Source: Candidatus Heimdallarchaeota archaeon (GTDB lineage Archaea; Asgardarchaeota; Wukongarchaeia; Wukongarchaeales; JBHIFL01). From it: a DNA stretch of 45,561 nt. Positions within the stretch are counted from its first letter, which is position 1, and each line of letters opens with the position of its first letter. This document shows positions 1 to 45,561 of the stretch, one piece after another. The translations under genes were made by a program, and so were the position numbers. The notes under the pieces were generated by a model. It made no database searches. It saw only the letters and a program-made list of their open reading frames with translations, and was not told where the DNA came from. The stretch is from the NCBI GenBank assembly GCA_046761065.1, contig JBHIFL010000034.1, positions 1 through 45,561 of the forward strand, read 5' to 3'.

Positions 1-390
1 GAGCATTTCAGGTGGGGGCGCCGCGGGTGGTGGGAGAGCGACGAGTGGGGGCGTGAGTGCAACTGGGCGGGATAGCACAGCTGTTGTGCGCGCTGGCGGC
101 GGTGAAATGGGGGAGGCGGAACAAAATCCGGAGTACAAACTACATCCGAGGCTAGAGGCGCGGTTTCGCCGCCCTGAATTTTGGAAAAAGCTATTAAATG
201 ACATCGGTTGTGATAAAAACGTTTTCTTCAAAACGCCACGTCGAACCGTGATCGTCTGCATTCTGCCGTTTACTTCCCTAGTAGTAATTGTGTTATTATT
301 GAGGGGAGGCAGAAACAACCCTAATGCGAACAGACGGAAAGTAGGTTGTTTTTAGGGGATGTTTTGGTTAGCGATGATTTCCTTTGGATT

Positions 391-925
391 GGAATCGGCT
401 GAGCACAGAGGCTACACAGCGATTCCAAATAGCTAGGGGCTCTCATTGTTGGAGAGACTTTAGAGCTCGACCATTGCATTACATTATGTGAAGATATGTT
501 AAAGTAAGTGGACTTGGGCGTGTTTAAAAAAAAGGAAGAGAGAAAAGAAAGACTATACTTTCGTCTTTGTCGGTTAACAGCAGCGAATAAGTGGATTGCT
601 CCGAGGTAACAAACAGAGGTACCACGCCAATCCAATTCCTAGTTCAATAATGGCCGTACCAAATGTTATAGCAAACACCGTCGTGGCTTTGGAGTGGTCG
701 GCTCATCCTCTAGCGTTATCAATAACCGTAATGGAAAAACCATTGATAGCTGTCAAATCAGTGAATTGTACATCATCAATATTCGTGGCGCCAACAGATT
801 TAGTAACAAGAGCTCGCTTGAATTCGCTTGTCCACGTCCCGTCACTCTACATGGCAGATTGTATCACGTCCCCGCGACTTTCCTCGGGCTCTCTAAGAAT
901 TCATTCTGGAACTACCGCGTAAAAC
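391..925. repeat. Diverged direct duplication of 5245-5785
   Basis: Colinear similarity covers the gene tail and its downstream spacer, including the identical 22-mer TACACAGCGATTCCAAATAGCT at 413-434 and 5267-5288. Confidence 0.9.
553..925 (-). pseudogene. Decayed 3' fragment of an EB_dh/DOMON-like heme protein, paralog of 5410-6669
   Basis: DNA is colinear with 5410-5785. VPE*ILR replaces VPERILR and AM*SD replaces ATWSN, with frameshifts in the anchor region. Confidence 0.85.
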
Positions 926-1744
926 GAAGTTATATTTGTTCAATTCGACTCTATTCAGGATGTACAACCTCAGGCGATCACGATTAATGCTCTTATTTCT
1001 ACGTTCGATCAATATCTTAAGATGAACTAATTGATAAAACCTCGGCTGACTAAAGTTCTCTCAGCCAAAGGCCATGGCTACTTTTTTTTCTTTTTATAGC
1101 AAATGCATCTCAAATTGCTGAGATGAGGATCCATCCGTTTTAATAATCTGATAATTTTCCCATTAGTTTTGTTAGAATTTCTTTGTGACTTATCAAGGCT
1201 TTAAGAGAATCCTACACACCCCTCCATTACCGTTTTGCACCACAATGAATGGAGGACTACTAATTGAGCTCGCCTTTATTTTCATACAACGTCTCAGCGA
1301 ATTGGAGAATATCCTTAAATCCCTAAATAGTTTTTGCCCATTCATGAGAATGCAATCACCTTTATCCCCCCTTGAAAAAGGTTACCCTGGGGACGTAAGG
1401 GAAAGCATAATAGAAGTGGTCTCTATCATTTAGGACCGCTCTGTGAACACCAAAATCTTTTTAGCTTGGATTTGTTCATGATTGGAGAACAAAGATTAAG
1501 ATCTATGAGCTTTTCAACCGCAGAGGAAGTGAGGAAAAAGGTTGAACATTAGATCAAAACTTATTATTGTAATTAGTTTAGTTTTATCGGCTATTGTGAT
1601 CTCAGTTATTGATCGCTATTACATTTTAATGTGTTCGTCCCCGGAGGTACACAGATGATCTATTTGTCCAATCATTATTGCGCTTCAAACGTTTTACATC
1701 GAATTATTAATGTTAAATCTATGATCGAAGTGTGATGATCGAAA

Positions 1745-2377
1745 TTGAGCGACATAAAGCTTAAATCATTCATACATAGCTTCTTAGTGGTTTCGGTACT
1801 TCTTTTGGGCGGCTGCCTTGGTCAAGAAGAGGCAAATCACCAATCACACACAACTTCTTCAGAAACCCCTTCCTATAAGCGTATATTTGATCCTCCCAAA
1901 GAAGCCTACGCTTTCAATCTTACAGATCAGTTCGGCCAGAGGAAAGGATTAAACGACTGGAAAGGCAAAATTGTTGTGTTAGGCGACATTTATACCCGAT
2001 GTCCTGTCGCGTGCCCAATATTAGCCAGATGCTTTGTAGAAATTCAAGACGAATTAGGAGAGATGTTATTCGACCAGGTTGTGTTAGTATTCGTGACTGT
2101 TGATCCGGAATATGATACACCTGAAAAATTAGCCACTTGGACCAACGCATTCAACGGGAAATGGGTTGCGCTCACAGGTACGCTGGAGGAGTGCGAAGAA
2201 GTTTGGAATAATTATGGGATCGTGGTTTATGGGGAGAGTGGAGAAATTGGCCACTCGGCTAAGTTCACATTAATTGATCAACAAGGAATGATTAGGTTTG
2301 ATTATTACTATCCCCCTGAAAGCGAGCAGATACTAAATGACATATATGCTTTGATGGGGACAGTAGCCCGTTTATAG
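1745..2377 (+). CDS. sco: SCO1/SenC copper chaperone, probable lipoprotein
   Basis: YTRCPVACP (CxxxC), VTVDPEYDTPEKL, GHSAKFTLID and a lipobox-like LLLGGC. Confidence 0.93.
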   Translation: MSDIKLKSFIHSFLVVSVLLLGGCLGQEEANHQSHTTSSETPSYKRIFDPPKEAYAFNLTDQFGQRKGLNDWKGKIVVLGDIYTRCPVACPILARCFVEIQDELGEMLFDQVVLVFVTVDPEYDTPEKLATWTNAFNGKWVALTGTLEECEEVWNNYGIVVYGESGEIGHSAKFTLIDQQGMIRFDYYYPPESEQILNDIYALMGTVARL

Positions 2378-2495
2378 CTCCATTAGTAATCTTGTCCGCT
2401 ACCCATTTGCAGTCATGTTAAAGAACATGGAGGTGATTCTCTGTTCACCTCTGGGGTGGGTCTCTGAAAGAGTCGTTGACGAGATTTGAAGGAGT

Positions 2496-3335
2496 TTAGC
2501 GAGTTGAACGGTGCTCAATTTGGCACTCAAGCCCCGAATGTAGGGCTGTGGAAGCAGAGCTTAGTCCGATTAAGAGAAGAAATAGGCTGAGGGAATATAA
2601 GATAGTTGTTTTGATAACCTCCCCTAGGATTGTGAAGTCTAAAGAGCTTGTTAGCGGCCATAAAAGTGTAGATAAAAGAATCATTATTGGCGGCGTCACA
2701 CAAGTTGGGCATGCAACCAAAAGACCCGTAGATGCGCCCGCTAGGCTGAGTTTCAAGCTACCCTGCTTTTCCAGTTCCCGTCTTTGCGTGTAAACCCGGG
2801 AAAAGACAGCTATGTTTACGCCTGTGAACAACGAAAGACAACCCAACACCGTCAACTGATATGTTGAGACAACAAACCCTACTCCGTTCACAGGGGAGAA
2901 CATGAAAATGGGCGCATAACCCGGTGGTCCCTCGTTAATTATTTGGAAATAGGGTTCAAATGAGGATTGGATAAGTAAACCTTGAGCCAGAGAGAAAAGT
3001 AGAGCATAAGAGAATGCGGCAACTATTGCAATTGCCATGTAGGTTTTTTCTCTCAACGTTTCTTTTATTGCCAAATAAGAAACTTGGAAGAACCGCTTCA
3101 ACCCGTGTTTTGGGTTTTCAATGGATACAGTACTAAAGTGAGAACATTTCACACGTATCAGAAAAAGAAACGTAACGATAAGTGATACGCTCATGAGAAA
3201 CAATGGGAAAAACACCAGTTCTCTGCTCATGTAAGTTAAGTGCACCCTTTGGACGTAGACTAATAAGGTTTCCAGCAAAAGAATCAAGAGGACACTTGCA
3301 AGCGATAATGTCTTAATAATATTTATGCGTGTCAA
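2496..3335 (-). CDS. Multi-pass membrane protein with a CPTC motif, possibly metal/thiol handling
   Basis: 279 aa with about 6 hydrophobic segments and LLVACPTC. Confidence 0.75.
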   Translation of the reverse strand: MTRINIIKTLSLASVLLILLLETLLVYVQRVHLTYMSRELVFFPLFLMSVSLIVTFLFLIRVKCSHFSTVSIENPKHGLKRFFQVSYLAIKETLREKTYMAIAIVAAFSYALLFSLAQGLLIQSSFEPYFQIINEGPPGYAPIFMFSPVNGVGFVVSTYQLTVLGCLSLFTGVNIAVFSRVYTQRRELEKQGSLKLSLAGASTGLLVACPTCVTPPIMILLSTLLWPLTSSLDFTILGEVIKTTILYSLSLFLLLIGLSSASTALHSGLECQIEHRSTR

Positions 3336-3396
3336 ATTCTACCCCTATCCCAATAAGTGTTTTATGTCTTGAATAGCGTTGGCTTAATCACATAAG

Positions 3397-3639
3397 CTCA
3401 TATATTTGAATCTAATCATACTGGTTCTATTTGTGATACAAACCATTAACTGTGGTTCACAAAAGACGCTGGGAAAATGATGAAACCTAACGCGGCTTTA
3501 GCTATCCAATCGCGTCTCAATGTTTGCCCAAAAAAATAATAATGCCGAAATATTTATTGTTTCCTTTACTTACGCGTGTGTTCTACTTACCCAAGGATTT
3601 GCAAGACCTAAAAAAGAACTATTGGTGGCTTGTCCCACC
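3397..3639 (+). pseudogene. Internally deleted, inverted remnant resembling the CPTC membrane protein
   Basis: Fragments ALAIQSRL, FTYACVLLTQG and LLVACPT echo YLAIKETL, FSYALLFSLAQG and LLVACPT of 2496-3335 in the same order, broken by stops and frameshifts. Confidence 0.5.
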
Positions 3640-3809
3640 AGATCGGCGATGTTTCCGGCTTGGATCACCACCATGGTCTGGTGGCATGGGCCACATTTCG
3701 GGAGAATCCGAGTACGATTTCAGAAGGAGATCCAAAATAGTAAACAAAGAGTCGATATTTGTAGCTCGTTCGGCATGCATGTGACGACAAGGCCGCGTTC
3801 TTGAAGTTA

Positions 3810-4060
3810 TTAGTGCAGGTCAACTGGATCTTTGGCCTTTGAGTGCACGATTCCACGCCTATTCTCCAACCAAGGCGAAGGCTTGTGTCGGTAGAAGCGA
3901 ATACTCAACCAACTTGCTAAAGTAATAAAAACACTTATCCAGTCAAAACCCTCAATTGTTCGTAGCTCCGGGCCTATCTCTACCCGCATGACTCCAGATT
4001 CACCCACATTCCTGAAGGCATCGTATCCCGTGAAGTGGAATTCTACTAAGATGTCACTAA
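3810..4060 (-). pseudogene. Probable C-terminal remnant of a surface-anchored protein
   Basis: VEFHFTGYDAFRNVGES (beta-rich) then EGFD + hydrophobic stretch + basic residues. The ORF-track start overlaps the upstream stop and T-rich tail, so it is likely spurious. Confidence 0.4.
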
Positions 4061-4101
4061 GGAAGGGACCTATTGCAAGAAAAAGTAAAGGGGGAGAGAG
4101 C

Positions 4102-5265
4102 CTAAGCCACACGGCGTCGTCTAAGAGCCGCTACTAGCAGGGCGCTACCGAGTCCTAGAACAGCCAAAAATCGCAAATCTGCTTCTGCTTCACTCACGGC
4201 AGTCGTCTTCAATGCATCTTCGGAGAGTTGGACAACTTCTTGGGCGTTCTCGATAACTTCCTCAATCATCGTTGTACTGCCCTCTGGATCATGGAACCCA
4301 CGACTACTTCCACTTTCCTCAACCTCGTGCCATAGGTCCTCAACTTCTGTTAATTTGGCCTCAGCTTCAGCTAGTTTTACCGGATCTACTCCAACGGTGG
4401 TGTTAGCCGCAGCAAAGGCTTCACGAGCGGCCTCCATCTGAGCTTCGCCTTCAACGAATTTCTCGTCATATGCTGCTTGGATTTCGTCTTTTTTAACCCA
4501 TGACAACTCGAGATCATCACGGTGACATACCTCTTGGCCACACGCCTCCAGCCATACACCCATTGTGTGATTTGTTACCACGACGGGAGTGCCTCTGTCA
4601 AGAGCCTCACCATACATGTGGCACATGTTACAATCTGCTTCCATGCGTGTGACACTCGGTTCATGCGTGTGACATGTGGTGCATAAGTCGTCAACTTCTG
4701 CTTCCCGAAGTTGGTGTTCATTGACGGGGGTAGAGTGAGGGTCATGGCAAACCGCACAAGTTATTGAATGCTCCGTTTCAGCAAGGGTATCAACCCCACC
4801 CAGAGGCCAAGGTACTGCGCCTTCGGTAGTCATACAATGCACACAACTGGGTTGCTCGAACCCGCGTTCTATGAGGGTTTCCCTTGCATATGCATGTTTA
4901 CTCTGAGCCCATAGTTCATAGGGATCCCCGTGGCCCATATCATGGAAGGGACTATGGCATTCGCCACACAACTCAGCAGCCATGGTGACTGGCATGTGTC
5001 CTTCACCCGCCCCGCCTTGGTATGGGCCGTGGCAGGTCTCACAGGAGATACCCTCGTAGACTGGATCGTTCGTCGCGATAAACCCGTACAGGTCTTGGCC
5101 GATGGGGTTGCCCGTCTCATAGTTGGTGCCATTGACGTGGCACGACCAGCAGACGTCGCCCTCTCGGTTCTCATAAACATAAGAAACGGGAGTCGCATGG
5201 TTCGTCTCGTTCCACGCGTCGTAAATTTCTGAGTGGCAGGGAGAGGAATCTACTGAGGATGGAGG
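4102..5265 (-). pseudogene. Membrane-anchored multiheme cytochrome c, NrfA/c552-like C-terminus, 5' end missing
   Basis: The frame stays open 90 codons upstream of the ATG at 4995, up to TAA at 5266-5268, with no start codon or signal peptide. Motifs: SSPCH (broken), CWSCH, CETCH, CGECH, CVHCM, CAVCH, CTTCH, CNMCH, CGQEVCH, then a helical bundle with SRGFHDP and TM+RRRR. Confidence 0.8.
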
Positions 5266-5384
5266 TTACACAGCGATTCCAAATAGCTGAGGGTCTCATT
5301 GCTAGAGAGTCTTTTGTACTCGACTTTTGTATTGTTTCAAAAGATAATATGTTAAAGTAAGAGGACATTGGCTTGTTCAAAAAA

Positions 5385-5408
5385 TGGAAGAGGGGAGGGA
5401 AAAAAAAG
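5385..5408 (-). terminator. Pyrimidine/T-rich archaeal terminator after the EB_dh-like gene
   Basis: TTTTTTTTTCCCTCCCCTCTTCC directly after the stop on the minus strand. Confidence 0.5.
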
Positions 5409-5409
5409 C

Positions 5410-6669
5410 CTAAGCCGTTCGTCTTCGTCGGTTAGCGGCAACGATCAATAGGATTACATCGAGCGCAACAAACAGAGTCACTATTTCAAATCCAATTTCT
5501 AGTTCACTGACGACTTCACCAAAGGATAGGGCGTATGTCGACGTGGCTTGTGAGTGGTCGGTTCCTCCTCCTTTATTATCCATAACCGCAATGGAAAAAC
5601 CATAGGGGAGTGTCAAATCAGTGAATTGTACGTCATCGGTATTCGTGGCACCATCAGTTTTTGTGATAAGAGCCCGCTTGAATTCACTTGTCCACGTTCC
5701 GTTACTCCATGTGGCAGATTGCATCACATCCCCGCGACTTCCACTGGGCGGTCTTAGTATCCGTTCTGGTACTATCGCATCAAATTGTGCATACTTGTTC
5801 CAGGAGGTGGTGATCTGCTCTATCGTGGCGGTGGCGACTTCGAGGGTTTCACCTCCATCGATCTCACTTTGTGTCAGAACCATGGCATCAATGTAATTCG
5901 CAGGGGCGACTTCTAAGTAGAGGGGTCCGGTTTTATCTGCATTTCTGTTCCGACTGTAGGTGCTGCTACCACTATCACCGTGGCGACCACCATCTTCCGG
6001 CAGATCAGCTGGATCCTCATAAGTGATGTACTTGTCATCTATGTAGCCATTCATCGTTACGGAGCCTGCAGTCACTTCGTGGGTCTCGGGATCAACAGTT
6101 AGCGTGCCTGATTGTGACGCGGAGATGACACCCAGACTCCTTGCCGCTTTCATGTGCCAGATGTCACCAGTCTCTTCGGGGTTCTCTAGGAATGCCCCTG
6201 CTTCACCGTACTGCAGGTGGCATTTTGCCATGCACCCTGCTGTATAGAAGTTGGACATGTTGATGTTCCAAAGAAACGCGATTCGATCCTCGGATTGATC
6301 GGCTTCCGTCGTGGTCCAAGCAGTTCCATCCCAATTCCAGGAGCCACTCCTCGTCATGCTCATAGTCGAGTCGTCCCACTGCGCTAGGACATACAGATCC
6401 GTATCTGTGTGGACAGCTTTAAGTGTCACCGAGATGGCGCCACTGCCGCCGACAGTAGCTATCGTGATACTAGTTGCTTTGGCCCAAGCGGAATCTGTGG
6501 CGTCTCCATCCATTGTTGGAGTTGTTGTCACTTTTACAGATGTCAGTGTCTCTGCTTGTCTGACTAAGGTAGATGAGGCTGTAGTGGTTAATAATGTACT
6601 GATAGACAGCAGAACCAATATTGATAGGGCATAGGTTGCAATTCTTGTTTTGTTCCTACTAGTCTTCAT
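5410..6669 (-). CDS. Ethylbenzene-dehydrogenase-gamma-like (EB_dh/DOMON) heme-binding surface protein
   Basis: Signal peptide, PTMDG..D.AW, LYVLAQWDD, SEDRIAFLW, GCMAKCH, DIWHMKAAR, WTSEFKRAL, C-terminal GFE+TM+RRRR. Confidence 0.88.
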   Translation of the reverse strand: MKTSRNKTRIATYALSILVLLSISTLLTTTASSTLVRQAETLTSVKVTTTPTMDGDATDSAWAKATSITIATVGGSGAISVTLKAVHTDTDLYVLAQWDDSTMSMTRSGSWNWDGTAWTTTEADQSEDRIAFLWNINMSNFYTAGCMAKCHLQYGEAGAFLENPEETGDIWHMKAARSLGVISASQSGTLTVDPETHEVTAGSVTMNGYIDDKYITYEDPADLPEDGGRHGDSGSSTYSRNRNADKTGPLYLEVAPANYIDAMVLTQSEIDGGETLEVATATIEQITTSWNKYAQFDAIVPERILRPPSGSRGDVMQSATWSNGTWTSEFKRALITKTDGATNTDDVQFTDLTLPYGFSIAVMDNKGGGTDHSQATSTYALSFGEVVSELEIGFEIVTLFVALDVILLIVAANRRRRTA

Positions 6670-6715
6670 CTTATTCTTAACTCCTTAATTTTTTATCCAT
6701 ATTTAATATTTGACA

Positions 6716-6740
6716 AGAATATAACTTTTTGCATTATATA
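6716..6740 (-). promoter_or_regulatory. BRE/TATA promoter of the EB_dh-like gene
   Basis: GCAAAAAGTTATAT on the minus strand about 50 bp upstream of the ATG, with GGAG before the start. Confidence 0.5.
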
Positions 6741-6834
6741 GCTTTAATACATAGGATAGATTCTATAAGCCACGGAAAGGATAGTAAAACTATCGTAGGA
6801 CGGTTCTGGCTTTTTTGATTGATCTTCGACCAAA

Positions 6835-7281
6835 TTAGCCTGGCGGCTCCACGATAAGCTTGCCTGTCATCTCCCAGTGAGATGGAGTGCAGTATATGCC
6901 GCAGTAAAAGTCGTATACTCCTATTTGGGTGGGTGTAAATTCCAAGATAATTGGTTTCATTGGATATGCTGGGCCACTGTCAATGCCCAACTTTGGGATG
7001 ATGAAGCTGTGGATCACGTCTTGGGATAACAGGATAAGACGCACGTTCTGATCAACCGTGACTCGAATTACGTCAGGATCGAACCCCCCATTCTCTTGGA
7101 TTAACATCGTAACAAATATGTCCTCTGGGTCCTGTTTGGCTAGCGCATTGTTGAGCACTGGTATTATCACTGGAGAGAGTGGGATTACCGAGATAGCTGC
7201 TAGAACTGCTAGGAGAGCCACACCCTCCCAGGCGGTTTCTGAGGCACGAGAGTGTTTGACCGTTTGAGAATGTTTGACCAT
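6835..7281 (-). CDS. Membrane-anchored CuA-like cupredoxin (CoxB C-terminal type), 148 aa
   Basis: One TM, SQDVIHSF, YDFYCGIYCTPSHWEMTGKLIVE. Start moved to ATG 7281, just after the upstream stop at 7287. Confidence 0.88.
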   Translation of the reverse strand: MVKHSQTVKHSRASETAWEGVALLAVLAAISVIPLSPVIIPVLNNALAKQDPEDIFVTMLIQENGGFDPDVIRVTVDQNVRLILLSQDVIHSFIIPKLGIDSGPAYPMKPIILEFTPTQIGVYDFYCGIYCTPSHWEMTGKLIVEPPG

Positions 7282-7286
7282 TTTTA

Positions 7287-9221
7287 CTACCCCATCAAAA
7301 GCCAAATGAATACCATCGTCGATGCCATATGAAAAATGCTCATGATATAAGTGGCCCGAGTTGCATTCTTGGGGGCCTTGAAAAGTCGAAGAGCAATTCC
7401 ATGCGTAATCCGAATTGCAACTATAAGGCCGAGGAACACTAATACAGCCTGAACGAATGGGATCAGATCGGGGAATAGCGGTCTCCACGGGATGGTGGCT
7501 GTACCGAAGATGTTCCAGCCCCACCCGAACGGATCGGAGAACGCACGAAGAGGATACGCCCAACTCACGAAGAGTAGTGGTAGCGCAAAGGCTACCCACA
7601 GGAACAGGGCATATGGAGCCAAAGTATAAGTCATAGCGAGAAAGGTTCGTTTGGTGGCACCATGCTGCCCCCCAGCAACCCGATGGGCTGCCCACGAAAA
7701 AGCAAAGAAGATGGCAGGAACGATCACTAGCGGGACTGAGGCAGTAAGTGCTGCCCATTTGAGCCAATTCACAAAACCTTCTGCGGTAGGGACAAGCAGA
7801 TGGGCCGTATAGAGGTTTGCACCGAATTTAACCCCCATACTTGCCCAGTCTTTTATCCAAAAGTAGGGACCTAATAAAACGAATTCGTAAAAGATCACCA
7901 AGGAGAACCTTACGAAACCCATCCATGCTTCACTTGTATTCGTCCTTACTTTCGCGGTTAGATCCTTACCAGGCTTTTGGAGCTTCAACGTCATGTTATC
8001 CATTGGGCATGACTTCAAACATTCAAAGTCCAATCCACAGTTAGTGTTCGATTCGTTTCCGCCCGGATATAACTTCCACGGACATCCGTACCCGCGAGGA
8101 CTTCCTCTCATACATGCTTTTGTGGTGCATTTCTTACAAATCGACTTGTCTTTAGACCTCACGCTTAGGGAGGCATAGGTAGAGTGGTAACCGATGTATG
8201 CGCCTGCTGGACAGATGTATCGACAGAAGTTTCGCTCACCTCCAAAGACCAAATGCACCACAAAGGCAATGATGATCAACGTTAGGAAAAGGAGAGCGGA
8301 GATAAATGGTTGAGTCACTAACCATGGCGATATGAGCGATATTCCCAAGAACGTTAATGTCGGAATCCAAATGTTACGAAGCCGCTTAGGCCATGTCTTA
8401 TTCAGAGAGAGCTCATTCCGTGGCTCACGAACCGAATAGGTTCGACGCCTTGTCAACCAAAGGCCATAGGCCGGTAGGGGACAGGTGGCACACCAGATTC
8501 TTCCACCCAATAGGATCATGATCTCTACTGCCGCGAACCAAAGGATCCAGACAACGGCTATCGCGAAATTAAATCCCCCCATCGGGTTGCCGAAGAATCC
8601 TGTAAGTAGAACTATCATAAATATGAAGAGAGATGGCCATACGAGGAAGAAATAGACACCACGCCACCTTAAAAATCTTCCCAAGGCCTTCCCTATGATG
8701 GGAAGGCGTAGCAGGTCTATCCCTTCATCTTGCGTGAGCATTGGCGAACCAGATGAGCTATTCTTTTGTAGTGTTAAAACAGAGCCCACCGTTAAGACCA
8801 TCGTTGAACCAATGAAGATATAGAACGGATAATTGGGTTCCACAATCAAGTCCGCTACCATAAACGGGTGTAAAGGGCCGCAAGGTAGAGAACATCTGAT
8901 CTTGAATTTCCCTGGCCTGTCAAACAGTATAGGCTCAGTATCTACGACCTGAAAAGGAAAAACGTCTAGGAAGATGTCCTTGCCATCTATGTAGAAGCCA
9001 TGGGCTGTATCATTTGCTGTAACTCTAAAAATAATGGTTTCTCCCACTTGAACCGTTATTTTTTCAGGGTCCCAACCGAATTGGTACGCTATTAGCTCAA
9101 TAATGCGAGGTTCTTGACTTGTGGCTGTTCGAACAGTCGTCACGGCAGCAATGGTCAGAAGGATAGGTGCAATAATAAGAACAATTAATAACGCGGTACG
9201 GCGCCATCGCAATTTACTCAC
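7287..9221 (-). CDS. Cupredoxin fused to a NosR/NapH-like 4Fe-4S polytopic membrane domain
   Basis: DTAHGF and CSLPCGPLHPFM, then GRIWCATCP, FCRYICP, CKKCTTKAC, CGLDFECLKSCP and many TM segments. Confidence 0.9.
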   Translation of the reverse strand: MSKLRWRRTALLIVLIIAPILLTIAAVTTVRTATSQEPRIIELIAYQFGWDPEKITVQVGETIIFRVTANDTAHGFYIDGKDIFLDVFPFQVVDTEPILFDRPGKFKIRCSLPCGPLHPFMVADLIVEPNYPFYIFIGSTMVLTVGSVLTLQKNSSSGSPMLTQDEGIDLLRLPIIGKALGRFLRWRGVYFFLVWPSLFIFMIVLLTGFFGNPMGGFNFAIAVVWILWFAAVEIMILLGGRIWCATCPLPAYGLWLTRRRTYSVREPRNELSLNKTWPKRLRNIWIPTLTFLGISLISPWLVTQPFISALLFLTLIIIAFVVHLVFGGERNFCRYICPAGAYIGYHSTYASLSVRSKDKSICKKCTTKACMRGSPRGYGCPWKLYPGGNESNTNCGLDFECLKSCPMDNMTLKLQKPGKDLTAKVRTNTSEAWMGFVRFSLVIFYEFVLLGPYFWIKDWASMGVKFGANLYTAHLLVPTAEGFVNWLKWAALTASVPLVIVPAIFFAFSWAAHRVAGGQHGATKRTFLAMTYTLAPYALFLWVAFALPLLFVSWAYPLRAFSDPFGWGWNIFGTATIPWRPLFPDLIPFVQAVLVFLGLIVAIRITHGIALRLFKAPKNATRATYIMSIFHMASTMVFIWLLMG

Positions 9222-9564
9222 CTCTTAAGGATTTCTGAACGGAGTCAAGCACCTTTTCATACATTTCCCATACCTGGGTTGCTAGATCTAAGCCTGCTCG
9301 GTATATATCATTCATTTCTTCGACCGAATCAACAGTCCTACGGTTAGTCATGTCCAGTACAGAAAAAAGTAGCTTCAAGGCCGCGTATCTACATTCATCT
9401 CTCTTGTTGAGACCTTCGGAACATGCTTTTTCGACATATTTGACTGCTTCCTTCACAGGTGTCATGTCACTATCCGAATCGATGCGTGACCAATAATATT
9501 TGCGTAGGACTTTACGCAGTTGTGTGTATATTTGCTCTAGCTTGCTAGGGCCTGAAGTTGCCAT
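9214..9564 (-). CDS. Hypothetical helical protein, first gene of the cupredoxin operon
   Basis: 116 aa ORF overlapping the next start, preceded by an AT-rich promoter region. Confidence 0.75.
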   Translation of the reverse strand: MATSGPSKLEQIYTQLRKVLRKYYWSRIDSDSDMTPVKEAVKYVEKACSEGLNKRDECRYAALKLLFSVLDMTNRRTVDSVEEMNDIYRAGLDLATQVWEMYEKVLDSVQKSLRGE

Positions 9565-9700
9565 AAAATTAAATCTACTAAGGTTTATATAAGAATATAA
9601 GATATTTCAGCTATAGTACTAAACATATAACACTAATTTGCATATATAATATATATATCGTCAATAATATATTATAATTTCATATAGGGAGTTTAAGTAT
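9565..9700. promoter_or_regulatory. Divergent promoter region
   Basis: Very AT-rich with several TATA-like boxes and short palindromes between head-to-head genes. Confidence 0.6.
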
Positions 9701-10573
9701 ATGAGAACAGAGAATCTTAAGAAAATTATCCTACAGATGTTTATGGATAGAGAATTCTACGGGTATGATGTTCATAAAACGCTTATGTCTGAAGATATTA
9801 AGATTGAGATTAGTCGTCTTTATCGGGTTCTAAATGAGATGCTGAGGGAGGGGTTGCTTGAAGGCTATTGGGAGAAAAGTCAATTTGGGCCTAGGAAGAG
9901 GATCTACAAACTTGGTGGGAAGGGAAGAGAGAAGCTCGATCAAATTCTCTTAGACGCTATTATAACCGTCCATAGCTTCTATGAAAAGTACCTATTGAGT
10001 CTTCCTCCTGAATTTAACACTTTTAATATCATTATCAATCAGTTTGTTGATAAGCTGGAGAGAGAGTGTAACATTGGCTACCTTACTAATAAATACTCAG
10101 TAATGCATGAGAGGATGATAAACACACTCCACAATAATATACTTAATGGGAAGCTTTACTTCATTAAACCGGACTCGGTACAGGCAGATCTTAACCTCAA
10201 TAATCTACTCAGTTTAGATGGTGTTTTTGATGATATTCCGATAAAGAATGATTATTTTGACTTTCTAATCGTTATAGGTATTCCCCCAAAGAAATCCCTG
10301 GCGGAATCTATAAGGGAGTGGCATAGAGTACTCAACAAAAACGGGAAGCTGGCGATTTTGATACCTACAGTACTCATACACAGTTACAAAGACCCAATGA
10401 CAATTGGTGAATTCATAGAGAAATACGAACACGACAAAAAAGGAAATCTCGAACAAATTACCCAATTATCTATTCAAGCAATGCTAAAAAACTTTTTCAA
10501 TAAAGTTGAAGCAAGAGAGATTGTTCACTTTACCGTTTTCCAAGTATCAGAACCATGTATTCTTCGGGAATAG
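9701..10573 (+). CDS. PadR-family winged-helix regulator fused to a methyltransferase-11-like domain
   Basis: FYGYDV...LYRVLNEM.REGLL...GPRKRIYKL at the N-terminus; IPIKNDYFD...IREWHRVLNKNGKL at the C-terminus. Confidence 0.88.
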   Translation: MRTENLKKIILQMFMDREFYGYDVHKTLMSEDIKIEISRLYRVLNEMLREGLLEGYWEKSQFGPRKRIYKLGGKGREKLDQILLDAIITVHSFYEKYLLSLPPEFNTFNIIINQFVDKLERECNIGYLTNKYSVMHERMINTLHNNILNGKLYFIKPDSVQADLNLNNLLSLDGVFDDIPIKNDYFDFLIVIGIPPKKSLAESIREWHRVLNKNGKLAILIPTVLIHSYKDPMTIGEFIEKYEHDKKGNLEQITQLSIQAMLKNFFNKVEAREIVHFTVFQVSEPCILRE

Positions 10574-11192
10574 CTGGAAAATTGAAAGGAGGAGTATGTG
10601 TATTTGGAAAGAAATTGTAGAAGCATCATATCCTCCCTTGAAATCTATTCATGACGGTAATCGCTGACGAATAGATTGGTTCAAAGAACAGAGGCGATCT
10701 TTCTGATCGCTCTAGCATTTCATATGATGATTCTAAGGCGTTTAGCCATAAATACCATTGTAATTGTAAATCAGTTTGTTTCTAAATATATTAGCTTCTC
10801 TCAACAGGGTCTCTTTATAATATTTAATAATTTTCATATTTATTGCTTTTTCAATATTAATAATCGCCTTTCAGTGGTATCTTCACGCATTTCAAAGTCA
10901 TCACTCGGAAGAACTTTGCACTAAGCAATCACCCTTACGAGTCGAATCTTGTTTCGGGATACAGACTCTTATGATCCAGATTGGTAATTTTGTTATCAAA
11001 AAATAGATGCTGATAGAACCAGAAGGAACAAAAACGCTTTCTGACCTTCGAGATCGTACATGAAAGTGGTTCATCTAGCTGGACGGGTGCTGAAAAATAT
11101 TTTGGATAAGTGTTGATTCATAGTCGGTCAGATTGGAACCCCAGATCGTTGAAATTGGTTGATCCGAGCAAGCCATTCGCTCATTAATAGTT

Positions 11193-11840
11193 CTATGAGT
11201 TATTTAGAATAGCTTTCTCAAAATTGAGTGTGTATGTAAAGAATGTTCCAAAACTTGCGTGTGTTTGAAATCCTGCCCTCCCACACCATTTTTTTACTGT
11301 GCGGCGAAGGGGGTAATCTGGATCTGGGAGGAATTCACTGATCGAAAGGATACCGTCCTGTTTAAGAACACGGCGTAGCTCATTCAAGGCGCCTATTCTG
11401 TTCGAAATTTCCGCCAAAACCGTAACCATGGCAACCCGGTCAAGGCTTTGGGCTCGGATCGGGAGTTCCGAAGCGGATGCTATGATGGGCGTAATATTTG
11501 CTAGTCTTTTTTGAGATACTTTTGTTTTCACCACACGTACCATCTTTGGTTGGATATCAACTGCGAGTACAGTGCTATCTGCAGATAGTCGATTTGCAAT
11601 TTCAAATGTAAAGGTTCCTGGACCACATCCGAGATCCATTACGGTGAAATTGGGCTCAAGCATGAGTCGATCTGCAATAGATGTTGGTTTTTGCAATTTA
11701 ATTCTAATACGATTATCCAAGATGTATCTTACGAAGTGTGGGGTCGGGAAATGAAGAAACCTCCATCCTATCCAAAAACCTATGAACACGATAAGAATTA
11801 TTATCCCTAGGAATTCAAATCCAAAACTCAGGGAACTCAT
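11193..11840 (-). CDS. Class I SAM-dependent methyltransferase with N-terminal TM
   Basis: VMDLGCGPG, AVDIQ, ALNELRRVLKQDG. Confidence 0.92.
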   Translation of the reverse strand: MSSLSFGFEFLGIIILIVFIGFWIGWRFLHFPTPHFVRYILDNRIRIKLQKPTSIADRLMLEPNFTVMDLGCGPGTFTFEIANRLSADSTVLAVDIQPKMVRVVKTKVSQKRLANITPIIASASELPIRAQSLDRVAMVTVLAEISNRIGALNELRRVLKQDGILSISEFLPDPDYPLRRTVKKWCGRAGFQTHASFGTFFTYTLNFEKAILNNS

Positions 11841-12206
11841 TCCAATTCCTCCTTAGATAAGTCTATTTTGAAAAAAGCTAAGTATAATATCAAAATTAGC
11901 TTTATATCACCTCATAAAGGGTGTTTTACAATGTCTAGAAACCTTTCGTTGCTCTTAGTACAGGCAATTATCATTATTTTTGTCATGATTTCGTCTCTTC
12001 TATTAATTAGTTCAAAGTCTATCAAATGCCCGGTCAAGCGTGAGACCTTGATCAAAGAGGTTACCCTTTTTCAGTCTTGCCAACTATATGGTGTCTTTTC
12101 GACAAGTTAGAAAAGGATTTACACAAAGTCTGTATCGATGAAAAAAACTAACAATCCATATTTCCCTAATTCCAGAAATGATCGATTTTATTTCATTCAC
12201 TCCCCA

Positions 12207-12653
12207 TCATTTCTCCCGCCTTAAGACTTTTGCAGGAAACCATCCTCGAGGGACATCAGTAATGTGGACTCTCTTCAGAGTTATTCTAACAACTGAAGTG
12301 GTAACCATTTCGAAGAAAGGCCTATACTCAGGCACTCGTTCTAGCACCAATCTTCTTCCCTTTACTTCCTCATTGCCCTCCACCACCTCAGCCATACCAA
12401 CAGCCTGAACAAACTTATCTGGAGTCCTGTTATCTATTGACAACGCCACTATCGGATTTTTCTTCAGATTTGACATACCTTGGCCACGATCTTCAATAAT
12501 ACAATAAATATATAATCCCTCCACTGCAAAGAACATTGTTGTAGCCCAAGGCTTTTTATCACTTTCAGTGGCTAATGTGCAAACCTTACAATCTTTGAGA
12601 ATCTCCTGCATTACCCGATATACTTCTTCCTCGCTTAGATCCCTTTGCGACAT
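12207..12653 (-). CDS. Pyridoxamine-5'-phosphate-oxidase-like split-barrel protein
   Basis: CTLATESDKKPW, NLKKNPIVALSID, VQAVGMAEVV. Confidence 0.85.
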   Translation of the reverse strand: MSQRDLSEEEVYRVMQEILKDCKVCTLATESDKKPWATTMFFAVEGLYIYCIIEDRGQGMSNLKKNPIVALSIDNRTPDKFVQAVGMAEVVEGNEEVKGRRLVLERVPEYRPFFEMVTTSVVRITLKRVHITDVPRGWFPAKVLRREK

Positions 12654-12882
12654 CTAAATCCACCTCATACGTAATGTGTTTTCGAGTTGTGTTTTAGGAT
12701 TCTTCGATGATAATAGGAGTGGAAGTCTAATCTCTGGGTTCTTTGAGATAGGATTATCTTATATATTAATATATACAAATTAAAAATGTTTTGGGTAGTA
12801 TGAGACTTGGATTCATTGCAGATAAGTTGACCTTCATTAGAGCTACATTACGTAGTTTTACTATAATTTCTTATAGAAATTA

Positions 12883-13911
12883 TTAACTTCTACCTTTTTC
12901 GATAGATAGAAGATTGAAGAATCCAAGTAAAAGCAAAGAATACCCAATCAACTTACCAATCATTTCGTAAGCATCCGAGGAACCAGCTCCACATACAAAT
13001 AGGACTAACCAACCGAACAGAACATATTTCCAAGAATGGGCATGGGTTTTATATGCTGATTTTAGAAAAATCCATCCAAGAGGGAGAACCGCGGCCGGAA
13101 ATACCACGTAGAATATATAGTTGTACGTCATGGAGAATAAAGGCATATCATAACCGATTGTCCATCTCCACGGCTCAGAAATAATCATTTCGAAAAGCCG
13201 AAAGTATTCAAGAGCATTTCGTTGTAAATATAATCCAATAGATACACCTATAGCCACATAGATGAGAGAAGGTAGTAACAGAAACCTTAACTTCTTTCCC
13301 TCTTGTTGTGCCAATTGGATAGCCAAGATAAGACTTACTAGAGCAACCACATTGTATAAGAAAGCAACAAGGCTTATTAGGCTGATTTCAAGGATATTTG
13401 GTAACCGAAAGGGAAAGAGCGCCGTATGAATGCCCCAACTGAGAAGAAACAAAGCCATACTGAGAAGGTAGATTGTACTACCTCTCTGTCCAGGTTTTTT
13501 TTCTGAGAACACCTCATGAAGCATCACAAAAGAAACCATGGGAGTTATTCCTATTGACAATACTGCAATAACTCTCAGATAATGTGTTACATGGGAAAAA
13601 AAATTTGCAGAAATCAACAGGAGACTTGTTGTTACTATAATTATGAAAGATACTACTAAAAAGATCTTAAAATGCGGTGTACGTTCTGCAGCAAGGTAAA
13701 GAATCCAAGCAGAGACGATTGCAGAGTATATAGTCAGTGTGGTGAAAATTCCTTCAAGAATGACTCCCAAAGATGCCGGAGGTACCCCTACAGGGAAAGA
13801 ACCAACGTATGAAATCGTGAAGGATAAGATATAGCCTCCCACCAAGAGCTCTAGTAAGAATTGCTTATCAGAATTGACAGTATTATCCAAGAATGAATCC
13901 ATGGAAATCAA
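12883..13911 (-). CDS. Polytopic membrane protein, about 10 TM
   Basis: 342 aa hydrophobic ORF at the end of the Rieske/cytochrome b gene run. Confidence 0.8.
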   Translation of the reverse strand: MISMDSFLDNTVNSDKQFLLELLVGGYILSFTISYVGSFPVGVPPASLGVILEGIFTTLTIYSAIVSAWILYLAAERTPHFKIFLVVSFIIIVTTSLLLISANFFSHVTHYLRVIAVLSIGITPMVSFVMLHEVFSEKKPGQRGSTIYLLSMALFLLSWGIHTALFPFRLPNILEISLISLVAFLYNVVALVSLILAIQLAQQEGKKLRFLLLPSLIYVAIGVSIGLYLQRNALEYFRLFEMIISEPWRWTIGYDMPLFSMTYNYIFYVVFPAAVLPLGWIFLKSAYKTHAHSWKYVLFGWLVLFVCGAGSSDAYEMIGKLIGYSLLLLGFFNLLSIEKGRS

Positions 13912-13985
13912 CCATAGTTATTGCAGTAAAAGCGCTTTTAATATGTGAGAGGGGGAATTTTCTGATCATTTTACCAAAAATACGG

Positions 13986-14765
13986 TTACTTGGGAATAAT
14001 CTTCCATTCTCGTCTCATGAGGACGATAAACGTCCCAATACAAAGTATTGAGACACCCAAAAGTAGCACTATCTCATATGCAGGGAAATCTGCCCGGCTC
14101 TCTATTCTGAAAATCTGGAATTCAGCAGTCACCCCACCACCGGTTCCATGGTATCCCCGATCTGTTCCTGTTATAAACGCAAATGCAATACCGTAAGAGA
14201 CCCCGGAAACCATTGTGATATCTTCATCTTGAGGATCACTGACCAATGGCATCTTCATCTCAATTACCACATTTCCGGTAGATCGCCCCACTTTTATTTT
14301 ACCATCTTCTTGGATATCTTTTACAAAGCTGATTTGTCCTGATTGACTTTTCGCTCCCTTACCATCTTCAAAAGTTATACTATTCCCATTAACCCTAATA
14401 ATCTTGATATCAGACTCTTCGGGCATACAGACATCTTTTACACGGCTGGGTACGATTTGAGTGGATACATAAAAGATTGAGGCATTCTCAATACTCGCTT
14501 TTGCATCCCAAGCAATATACAGCGAAACACCATCGTGTGCTAAAAACACATCGTCATCCTGAAGAGTGAGTGGGGAACTAAAGGGATGTAACGGGGAAAA
14601 AACTCTCCCATATTCTTCTTCTGTGATCTGACCGTCTATTAACGGGAGTTTCAGAAGTTTGGGGACAATATTAGTAGGTACCGTTTCCTGCGCCTTTGTG
14701 TAAGCGGTTCCAAATATTCCCAACAGTATAATAATAATTAGAAAACTTTTCTGCTTTATTTTCAT
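13986..14765 (-). CDS. Secreted DOMON/CBM9-like protein with C-terminal anchor, candidate heme b protein
   Basis: Signal peptide, PLIDGQITEEEY, LAHDGVSLYIAW, candidate ligands in VCMP and GYHG, PAYE+TM+RR. Confidence 0.7.
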   Translation of the reverse strand: MKIKQKSFLIIIILLGIFGTAYTKAQETVPTNIVPKLLKLPLIDGQITEEEYGRVFSPLHPFSSPLTLQDDDVFLAHDGVSLYIAWDAKASIENASIFYVSTQIVPSRVKDVCMPEESDIKIIRVNGNSITFEDGKGAKSQSGQISFVKDIQEDGKIKVGRSTGNVVIEMKMPLVSDPQDEDITMVSGVSYGIAFAFITGTDRGYHGTGGGVTAEFQIFRIESRADFPAYEIVLLLGVSILCIGTFIVLMRREWKIIPK

Positions 14766-15031
14766 GTCACTTCCTCCGAATATGTTTCACGGTATCGTGG
14801 TTCATCAATGTAGCTTTTCGCTAGTAAGGAAATCAATATACTTGCTGATGTTAGAAAGCAGAAAATAGCCAATAAGAGAATAAGTTCTTCCGCGCGCGCC
14901 GCATAATATCCGGGACCAAGCATAAACCGTAATTGATAGAGTATGTGCACTATTAAGCTAAGCTGTGCTAGAAAGAGTACCCAATCAAGGACGGTGAGAA
15001 TTGTAGGTATTTCTCGCCCTCTAGTCATCAT
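14762..15031 (-). CDS. Small 2-TM protein
   Basis: 89 aa with 4-nt overlaps on both neighbours. Confidence 0.75.
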   Translation of the reverse strand: MMTRGREIPTILTVLDWVLFLAQLSLIVHILYQLRFMLGPGYYAARAEELILLLAIFCFLTSASILISLLAKSYIDEPRYRETYSEEVT

Positions 15032-15303
15032 GGTTTCTCACCTTCTCCAACAAGTCGTTCGAATAATCTGTTGGGTTTTTTAATCCGGCCAGCATCCCTA
15101 TCAATCTGGTAAAAAAAGGCTCCTACAATTATTAAACTAAAGAATAGACCAATAGTCGCAAATAAGATCTGCATTACTAAATTTAGATTGAATTGAGTGG
15201 TAAGTTTTGTATCGAAGATCCCCCAGAGAACATTGATACATACAATACCCAGAACAATACAGCTGAGAATGAAAAGATAACCGATGCTTTTTGACACTAC
15301 CAT
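15028..15303 (-). CDS. Small 2-TM protein
   Basis: ATG 15303 follows GGTGG and the subunit IV stop at 15318; two hydrophobic helices. Confidence 0.7.
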   Translation of the reverse strand: MVVSKSIGYLFILSCIVLGIVCINVLWGIFDTKLTTQFNLNLVMQILFATIGLFFSLIIVGAFFYQIDRDAGRIKKPNRLFERLVGEGEKP

Positions 15304-15317
15304 AAATACCACCGTGC

Positions 15318-15770
15318 CTAAGGAATAAAGGGAATTATTGTCAATACAATCCAACTGATAATGGCAAATATTGCAACTGCTACGATAACTTTCCGGTCTC
15401 GAACGCGAAGGCTTTCTTTTCTGTCGATGAACGGAACAATTAGCAATATCACCCCAAGCACCACAAAAAGGATGGGAACTCCGACTTTTACTAAATCTGC
15501 GGGAAGATAACGGGGAAGGAACCTCAAGGTAATATACATCCAGTTAAAATACCATGCGGGCCCAATTTCTTCGGCTACGATGGCAGGAGAGGATGGTGGT
15601 GTTAACTCATAAGGGAGCAGTACAGAAACCGATAAAAGGGCCCCTATCACAAGAAAAATGCAGGCCACTTCCTTTAAAAGGTGATTGGGGAAAAATGGAA
15701 TAATAAATTCGGATTCTTCTGCTGCGAATTCACTTAATTCGGTATCTGTTCGTTCATTGCTTCGTTCCAT
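15318..15770 (-). CDS. petD: Cytochrome b6f subunit IV / QcrC-like
   Basis: PFFPNHLLKE, PEWY-like GPAWYFNWMY, LIVPFIDR. Confidence 0.9.
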   Translation of the reverse strand: MERSNERTDTELSEFAAEESEFIIPFFPNHLLKEVACIFLVIGALLSVSVLLPYELTPPSSPAIVAEEIGPAWYFNWMYITLRFLPRYLPADLVKVGVPILFVVLGVILLIVPFIDRKESLRVRDRKVIVAVAIFAIISWIVLTIIPFIP

Positions 15771-15792
15771 CGATTACGACCTCTAATTACGA

Positions 15793-16464
15793 TTAAAGTG
15801 GACGAGCAATGCCATGCTTCTTGACTAAGTAGAAGTGGACAACCAGTAAAGCAACCGTCGCGATAGGAAATACAACGAGATGGAATGCATAGAATCTAGC
15901 CAAGGTAGGGCCTGCTATTCTTTCTCCTGCCATGAGGAATCTTGCGATAGTGGGCCCAATATATGGGATGGTAGCAGCGATTGTGATCCCGATATTTGAC
16001 GCAAGAAATGCTTCCTCATCCCAAGGCAGTAAATACCCGGAAAACCCAAATCCAAGTGTTATAAAAAGCAAAAGGGTGCCAGCAATCCAGTTAAGCTCCC
16101 GTGGCGACTTATATGCCCCGGAGAAAAAGACTCGAATCATATGAAGAATACAGAAGAAGATCATGGCATTAGCAGACCAACGATGCAAGTTTCTGATAAC
16201 CGAGCCAAATGGTACTTCACTCATAATGAACCCGATGCTGTTATATGCTTGCTCGGGATTTGGTTGATAGTGGACTGCAAGAGTTACGCCTGTGACCCCA
16301 GACACGATGAAACACAGAAATGTGATACCTCCCAAACAATAGGCGGGATTAATACTTGAATGCTTTGGAATTGTCTTGGGGAAGAACGTTCCTAATTTGG
16401 TTCTTTTATCGATCCAGTTCCAGATCTTTTGGCTCATGTTTTGGGTTCTTTCGCTCTCGGTCAT
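15793..16464 (-). CDS. petB: Cytochrome b6 / QcrB
   Basis: YCLGGIT, RNLHRWSAN, ILHMIRVF, GYLLPWD, FYAFH...VH, C-terminal GIARPL. Confidence 0.95.
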   Translation of the reverse strand: MTESERTQNMSQKIWNWIDKRTKLGTFFPKTIPKHSSINPAYCLGGITFLCFIVSGVTGVTLAVHYQPNPEQAYNSIGFIMSEVPFGSVIRNLHRWSANAMIFFCILHMIRVFFSGAYKSPRELNWIAGTLLLFITLGFGFSGYLLPWDEEAFLASNIGITIAATIPYIGPTIARFLMAGERIAGPTLARFYAFHLVVFPIATVALLVVHFYLVKKHGIARPL

Positions 16465-17111
16465 TGTGATGCGCTCCCGGGCTTTACTCCAACAGCATAG
16501 ATGTTTCCGTCAACCATTTCCAGCTCGATTTGAGCTAGAGGTATCGTTACAGGTCCACCTAGGACACTTCCATCATATGGTGAAAAGCCGGCCTTATGGC
16601 ATGGGCAAAACATCGCTCCAGGTAGATCTTCCGACCACCCTGGCCAGTTAAGGAGAGTTCCTGCAGCAATTGTATCGATTTCAGTCCGTGTTTTATAAGT
16701 GGTTACACAGGCAAAGTGGGTGCACCGAGTAATAAATGCTAAATACCCCTCAATGCCAATATTAGGGTCACCGAGATTCAAAAGCTCTGCAGGCTCACCC
16801 ACATATGCTTTGGTAGCATGATAAATGAAAAAAGTCACTTGATCTTTTTCTGGAAGCGGACTAATCACATGGCGCTCGATCCGGTATTCCTGAACAGTAC
16901 GTGGTTCTGCAAATAGAGCTGCGGCGAATGGCGTCAGTGCGAGCCCACCCACAACCGCTTTGAGCATCATTCTACGGGTAATCTTTGCTCCTTGCTCTTC
17001 AGCGAGATCAGAAAGGGATGCATTTTCATCACTAGATGGATCTATTCGTTTGGGTTCACTTGGATTAAATTTAAACGCATTTTCCTTATCAGCATCTCGT
17101 TCTTTTGCCAT
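16461..17111 (-). CDS. petC: Rieske iron-sulfur subunit
   Basis: Tat motif TRRMMLK + TM, CTHFAC, CPCH, VLGGP. Confidence 0.93.
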   Translation of the reverse strand: MAKERDADKENAFKFNPSEPKRIDPSSDENASLSDLAEEQGAKITRRMMLKAVVGGLALTPFAAALFAEPRTVQEYRIERHVISPLPEKDQVTFFIYHATKAYVGEPAELLNLGDPNIGIEGYLAFITRCTHFACVTTYKTRTEIDTIAAGTLLNWPGWSEDLPGAMFCPCHKAGFSPYDGSVLGGPVTIPLAQIELEMVDGNIYAVGVKPGSASQ

Positions 17112-17969
17112 ATTTAAGCCTCAATAGTATGTATCAGAATTATTTTTGTGAGAATAAATATTGTTTATTTTTTATAGGATAGATTTTATTGTTTGAGTCT
17201 TATTCTTTTAGTAAAAAAATTGCAATATAACTATTTTTCGCTTGTATAATTATTTGGTCTAAAATATATACATATTTAAAGTATATACATTTCACCTATC
17301 TATGTACATATTCAAACAAAAAGCTCCTCATTCCTTTGTTTAAAGATTATAGTTTATCATTATAACTATAATCATCCTAAATTAATTTAAAAATATTAGT
17401 TACAAAAAGATGAACAATATAATATCATTTTTCATCTTTGATCAATCGACGAAACACGAGTTCTCACAGAGCCAAAATAAACAATTGTTGATAAATGATG
17501 TTGTAAATTGTATTCTCTGTGATTATTTCGATACCTCTTGTCCAATCGTGAACTACATTAAGGGTTTCTTGGCCTTGTGCCCCTATTAAAGGCGTATCGG
17601 TTCATATTCGAATCACTAGACGAAGTTTTCAAAGCCAGAATTGAGAAGGTGAATACTGCAATGGTGTCTGGGATTGTCGGACTATTGTTTGTTGTACAGA
17701 TGTCTGTTCGAAAGAAGTTGCCCCCAGTCGGTGCATAAGCACCTTCAAGAGAAAATGTATGACTATGTTCCTCAGATAATAAGAACTAGAATCACTTGAA
17801 CGATTTATTAAAGAGCATTACATTTTTGTTCATCATACTTTTTGAAAGCATTGTATGATCAATAACCCACTTTTCTTAACAAATACTAACAACAGAAAGA
17901 GATTTAAGCTCAGTTATTTTCCTTGAGCACTTTATAAATTATTTTAAGATTGAATTCATTAGAATTAAC

Positions 17970-18077
17970 ATGTTTAAGCCTAGGAAAGTTCGGTTGATAA
18001 AACTCTACCGGATTATTTCGTATTTACTGGTTATTTCTGCCAAAGTTATGCTCGTCTCAGGATATAACACTAGGTGA
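17970..18077 (+). pseudogene. Possible N-terminal remnant of a small membrane protein
   Basis: MFKPRKVRLIKLYRIISYLLVISAKVMLVSGYNTR* is a basic stretch plus a hydrophobic helix, then a stop. Confidence 0.25.
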
Positions 18078-18301
18078 TGTTACTCTAATCGCTATACAAT
18101 TTAAGGATCTATTTGTGATTTGTGTGGATCTTCAGTGCTATTTTGGCATTTCAAATTTTTTAACTACTTTCTTATAGAGATTCCTGTGGAAGATGTCCCT
18201 TTGTCCTATAAACACAACGTCGTATTGTTATTCCATTTTTAAATAAAAATTAGTTGTTACTCCATAGATCTTAGGACATCTTTTTTGTGGTAATATTCCC
18301 T

Positions 18302-18787
18302 TCACCATGTGTTGCCCCCGCTCGGTGGTGGCCAGCTATCGAGATATTTCCTAAGCAACATAAGTTGACCTAGATGATAGGAATTATGAATTGTGAGAAC
18401 TAAGAGAGCTTTAGCTGCTGTGGCTTTAGGCCATTCCTTAAGCGGTTTTATCAGTTTCCCTTTTTGGCTTAATTTTTCTGCTTCTTAGAGTCCATTTCTA
18501 AAGAGTATGATTAAATGATTCCAATCCGAGTCATCACCGTTATTAACCGTAGATGACCATCCCTCAGTAGCGTGTTCAGGCCACGCTACGGTTTCGCCTT
18601 GAAGAGAAGTTAAGACCAGTTCCTACCAGTAATTCATGTGTTACAAGATCTCCCAACATGAAAGAATACCTTCTGCTATCATGTGGTAAGCTAGTTCCGC
18701 ATCTAGTCCCTCAAGAGCTTGGAGTGGCTCTTCATGAGCATTATTCCCTCTTAGAGTTTCTACTAACATTGATTTCATATCGTTCAT
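18302..18787 (-). pseudogene. DinB/YfiT-family protein with three in-frame stops
   Basis: 162 codons without frameshift after a GAGGTG site: LRGNNAH..P..ALEGL, WEIL*HMNYW*, NGL*, HNSYHLGQ, WPPPSGGNTW. Confidence 0.9.
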
Positions 18788-19065
18788 ACTAGACACCTCA
18801 TAATTTCTGTGAGCATTTGTTGACTTCTAAAATCCTAGAGCTTTAAATAAGAATTGTTTGAAGCCTAATGCATATTTAATTTGATTTAATAATTTTAATT
18901 TCACAGGAACTGTTGTTATAGCTGGATAAGATAGTTCATTAAGTAACTGTCCCCCTTAAGGGGTAGCTATACCTTTTATTGATCTTAGAACAGCATAGCA
19001 TTTGGCAAAAATAAGTTGTAAGATCAAGATACTAACCCTCAAAGACCTTTTAGGTTGATAAGAAA

Positions 19066-19726
19066 TTGACACATAAAATGGAGATTCCTAATTGCAGTTG
19101 CGGAAATATAGCCCATTATAGATGTTCAATTGATGGAGAATATGTCTACTGCGAATGTACTCGATTTTTATTGATAAACAAGAAACATATTAAGCGATTT
19201 GATCAGAAAAACGTAATGATAGAAGTTTGCGATAAGATGGAACAAGATCCTAAAGAAAGATCAATGTTTAAGCTGTTAGAAATCATGACAAGCTGCCCTC
19301 ATCCAGAACGGCTTTATCTAGATTATGAAAGGGACCTGTCTCCAGTTTATGTTTATAGTCACCCTGAGTACAAGGTTAAGACTCTTTGTGTCTACATCAA
19401 TAAAGAGCAGGCAGGTTATCTCGATTTTGTATTTACCATTGATAAGATGGAAGAAATGGCGATTCAGTTTTGAGAAATGGCTATCCATCCTAAATTTCTG
19501 GGAAAAGGGGTATTTTCAACAATGATCCGGAAACTTAAGGAAATTGCGAAGGAGAACAATGTTAAGAAGCTCTATATAACGCATGAGAATGATAACTTAC
19601 CAGCAATTATCACCCACTTCGCTTTGGGAGCCAAAATCCTCTATACCTTGGAAACAAAAGAAGATGAGATAGAAAGGTTCGCAATCCCTTGAAAAAAATG
19701 AATTGGTACTCGCTTATGAATTGTGA
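19066..19726 (+). pseudogene. Zn-finger + GNAT acetyltransferase, interrupted
   Basis: ORFs 19066-19473 and 19477-19692 are in frame across a TGA (IQF*EMAIHPKFLGKG). A second TGA and an A7 frameshift precede the tail NELVLAYEL. The N-terminus is Cys-rich. Confidence 0.8.
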
Positions 19727-19838
19727 GAGGTGATCTCAGAAAGCGTAAAGGAAGATATAAAAAACACTTCTTTGGCGGATAGACATGTTCCTTTGTTTAG
19801 TTAATCCCAGCAATGAAATAATCTGATAAACGAGGTAT

Positions 19839-20252
19839 GTGGTTTTGAATGAGAAGGATTCCCCTCAACCAAAAAGTAATGATGAAGAGGGGACAATAGA
19901 GGAATACTCCTCTGACTTGGACGAATTACCAGACACCGTCTATGTTCCCTTGGGGCGTCGAGGAATGGAATCCGTCCCACTCAAGATATGCTCGGATTGT
20001 TCAAAGGAGAACCTTACCTTAATTCAAAAAAAAATAACTAGAACGGCAGCAAAGCAAGGTATTCCAAGAAAGGACATGTCTCTTGCGGAGAGAGAAATTG
20101 TCGATTATAAAGTCCGCTGTCAAGAGTGTGGCAACCAATTCATAATCCGTCTGACGCGTCTATATTTCAAGGAAGAGCCAGTTCAGACCATCGTGTCTAT
20201 TCAGTCTAAAGTGGGGAAACCTGAACTGTGGTTGGGAACTCTACCCTTATAG
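19839..20252 (+). CDS. Hypothetical zinc-ribbon protein
   Basis: CSDC and CQEC pairs; GAGGT before the start. Confidence 0.8.
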   Translation: MVLNEKDSPQPKSNDEEGTIEEYSSDLDELPDTVYVPLGRRGMESVPLKICSDCSKENLTLIQKKITRTAAKQGIPRKDMSLAEREIVDYKVRCQECGNQFIIRLTRLYFKEEPVQTIVSIQSKVGKPELWLGTLPL

Positions 20253-20418
20253 GATAGATGGGATAATAATGATCAGGAGCAAGTTGAGCAAGATCTCCGG
20301 CTTTATAATGAAGTTCGGATTGATTCGGCAAATTATTTTATATTTGATAAACTAGTTATAGAGCACCAATGACTAATGATCCAAAAAGACCCAATCCAAT
20401 TAAGATAGAGGCTTAATC

Positions 20419-21072
20419 ATGTCCTTTAAAGAAATTGGCAAATCTGTTAAGATTGATTCGGATCTTATTTATAAAACGTTTCCTAAACACGTTTTAGAAG
20501 CCTGTAAAGTATTACATAAAACGATTAAAGCTTTTGTTGCAGGTAACGCAGAGAAAGTAAGACAATACGCTAATGATGTCATTAAACGCGAGGTAGAGAT
20601 CGATGAACTCAAGGATCATATTATGATGTCACTCGCTACAGTTCGGTCGCTACCATATATGGCTATAGACCAATATTCGTTAATTAACAATATAGACGAC
20701 ATTGTTGATCGAGCAGAAATTTCAGCACGTCTTATGCGGACTCATATGCCTCCTGTACCAGCAGAACTTCAAAACAAATTCCTTCAGCTCTCAGAACACA
20801 TGATTGAAACGACAGAATTACTTGCTGAAGCAATAGAAGAGCTTCTTGAGGATTATGATGAGGCGTGGGAAAAAGCAAGAGCCTGCGAAAAGGCAAGAAC
20901 GGCGGCAGTCCATCTACATTATGAGATAATTGAAGATGCCTATCAAGAAGAGCTAAGAGGCCGTGATGTGAACTTCATTGTGAAATTAACACGTAGAATT
21001 GCGCTGATTGCTGATAAAGCGGAGGAAACGGCAGACCTTGTTCGTCTTCTTGTAATCAAATATCGCGTCTAA
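20419..21072 (+). CDS. DUF47/PhoU-like phosphate transport regulator
   Basis: Two helical repeats (REVEIDELK...DDIVDRAE; IADKAEETAD), adjacent to PiT. Confidence 0.9.
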   Translation: MSFKEIGKSVKIDSDLIYKTFPKHVLEACKVLHKTIKAFVAGNAEKVRQYANDVIKREVEIDELKDHIMMSLATVRSLPYMAIDQYSLINNIDDIVDRAEISARLMRTHMPPVPAELQNKFLQLSEHMIETTELLAEAIEELLEDYDEAWEKARACEKARTAAVHLHYEIIEDAYQEELRGRDVNFIVKLTRRIALIADKAEETADLVRLLVIKYRV

Positions 21073-21106
21073 TACCACGCCTAATTAAATAAAGGAGGGT
21101 TCTATT

Positions 21107-22087
21107 ATGGTTTTATTGATTTGGCTCGTTATTCTCATTGCGTTTATTGTTGCATTCGCGATCGGAGCGAATGATGAATCGCAAGCTCCAACAGTAGGCT
21201 GTGGTGCACTATCACTGACGACTGCGGTAATGTTAGGGGCGATGCTCAGTGCATTTGGTGCCATCTTCTTTGGCGGATCAGTTGCAACAACAATAGGGAA
21301 GAACATGGTTGAGGAGGAATTTCACAGTAGTTTTACAATGGAACTAGTTTTAATCGTACTAATTTCGATTTCAGTGTGGCTGATCTTAGCTAGTTGGTTT
21401 GGTACTCCTTTGAGCACGACGCAAGCTGTTGTTGGAGCGATGCTAGGTATTGGGATTTGGCAGCTTGGGGGATTACACACTATCAACTGGCCTACTCTGT
21501 TTCGGATTTTACTTTCTTGGGCGATTTCACCCATTATTGGGTTTGTAATTGCCTTTCTCTCGTATAAAGGGATATCTCGTTACCTTTTATCGAGAGCTAA
21601 GGGACTTCGGGAGCGAGAACGGTTTGAAGGATGGCTTGCAAAGGGAACATTTGTCGTGGTTATAGTGACTTCTATTTCTCGTGGTGGGAATGATGTAGCT
21701 AATGCAACAGCGCCACTATTCCAGGCTGGTCCCGAGCTTGCGGGAACTGCATTAATACTTGGGGGGATAGGAATGGGCACTGGTTTACTCGTAGTGGGAA
21801 GGAGGGTTGTACGAGAATTGGGGCAAAATCTCACGAACCTGTCTCCCTCTACTGCATTTTCGTCATCTGTTTCAACCGCGTTAATTATGTTTTTCGGCAC
21901 GAGAGCCGGCTTGCCACTCTCAGGAACCCATGTATTGGTATTGTCGTTTGTGGGAGTCAGTGTTGCAGCACGAGAAAAAATTAAACTAGAAACATTACGC
22001 GCAATTCTCTTATCTTGGGGGTTAACTGTCCCGGCATGTGCAATTCTTGCAGGACTTTTCGCAAAGGCTTATTTTCTGTTGGTTTAA
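21107..22087 (+). CDS. pit: PiT-family inorganic phosphate transporter
   Basis: GANDE, PLSTTQ, GGNDVANA, PLSGTH. Confidence 0.93.
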   Translation: MVLLIWLVILIAFIVAFAIGANDESQAPTVGCGALSLTTAVMLGAMLSAFGAIFFGGSVATTIGKNMVEEEFHSSFTMELVLIVLISISVWLILASWFGTPLSTTQAVVGAMLGIGIWQLGGLHTINWPTLFRILLSWAISPIIGFVIAFLSYKGISRYLLSRAKGLRERERFEGWLAKGTFVVVIVTSISRGGNDVANATAPLFQAGPELAGTALILGGIGMGTGLLVVGRRVVRELGQNLTNLSPSTAFSSSVSTALIMFFGTRAGLPLSGTHVLVLSFVGVSVAAREKIKLETLRAILLSWGLTVPACAILAGLFAKAYFLLV

Positions 22088-22249
22088 GCAGGTTTTCAGT
22101 TTTTATGAACATTTGTACTTATATTACATTAATTGAATGAAAATTGTTGAAGCGTATATTTCCATAAAGGTTGTTCATTAAAGAGATAAAGTGTCACAAA
22201 GACAATAAAGAAGTCGAGAGAATTTTGACATCCAGAGAGTGAGCTTTTT

Positions 22250-23005
22250 ATGAAGTTAATAGACTCTCATGCTCATTTAACTCCGAAATGGTTCAAAGAC
22301 CCATTGAAGATTATTGAGGAATCTAAGAAGTCTTTAGCTGGAATTGTTGTGATTGGGCTGGACCCAGATGAGTATCAATATCTTATTGATCTTGTTGCAG
22401 CGGAACCAACATTTATCAGGATTGCCCTTGGAATTTCTCCTACGTACGTTCATAAAATAAAAGTAGAGAAGGCTTTTCAAGAAATAGAAGAAAAAATTCA
22501 GAAAGTTCATGCGGTAGGAGAAATAGGTCTAGATTACTACCGTGTAAGAGATAAAGCATTACATGAACAACAAGAACAGCTCTTCCTCCGAGGGATTCAA
22601 CTAGCCAATGCGCAGAATCAACCACTCGTGATCCACTCAAGAGGCGCTGAAGCCAAGGTGGTGCAACTCCTCTCGCGATATGCCGAAACGATGGTCGTAT
22701 TACATTGTTTTGGGGGAGTAAATCAAGTCTCCCTCGCTTGTGCAAACGGCTTTTTTATTTCCATTCCAACTGCTGTTACTTATCGTCAGGAGTTTAGAGA
22801 GGTAGCGATGAAAGTTTCTCTTGACCATCTTCTAATCGAAACCGATAGTCCTTTTCTTTCACCTATCCGAGGGCGGAAGAAAAACACCCCAAAGAATGTC
22901 AAGTATGCTGCAAGAGAGATTGCAAGACTACGGGAGCTTTCACTGGCAGACATCGCGAATGTCACAACGAAAAATGCTCAAACTCTCTTTTGGAGGACAT
23001 TCTAG
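22250..23005 (+). CDS. tatD: TatD-family nuclease
   Basis: DSHAH, VGEIGLDYY, IHSR, LHCF, ETDSP. Confidence 0.95.
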   Translation: MKLIDSHAHLTPKWFKDPLKIIEESKKSLAGIVVIGLDPDEYQYLIDLVAAEPTFIRIALGISPTYVHKIKVEKAFQEIEEKIQKVHAVGEIGLDYYRVRDKALHEQQEQLFLRGIQLANAQNQPLVIHSRGAEAKVVQLLSRYAETMVVLHCFGGVNQVSLACANGFFISIPTAVTYRQEFREVAMKVSLDHLLIETDSPFLSPIRGRKKNTPKNVKYAAREIARLRELSLADIANVTTKNAQTLFWRTF

Positions 23006-23083
23006 TAAGAGATGACACAATTTTATCTTATTAGACCTTTAAAAACTCATTTTTAAATCCTTTATCAATACTCCAAACTATTT

Positions 23084-23370
23084 GAATTCGCCCATTCCGG
23101 TCCGGATTCGCCTGAAACACCGGTGTTTCTGGATTTTTTAGCAAGGTTTAAAGATTTTCCATCACTGAATTTGCGAAGGAATCCCCGTCTCACGAAAGTT
23201 CCTCACCCCTTTTTAAACTCCTCGTGAGTTGGGGAAGGGTCGCGCCTTCGGGTGCGACCCAAGGAGGTCGGAACGGACTTCCTAATCCTACAAGTGAACG
23301 AGCTCCATTTTCGGCACCCTCTATTTTGGAGGGATTAAAAAATTGTTCCACGGGCTCTCCGAGCGAATTC
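23084..23370 (+). ncRNA. Candidate 287-nt structured non-coding RNA of unknown family
   Basis: Ends pair (GAATTCGC/GCGAATTC), four internal helical domains, a cUUCGg tetraloop on a 10-bp stem, upstream TTTTAAAT, and no ORF. Confidence 0.65.
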
Positions 23371-23569
23371 GTATTTTAACCGGAGTTTATAAAGAGTTTT
23401 TATATTTGGTGTCAAACAACTTTTATAATCGCTACCTCAATGCGATACTATAAAATTATCTAGTAAATGAGGGAAGCAACTGATTCAATTTCAATAGAGG
23501 TGTGAAAATAATAGGCAATTCCACAGCAATTTCTAAGGTTAAAGCAATTTACTTTCTAACAGCGATGTT

Positions 23570-24340
23570 TTATATTGGTCTACCGACAGAAATGATATAG
23601 AGTGGTTTTTCCTTACCCGGTAACTTCAGCAATCGTTGAATCCAATCGTCATAGAATGCGCCTATAACTACAGCTCCTAGTTCCAGACTCTCCGCTTGAA
23701 GGTAAATATTTTCTCCCACGTGGCCAACTTCCATATGGACGTATTGTTTTCCCCTCTCCCCGTATCTCTCGGTTGTCCTTTCGTATATGGCGGTTAAGAT
23801 GATGTTTATTGAAGCTTTTCTGACCCATTCTTGACTCACCGCTGCGGAACTAAGTTCTTCTGATAAATCACCCTCAATGTACTTCTCTAAGACGTGTTCA
23901 TAGAGATTGTAATGATACAACCCCTCACTCAATTCCTCAACTCCACCTTTTCTTATGACAACGTAAACTTCTAGGGGATAAGTTGCACCTGCTGATGGAG
24001 CGGTTCTAAACTTATTTACAGGCTCGGTGATCCCCTGAGCTGCCCAAAGCAGGTTGGACAGTTCTTCGAGTTTGATGGGTTCGTTCAGATAATCTCTTCG
24101 CGACCTCCGCCTAGCAATCGCCTCTTCGACGCTCAGCTCACCCTTAAGCTTCGGTGACGGTAACTTAACCCTATCTATAATCACCTTGACTCCACCTCTC
24201 AGCTTGATTTCAGAAACAAATCTTTCTAACTGTGGTTCCCCAAATAGAATTGCGGCAATGGATACCAATCCGGCAAATGCTGTTAGGAGTGCAAACTTAA
24301 GAAAATCCCGTCTTCCACTTTTCAACGTGCTTTCCTCCAA
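23570..24340 (-). CDS. SagB/ThcOx-family nitroreductase-like protein with Tat signal
   Basis: SGRRDFLK + TM, RRRSRRDY, RTAPSAGATYPLE, GHVGENIYL, IGAFYD. Confidence 0.92.
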   Translation of the reverse strand: MEESTLKSGRRDFLKFALLTAFAGLVSIAAILFGEPQLERFVSEIKLRGGVKVIIDRVKLPSPKLKGELSVEEAIARRRSRRDYLNEPIKLEELSNLLWAAQGITEPVNKFRTAPSAGATYPLEVYVVIRKGGVEELSEGLYHYNLYEHVLEKYIEGDLSEELSSAAVSQEWVRKASINIILTAIYERTTERYGERGKQYVHMEVGHVGENIYLQAESLELGAVVIGAFYDDWIQRLLKLPGKEKPLYIISVGRPI

Positions 24341-25119
24341 TTAAAGAAATGGGATTTAACCTCTATCGCTGATGGTCCGCATGCATGAGCACAATCTAGA
24401 CACCTAATGCAATCCACGCTCTTCAAACCATTCCGTAGGGGTTCTAGATCCATTTGGCATACCAAGGAACACCGTTTGTGCCCTTCACATTTATCTCGGT
24501 TAACTCTCAATCCAATCAGGCTTACCTTGTTGAAAGGGCCTAAAATGGTCCCAAGTGGGCAGATCTTGCACCAAGATCTCCGCATAAATATGGATAGACC
24601 CAAGAAAAATGTGAAGGTAAATACTCTGAGAACCCAGAAGATCCACGGAACTGTTAAGATAGTTGAAGTCAGAGTTACACCGACAATGTAGATTGGGTCA
24701 AGAATAAAGGATAGGTCAAATAGCGGTGAGAAAAATCCCAATAAGATCGGATAAGCAAGGCCATAGGCAATTAAGAAAGCGAAGAACCCAAAGAAAACCT
24801 TAATGATCCTTAAATCTTTCCGAAGTGGATTGATCCCTTCTAGCTTTCTGGCACAAGTGGAACCAATTTCTTGAAGTGCGCCGTAAGGACAAGTCCATGA
24901 ACAAAAGGCTTTTCCAACCAGAAGTCCACTTACCAGAAAATTAACTAAGAGAATTCTTCTAATCGGCGTTGTTTTGGGGTTCATTAAGCAGGAGAATATC
25001 GGGCATTCGCCGCAAACAATCCAAGGCAAGGGGAAGGGACAAAGGTACAATGATTGAAGGAATGGGAAAAGTAAGATGCTAGGCGCGATAAATCGGCCTA
25101 GTTTTTGTTTAGAATTCAT
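24322..25119 (-). CDS. NapH-like 4Fe-4S membrane protein
   Basis: FCSWTCPYG, WCKICPLG, CEGHKRCSLVC, CIRCLDCAHAC. Confidence 0.9.
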   Translation of the reverse strand: MNSKQKLGRFIAPSILLFPFLQSLYLCPFPLPWIVCGECPIFSCLMNPKTTPIRRILLVNFLVSGLLVGKAFCSWTCPYGALQEIGSTCARKLEGINPLRKDLRIIKVFFGFFAFLIAYGLAYPILLGFFSPLFDLSFILDPIYIVGVTLTSTILTVPWIFWVLRVFTFTFFLGLSIFMRRSWCKICPLGTILGPFNKVSLIGLRVNRDKCEGHKRCSLVCQMDLEPLRNGLKSVDCIRCLDCAHACGPSAIEVKSHFFNWRKAR

Positions 25120-25321
25120 CTTACTTAGCTCACTTTCAAAATTAAATATATCCTATTTTTACATTAAAAGGTACCCCCTCTTATCACAAAACTTTTTCTA
25201 ATGATCTGACTATTTTTGATTTTATTACTCCGAACACCAGATCAGTAGGAGAAATTCATGGGATTCCACCTCACAAAAAGATAAATCTGAATAAGGGACA
25301 AGCTGATGACGAGGCTCTATC

Positions 25322-26422
25322 ATGTTTAAAAGTAGATTATTTGCTGAAAATCGGAAGAAACTCACAAATTTATTGAGGGAGGAAAATATTTCCTCCTTGA
25401 TATTGATTCCAGGGCCCAATTTATATTATGCGACCGGTCTCCAAGTGGATCCCAGCGAACGGCTCATCACTGCCATCATCCCTATTGAGCAGGACCCCAT
25501 TGTTGTCTGCCCGAGCTTTGAAGAAGAACGTATTCGAAGATCCACCTCTATTACAGATATCCGAACGTGGGAAGAAGATGATGATCCGTTCGAACTTGCG
25601 GGAAAATGTTTAGCAGATCTTGAACTGACCTCTTCTCCCATTGGCCTCGACCCAAAGTTTTGGTTTGAATTCTATTCTCGACTCGCAGCCGTCTTACCTC
25701 AAACCCAATTCGTTAACGGCAGCTCAATAATGGAAAAGGCCCGTATCACCAAATCTCAAGATGAACTCACTTTCATGCGGCAAGCGAGCTCTCTCACGGC
25801 TGAAGGAATTGTTAAAAGTATTGATCAGGTTTCAGTTGGAATGACAGAGTCAGAAGTGGGACGAATCATTTCAGAAAATCTGTTTAAGCTATCCAGAGAG
25901 CCAGTACCAGCCTTCTGTTTAGTGCAATCAGGGCCAAATTCTGCCATCCCTCATGGCTCCGCCTCAGATCGCACCATAGAAAAAAATGATATCCTACTTA
26001 TCGATGCTGGAACAACCGTCGCGGGTTATCATGGAGATATTACAATTACAACCGTAATCGGTGACCCTTCTGAGAAGTTTAAACAGATCTATGACCTCGT
26101 TCTTCAAGCTAATCGCGCAGCTTTCGAAAAGCTGCGTGAGGGGGTACCTTGTGAAGACCTTGACAAAATGGCGCGAGATCTGATTACATCGGAAGGCTTT
26201 GGCGAATATTTCACACATCGTCTCGGGCACGGACTTGGATTAGAAGTTCATGAGCACCCTTACATTGTTAACGGGAATAAAAGGAAGCTCAAAGCGGGTA
26301 TGACCCATACTATTGAACCAGGAATCTATCTACTCGGTAAATTTGGGGTAAGAATTGAGGACAATGTGGTTGTAACCAAAGATGGTGCCCAGTGGCTTTC
26401 CAGTGTTCCCAGAGAGATCTAA
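25322..26422 (+). CDS. pepQ: Xaa-Pro peptidase (M24)
   Basis: IPHG, IDAG..GYHGDIT, HRLGHGLGLEVHE, IEPGIY, VRIED. Confidence 0.93.
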   Translation: MFKSRLFAENRKKLTNLLREENISSLILIPGPNLYYATGLQVDPSERLITAIIPIEQDPIVVCPSFEEERIRRSTSITDIRTWEEDDDPFELAGKCLADLELTSSPIGLDPKFWFEFYSRLAAVLPQTQFVNGSSIMEKARITKSQDELTFMRQASSLTAEGIVKSIDQVSVGMTESEVGRIISENLFKLSREPVPAFCLVQSGPNSAIPHGSASDRTIEKNDILLIDAGTTVAGYHGDITITTVIGDPSEKFKQIYDLVLQANRAAFEKLREGVPCEDLDKMARDLITSEGFGEYFTHRLGHGLGLEVHEHPYIVNGNKRKLKAGMTHTIEPGIYLLGKFGVRIEDNVVVTKDGAQWLSSVPREI

Positions 26423-26605
26423 ATAGAAAGAATAATATTTGAAAAGGAAGAGTTAGCGATTCTTCGACGTGTAAAGGATATTTTGTGGTATCTGAATTTG
26501 ATGGTGTGGAAACGCAGCAGAGTGTTACAGATAGGGATAAGGAATGGATCCTCAGTGAATCATTGTGTAATGCGCATGTTTAAATATATATTGTGAGAGT
26601 TAGTC

Positions 26606-26635
26606 TGTTGTCGCCCGCAGGATGCGGGTGCAACA
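26606..26635 (+). promoter_or_regulatory. 5'-leader hairpin abutting the ribosome-binding site
   Basis: TGTTG(T)CGCCCGCA-GGA-TGCGGGTGCAACA followed directly by AGGAG; TTTAAATA upstream. Confidence 0.55.
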
Positions 26636-26651
26636 AGGAGAAATATAGTAG

Positions 26652-26795
26652 ATGTCTTATAGAGACGTAAGAGAAATGCATAAAGTAACATGTGCCGATT
26701 GTGGCAAAGAAACCGAAGTTCCATTCAAGCCGGATGGCCGGCGACCTGTCTATTGTCGGGATTGTTATCAAAAGCATCGACCAAGACGATTTTAG
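26652..26795 (+). CDS. CxxC-x17-CxxC zinc-ribbon small protein, 47 aa, absent from the ORF track
   Basis: MSYRDVREMHKVTCADCGKETEVPFKPDGRRPVYCRDCYQKHRPRRF. Confidence 0.93.
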   Translation: MSYRDVREMHKVTCADCGKETEVPFKPDGRRPVYCRDCYQKHRPRRF

Positions 26796-26819
26796 TTCGC
26801 AAGAATTAAAATTCCTATG

Positions 26820-26853
26820 AGGTGGAGTTCTCCACCTGATCTTTTCTTTTTTT
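26820..26853 (+). terminator. Hairpin plus T-tract terminator
   Basis: AGGTGGAG-TT-CTCCACCT then CTTTTCTTTTTTT. Confidence 0.6.
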
Positions 26854-27066
26854 AAACTAAAGGGGATAGAGTCAAAATGGTAGAACAACATCATAAAATT
26901 AGTGGAATTTTTTTAACCACTTTTAAAAACTAACTCCACTGAAACCTTACGCTCGTTCTTGTTGGGGATCGCCAATTGGGGCTGATTCCTGCTTCGTGCT
27001 CAGTCGTCAATAGGTTCAAACTGTTTTGGTATTACTCACAAAACAAAACAAGTGCTACTTTTAGTT

Positions 27067-27395
27067 CTGTCGAAATGGCAAATGATTGGTAGTGAATTTA
27101 TTGTTTACGAACTTTCTCGCACTCCGGATCCTGACCGTAGAATGAAAGTATTAATCCTGTCAAGACTTACAACCGAAATAACTAAGATTATTTACAGATA
27201 ATTAACCGCGCTAAAACCTTTCAGGAATATGGAATTAAGTCTATTAATACTTTACATTTAACTTATGCAGAGCAAGGGAAGGTAGATGTATTTCTTACTA
27301 CCGATGATCTATTGCTCATAAAATGCCAGCAAAAGCGAGACGCGATTCATGTAAAAGTAACTAACCCTTTAACATGGCTAATGGAGGTTCTGTAA
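27067..27395 (+). pseudogene. PIN-domain toxin fragment, 5'-truncated and frameshifted
   Basis: WQMIGSE..YELSRTPDPDRR then, in a shifted frame, GIKSINTLHLTYAE..VDVFLTTDD...VTNPLTWL. Confidence 0.8.
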
Positions 27396-27586
27396 TGACA
27401 GTGTTGAGCCCGTATGAAATTCGGATGAAAGGCTTTGAGGCCTTAGCCACCGCCTAAGGTTCTGTAGGGATGATCCAGTTTCTCCAACAATTTGACTTGG
27501 GAGAAGGCGATTACACAAAAGATAGAGGGAAATGGTTAGATCACCTAACCATAAATGATGTCGTTGAACAAATTCAGGAAAACTGA
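27395..27586 (+). pseudogene. Antitoxin-like partner of the PIN gene, one nonsense codon
   Basis: TAATG coupling; EIRMKGFEALATA*GSVGMIQFLQQFDLGEGDYTKDR. Confidence 0.75.
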
Positions 27587-27830
27587 AAAGACTCAGTGTC
27601 AGATTATGCAGTGTTCTTTAGACAAAACGATTCCCTCCCAAGGGAAATCCCTAATAAAAAGACTCTTCCAAGCAAGAGACCCGTATGAAATTCCTTACCC
27701 TGTCGAGAAGGATGATCCCCGGACTCTGGATGAGCCATCCGCTTCGTGGTTAGGTTCGGGCGAAGGACACATCTTCGGCGGGTTGGACACAACCCCCCCT
27801 TTAAAGGACATTTATTCATCAAGGAACTAA

Positions 27831-29120
27831 TCACACTAGCTGGTCGAGGAGCTCAAATAGGTCCATAACTTGGATATCGGACCCCGCCTTCTGCACGGCA
27901 TCCCACAAGTTGTAGTAGCAGAATGAGCAGGTCGTCAGTAGGATATCGGCCCCGGTGGCCTCGGCCTCGTGGACGCGCTCCACCGCCGTGTCCACAGCAA
28001 ATTGGGCGTAGCCAGCCTTAACACCGCCACCAGCGCCACAACAATACGAATTCTCTTTGATACGGTACATCTCGCGGAAGTCCAGCCCTGGGATCTTTGC
28101 AATGATATTGCGGGGATGGTTAAACCATTCAGCCATCGCCTTTTTGATCTTCCGTTGATCTGTCATCCAGTTCTGCGATTCAGTGAGCATATCTTGTTCC
28201 ATGTCGGTCACAATGTGTCGGCCCAAATGGCAGGGGTCATGCCACGTTGCGACTTTATTGAACGGTTTCTCAACCTCGAGTTTCCCAGCTCCCATCAACT
28301 CGTCAAAAAACTCTACCATATGTTTCACTTCAAATGGGAGGGGTTTTCCAGTGATTTTGGGATAATCAACTTTGAACGTTCGATAACAACCTGCACAACT
28401 AAATACAAGAGTTTTGAAGCGGCTAAACAATTCCATATTTGTAGCAATGAGTTCATGCGCTCGATCCATTTGGCCAGTCCTTAATAAAGGTGAAGCACAA
28501 CAGATTTCATCCGATAACACGGTAAAATCGATTCCAGCTTTTTTCATAAGGCTTACTGCTGATTGAGAGACCTTAAATTGTCTGTAGGATGCCGTACAAC
28601 CAACAAAATAGCCGATTTCTGCATCTGCATTATCTTTACATGCATCGATAGGGAGCCACTCAGTTCGCTTTTCATGGGGTTCATTATAAGGATTGTGCTT
28701 TTCGAGCGCCGCATTGCCAAAGAACTCGTGTTTTTCCAGCAGGGGAATACCAGCATCTACAAGGTCGGCTCTGAGGGCCTCAATGATCTCCACAGTAGGG
28801 ATCTTATTTTCGCATTGGATTTGGCAGTTTCCACACACAATGCATGGCATCAGCAGATCTCGGATCTGAATGCCTTCTTGATCTTCTAGCTTCAAATCGC
28901 CCTCTAATACGCCACGTGCGATCCACATTTTACCAGCATTAGCATAAGCATTCCATTCAAAGGTATGTTGAGCAGGGCAGCCATCAACTATACCTTCATA
29001 AAGCTCGCCTTTGTATTCCCCGATTCCTTTCCGATCGGGTTCGCCCGAGTACGCAAAATAGCACGAGCGGCACTGAATACATTGATATATTTCTTTCTTA
29101 TACTTAGCAACTCGACTCAT
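27831..29120 (-). CDS. HdrD/GlcF-like Fe-S oxidoreductase with two CCG domains
   Basis: CIQCRSC, CIVCGNCQIQC, YFVGC, ICCAS, HDPCHLGR, CCGAGGG. Start is ATG 29120 or GTG 29129. Confidence 0.92.
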   Translation of the reverse strand: MSRVAKYKKEIYQCIQCRSCYFAYSGEPDRKGIGEYKGELYEGIVDGCPAQHTFEWNAYANAGKMWIARGVLEGDLKLEDQEGIQIRDLLMPCIVCGNCQIQCENKIPTVEIIEALRADLVDAGIPLLEKHEFFGNAALEKHNPYNEPHEKRTEWLPIDACKDNADAEIGYFVGCTASYRQFKVSQSAVSLMKKAGIDFTVLSDEICCASPLLRTGQMDRAHELIATNMELFSRFKTLVFSCAGCYRTFKVDYPKITGKPLPFEVKHMVEFFDELMGAGKLEVEKPFNKVATWHDPCHLGRHIVTDMEQDMLTESQNWMTDQRKIKKAMAEWFNHPRNIIAKIPGLDFREMYRIKENSYCCGAGGGVKAGYAQFAVDTAVERVHEAEATGADILLTTCSFCYYNLWDAVQKAGSDIQVMDLFELLDQLV

Positions 29121-29131
29121 CGCATACACCT

Positions 29132-30619
29132 CTAAAAACCCAACCGCCCCGGATGGAGGATCCCATTAGGATCCAAGAGATTTTTCATAGCTTTCAAGTA
29201 TTTGAAATACGTTGGAGCCCTTTCCCACATAAGTGGTGCATGAATTTTCGGGTTGGGGCGATAGTTGAGCCAACCTTGGTTGTAACAATATTCGGAGGTG
29301 ACCCGATCCAGTTCCCGGACTTTTTCAACACTGATAGGATTGGTGGAATCGAAACAGACTATTGGCATGACGATTGCTTGGCGACCATGGTCGATCGATG
29401 CGATCCAAATAACTGGGGGGATGTCAAACTCTTCCATCTTGCTAACGTAATACTTACTCATCTCGGCACTCTCATTCCAGGGAGTGTACCAAGTGATGAA
29501 CAAGAAACCGCCACGATAGAGTGCATACGGGATTGCAATGAGATTCGGTTTCTTCAATCGACTAGCAATTTGTTTGGGATGAAGTTGCTGCTGAACAGGG
29601 TGGTTGCCAGTCTCTTCGCCGTATCGTTCCATTTCCTCTGCAATTCGTTTTTTGATAAATTCGAGCTCTTCGTCCGAATGGGCCCAAATCTCAAAGTTCT
29701 GCCACCATTCTGGAATTCCTAATTTTTGGTAGAACTGATACCCCTTTGGTATCTTTTTTTCAGGCCAACGGGTCATGACAAGGGGCCAGTTTCCGCCTTG
29801 AACCATTACCAAGTTATCGGCAATCCCCAATTCATATTTCATAACGCGTAACGCGGCATCTTGCACTGCTTCGACAGATGAATGACCGTAAACAACAATT
29901 GTTTTCACATGAGGATGAGGAACGATTCGAATAGCTGCTTTTGTGATAATACCCATTGTTCCTTGACTGCCAAGAAAGAGTCCATCAAAGTTGGGACCAG
30001 CTCCCCATCGGTAGAATGGTTTGAATCCATTTCCCCCCTCAGAAAGAGCCCATGAACCGGTACGAAAGAGGTCTCCATTAGGAAGGACGACTTCTAAACC
30101 CATGATAAGATCAGCTTGAGGTCCAAAGGCGCCCGTCACGAGGCTGAAGCCACGTTCAATAGCATCGCCAAGAATAGTAGCCGAAGGAGGAGCTCCATCT
30201 GGAACAGGAGGGGCCCATTCAGGGTAGTACTTCCGAAAATATGCCCAAATTGCACCTGTTCGTACTCCTGGTTCGACAATCACATATCGATTGTTTGTAT
30301 CAACCTCCATTACTTGATCCATGCGGGAAAGATCAAGAAGAATTCCTGCGGGTTCAATTTGTGGTAATGCAAAGCCCCCACTTAGCCCGCCTGCCGCTGG
30401 AGTAACTGGAATTCGATTTTCATTAGCGATTTGCAGGATTGCTTGGACTTCCGAAACTTTTTTCGGGCGGATAACAGCCTCTGGGGGAATCGCATCGAGA
30501 CCCATGATACCTTTTGAAAGGTAACTATACCGAATAGCTTTGTTCGTTGTGATGTATTTACTCCCAACGGTCTTTTCGAGCTTCTCCACGACACTTGTAG
30601 ATAATTCATTGAAATTCAA
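29132..30619 (-). CDS. FAD-binding oxidoreductase, GlcD/VAO-PCMH family
   Basis: LDLSRMD, VEPGV, GLEVVLPNG, GSQGTMGIITK, LDPNGILHPG. TTG 30619 follows GGAGG. Confidence 0.92.
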   Translation of the reverse strand: MNFNELSTSVVEKLEKTVGSKYITTNKAIRYSYLSKGIMGLDAIPPEAVIRPKKVSEVQAILQIANENRIPVTPAAGGLSGGFALPQIEPAGILLDLSRMDQVMEVDTNNRYVIVEPGVRTGAIWAYFRKYYPEWAPPVPDGAPPSATILGDAIERGFSLVTGAFGPQADLIMGLEVVLPNGDLFRTGSWALSEGGNGFKPFYRWGAGPNFDGLFLGSQGTMGIITKAAIRIVPHPHVKTIVVYGHSSVEAVQDAALRVMKYELGIADNLVMVQGGNWPLVMTRWPEKKIPKGYQFYQKLGIPEWWQNFEIWAHSDEELEFIKKRIAEEMERYGEETGNHPVQQQLHPKQIASRLKKPNLIAIPYALYRGGFLFITWYTPWNESAEMSKYYVSKMEEFDIPPVIWIASIDHGRQAIVMPIVCFDSTNPISVEKVRELDRVTSEYCYNQGWLNYRPNPKIHAPLMWERAPTYFKYLKAMKNLLDPNGILHPGRLGF

Positions 30620-30881
30620 CTGGATGCCTCCACTTTGCCTGATTATTCCATCAAAATACGCACACACACGTTCCGGGAACCGGGTGCCTTTAACGCGCTC
30701 GCCTTTAATCTTTTTGCTAAGCGATGCGTCTGGTACAATATTCCTCTGAAAAATAGAGGCTAATTTCGATGTGATGGAGGAAATATCGATGTGATTTCAT
30801 TTAAAGCTTAGGTGAACGGCAAAGAAGAGTATTTGCCTCATTCCAGATATATATCATGAGCTATTTTATTATTTATCCCTT

Positions 30882-31157
30882 GTGGGAACTTACATGAAGG
30901 ACGAATCAGGAAAAGAGCTGGATCAAAAGCTAAAAAGTGCCTTACGGAAATCTGCGGCCATCCAAGTGGGGAAGAAAGGAATTACTCCGTCGTTGATTCA
31001 AGAAATTGCGAATCAACTTGAAATGAAAGATGTTATTAAGATTAAAGTCCTCAAACCCTTAGAAAACCCAGAGATTATCCTTCAAGAGCTTGCAACGTCG
31101 TGTAATGCGGTTATTTGGAAACAGATTGGCAGAACAGGTATTTTAACCTCAAAATAG
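30882..31157 (+). CDS. yhbY: YhbY/CRM-domain RNA-binding protein
   Basis: IQVGKKGIT, VIKIKVL, QIGRTGIL. Start may be ATG 30894. Confidence 0.9.
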   Translation: MGTYMKDESGKELDQKLKSALRKSAAIQVGKKGITPSLIQEIANQLEMKDVIKIKVLKPLENPEIILQELATSCNAVIWKQIGRTGILTSK

Positions 31158-31458
31158 AACTATTTACAGCTGGATCACATATGATATGATGGAAAAACCA
31201 AGATGTGCATTTGTAATAAATAGAATATGTAAAATTATTTCTTAAGAAGCTGTAAAACACCTTCTTAGTAAGTTTTCTAGTCTCAAAAGTTGGACGATCT
31301 CTGGAAAAACTGGAAAACTTTCACATTCTATATCATTCGCGTTACACAATAGGGCACATATGTTTGCATATTCTTCAGAATATATTAACAAATAAAGAGG
31401 ATAAGGTCTTCGTGTTCATAATAGAAGTAAGTGGAAGTGGATGCAAATAAATTTATTT

Positions 31459-33678
31459 CTATGCAACTCGGATGCGGGTTTCATACTCCGGTCGGATTAC
31501 ATTTTCATGGGTCACATCGGAGGCATGAATAGGCGAATGCACCATTATTTTCTGGCCAGATAGTTGATCAATAAACCACCCAAGTTTATCTGAAGAGGAG
31601 TGAGCGCTGATCCTCGCGTAGCCAACCTGACATTGATGGCTAATCTTCCCATGCAGCAAATCCCATCCGAGACTTTTCTTTGCCATCCACCCACACAAGA
31701 CAACTCCCGTAGACGGATCACGGCGAATTTCTCGGAGCAGGATCCCCGCGACGCTTCTACCAGATAACATCCCTGAACCGGAAATAATAACGGTGTCTTT
31801 TTCAAAGGGAGGAGTGCCTCTTTCATGTAATTCGTAGTTGCCATTCAGCCCAACTAATCGGGCAATGCGTGCACTCATACCAACAAGGATCACACGTTTT
31901 TCTTGAGTGAGTCCCGCATTTTCTAATCTCTGCAAGATTTCTTGGCTTCTTCCAAGGGAGAATGCAGGAATGAGAGTTCGATCCGTCTTCTGCACAATCT
32001 CACTCAGGATTTGATCGGCAGAGGTGTAATCAAAGGGGGGGGTTCCATAATATGTGCCGTCAAAGATGGTGAAATCGGCATCTATAGGTAATTCGTGTTC
32101 GATAGCATCTGGGAAAAGGCTAGTAGGATTTAGATTGAAATCGCCTGTGTAGTAAATTGTATTCCCTACGATATCTATTAAGTAGCCAAGTGAGCCGTAG
32201 ACATGGGCAGCAGGAACTGGAGTCACTAACACATCGGGAGCGATTTCGATTTGTTTGCCAGGTTGTAGTGGGATAAAGTTTTGGTGCACTCGTGACAAGT
32301 TATTTGGCCTGGTTACATGTTTAAAGATTGAATGGGTATATAGAAGAGAGTTACTGAATGTAGATTTTAGTATCTCCGAACTATTTGCGAGCAAGAGTCT
32401 TGTAAGTTCATGCGCGAGGGGGGCTCCATACCAAGGTCCTTGATACCCAGTTGCGCGATAGAGGATAGGCAGCCCACCAGAATGATCTAAGTGTGCATGT
32501 GTAATCAAAACAGCATCAAGGAACCGCAATTCTGGAACAAATCGAGGGATTTGCGAATTCGTTAAAGCATAGCCAAAATCGAGGAGCACAGAGCCATTGG
32601 AAGTGATAATGAGGATGCCACTGCGACCAATGGCTCCACCCCCAAGAAATACAAGCTCCACCTTTTTTATCGGTGTAGCAAAGGATATTCGGCCCAATAA
32701 GTGATTAAGCGCGCCTTTCGGGATGGATTCGAATCGAGATGGGCTAAGAGGTTTCGATGGTTTGACAATAGGGCCCAATTTTTGAAAGATCGTCTCAAAG
32801 GTTATCGGTAATGGCTCATGCGCCACGTCTGTTAATCCTATCTCTCTAAAAACGGATTCAGCATCCTTTAGGACTTGTTCAAATGAAATTTGATCCTCAT
32901 CGATCTTTACTTTAAGAAGAGTTAAAGCCCGGTTTAAGAATTCATTTAAAATTCGGGTTGCCTTCGAGTGGGATAACCATAAATGTGCCTCTGAGATGAT
33001 TTCTTGAAAGTTTCGCCCTACAATTAATTCAGGTAAGAAGTGAAAACGATTTTCAAGAAGTCGGAGAAATTGACAACATCTATCCTCCTCTATAAGTCGA
33101 TCTAACGAGTTTATACCAAGCTGAATCGCATCAGACGCGATTTCTATTGGAGTAGGAATCGGAATCCCAGTGAACTCATAATTATCACGTATAAAATGCA
33201 TCAGCTCCTCCCCTTGAAGCCCAGTTTGATCCGCTTTGTAAAGAAATGTTTGCGTAATATTATGTTGTTTCTCCTCCCGTTCCTCACTCATGTGGTAGTA
33301 GAACCGGGCTATAGGGCGAAAGTCTTCTAAGTCGAAAATTCCCCATAAATAAAGTAATTTCGCGATCTCAAATAGCTTGGCAATGCGAGAATCCTGTTCT
33401 TCAACCCATGAAAGGTCATTCCAGTAAACACATGCCATTTTTTCTATTAATTCGTCTTCTTCTGAAAAAACATTAGGTTTAATGCCCTCTTTCTTACAAA
33501 GGCTTTGAAGGATGGCAGATATCACATCAACTTCTGAAAATCCTGCTACTTTTATTGCATCATATAAAGTTTTTTTGGATTCAATTTGTGCATTGGCTAT
33601 TTTCTGTAATAGTTCTCTGCATTTTTTTTCCACAACATTGTAATTAAGATCCATATTCAACTCCTTCGACTTCCGCAT
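31459..33678 (-). CDS. Metallo-beta-lactamase/beta-CASP nuclease with long N-terminal extension
   Basis: LGGGAIGRS, LLDFG, THAHLDH, AAHVYG, YTGD, PAFSLGRSQE, SGML, SAH, MVH. Confidence 0.9.
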   Translation of the reverse strand: MRKSKELNMDLNYNVVEKKCRELLQKIANAQIESKKTLYDAIKVAGFSEVDVISAILQSLCKKEGIKPNVFSEEDELIEKMACVYWNDLSWVEEQDSRIAKLFEIAKLLYLWGIFDLEDFRPIARFYYHMSEEREEKQHNITQTFLYKADQTGLQGEELMHFIRDNYEFTGIPIPTPIEIASDAIQLGINSLDRLIEEDRCCQFLRLLENRFHFLPELIVGRNFQEIISEAHLWLSHSKATRILNEFLNRALTLLKVKIDEDQISFEQVLKDAESVFREIGLTDVAHEPLPITFETIFQKLGPIVKPSKPLSPSRFESIPKGALNHLLGRISFATPIKKVELVFLGGGAIGRSGILIITSNGSVLLDFGYALTNSQIPRFVPELRFLDAVLITHAHLDHSGGLPILYRATGYQGPWYGAPLAHELTRLLLANSSEILKSTFSNSLLYTHSIFKHVTRPNNLSRVHQNFIPLQPGKQIEIAPDVLVTPVPAAHVYGSLGYLIDIVGNTIYYTGDFNLNPTSLFPDAIEHELPIDADFTIFDGTYYGTPPFDYTSADQILSEIVQKTDRTLIPAFSLGRSQEILQRLENAGLTQEKRVILVGMSARIARLVGLNGNYELHERGTPPFEKDTVIISGSGMLSGRSVAGILLREIRRDPSTGVVLCGWMAKKSLGWDLLHGKISHQCQVGYARISAHSSSDKLGWFIDQLSGQKIMVHSPIHASDVTHENVIRPEYETRIRVA

Positions 33679-33957
33679 AACATCCCTAGTTGATTAACAA
33701 TATGGTTGTTCTCTAGATGGTTTTTTGTCCCAAGGAAATTAGGACACCCTTATATTTATTATTTTCTCGAGAGAAACATTTACAAAAACAGTTATGACCG
33801 ATATAACATATGTTCAAGGTTGGTTTGCAATTTACAATTTTAATGATTGGTTTCATTACTCATTCAATATTTTGTCATCATCGATGAAGCTTCAATCATC
33901 ATAAATTCATCATTAGTGGATCTCACTCATTAATAGGAATACCAGGAGAAATCCAAG

Positions 33958-35169
33958 ATGCGGTTTGTTCCAGAGATTCTCTTACGGAAAATCGATGAAA
34001 TTGGATCATGTGATATAGTTGTGGGCATACCATCGAAAAATAACGCAGATACGATAGAATTTGTACTGCAGCAGGTAACAGACGGCCTAAAAGCTTATTT
34101 TTCAGATTTCGATGCAATCATTATTAATAGTGATGGATTCTCGGAGGATGGAACCAGGAGAATCGTCGAGAACTTCGCTAAAGTATGTTCTATTCCAACG
34201 TTTACCAGCGTCTATAAGGGTCCAAGCGGAAAAGGAACTGCTATCGGCTTACTCTTTGAAGTTATCGATCTCTTGAAAGCCAAAGTTGGAATAATGCTCG
34301 ATGCAGATCTGCGAAGTATTCGTCCAGATTGGATTGATGCCTTTGTGTCACTCATATTAGAGAGAGACTTTGATTTCGTTACTCCTTACTACTATCGTTA
34401 CAAATATGATGCAACGATCACGAATAACATTGCATATCCTCTAACACGAGCGCTATATGGAAAAAACATAAGACAACCTATTGGAGGAGACTTCAGTTGG
34501 TCAAAAAAAGCTAATTCAACGTATTTATCTCAAGAAGAATTTCCATACAAGTTTGGAATCGACATTTGGATGACAACGACAGTCCTTGCAGAAAAAATGA
34601 AGCCATGCCAAGCCGTCTTGGGAGCAAAGATCCACGATCCGCGAGATCCTGCAGCCGAACTGTCCCCCATGTTCAAACAGGTGGTTGGAACGCTTTTTCG
34701 AATGGTCAATATCTATCGGGCTGTTTGGAAGGGAGTTTCAAGTGTTGAAGATGTACCAACCTTCAAATATTCAGAGCCACGCGAACCAGAATCTTTTGAC
34801 GTTGATCTCACTGCTCTCCTAGAAAAATTTAGATCAAAATACACAAAAAATCAAGATGTGATAACTAGGGTTCTACCAGAGCAATTAATAACGAAAATTG
34901 AAAAGGAATTACCTGCAGATGGGATTAGTTGCAAAACTTGGATCGAAACAGTCTACAATTATTGTTACCGCTATAATATAGCGGCGTTCTCTGAGAAAGA
35001 AAGAATTCTCGATTCGTTAATTCCATTCTGGAACGGGAGAACAGCACAATTTATTGTGGCAACCCAAGATTTGAACACAGAACAAGCTGAGCAAGAAATC
35101 TTGGAACAAGCTAATGCCTTTCTTGAAATGAAAAGTATATTGACTGCTCTTTATGAACACTCCATCTGA
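33958..35169 (+). CDS. Glucosylglycerate/mannosylglycerate synthase-like glycosyltransferase
   Basis: VVGIPS, SDGFSEDGT, GKG, DADLRSI, YDATITN, RQPIGGDF, FGIDIWMT, KIHD. Confidence 0.85.
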   Translation: MRFVPEILLRKIDEIGSCDIVVGIPSKNNADTIEFVLQQVTDGLKAYFSDFDAIIINSDGFSEDGTRRIVENFAKVCSIPTFTSVYKGPSGKGTAIGLLFEVIDLLKAKVGIMLDADLRSIRPDWIDAFVSLILERDFDFVTPYYYRYKYDATITNNIAYPLTRALYGKNIRQPIGGDFSWSKKANSTYLSQEEFPYKFGIDIWMTTTVLAEKMKPCQAVLGAKIHDPRDPAAELSPMFKQVVGTLFRMVNIYRAVWKGVSSVEDVPTFKYSEPREPESFDVDLTALLEKFRSKYTKNQDVITRVLPEQLITKIEKELPADGISCKTWIETVYNYCYRYNIAAFSEKERILDSLIPFWNGRTAQFIVATQDLNTEQAEQEILEQANAFLEMKSILTALYEHSI

Positions 35170-35246
35170 AAAGATATTGGATAGAATACGAATATACTAA
35201 TCCTTCGTACATGCCCAGTATTTAAAACGTACCAACACTTCGATTG

Positions 35247-36347
35247 TTAAACAATGGTTTTTGTTGTTTTTTTATCAAAGATGTAAACCCTATTCACATC
35301 AAAGAACACATCGATATCTTCTCCCATGGTCACCTTGGACTCGGGTGGGAAGACTGCTACGAATGTTGCTGATCCAATTCGGAAATGGACATGAATCTGA
35401 TCACCCATTGGTTCGACAACATATGCATGAGCTTTAAATATATTTTCTAGGGTAGCTTCCTTGTGCAAAGTCCGATCATAGATAGCAGAAGGGCGGATCC
35501 CCATGGTGACGGTAGATCCCACGCGATCTCGAATCATATCACCGATATGTTGAGGTAATGGTAACTCAAAATCCGATAAATCTAAAGCAATTTTCCCGTT
35601 ACGTTCAATAATCGTCGTCTCATTAAAATTCATGGGTGGTGAGCCAATGAAACCAGCAACAAATTCATTAATCGGTTTATTGAATACTTCTGTCGGATCT
35701 CCTAGCTGTTGGAGTAGCCCGTCCCTCAGAATTGCAATCCGGTCACCCATTGTCATCGCTTCGACTTGGTCATGTGTTACATAGATAGTAGTGATTTTCA
35801 GCTCTTTTTGTAACTGCTTCAATTCAGCTCGCATTCGCACTCGAAGCTTTGCGTCAAGATTCGATAGTGGCTCGTCCATGAGCCATACTTTCGGTTCTCT
35901 TATGAGTGATCGGCCTAGGGCAACCCGTTGCCTTTGCCCGCCTGAAAGTTCTTTTGGTTTCCTATTAAGCAGGTCCCCAATTCCCAGTAGCTTAGCAGTT
36001 TCCTTTGCTTTCTCAACCATCTCATTTTTGGGAACCTTCCGTGCCATAAGGGGAAATGCGAGGTTCTGGGCGACAGTTAAGTGAGGATATAACGCATATG
36101 ACTGAAATACCATAGCTATATCTCGATGTTTTGGAAGTAAGTTATTCACTAGTCTTTTACCGATGTAGATTTCCCCTTCAGTTGGAGTTTCAAGTCCTGC
36201 GACCATACGAAGGGCGGTGGACTTGCCACAGCCCGATGGACCCACCAGTACCAAAAACTCTTGGTCAGCAATGTCAAGATTTAGGTTATTTACCGCAACA
36301 ATATCTCCGAATTTTTTCGTCACATTCTTCAGTCTGACATTTGCCAT
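35247..36347 (-). CDS. malK: Sugar ABC transporter ATPase
   Basis: GPSGCGKS, LSGGQRQR, MDEPLSNLD, VTHDQ. Start ATG 36347. Confidence 0.93.
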   Translation of the reverse strand: MANVRLKNVTKKFGDIVAVNNLNLDIADQEFLVLVGPSGCGKSTALRMVAGLETPTEGEIYIGKRLVNNLLPKHRDIAMVFQSYALYPHLTVAQNLAFPLMARKVPKNEMVEKAKETAKLLGIGDLLNRKPKELSGGQRQRVALGRSLIREPKVWLMDEPLSNLDAKLRVRMRAELKQLQKELKITTIYVTHDQVEAMTMGDRIAILRDGLLQQLGDPTEVFNKPINEFVAGFIGSPPMNFNETTIIERNGKIALDLSDFELPLPQHIGDMIRDRVGSTVTMGIRPSAIYDRTLHKEATLENIFKAHAYVVEPMGDQIHVHFRIGSATFVAVFPPESKVTMGEDIDVFFDVNRVYIFDKKTTKTIV

Positions 36348-36351
36348 AGTA

Positions 36352-37263
36352 TCACCCCTTGACTCCTCCACCTGTAAGACCCTGAACTAGATACTTCTCG
36401 AATGTCAGGAACAACACAATGACAGGCACCGTCAATATGACTGAACCCGCCATCAGTTGCCCCCAAACACCCGCATGGGTCATTTGATGGAGATGAGCAA
36501 GCCCGATAGGTAATGTGTACTTGTCGGAGTCTCTCAGAATTATGAATGCAAAAAGAAATTCATTCCACGTGATCATAAACACATAAAGTGCAACAGTAGC
36601 TATCGCTGGAAGTGATAGAGGGATTGTAACCCGCCAAATGACTCCTAGGCGACTGTAGCCATCCACAAGAGCGGCTTCTTCAATTTCTACAGGGATTGTT
36701 TTGAAGTATCCAGCAAGCATATAAAGAGCTACAGGGATTGTCTGAGCCATATATGTTATCACAAGCCCACCCAGAGAGTTCACAAGGCCAGCACGGGTGA
36801 TCAAAACATACAAAGGGATAATCAAAAGAATTCCAGGAACGGTATAGATTGCTAAGATCGCATTCGACACAAATCCCTTTCCTTTGAAAGTGAGCCTTGC
36901 GACAGCGTATGCTCCGAGTGTTCCAAAGGCGACAGTCAGTACTACGGAAATTCCTGACACTATCAGGCTATTGACGGCGTATCTCGCGAAATGAAGCTCA
37001 ATAAGAGCCCGACGATATGTATTTTCAAAATCAAACCGGGTAGGGAAAAACACGGGATGCACTCCTTCCGCCGGGTTGGGCACCATGAAGAGGTCTGCAA
37101 AGACTTTAACTGATGAGATAAACATCCAGTAGAAAGGAAATACCACAACCAATAAGAATCCCCAAAGCACGAGGAGAAATACCAGTTTAGACAGTACCCT
37201 TTTCCACTCAATCCCTAACCAAACAGAATCAATCTTTAAGGTTTTAGAGTCTTCAACTACCAT
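36352..37263 (-). CDS. Sugar ABC permease, MalG/YcjP-like
   Basis: EEAALVDG motif, WNEF, multiple TM segments. Confidence 0.93.
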   Translation of the reverse strand: MVVEDSKTLKIDSVWLGIEWKRVLSKLVFLLVLWGFLLVVVFPFYWMFISSVKVFADLFMVPNPAEGVHPVFFPTRFDFENTYRRALIELHFARYAVNSLIVSGISVVLTVAFGTLGAYAVARLTFKGKGFVSNAILAIYTVPGILLIIPLYVLITRAGLVNSLGGLVITYMAQTIPVALYMLAGYFKTIPVEIEEAALVDGYSRLGVIWRVTIPLSLPAIATVALYVFMITWNEFLFAFIILRDSDKYTLPIGLAHLHQMTHAGVWGQLMAGSVILTVPVIVLFLTFEKYLVQGLTGGGVKG

Positions 37264-38522
37264 TTTAACACCGTCCTAGTATAGCTAACTAGGAAAACCA
37301 CCAAGATAATAAAGATGAACATCGCTGTCGCCGCTGCAACACCCAAAGTTAACCGAATCGTTCCGAAACTATATCTGTAAACTAAAATTGGTAAGGTTGT
37401 TGTCTCAGGAATATCACCTGTCAAGAGGAAAATGTCATCAAACTTATTGAAATTCCACATAAGTCGGAGCAGGAAAACAACCGCGATCACATATTTGAGT
37501 TCGGGTAATGTTATATAGCGAAATTTCAGATAGTTACTTGCCCCATCGACATCCGCCGCTTCGTACAGCTCAGGATTAATGGCTTGTAGCTGTGCAAGGA
37601 TCATAAGCATGGCAAATGGAAAATATCTCCATGCTTCGAATATTATTAGAATGATAAAGTTCCAAGGAAAGACTGAAAGCCAAGCTCCTTGTGCTGGTGG
37701 TTCACGTCCTATAACTCGTAAAGACCAGTTACTAACTCCATAAACAGGATGCAACAGCCAAGTCCAAACTAAGGTGAGGGCTACCACGGGGGCAATGTAG
37801 GGAAACAGGAACAACGCACGTGCAAGCCCCCGTCCTTTGAACTTCCGATTCATCAACAAAGCCGCCACAAGCCCTATGATAACCGCAAGCACTGTACTCG
37901 AGAGCGCATACACCACAGTTCTTACAACTACTCGGATGAACTCCGGATCTCTCAAAACATATCGATAATTGGAGAGCCCAATAAAAGGCGCACCCCCAGC
38001 CAAGTTTCTAAGATTGACATTTTGAAAGCTAATTATCTGATTGTAAACAAGAGGAAAAACAATGATTATTCCTACGATAGAAAAAGTAGGCACAATTAAA
38101 GCGTAAGCAAGCCGCGCTTCCTTCGCTTCAATTGTCATGGTGGCTTCAAACTTTTCCTTCGTTTGATAGAGAATGAAAATTGAGATGGCAACTAAAATGA
38201 TTAATAAGAACCCTAAGAGATGTTGAGTTGTTACAAAAAGCAGGAAAAAGCCAATAATAAAGATATATGGTTGAAGGAGCCCTGAAGTGAGCCAAGCATT
38301 AGGATTCACTTTCAACGCTTTTATCATTGCATAGAAACAGAGTATTGCCATGCCTAAAGTGCCCAATCCCCCTAAAAAAACAAGAAGGTCTTCAATAGAT
38401 ACTCTTAGCAAGTTGATACTGATGAAGAGCAGAATCCCTCCAAGTGATGCACTTAATCCGCTCATGATTTTCTCTCTAGTTATAGGACCCAAGAAGCGCT
38501 CTTTGCTCTTAGCCACAGCCAC
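37257..38522 (-). CDS. Sugar ABC permease, MalF/YcjO-like, with extra N-terminal TMs
   Basis: LYEAADVDGA, IGLSNY, WRYFPF. Confidence 0.93.
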   Translation of the reverse strand: MAVAKSKERFLGPITREKIMSGLSASLGGILLFISINLLRVSIEDLLVFLGGLGTLGMAILCFYAMIKALKVNPNAWLTSGLLQPYIFIIGFFLLFVTTQHLLGFLLIILVAISIFILYQTKEKFEATMTIEAKEARLAYALIVPTFSIVGIIIVFPLVYNQIISFQNVNLRNLAGGAPFIGLSNYRYVLRDPEFIRVVVRTVVYALSSTVLAVIIGLVAALLMNRKFKGRGLARALFLFPYIAPVVALTLVWTWLLHPVYGVSNWSLRVIGREPPAQGAWLSVFPWNFIILIIFEAWRYFPFAMLMILAQLQAINPELYEAADVDGASNYLKFRYITLPELKYVIAVVFLLRLMWNFNKFDDIFLLTGDIPETTTLPILVYRYSFGTIRLTLGVAAATAMFIFIILVVFLVSYTRTVLKW

Positions 38523-38957
38523 TTTTCACACCTCATACGTGTTAAATATCAAAGCAAGCTATCCCAAAAGTATTCAAGTACAATAAATTATGACATTATT
38601 AGACCTATGCCTCGCTTTTGTACCGAAAGTTCGCTTCACAGGCGAAATCTCACTATAAATGTATGTATACACTCTGTTCCCCATATAAATTCCATTTAAA
38701 CTATTATTAATTCAGTATTAACATGGAATCACTTGGAATTCTTCTTAAGAGTTGCGATTACTCTATTTATATCAAAAGTTCGATTCAACATACACATTTC
38801 TTCAAGTCTTTTATTTATTTTAAACTCAAGCGAGAAATTACTATGAATTATTTGGACAAGTATTTGATTTTTATATGCGTAAACTAGTATACTTTAACTA
38901 TTAAAAAAGGAAAAAGGAGGGAAGAGACACAAGTGTTATGTATTATTATGACTATGA

Positions 38958-40433
38958 CTACTTGTTGCGCTTTCTGATCATTAAAGGTATGTAAAATGCA
39001 GCTGCTAGCATAAAAAGGAGTCCCAGCTTTGGATCCATTTCAGCCACTGTTTCTGTGATTACTGATGTCTTGACCACTGTTTCAGGCGCGACCGGTTTGT
39101 AAGGAGGTGTGTCTCGTTCACCTAAGACATACTCCATCCGTTCTTGCGCCCAGGTAGCAGCTTGAGCTGCTGTCATTCGTCCTGCAATCACATCCGAAAT
39201 AGCTTCTGGGACCACTAGTTCACCATAAATGTCAGCTACCGCAGGGAACACCTTGCCCTCGACGAGCCCCCACCGGTCTATCGCATTGAACCCGCTGATT
39301 ATTTGATCGCCAAATCCCTCTGAATATTGTTGGAACATCTCGTTATTCTTCCACTCTGCTTGGATCGTGGTTCGGACAGGCATCTTGCCTACCAGGGCCA
39401 TATTCACCCAGTCAAAGTAGCCATCGCCAAGGACGTACTTTACCCAGTCTTTTGTCCCTGCGACTGCATCTTTACAGATAGCCATAGTGTTCAGCTGCCC
39501 GTATGTTCCTTTGTCCCCATGTGCGCCCTCCATGACAGGTGCGAAAGCGGTCTTTTCCCCTAAACCCTCAATGGGGGTCCAATCTCTCGCTTGAAGCCCC
39601 AAGATATCATCGATGATATAGGTGCTATAGAACATCATTGCAGCGGCACCCGTTAGATATAATTGATTGGCCTCTTTCCAGTCATTATATCCTGGAGGTG
39701 CATATGCAGCCAAGTCGGCATAGAACTGGATGGCTTCAACCTGACGAGGAGTATCGATGATGAGATTTCCTGCGGAATCAAAAGCTCTGGCACCATTGGC
39801 TAGCGCGAAGTGTTCGTAAACTTGCTGGGTATAGACCCTGCGGGGATGCGTTCCAATAACGATCCCATACATGCTTGGTGGGTTGTGTAACGCTTTTGCT
39901 GCAGCCTCTATATTGACCCACGAGTCAGGAGGGTTAAGGCCATTTGCATCAAAGAGGTCTTTTCGATACCAAATACCTTGAACCCAGCCGTCCAATGGAA
40001 CTGCTGCTTCACCGGCACCAAGAACATTTGTCACCATGTTCAGAGCACCTTCACCAAAGGTGGCGCGTCCTAGCTCATCGATTACTGCAGTTGCTGTAAC
40101 AGGATCTAGGATCTCTTGCTCTGTATAACCCGCGACAAAGTCATAGCTAATCTCTATTACATCGGGAAGATCATTTGCAGCCACACGAGCTGCCATGGTT
40201 TCGGGGATATCATTCTCGTCAACGCCTACAACGTCCACTTTGATGCCTGTCTGTCCTTCGAAAACCCCAGCCATCTTATTGATTATTTACATACGGTCTG
40301 TCTCTGTTTCTGTTGTCCAAAATTCAACAGCTTCTGCGGGTGCTGATTTCACTGGAGTCAGCGCAAGAAATCCACTCGCCATCATTAGTAAGAGTACACT
40401 AAGTGTCAAAAGTCTTCCTGTTTTATTTTTCAT
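38958..40433 (-). pseudogene. YcjN-like sugar-binding protein interrupted by one TAA
   Basis: Signal peptide from ATG 40433 is in frame with 38958-40274; TAA at 40287-40289 is codon 49. GIWYRKD, YSTYI and a C-terminal TM+RKRNK follow. Confidence 0.8.
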
Positions 40434-40669
40434 TATTTCTTTTCTCCTTTCCATAATTATAGGATTAATCCAAATAATTATAATCTGTTTATATATTCTT
40501 ATGGATGTTAGATGAAGTATTAAGGCATTATATAATTAATATATATTCCTTGTAACCCGAGGGGATCTCTTTTTTTATGCGTTGTTTATAACTCCTACCA
40601 TCATGTTAGTAAGCATCACATCCCACCATAGCTCGATAGTTTCATCAAGAAATCCCGGAAGATGGTTCC

Positions 40670-41836
40670 ATGGATAATATCATTGTTGTGCCATCCTATT
40701 GGTCAAAGGAAGGATTTCCAGAGATCTACGATCACCCTACTCTGTTAGAGGCAAAGAATAACGAGACCCTCTCAAGACTACTTGCAAGTCTTCGAAGACT
40801 CAACGGCTCATTCAAAGTCATAATAATAGGCGTAGTAACTAATGAAGAACTAGAACAAGAGGTTTGGCATGAAATCAAAGAAATTGTTGAATCATTTCCT
40901 GATCTTAATGTATCTCATTTCCATAACTTGCACCTTAGAGAATTACGAAGACAGCTAGAAAAGATGGGTATCGCGAAGAAACTGACGAAAAGGCTTTCTA
41001 TGGAGGGTTATGGGAATGTTAGGAATATTTGCCTATTAATTCCTTATATAATGGGAGCTGAGATTATAATTCTACTTGACGATGATGAGATAGTGATGGA
41101 TAAAAATTTCATAAAAAGAGCCAGAGAATACGTTGGAAACCAACTCCAAGGGAAAATGGTGGGAGGGATTGCAGGTGTTTACATTGAGAAACCCGTTCAA
41201 AAAACGTTCAAGAGGCGGGAATGGTGGGAGAGGTTTTGGGAAAAAAGAAAATGCATGCAACAGGTTCTCAATAATTTGAATTCGGGAAAACGATTAAAAC
41301 GAACCCCTTTGGCACTTGGCGGAAACATGGTTATCCATCGAGCCCTTGCCACGGAGGTGCCTTTCGACCCATTCATCTATCGAGGGGAGGATACAGACTA
41401 TCTCTGGAATGCAAAGCACTTTGGATTTGAATTTCTTTATGATACTCGTCTTAGAATTGTCCACAGGCCGCCAGTTCATCGTACACCCCGTTGGGAACAA
41501 ATCAGGCGTGATTTGAAAAGATTCATATACCAAAGAGAAAAGGTGAAGCTTTTAAAGATTCCTCAGAGCTCTTTGAGTCAGTATCCGGGATATTTCTTAA
41601 GAAAAGATCTGAGAGTACGGGGTTTCTTGACGTGTTTATTGCTCGCACTGGATTGTTTGATCAGGAAACATCCAGATGATTCTAAAAATGCCTTATACAC
41701 CGCAATCAAAGTTTTATTCTGGGGTCGAGATGCAAAGAACAAAGTTAAGAGTTATTTAAAGTTTCAACTTGATTGGGTTTGCTTAATGGAAACGCTCGCT
41801 CAAAAAGAGATTGAAATAGTTAAGTTAATAAGTTGA
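40670..41836 (+). CDS. GT-A (family 2-like) glycosyltransferase
   Basis: GYGNVRN, LLDDDE, LGGNM, RGED. Confidence 0.85.
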   Translation: MDNIIVVPSYWSKEGFPEIYDHPTLLEAKNNETLSRLLASLRRLNGSFKVIIIGVVTNEELEQEVWHEIKEIVESFPDLNVSHFHNLHLRELRRQLEKMGIAKKLTKRLSMEGYGNVRNICLLIPYIMGAEIIILLDDDEIVMDKNFIKRAREYVGNQLQGKMVGGIAGVYIEKPVQKTFKRREWWERFWEKRKCMQQVLNNLNSGKRLKRTPLALGGNMVIHRALATEVPFDPFIYRGEDTDYLWNAKHFGFEFLYDTRLRIVHRPPVHRTPRWEQIRRDLKRFIYQREKVKLLKIPQSSLSQYPGYFLRKDLRVRGFLTCLLLALDCLIRKHPDDSKNALYTAIKVLFWGRDAKNKVKSYLKFQLDWVCLMETLAQKEIEIVKLIS

Positions 41837-41938
41837 ATGGACGATTATTTCTCTTTAAAAACGTTTTAAACCTTGTAAATATTGGAATTTGTATTAACAC
41901 CAATTTTAGGATTGGTTTTTGGATAAGTTCTATTAAGG

Positions 41939-43198
41939 ATGGAACACAGGATGACGATTGCATTACTCCACTACACCTCCCCTCCAGTTGTAGGAGGCGT
42001 TGAAACGGTCATTTTGCAACAAGCACGATATCTTTCAGAAGAAGGGAAGAGGATAGTAATCATATCGGGAAAAGGAGAACAATTTGATAAAAATATTCCC
42101 GTATTAATCCTCCCTGAGTTGTCATTAGAAAATAAGCCCCTTCAAGCGCTTCAGGACCAAATCATAACTTCTGGTATAGTTGATCAAGAGAAATATGACG
42201 TATTTTCTAGGGTAATCCAAGAAAAATTGGAGCAGTTAATTTTAGAATATGACATAGAAGTAATGGTAGTTCATAATATAATGACTATGCATTTTCATTT
42301 TCCACTTGTAAGTGCCATTCACACCCTCACAGAGCGGTTGGAGAACGTTCGATTCTTTTTTTGGTGTCATGATGGGATCTTGCTAAGGAGCGGGTATGAA
42401 CATCTTCGCACAACATTTCCATGGTCGGAACTGAAGCGCGCGAATCCTCGAGCTACCTATGTGACAATCACAGCATATCGTCGAGATCAATTCTCCGACC
42501 TCTTATCGATTAAGAAGGATATATTCCAAATTATCCCTAATGGGATGGAACCACCCTATGACGAGTTTATTGAGAAGCTGATGAGAAAAATTGGCGTCGA
42601 TTGGGATGATTTTATTATTGTAAGTCCCGTCAGGATCGTCCCGCGGAAAAATTTGGAGTTCGCTATTAAAATATTTGAAGAGATCAAGAAGAAAATTCCA
42701 AATGCTAAGTATATTATTCCAGGAAACGTAGAGCGAAGAGGGAAATCTGAAGACCCATATTTTAAATTTTTGCTAGATTTAATTCGATCTTTAAACATTG
42801 AAGAATCTGTTCTGTTTATTTATCCCTGTATTTCTCTAAAAAGACGATTTTCCAAGACAGCGATCGAGAAATGGAGTATATTTGACGTTTATGCATTCAC
42901 GGATCTTGTCTTGCTAACATCAACCGAGGAAGGTTTTGGGCTACCAGTACTGGAAGCAGCGGTTCGGCGGATTCCTGTTGCAGCTAGTGATATTCCACCA
43001 TTCAAGGAGATTGCTCAGGATAATGCTCTCATCTTTGACCTCGCAAGTGCGCCTCAAGAAGTCGCAAATCGAATTGTGACATTCTGTTCCGCGCACAAAG
43101 GGATCAAGCTTTATGATCATGTGATGAAACAATATCAGTGGCTTAGAATTATTAGAGAGAAAATCTTACCTCTGCTATTTCCGAATGAATGCTGTTAA
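41939..43198 (+). CDS. GT4 glycosyltransferase, possibly MggA-like
   Basis: LHYTSPPVVGGVE, RIVPRKNLE, EGFGLPVLEA. Confidence 0.88.
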   Translation: MEHRMTIALLHYTSPPVVGGVETVILQQARYLSEEGKRIVIISGKGEQFDKNIPVLILPELSLENKPLQALQDQIITSGIVDQEKYDVFSRVIQEKLEQLILEYDIEVMVVHNIMTMHFHFPLVSAIHTLTERLENVRFFFWCHDGILLRSGYEHLRTTFPWSELKRANPRATYVTITAYRRDQFSDLLSIKKDIFQIIPNGMEPPYDEFIEKLMRKIGVDWDDFIIVSPVRIVPRKNLEFAIKIFEEIKKKIPNAKYIIPGNVERRGKSEDPYFKFLLDLIRSLNIEESVLFIYPCISLKRRFSKTAIEKWSIFDVYAFTDLVLLTSTEEGFGLPVLEAAVRRIPVAASDIPPFKEIAQDNALIFDLASAPQEVANRIVTFCSAHKGIKLYDHVMKQYQWLRIIREKILPLLFPNECC

Positions 43199-43412
43199 TT
43201 GTGGAGCCTAAATTCATTCGTATTTCAATTACCTATTATTGGCGATAACCCAAAATTCCATTTTTTATGACAGTACTTCAACCCCTCACAATCTTTCTAG
43301 TCATGTAGAGGCTTGATTTCCAATTTTTATCTGCAATATGCTTCCGTTTACCCTTCGAGCCGGAAGTTTTTTATGAAGAGCTATATTTTATTTTCAATCT
43401 TGGGTGATGTAG

Positions 43413-43844
43413 ATGTCCAAGACAGACACACGAACCTCCGGACTAGTCCTGATCGTGCTTGGTGGAATGTTGCTGATTTATGCTGGTTCCACAGGCTCTA
43501 TCGGTGTATTCGAGACGATCGTTGAGTATGCCAAAAATTATTTGGGAGAAACTGAAACCACGATGCTTGAGATATTGCTAATTGGTCTTGGGGTAATCGC
43601 ATCACTTGGTGGGATATCGGTTCTTGCTGGAGCGTATTTGATCAGAAAAGATCGAGAAGGGACTGGAAAATTTATCGTTGGAATCGGTGCCGGAATGGGA
43701 CTGATTGGCTTGATTCTATTGATTGTAACAACTGTTATGGGACGTGAGGGACTCCGTGGTACCTACCAGTTAATTGCTGGAATGGCGACTGGGACGAGTG
43801 GACTGGGGGTCCTTCTGACCATCTTTGGTAGAATGCGGGTCTGA
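43413..43844 (+). CDS. Gly-rich 4-TM hypothetical protein
   Basis: 143 aa after a GGTGA site; four hydrophobic helices. Confidence 0.8.
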   Translation: MSKTDTRTSGLVLIVLGGMLLIYAGSTGSIGVFETIVEYAKNYLGETETTMLEILLIGLGVIASLGGISVLAGAYLIRKDREGTGKFIVGIGAGMGLIGLILLIVTTVMGREGLRGTYQLIAGMATGTSGLGVLLTIFGRMRV

Positions 43845-43982
43845 AACTCCAATATTCAGGGCATGCTATCCCTACCCGATTATTTCCCTTCTTTTTCTCC
43901 TAGTCCTTATATTAAAAACCCAGCCATTTAATGACCTACTTGCCTATTCTTTTTCAATCATTGCACTTACATAGCACGGAGT

Positions 43983-45059
43983 TTGGCCTTATGTATAGAT
44001 TCCCCTCAAGGGGTTTATAACCAAGCAGCCCAACAAATATCTGAGGTAGATGGAAGATTGTTAACTACTCGTGCCCCCTTTGCTAGTGGGTCAAGTCAGG
44101 TAAACGTCAATTCAAGCGATTTTCAGGATGGATCCAAAAAACGCGCCCTTATTTTTCCTAACTGGACGAAAAAATTCCCAACCGACGAGGAGTGTACCCA
44201 TTGTCATGTGTCGCTTTCCCTAGCCTTCCGCGATCTGGACCACCACCCAGTCCTTGCCTGCCCGTTATGCCGACGCGTGTATTTATCCAAGGGAACAGCG
44301 AAAATTCTTTCTCAAGTCCGAAAAGCGTTCCAAACCAATAGTTGCGAAGTTATGAGTGACGATGAAAGGCTGCAGGACCCGCAAGGCGGTTCTCAATCTT
44401 CGAACCTACCAAAGAATATGTCTTGGCAGGATTCAAACCATATCGGTTTATTGCAACCTTTACAAACCCCTCTGAAATCGAATGGGGATAAGGAGGAAAA
44501 AGTGGAATTCAAGAAAAATAACTCCCGATGGCAACCCGGACCCCATTTCCTTGCTTTGCAAACAGGACCTGCAAACTCAAGCGGGAAAACCAAGAACATT
44601 GAAAGAGAAGAATTAGACTCCATGGAACTAACTTCAGGTATTCAAAATGATGAAGTTGACCTAGGAGAATCAGAACAGGGGTATCGCAGGAGGTACCAAT
44701 TGAAGTTTCACATTGCCATTGCCGAGATCCGACGCCAAGTCCTAGATGTGCTTGGCATCGTTGGTGAGTTATATCCAAACTTGTGTCAGTGCTTACAACA
44801 CGGATCCACCCTTATTTTTGAAGCAGATTCGGCGATAAGCAAAGACCTGGTCAAGACCCTCTTGGAGATAGTAGGAGATCTTTGTCACTTTCATTTGACC
44901 TTTAAACAACCCCCAAACTATGAGATATTAAGTTCACGGGATGTGAAAATCCTCCTCACCGCACTGCATCAGCTTGGACAAAAATGGGAGACACCCAAAC
45001 CCTCTTCCAAAACACATGACGTTCCATGTCATATAGACCACTTGCGTACCTTGATATAA
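43983..45059 (+). CDS. Hypothetical protein with zinc ribbon and disordered linker
   Basis: CTHC...CPLC. Start uncertain, possibly TTG 44058 after GAGGT. Confidence 0.65.
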   Translation: MALCIDSPQGVYNQAAQQISEVDGRLLTTRAPFASGSSQVNVNSSDFQDGSKKRALIFPNWTKKFPTDEECTHCHVSLSLAFRDLDHHPVLACPLCRRVYLSKGTAKILSQVRKAFQTNSCEVMSDDERLQDPQGGSQSSNLPKNMSWQDSNHIGLLQPLQTPLKSNGDKEEKVEFKKNNSRWQPGPHFLALQTGPANSSGKTKNIEREELDSMELTSGIQNDEVDLGESEQGYRRRYQLKFHIAIAEIRRQVLDVLGIVGELYPNLCQCLQHGSTLIFEADSAISKDLVKTLLEIVGDLCHFHLTFKQPPNYEILSSRDVKILLTALHQLGQKWETPKPSSKTHDVPCHIDHLRTLI

Positions 45060-45276
45060 CCATCTCTTGACGCCTGAGGGAGTCAAGACTCGGAGAAGAC
45101 GGGGGCAAGAAGCAATTGCCTTTCAAAATCAGATAATAATTCCTGCCAAAAAAAAATAGAAAGTATTGTGCAATCACTTATTTATAGTGATAAAAGAAAG
45201 TGTTATCAACTTCGCCTTGAGGGAAATAGAATAATCATCTCCCACGACCCACTGTTTTTTTGGATATTCGTAGTAT

Positions 45277-45504
45277 TTAGCAAGAACTGTGTTCTATAGC
45301 CCCCTCAGGACATGCATCAACACACGCACAACATTCAATGCATTCGTCAATATTTACTACTTTTGCCTTGCCATCTACCAGCTCATAGACAACGGGTTCG
45401 GCGGGACACTCCTCGATGCACTTCCCATGTCCTTTACATAATTCATAGTCTACCGTTATTGTAATTCCAAGCTCATCAGATTCCCATTTTCTTAGGTCCG
45501 GCAT
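45277..45504 (-). CDS. Dicluster ferredoxin
   Basis: CKGHGKCIEECP and CIECCACVDACP. ATG 45504 follows GGTGAT. Confidence 0.92.
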   Translation of the reverse strand: MPDLRKWESDELGITITVDYELCKGHGKCIEECPAEPVVYELVDGKAKVVNIDECIECCACVDACPEGAIEHSSC

Positions 45505-45561
45505 GACTGTTATCACCACGGAGCGGCACCGACGCTCTCTTCCATATATAGTTTTCGGTCA

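What the first reader, a model, noticed from the sequence alone, without database searches (positions are those of the whole stretch)
1745..17111. Copper/heme respiratory island with no terminal oxidase subunit I in the window
Seen: a Rieske/b6/IV complex, two DOMON-type heme proteins, two CuA-like cupredoxin domains, SCO, a NosR/NapH-like Fe-S membrane domain, a multiheme cytochrome and a dedicated regulator within 15 kb, with no heme-copper oxidase subunit I, NosZ or molybdoenzyme. Established: SCO loads CuA sites and NosR/NapH-type domains pass electrons from quinol. Inference: a surface electron-transfer chain from quinol through CuA and heme carriers to a multiheme enzyme or extracellular acceptor, a combination I do not recognise in archaea.
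Basis: partly seen in the sequence, partly recalled or inferred. Interest (0 to 1): 0.8.

Follow-up and report, generated by a model that had tools for sequence, protein, structure and literature searches.

The report
Copper and haem electron-carrier gene patchwork
An uncultured archaeon, probably Asgard, carries two intact membrane modules side by side that hand electrons to outward-facing copper and haem carriers, with no oxygen- or nitrous-oxide-reducing enzyme found in the assembly. The 15-kb stretch is a patchwork that includes broken genes, not one conserved respiratory island.

Summary
No haem-copper oxidase subunit I, cytochrome bd or NosZ was found in the window, which is the whole contig, or in the 91%-complete assembly.

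The "island" is three unrelated units.
- **Rieske/b6 operon (12883-17111).** Seven genes: Rieske, cytochrome b6, subunit IV, two small membrane proteins, a DOMON-fold protein and a 9-helix membrane protein. Four metagenome contigs keep this order, without the copper genes.
- **Copper block (6835-9564).** A higher-GC3 block with a 116-aa protein, a CuA cupredoxin fused to a NapH-like iron-sulfur membrane protein, and a small CuA protein. This module occurs in at least 302 species genomes. It matches the untested AF0141-AF0144 module of Archaeoglobus fulgidus, and this scan met the fusion in two other genomes. An EB_dh/DOMON protein with a conserved CX3CH follows it.
- **Gene debris.** The multihaem cytochrome lacks its first 62 residues, including the signal peptide and first haem cysteine.

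Best reading: two independent modules that feed surface carriers, with the terminal acceptor encoded elsewhere or unknown. A copper-handling role for the CuA module is the main rival.

Interest is moderate. I class it as a new variant of a known kind.

The parts
386..1008 (-). Decayed duplicate of the 3' end of the EB_dh gene plus its downstream spacer (pseudogene)
   Evidence: 74-81% nucleotide identity to 5240-5784. The protein match to EB_dh residues 268-394 carries 5 TGA and 1 TAG.
1745..2377 (+). SCO1/SenC copper chaperone, lipoprotein-like signal
   Evidence: Pfam PF02630 at 2.9e-25. CPVAC (CxxxC) and a later His are visible in the translation. SCO lies just downstream of the CuA pair in L065 and L066.
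2496..3335 (-). 6-helix membrane protein of unknown function with an intramembrane CPTC motif
   Evidence: Only weak hits (DUF7546 at 0.014). Hydropathy. Not found beside the CuA module elsewhere.
3590..3725 (.). Fragment of a PNPOx-like gene containing a long hairpin
   Evidence: 86% identical to C102:4706-4842, the 3' end of a 166-aa PNPOx-like gene, and 74% identical to L139:6497-6633. Fold z-score is -2.2 on the minus strand.
3810..4112 (-). Remnant of a surface protein gene (last ~80 codons only)
   Evidence: Aligns to residues 429-507 of the 510-aa protein at C35:31346-32878.
4102..5265 (-). 5'-truncated OcwA/NrfA-like multihaem cytochrome with a C-terminal membrane anchor (probable pseudogene)
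   Evidence: Open frame of 387 codons, but the first start codon comes 90 codons in. There is no signal peptide and the first motif reads SSPCH. Aligns to C35 paralogs from residues 63 and 78. Best solved relative is 6i5b, which I recall to be OcwA, at 9.5e-11.
5410..6669 (-). EB_dh-family DOMON protein with signal peptide, C-terminal anchor and a conserved CX3CH
   Evidence: PF09459 at 1e-25. CMAKCH holds its only two Cys, and the motif is present in the window protein and in 7 of its 8 closer homologs checked; L061, cut to 197 residues, lacks it. The paralog on C14 is 65-69% identical.
6835..7281 (-). Small membrane-anchored CuA cupredoxin
   Evidence: COX2 at 1.2e-6 and CoxB at 5e-14. H91, C127, C131, H135 and M138 are invariant in 10 orthologs. 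Its start lies 5 nt after the stop of the upstream gene.
7287..9221 (-). 644-aa fusion: TM helix, outward CuA domain, NapH-like membrane and cytoplasmic Fe-S part, and a C-terminal 5-helix part
   Evidence: CuA ligands and 10 Cys are at least 96% conserved in 49 homologs. The profile matches the Thermus ba3 CuA domain at 1e-23. The model has pLDDT 83, and Foldseek matches the CuA domain only. Topology.
9214..9564 (-). 116-aa helical cytoplasmic protein, overlapping the start of the fusion gene
   Evidence: Homologs lie about 80 bp upstream on the same strand in 13 archaeal loci. No family hit.
9701..10573 (+). PadR-type regulator with an extra C-terminal domain, divergent from the CuA operon
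   Evidence: PF03551 at 1.9e-10. GC3 is 0.40, unlike the CuA block. Not conserved beside the module elsewhere.
11193..11840 (-). UbiE/COQ5-like SAM methyltransferase with an N-terminal TM helix (possible quinone methylase)
   Evidence: PF01209 at 2.7e-16 among generic methyltransferase hits.
12207..12653 (-). PNPOx-like flavin-binding protein
   Evidence: PF01243 at 6.1e-11. PNPOx-like genes also follow the Rieske operon in L139 and lie on C102.
12883..13911 (-). 9-helix membrane protein, last gene of the Rieske operon
   Evidence: No family hit. Conserved in position at 70% identity in L139 and L140.
13986..14765 (-). DOMON/EB_dh-fold surface protein with C-terminal anchor, in the place of cytochrome c1/f
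   Evidence: ESM Atlas feature score 0.94 and TM 0.67 to EB_dh clusters. 64-77% identical orthologs sit in the same operon slot.
14762..15354 (-). Two small two-helix membrane proteins (89 and 108 aa)
   Evidence: Conserved in order in L139-L142. Hydropathy.
15318..15770 (-). Subunit IV (C-terminal half of a split cytochrome b)
   Evidence: PF00032 at 3.2e-9.
15793..16464 (-). Cytochrome b6 with the YCLGG cysteine
   Evidence: PF00033 at 2.2e-48. Motif seen in the translation. The closest species-genome hit is a Magnetobacteriaceae MAG at 43%.
16461..17111 (-). Rieske iron-sulfur protein with a twin-arginine signal
   Evidence: CTHFAC and CPCH boxes and an RRMMLK signal in the translation. NCBIfam Rieske models at 6e-6. 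Paralogs on C30 and C31.

Best explanation
The stretch is a juxtaposition of three units, not one respiratory island.

**1. Rieske/b6 operon (12883-17111).** Seven genes encode a b6-type Rieske/cytochrome b quinol-oxidising complex. A membrane-anchored DOMON-fold protein sits where cytochrome c1 or f would be, and probably takes the Rieske electron on the outer face.

**2. Copper block (3810-9221, raised GC3; its CuA genes at 6835-9221 plus the adjoining 116-aa gene at 9214-9564, whose GC3 is 0.42).** This probably arrived by gene transfer. It carries the widespread but biochemically untested CuA module, of the Archaeoglobus AF0141-AF0144 type:
- a 116-aa cytoplasmic protein;
- a membrane protein with iron-sulfur clusters inside and a CuA domain outside;
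- a second, anchored CuA protein.

It most likely works like NosR, PceC or NapH, taking electrons from menaquinol or a cytoplasmic donor and delivering them to outward-facing carriers and client reductases. CuA would stand in for the flavin domain of NosR. SCO would load the copper. An EB_dh/DOMON protein with a probable covalently bound haem follows, apparently with its own promoter.

**3. Gene debris.** This includes the truncated multihaem cytochrome.

The terminal acceptor enzyme is not in the window. Candidates elsewhere in the genome are the intact OcwA-like cytochromes on C35, a Tat-exported molybdoenzyme on C132 and a secreted multicopper oxidase on C1.

**Shown:** gene content, cofactor ligands, conservation patterns and truncations. 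**Inferred:** direction of electron flow, partners and acceptor.
For: **Rieske operon**
- Order is kept in L139-L142 at 64-86% identity.
- In L139 it is followed by orthologs of C102 and C117 genes, not by CuA genes.

**CuA module**
- At least 302 hits in species genomes.
- CuA ligands and Fe-S cysteines are conserved.
- Best solved relative is the ba3 CuA domain.
- Topology puts CuA outside and Fe-S inside.
- Neighbours in 84 loci include Tat molybdoenzymes (7), NapC/NirT cytochromes (7), reductive dehalogenases (7), TatC (7) and CcmF (5). They also include CopA (12), SCO (4) and, in a smaller earlier sample, thioredoxin and CcdA. That mix fits clients plus a CuA maturation line.
- AF0141-AF0144 is upregulated in a strict anaerobe, and the module lies beside nosZ in Ferroglobus placidus (PMC4543118).
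- 3 of 5 carrier genomes lack COX1.

**Patchwork**
- GC3 is 0.48-0.52 for 3810-9221, against 0.34-0.46 (mostly 0.35-0.38) for the Rieske operon genes.
- Truncations and duplicates are documented.

**Genome**
- No COX1, no bd and no NosZ body.
- MenA is present.
- ccm genes and intact OcwA-like cytochromes lie on C35.
- DOMON + Fe-S + NrfD gene sets lie on C117 and, with the third gene cut off and unscanned, on C102.
Against: - No experiment exists for any member of the CuA-NapH family. How electrons would cross from cytoplasmic Fe-S to outer CuA without a membrane cofactor is unexplained, as it is for NosR and NapH.
- The C-terminal 5-helix part has no conserved His, Cys or Met, and its role is unknown.
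- Copper-homeostasis-like neighbours (PCYCGC in 14 loci, CopA in 12, His kinases in 22, ABC/MacB exporters in 20 and 9) are at least as common as respiratory ones.
- No acceptor enzyme is linked to either module in this genome.
- The assembly is 8.2% contaminated. I tested membership of C34 only by composition.
- EB_dh and the CuA genes share raised GC3 and strand, so they may be functionally linked after all.
Confidence: 0.55

Rival explanations
1. The CuA-NapH module, SCO and neighbours form a copper-handling system rather than a respiratory conduit. The Fe-S membrane protein would act like CcoG, a cupric reductase, or would oxidise Cu(I). The cupredoxin domains would bind or redox-cycle copper on the outer face.
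For: - Fer4_5/NapH-like proteins include CcoG, a cupric reductase (reviews found; details from my own knowledge).
- Neighbours in 84 loci: PCYCGC protein directly upstream in 14, CopA-type ATPase in 12, His kinases in 22, ABC ATPase in 20 with MacB/FtsX permease in 9.
- A third CuA-motif protein (C31:8767-9858) has a Met/Asp-rich stretch and lies in an island with CopA, thioredoxin and mercuric-reductase-like genes.
- Stand-alone Rieske paralogs lie near CopA-like genes on C30 and C31.
Against: - All five CuA ligands are near-invariant in both proteins. This site is known only as an electron-transfer centre.
- CopA, SCO, thioredoxin and CcdA are exactly what CuA maturation needs.
- Reductive dehalogenases, Tat molybdoenzymes and NapC-type cytochromes are also recurrent neighbours.
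- AF0141-AF0144 responded to CO plus sulfate, not to copper.
Confidence: 0.15
2. All units form one chain: quinol to Rieske/b6 and the NapH-like protein, then CuA and DOMON carriers, then a multihaem cytochrome that reduces an extracellular acceptor.
For: - All units lie within 15 kb, mostly on one strand, and every carrier is anchored on the outer face.
- The multihaem family is OcwA-like. I recall OcwA as a surface terminal reductase of a Gram-positive metal reducer.
- Intact paralogs with ccm genes exist on C35 and could act in trans.
- The genome is unusually rich in DOMON-fold proteins for its phylum.
Against: - There is no conserved co-occurrence.
- The cis multihaem gene lacks its start, signal peptide and first haem cysteine.
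- GC3 separates the CuA block from the Rieske operon.
- EB_dh has its own AT-rich upstream region with a TATA-like box.
- From general knowledge, CuA potentials near +240 mV are poorly suited to reducing iron oxides.
Confidence: 0.15
3. The higher-GC block from 3.8 to 9.6 kb is recently transferred DNA in decay and does nothing useful in this host. Only the Rieske operon is functional.
For: There are four gene remnants within 5 kb. GC3 is foreign-looking. None of the 40 sampled relatives has an ortholog of the 644-aa protein.
Against: The 644-aa, 148-aa, 116-aa and 419-aa frames are intact and keep all cofactor ligands. A 68%-identical ortholog exists in another sample (P0002).
Confidence: 0.1

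Closest known systems
[quoted passage not shown] 2015, PMC4543118)
   Same: A NapH homolog with about 9 helices and cytoplasmic ferredoxin motifs, flanked by two cytochrome oxidase subunit II-like copper proteins, in a strict anaerobe. The same family as the window's genes: an A. fulgidus member is 39% identical (P0052), and Archaeoglobus MAG loci are 38-52% identical.
   Different: In the window one CuA domain is fused to the membrane protein, and a 116-aa gene precedes it. In Ferroglobus the module lies beside nosZ, but here no NosZ was found. The function is untested in every case.
NosR, PceC (RdhC) and NapH membrane Fe-S proteins
   Same: A polytopic membrane core with CxxxCP-type motifs and cytoplasmic [4Fe-4S] motifs, plus an extracytoplasmic redox domain at the N-terminus. 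They are thought to supply electrons to outer-face reductases. Reductive dehalogenases and Tat molybdoenzymes recur as neighbours.
   Different: The outer domain is a CuA cupredoxin, not an FMN-binding domain. There is an extra conserved 5-helix C-terminal part. Scores to NapH models are far below their cut-offs.
CcoG (FixG) cupric reductase
   Same: Fer4_5-type membrane polyferredoxin linked to copper supply. CopA-type ATPases are frequent neighbours.
   Different: CcoG has no CuA domain and serves cbb3 oxidase assembly. No haem-copper oxidase was found here.
Cytochrome b6f and Firmicute-type Rieske/b6 complexes. From memory, also the archaeal Rieske/b units that use a haem b glycoprotein or an EB_dh-like subunit (Sulfolobus CbsAB-SoxL2N, haloarchaeal NarB/NarC).
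   Same: Split cytochrome b with the YCLGG cysteine, subunit IV, and a Rieske protein with the disulfide-type boxes. A non-cytochrome-c acceptor subunit is used.
   Different: The third redox subunit is a DOMON-fold protein. Two small subunits and a 9-helix protein are specific to this operon. No nitrate reductase or oxidase is adjacent.
Solved multihaem cytochromes 6i5b and 6qvm; I recall these as OcwA of Thermincola potens and OmhA of Carboxydothermus ferrireducens
   Same: Best solved relatives of the window's multihaem frame and its C35 paralogs. These are surface-anchored multihaem proteins.
   Different: The window copy lacks the first 62 residues. It is anchored by a C-terminal helix.

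Membership tests
CuA cupredoxin (cytochrome oxidase subunit II type) | Cupredoxin fold with the ligand set His, Cys-x3-Cys-x3-His-x2-Met | tested here: met
   Both proteins carry the full pattern. The ligands are near-invariant in 49 homologs of the fusion and invariant in 10 of the small protein. The profile matches the Thermus ba3 CuA domain at 1e-23, and Foldseek gives 2cua at TMt 0.71.
Haem-copper oxidase (subunit II as part of an oxidase) | A subunit I (COX1) partner in the genome | tested here: not met
   PF00115 has no match in the 91.5%-complete assembly, while 9 of 14 control genomes ring. 3 of 5 other carrier genomes also lack it.
Nitrous oxide reductase NosZ (clades I, II and lactonase-type III) | A catalytic propeller or lactonase body N-terminal to the CuA domain | tested here: not met
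   NF052460 and TIGR04246 match only their last ~100 positions (the CuA part), at three places and far below cut-off. The PF18764 search was uninformative because no control rang.
NapH/NosR/CcoG polyferredoxins (Fer4_5) | Membrane helices ending in CxxxCP-type motifs, plus two cytoplasmic ferredoxin-type cysteine clusters | tested here: inconclusive
   One CxxCP, one CxxxCP and seven further conserved Cys are present. However, Fer4_5 scores 19.3 bits against a cut-off of 22, and napH scores 29 bits against a cut-off of 213. This is a related family, not an ortholog.
NosR | N-terminal extracytoplasmic FMN-binding domain | tested here: not met
   Residues 35-130 are a CuA cupredoxin, and there is no FMN_bind hit.
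Rieske/cytochrome b6-type complex | Rieske boxes, a four-helix cytochrome b6 and a separate subunit IV | tested here: met
   PF00033 at 2.2e-48 and PF00032 at 3.2e-9. CTHFAC and CPCH boxes and YCLGG are in the translations.
Rieske/cytochrome b6-type complex | A cytochrome f, c1 or di-haem c subunit | tested here: not met
   No CxxCH protein is in the operon. A DOMON-fold protein occupies the slot in the window and in all four related contigs, though L142 ends within that gene.
EB_dh / DOMON haem proteins | EB_dh-fold domain, and association with a type II DMSO-reductase-family molybdoenzyme | tested here: inconclusive
   The domain is met (91.6 bits against a cut-off of 33.3). No molybdoenzyme is in the window, and the only Tat molybdoenzyme found is on C132. 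Haem binding itself is not testable with these tools. A conserved CX3CH suggests covalent haem.
Exported multihaem c-type cytochrome | An export signal and intact CxxCH motifs | tested here: not met
   There is no start codon or signal peptide, the first motif reads SSPCH, and 62 residues are missing relative to the C35 paralog.
SCO1/SenC | Thioredoxin fold with CxxxC and a distal His, located outside the cytoplasm | tested here: met
   PF02630 scores 89 bits against a cut-off of 22.8. The motif and a lipobox-like signal are in the translation.

The most novel reading that the evidence does not exclude
This Asgard lineage runs an anaerobic surface respiratory network built on DOMON haem and CuA carriers. 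In that network the CuA-NapH complex, or a CuA-DOMON pair, is itself a new kind of terminal reductase that needs no haem-copper oxidase, NosZ or cytochrome c. The acceptor could be a metal oxide, copper, an N-oxide or trace oxygen.
Probability: 0.1. Interest if true: 0.85.

Novelty: new variant of a known kind. Interest (0 to 1): 0.5.

Why it matters
**Asgard physiology.** A 2025 preprint on cultured relatives of eukaryotes reports that Heimdall-type Asgard archaea lack cytochrome c, blue-copper carriers and a complete complex III, and leaves the role of their cytochrome b open (10.1101/2025.02.26.640444). If contig and bin assignment hold, this genome shows an Asgard lineage with:
- a full b6-type Rieske complex;
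- CuA carriers;
- many DOMON haem proteins;
- ccm genes and OcwA-like cytochromes;
- no oxygen reductase found.

That points to anaerobic respiration or surface electron transfer rather than aerobic metabolism.

**The CuA-NapH module.** It is present in hundreds of anaerobic archaeal and bacterial species and has never been purified. Working out its function would explain CuA sites that exist without oxidases. It may also bear on how NosR-type proteins deliver electrons.

Tried and rejected
- I could not read neighbourhoods of metagenome proteins such as P0002, and I could not test CuA-CuA or CuA-DOMON docking.

**Searches that led nowhere**
- The first metagenome scan with the DOMON-like protein alone found nothing. 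The alignment-based scan worked.
- Cytochrome b6 and EB_dh scans of species genomes gave only distant hits without shared neighbours.
- Rfam and tRNA scans of the window were empty.
- Foldseek matched only the CuA domain of the 644-aa model. No solved analogue of the membrane part appeared.
- NCBIfam and Pfam gave nothing for the 116-aa, 279-aa and 342-aa proteins. The ESM Atlas gave no family for the 342-aa protein.
- The proteobacterial proteins that share the C-terminal helices of the 644-aa protein have no Pfam family.

**Ideas considered and rejected**
- The spacer upstream of the multihaem frame is not a multi-copy element. It has only two copies, both on this contig.
- A hidden upstream exon or intron for the multihaem gene is unlikely. 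No signal-peptide-like frame exists in the 144-nt spacer.

**Inconclusive checks**
- The M24 peptidase gene gave only 42% best identity to relatives, so it does not settle the taxonomic origin of the contig.
- PF00116 alone undercounts CuA domains. A third one, on C31, appeared only with NosZ models and a motif scan.

Full report
**What the window is.** The window is the whole of contig C34 of a 4.42-Mb, 234-contig assembly rated 91.5% complete and 8.2% contaminated. Earlier notes of this scan call the genome an Asgard, Heimdall/Hod-type archaeon. I did not verify that independently. The ESM Atlas clusters nearest to two operon proteins are mostly Promethearchaeota. The contig's tetranucleotide composition is typical of the bin, ranking 50th of 70 in distance from the median.

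**Checking the observation.** Pfam, NCBIfam and direct reading confirm nearly all the listed parts.
- SCO at 1745-2377.
- An EB_dh/DOMON protein at 5410-6669.
- A small CuA protein at 6835-7281.
- A 644-aa protein at 7287-9221, with an N-terminal CuA domain followed by a NapH-like membrane Fe-S part.
- A PadR regulator at 9701-10573.
- Rieske, cytochrome b6 and subunit IV at 17111-15318.
- The second "DOMON" (13986-14765) has no Pfam hit. The ESM Atlas places it by features (0.94) and by structure (TM 0.67) next to EB_dh clusters.

The multihaem cytochrome is the exception. Its frame is open from 5265, but the first start codon is 90 codons in. No signal peptide exists in any frame of the 144-nt spacer. 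The first haem motif has lost its first cysteine, reading SSPCH. Two intact paralogs on C35 have signal peptides, and the window copy aligns to them only from residue 63 or 78.

The ORF that follows (3810-4112) equals only the last ~80 residues of a 510-aa C35 protein. Bases 3590-3725 are a fragment of a PNPOx-like gene found whole on C102. Bases 386-1008 are a decayed copy of the EB_dh 3' end and its spacer, with six stops. The left third of the finding is therefore littered with gene remnants.

**No terminal oxidase.**
- COX1 and cytochrome bd models find nothing in the genome, while the controls ring.
- NosZ models of clade II and of the lactonase-type clade III hit only their CuA ends, at three places.
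- These places are the two window domains and a third CuA-motif protein at C31:8767-9858, which a six-frame motif scan also finds. PF00116 alone had missed it.
- The only respiratory-type molybdoenzyme is a Tat-signal protein cut by the end of C132. The other Molybdopterin hit is an FwdB-like gene.
- One secreted multicopper oxidase lies on C1.
- Absence is limited by the 8.5% of the genome that is missing.

**The Rieske operon is a unit of its own.** An alignment-based metagenome scan returned four contigs (L139-L142) at 64-86% identity. Between them they show the same seven genes in the same order: Rieske, b6, subunit IV, a 108-aa protein, an 89-aa protein, the DOMON-like protein and a 9-helix protein. 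Only L139 is long enough to hold all seven. In L139, the longest, the operon is followed by orthologs of genes that in this genome lie on C102 and C117. These are PNPOx-like proteins, then a DOMON protein, a Tat Fe-S protein and an NrfD protein. The CuA genes are not there.

MenA is also on C102, so a menaquinone pool is plausible, although MqnA/D and MqnC were not found. The cytochrome has the YCLGG cysteine, and the Rieske protein has the disulfide-type boxes. No relative of the DOMON-like protein was found in 300 genomes of the phylum. Cytochrome b6 matched one of 40 relatives, at 33%.

**The CuA module is a separate, widespread unit.**
- *Distribution.* The 644-aa protein has no ortholog in 40 relatives. 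It belongs to a family with 64 clusters in the protein collection and at least 302 hits in species genomes. These span Archaeoglobi, Thermoplasmatota, Nitrososphaeria, Hadarchaeota, Hydrothermarchaeota, many Chloroflexota and Desulfobacterota, and others. In a quick tree the window protein sits in the archaeal clade with no obvious donor.
- *Cofactor sites.* The five CuA ligands and ten cysteines of the Fe-S part are conserved in at least 96% of 49 homologs. The C-terminal five helices have no conserved His, Cys or Met. The small CuA protein keeps all ligands in 10 of 10 orthologs.
- *Structure and topology.* A profile of the family matches the Thermus ba3 CuA domain at 1e-23. The AlphaFold model (pLDDT 83) matches solved structures only in that domain. 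Hydropathy and charge put CuA outside and the Fe-S part inside.
- *Independence from oxidases.* Three of five carrier genomes have no COX1. In the other two it lies 85 and 600 kb away.

**Neighbours of the CuA module in 84 loci.**

| Neighbour | Loci |
|---|---|
| A second CuA gene | at least 38 |
| His kinase | 22 |
| ABC ATPase | 20 |
| PCYCGC protein, directly upstream | 14 |
| The 116-aa family (archaea only, directly upstream) | 13 |
| CopA-type ATPase | 12 |
| MacB/FtsX permease | 9 |
| Tat molybdoenzyme | 7 |
| NapC/NirT-type cytochrome | 7 |
| Reductive dehalogenase | 7 |
| TatC | 7 |
| CcmF | 5 |
| SCO | 4 |

Cytochrome b6, Rieske and EB_dh each appear once, 7-10 kb from the module and each in a different locus. 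I read the copper, thiol and SCO neighbours as the CuA maturation line, and the Tat reductases as clients. The same list also feeds the copper-handling rival.

**Literature.** In A. fulgidus, AF0141-AF0144 was among the few transcripts upregulated on CO plus sulfate. That cluster is a NapH homolog with cytoplasmic Fe-S sites flanked by two oxidase subunit II-like genes. [quoted passage not shown] The genes lie beside nosZ in Ferroglobus placidus. I found no biochemical study. The scan itself had met the fusion in two other archaeal genomes.

**Is the island one unit?** I think not.
- GC3 is 0.48-0.52 for 3810-9221. It is 0.34-0.38 for six of the seven Rieske operon genes (cytochrome b6 is 0.46), 0.40 for PadR, and 0.36 for the C14 paralog of EB_dh.
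- EB_dh has its own AT-rich upstream region with a TATA-like box.

The genome-wide picture does give the general idea some support. This genome has at least seven DOMON-superfamily proteins, on C14, C30, C34 (two), C54, C102 and C117. On C117, and probably on C102, they are paired with Fe-S and NrfD quinol modules. Among 40 relatives, only one other genus has any. The genome also holds ccm genes, two intact OcwA-like cytochromes and two NrfD proteins on C35.

**Mechanism, with what is shown and what is inferred.**
- *Shown:* cofactor ligands, topology, operon conservation and the truncations.
- *Inferred for the Rieske complex:* it oxidises menaquinol and reduces its DOMON subunit.
- *Inferred for the CuA-NapH complex:* it moves electrons from quinol or a cytoplasmic donor to its own CuA and then to the anchored CuA protein. 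SCO metallates both.
- *Inferred for EB_dh:* it may be a further carrier. Its only two cysteines form a CX3CH kept in the window protein and in seven of its eight closer homologs checked.
- *Unknown:* the final acceptor.

**Verdict.**
- The single-chain interpretation is only partly supported.
- The region is best seen as two independent carrier-feeding modules plus debris.
- The interesting core is an already-noticed but unstudied CuA-NapH family, found here in an oxidase-less Asgard genome that is rich in DOMON proteins.

Noticed in passing
window 5410-6669; also L047 (C14), L055-L060: The EB_dh/DOMON subfamily of this protein has a conserved CX3CH. It is present in the window protein and in 7 of its 8 closer homologs checked, and it holds the only two cysteines of the window protein. 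This suggests a covalently bound haem in a fold known for haem b.
   Followed up: partly
G000 C31:8767-9858: A third CuA-motif protein (FHCSIYCGVGHEDM) has a Met/Asp-rich stretch and C-terminal helices. It lies in an island with a CopA-type ATPase, thioredoxin, OsmC-like genes and a mercuric-reductase-like gene. PF00116 missed it.
   Followed up: partly
G000 C30:4365-4943 and C31:2983-3550, 25753-26031: Stand-alone Rieske paralogs (up to 60% identical) lie near P-type ATPase genes. Each is followed by the same small gene set (83 aa, 217 aa, 83-90 aa). The C31:2983 copy looks frameshifted.
   Followed up: no
L145 (G000 C35:28000-45111) and L146 (C132): A cluster holds CcmF, CcmABCE-like genes, two OcwA-like cytochromes (7 and 8 CxxCH), two NrfD-like proteins and a Tat Fe-S protein, and it ends at the contig edge. 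C132 starts inside a Tat molybdoenzyme next to TatA/C and MoeA/MobB. The two contigs may join.
   Followed up: partly
L143 (C102:5389-7999) and L144 (C117:2457-5976): Two gene sets begin with a DOMON protein and a Tat 4Fe-4S protein. On C117 an NrfD protein follows (Pfam). On C102 the third gene is cut by the fetched stretch and was not scanned. They look like quinol-to-DOMON modules. In the relative L139, the C117-type set lies 2.6 kb after the Rieske operon.
   Followed up: partly
window 3623-3696: A long hairpin sits inside a conserved 137-nt piece. The piece is also on C102 (86%) and L139 (74%), and is probably the 3' end of a PNPOx-like gene rather than an RNA gene.
   Followed up: partly
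window 23570-25119: A nitroreductase-fold protein overlaps a second NapH-like (Fer4_5, 1.1e-11) membrane protein. This is another small outer-face redox pair on the same contig.
   Followed up: no
L013-L030, match at about 10001-10400: The last ~100 residues of the 644-aa protein are 30-45% identical to the C-terminal end of ~480-aa proteins without any Pfam family in Limnobacter, Spongiibacter, Perlucidibaca and SAR11-type genomes.
   Followed up: partly
window 143-197 and G000 C128:1-55: A 55-nt stretch near the contig start is 93% identical to the first bases of contig C128. It may be a repeat that broke the assembly.
   Followed up: no

Follow-up and report, generated by a model that had tools for sequence, protein, structure and literature searches.

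A 388-bp insertion with a folded core, probably a gene-less MITE-like element, downstream of tatD in an Asgard archaeon

MITEs are intergenic units that are bounded by inverted repeats, give stable stem-loop transcripts, carry promoters and lose their target repeats with age (PMC10969869). The element that we describe here resembles the prokaryotic MITEs – Correia, QMITE and SM1–SM4 of Sulfolobus (PMC10969869) – in that it is short, gene-less, intergenic and dispersed, has inverted-repeat ends with promoter-like boxes and a predicted stem-loop transcript, and decays after insertion. It differs from MITEs in its long, imperfect and asymmetric repeats and its few copies; no target duplication is shown, no partner transposase has like ends, and the left end appears to come from the coding 3′ end of a gene that does not encode a transposase.

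Guide-RNA-only PATEs are derivatives of IS200/IS605 elements (PMC10055086). They are gene-less, carry a structured strand into which the 3′ end of the parent ORF extends, and leave no target duplication. The element is similarly gene-less with a structured strand over the 3′ end of its likely parent ORF, but neither its ends nor its scaffold are like those of the genome’s TnpA/TnpB elements, and the parent ORF has a predicted PUR fold rather than a RuvC nuclease; moreover, it has no Rfam match, and a profile for IscB (RRXRR) found nothing in the assembly, the control being silent as well. With archaeal integron cassettes and their attC sites (PMC9668308) the element shares a left end that is like a core site, and attC-type sites are found in the genome; unlike such cassettes, it has no attC body, its core-like sites face inward, the crossover G is missing and the boundary does not fit. 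Finally, the aloposons of Heimdallarchaeum (PMC8813620) share with the genomic island on contig C32 discussed below an Asgard host and a terminal giant-protein gene. They integrate at tRNA genes and carry a pair of giant genes as well as one for MinD/ParA, features that were not seen in the part of the C32 island that we examined; no comparable small element was found in the passages on aloposons that we consulted.

An insertion between tatD and a nitroreductase gene

The window, i.e. the whole stretch of DNA analysed (45,561 nt), corresponds to contig C34 in an archaeal assembly of 4.4 Mb (234 contigs, 91% complete, 8% contaminated) whose sequence is found in hydrothermal-vent sequencing runs. 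The host’s class is represented by three genomes in the genome collection; a close relative of its TatD is labelled Candidatus Hodarchaeota and relatives of its panE are labelled Thorarchaeota, which places the host among the Asgard archaea. The first-pass annotation had singled out positions 23084–23370 as an ORF-free, GC-rich island in an AT-rich spacer and proposed an independently transcribed ncRNA, possibly of a new class. The description of the island is accurate: GC content is 50% in this 287-mer, whereas 100-nt bins on either side have ~30% and the genome as a whole 42%, and no ORF of at least 80 aa overlaps it. The bounds need correction, as the match to a variant contig and the fit to the empty site delimit a longer unit. 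The features of the locus are as follows:

22250–23005, plus strand: tatD, the upstream host gene (context; PF01026, E 2.5e-61)
23031–23418, plus strand: the whole inserted unit, 388 bp, delimited by the metagenome variant match, the empty-site comparison and the span of the C38 and C32 copies
23031–23091, plus strand: left imperfect inverted repeat, whose inner end is the 5′ arm of the closing stem; ~12 nt of the repeat are absent from the right arm
23031–23070, plus strand: counterpart of the 3′ terminus of the C32 ORF (its last 13 codons and the stop), homologous by alignment with relatives and C32; non-coding in the window
23051–23058, plus strand: putative TATA-like box inside the left repeat, 26 nt upstream of the closing stem
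23084–23370, plus strand: folded core (the originally proposed RNA), closed by an 8-bp stem
23183–23234, plus strand: long stem-loop (domain 2), kept only in the window copy and the 89% variant
23237–23260, plus strand: 10-bp hairpin with a UUCG loop, followed across copies by pair counts
23279–23355, plus strand: most conserved core, 77 nt, including a TAATCC/GGATTA match
23363–23418, minus strand: right imperfect inverted repeat, from the comparison of the ends and the empty-site junction
23386–23393, minus strand: putative inward-facing TATA-like box inside the right repeat
23570–24340, minus strand: nitroreductase gene, the downstream host gene (context; PF00881)

The spacer between tatD and the nitroreductase gene is 564 nt long in the window versus 168–186 nt in relatives with the same gene order, whose TatD is ~81–85% identical to that of the window. 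Their DNA aligns up to the end of tatD and resumes from ~23488, and colinearity returns upon removal of ~376–389 nt, longer deletions fitting much worse. The empty-site alignment has a 10-nt deficit at the junction: the rebuilt site is ~10 nt short, not long. Similarly, the panE–PAC2 spacer measures ~600 nt with the C38 copy of the element and ~120–194 nt in relatives. These sequence comparisons show the tatD-site and C38 copies to be insertions, both sites being empty in relatives; the absence of the sequence at tatD from all relatives examined speaks against the host ncRNA maintained at this locus that had been proposed. Elsewhere in the window, the pho4–tatD spacer (22088–22249) is 162 nt long versus 69 nt in relatives, suggesting a further small insertion upstream of tatD. 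Within the ferredoxin gene, positions 24895–24998 are matched at lower identity by several short contigs from the source runs, and read depth rises at the end of the aligned stretch, which suggests a repeated or paralogous segment.

A second contig from the source runs matches 23031–23350 and 23323–23418 at ~89% identity and then runs into other sequence. This variant ends at almost the same points as the window copy, differs from it in the right flank and does not resemble it past the left end; its depth is about half, in four runs of one study that are perhaps the source of the assembly and are not independent of it. It sits elsewhere, since there is no second copy of tatD or pho4 at its depth. 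The genome itself holds two more copies, one on C38 (~63–70% identical, E 1.5e-29) and one on C32, which span profile positions 2–3 to 387–390, i.e. the same ~388-position interval; the C32 copy has counterparts behind the same gene in contigs of three relatives. A profile search of the genome found no copy beyond the three; weak matches (a second C32 site, C40, C41, C31 and C57) had E values above 0.01 and were dropped. The copies thus counted in the genome and the runs occupy four unrelated sites and have nearly common ends. Dispersal, common ends and empty orthologous sites are all as in MITEs, and so is the lack of coding capacity of the short unit (no ORF of at least 80 aa and no codon phase over the 388 bp). 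Dispersed copies with nearly common ends speak against an independently maintained host RNA.

The C32 copy as a DNA query had no match in 399 other genomes of the phylum, a profile search of 100 genomes of the phylum did not find the family, and a pattern search of 300 gave no credible match. Longer patterns had no match in viral contigs and a single one in an unrelated, bacterial-looking metagenome contig; plasmid and phage collections yielded no meaningful match. A 15-mer pattern, which gave at least 120 chance-like matches in the genome contigs, was too short.

The predicted fold and its decay among the copies

The 287-mer folds at -106.6 kcal/mol on the plus strand (z -4.68) and at -102.7 kcal/mol on the minus strand (z -3.29). 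None of 200 shuffles was as stable on either strand, nor was any of 400 GC-matched genomic 287-mers; the folded structure is genuine. The preference for the plus strand, which had been claimed initially, agrees with these values and with both subfamily ancestors (see below), which also fold better on plus. All complementary segments named in the first-pass annotation are found where it placed them, and the ends do pair, with an ensemble probability of 0.99 for the closing stem. Its four helical domains fared unequally: domain 2 (0.99–1.0) and the UUCG hairpin at 23237–23260 (1.0) stand, and domain 1 (0.15 for its outer and 0.0 for its inner part) and domain 4 (0.0) do not, being out-competed by structures that include a hairpin at 23262–23283 (0.99). 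The two TATA-like boxes exist as described, but the same loose motif has at least 10 matches on the plus strand and at least 5 on the minus strand, partly overlapping, within 460 nt, and the plus-strand box is missing from 3 of the 4 C32-type copies.

Among present copies, only that in the window has a strong fold. Plus-strand z values are -4.1 for the window copy, -1.3 for the variant (rebuilt from listed differences, five of them not shown), +0.3 for C38, -2.3 for C32 and -1.1, -1.7 and +0.1 for the three relatives. The inverted repeats do not explain all of the structure, since the interior of the window copy alone folds at z -4.7. The UUCG hairpin retains 9 of its 10 pairs in the variant (mostly as G-U), 4 in C38 and 2–3 in the C32-type copies. 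Of 20 substitutions that separate the window copy from the variant at paired sites, 11 disrupt the pair; the null mean is 10.3–12.4. The variant is biased towards G-U pairs (16 A>G or C>T versus 6 G>A or T>C); we considered this as a sign of selection and rejected it, because neither pair-breaking nor folding energy departed from the permutation null. The originally drawn structure, itself derived from one of the rows compared, is paired in 61% of cells across the six copies, which is above shuffled and slid controls and, by rough estimate, about what shared descent gives at 55–65% identity. Compensatory change, the mark of a functional structured ncRNA, is not seen among the present copies: structure is kept no further than shared descent predicts, and pairs break at the null rate.

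The ancestors look different. The four C32-type copies are 80–84% identical, as are four-fold degenerate sites of the island genes (0.80–0.83), which indicates neutral drift. Their consensus folds on the plus strand at z -2.5 to -5.2, more weakly on minus, and far better than its members, so there was a plus-strand-folded ancestor whose copies decay after insertion; consensus sequences of both genes flanking the C32 copy have no comparable fold. The two subfamilies are only ~55% alike, and the one high-probability helix at identical columns is the closing stem, with 8 pairs in common and one C-G/G-C swap; the interior helices differ. The joint fold of the two ancestors reaches -40.1 versus -28.4 ± 5.0 under neutral divergence, a marginal result (p 0.03). 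Conservation is highest in the 77-nt core, with 42% invariant columns among seven copies versus 0–23% in other segments (one copy has a deletion that removes the segment with 0%); the core has no codon phase, its invariant columns being distributed 12/12/10.

No known RNA family accounts for the candidate. At both gathering and E-value thresholds, Rfam searches gave nothing above chance for the window copy or for four other loci, and ARAGORN found nothing in the candidate. It is not a tRNA, SRP RNA, tmRNA or RNase P RNA, none of which the first-pass annotation had been able to match to it; the family is undescribed as far as the searched libraries reach. Archaeal RNase P and SRP RNAs are likewise ~300 nt long and multi-branched with paired ends, but no covariance model of either matches the candidate, and the true genes lie apart from it, that of RNase P RNA on C20 (193 bits) and that of SRP RNA on C1 (98 bits). 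We also rejected a tRNA with several introns: by inspection, the sequence and its paralogs lack an acceptor stem with U8 and a T-arm behind it such as the genome’s intron-rich tRNAs have, and the candidate is not among the tRNA matches of ARAGORN or of a pattern scan of the genome. As an observation of its own, ARAGORN finds only 3 intron-less tRNAs in the 4.4 Mb, and the pattern scan points to tRNA genes apparently with two or three introns, including at T-loop and D-arm positions, e.g. C1:159373(-), C1:153930(-), C5:51737(-), C5:44744(-), C19:47151(-) and C65:19410(+). The 16S rRNA match at C1:440–2273 is 1,834 nt long versus 1,478 model positions, implying ~350 nt of inserted sequence, which is not homologous to the element.

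The ends, the C32 locus and possible mobilising enzymes

The ends of the unit, ~60–70 nt each, are imperfect inverted repeats of which the closing stem is the inner part. Aligned globally, left and right score 47.5 versus 25.5 ± 5.6 in shuffles, 0 of 1000 of which reach that value; terminal repeats of this kind (imperfect, ~60 bp, p<0.001) give the window copy the outline of a MITE. A sub-terminal repeat is detectable in both the window copy and C38 (p ~0.01), and over the full ends the signal is p 0.18 in C38 and p 0.05–0.67 in the C32-type copies. C38 and the variant both continue into TCTAA, the complement of the left terminus; the window copy lacks this motif, which it seems to have lost judging from the alignment, along with ~10 nt of host DNA at the junction. 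A target-site duplication is unconvincing, at p 0.06 for the window copy and p 0.59 for C38, and aged copies can lose the duplication. A 458-bp boundary defined by direct repeats fits the empty site badly.

The first 39 nt of the element correspond to the last codons of a 168-aa orphan ORF at C32:44424–44930. The predicted structure of its product (mean pLDDT 74, from four sequences) matches Pur-alpha repeat I–II (Foldseek E 2.5e-4; Z 9.4, rmsd 3.8, 121 residues aligned) as well as MRP1/2 and Whirly, suggesting a tandem PUR/Whirly fold. Proteins with this fold bind single-stranded nucleic acids; a predicted common fold shows no function for the 168-aa protein itself. Its tail resembles what we take to be a PCNA-binding PIP box. 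Only four homologs were found, and none in 150 other genomes of the phylum; an ESM Atlas search with the protein returned only leads under 0.9. The most distant homolog (39% identical) has no element, and the C-termini align without gaps, so the last codons are probably native to the gene. Going by this alignment, the dispersed copies probably derive from the C32 locus. The ORF evolves almost neutrally, identity over all sites being close to that at four-fold sites. Together with the element, a four-copy palindrome array and a giant-protein gene, it forms a block with a four-fold-site identity of 0.80 versus 0.54–0.68 in host genes, and the block is for this reason read as a more recently exchanged island. 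The array (C32:45238–45335) consists of 16-bp palindromic repeats, with a strong promoter-like box and then a gene behind it, and also occurs at C7:45575 and C76:18384; the gene behind it on C32 runs to ~3,965 aa in a relative.

Which enzyme might move the unit was addressed through its ends. Compared with 23 transposase or recombinase loci, they scored at best 31 (null 95th percentile, 30), i.e. none above background, and a genome-wide search for like ends at an autonomous partner found none in this assembly, which is 91% complete and in 234 contigs. The genome’s single IS110 locus gave no profile or end match, and other IS110 families could be unassembled. An IS630-family transposase (C35, ~26620–27790) has terminal inverted repeats of ~35 bp that are unlike the element’s ends. 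The genome encodes Y1 transposases; the element profile had no match in 12 TnpB 3′ regions, and the end motif differs. Routes by retro-copying or casposons have no support, since profiles for reverse transcriptase and Cas1 found nothing in the assembly. Sites of attC type are present at C94:4353–4396 and C94:4973–5034. At the element’s left end, TTAGAC resembles the core site of an integron, and the element’s core-like sites face inward; there is no attC site at the 3′ end and no G|TT crossover, the base preceding the left end being A or T, not G. We rejected an integron cassette on these grounds, and a boundary comprising cassette plus attC fits the empty site with a score of 45 versus 98 for the unit. 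As a separate observation, long inverted repeats lie near the attC-type sites on C94, at ~6890–8614 (within 4353–8625).

Competing readings and what the element may mean

With moderate confidence, we read the unit as a gene-less, non-autonomous, MITE-like mobile element of 388 bp whose family is seen only in one Asgard lineage. It would have arisen from the 3′ end of the Pur-alpha-fold gene together with the downstream region, on the horizontally exchanged C32 island, and an enzyme that recognises both ends, most simply a transposase or recombinase, would move it in trans. The copies sit at unrelated sites and now drift neutrally, that in the window being the best preserved. The fold would then result incidentally from the repeats, or would belong to the mobile single strand or transcript, rather than serve the host. 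A MITE was also the alternative named in the first-pass annotation; it comes closer than the ncRNA, although copies are few and no target duplication is demonstrated. We did not file the element as a plain MITE because the searches for a duplication and for a partner gave no clear match. Other points that sit badly with the MITE-like reading are that the assembly has only three copies and that the repeats are asymmetric, and weak in C38 and the C32-type copies; a conserved 77-nt interior core between subfamilies that are otherwise so divergent is more than a plain MITE needs.

A doubtful alternative is that the C32 island carries a ~290-nt plus-strand RNA gene which would partner the PUR-fold protein and spread as a gene-less cassette, by analogy with guide-RNA-only derivatives of IS200/IS605. 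The RNA’s 5′ end or promoter would overlap the 3′ end of the Pur-alpha-fold gene. This would accommodate the start of the element within the last 13 codons of the ORF and the match of the ORF model to Pur-alpha repeats, the plus-strand bias of both subfamily ancestors, the common closing stem with its one compensatory swap, the marginal joint fold, the conserved 3′ core, and the TATA-like box 26 nt before the stem. It is harder to square with the most distant ORF homolog, which has no such element behind it, with the almost neutral evolution of the ORF, and with present copies that do not keep the fold and subfamilies that differ in their interior helices. Just as tentatively, one may envisage an undescribed structured RNA or single-stranded-DNA module which, together with the predicted tandem PUR-repeat protein and its PCNA-binding-like tail, would belong to an Asgard island and spread, gene-less and duplication-free, via a single-stranded intermediate.

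HUH and integron-type recombinases use folded single strands as substrates, and their insertions lack a target duplication. That the element is a single-stranded-DNA substrate of an HUH (TnpA/RAYT-like) or integron-type tyrosine recombinase is unlikely: strand-biased folding, the want of a convincing target duplication, the genome’s Y1 transposases and attC-type sites (C94), and the left end like TTAGAC are in keeping with it, but the right ends of the genome’s IS200/IS605 elements feature a G-rich sub-terminal hairpin with no counterpart in the element, whose profile misses the IS200/IS605 ends, and the integron side fails on the base before the left end, the missing attC body and the boundary score.

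An independent host ncRNA is unlikely. For the form in which it was first proposed, an independently transcribed housekeeping or regulatory RNA of a new class, we see very little room: it would suit the strong fold, the UUCG hairpin, the TATA-like box at the expected distance and the lack of an Rfam match, but copies with nearly common ends are dispersed and do not maintain the structure, the tatD site is empty in relatives, and the phylum-wide DNA, profile and pattern searches did not credibly find it. A decayed protein-coding fragment with an incidental fold is equally improbable: the C32-type consensus has a stop-free plus frame of 118 codons (just above the shuffles’ 95th percentile) and a minus frame of 90 codons, but mismatches and invariant columns are spread evenly over codon positions, all four C32-type copies have 1–2-nt indels, and the common ends and inverted repeats would be left unexplained.

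As a MITE-like insert, the element adds modestly to what is known of the Asgard mobilome, which has been little studied, and it carries a caution: a single well-preserved copy of a decaying element can mimic a new RNA class. Three points about it are unusual: the 3′ end of a Pur-alpha-fold gene appears to be where the unit was cut from, its ancestors had a fold on one strand and a conserved 77-nt core, and neither a target duplication nor a partner transposase can be seen. A fold that served the PUR-fold protein or single-stranded movement would mean a new mobile system in the archaea closest to eukaryotes, and a small protein with a 290-nt substrate makes a system that is testable in vitro. 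Should the PUR-associated structured module prove real, it would represent a new kind of mobile ribonucleoprotein system.
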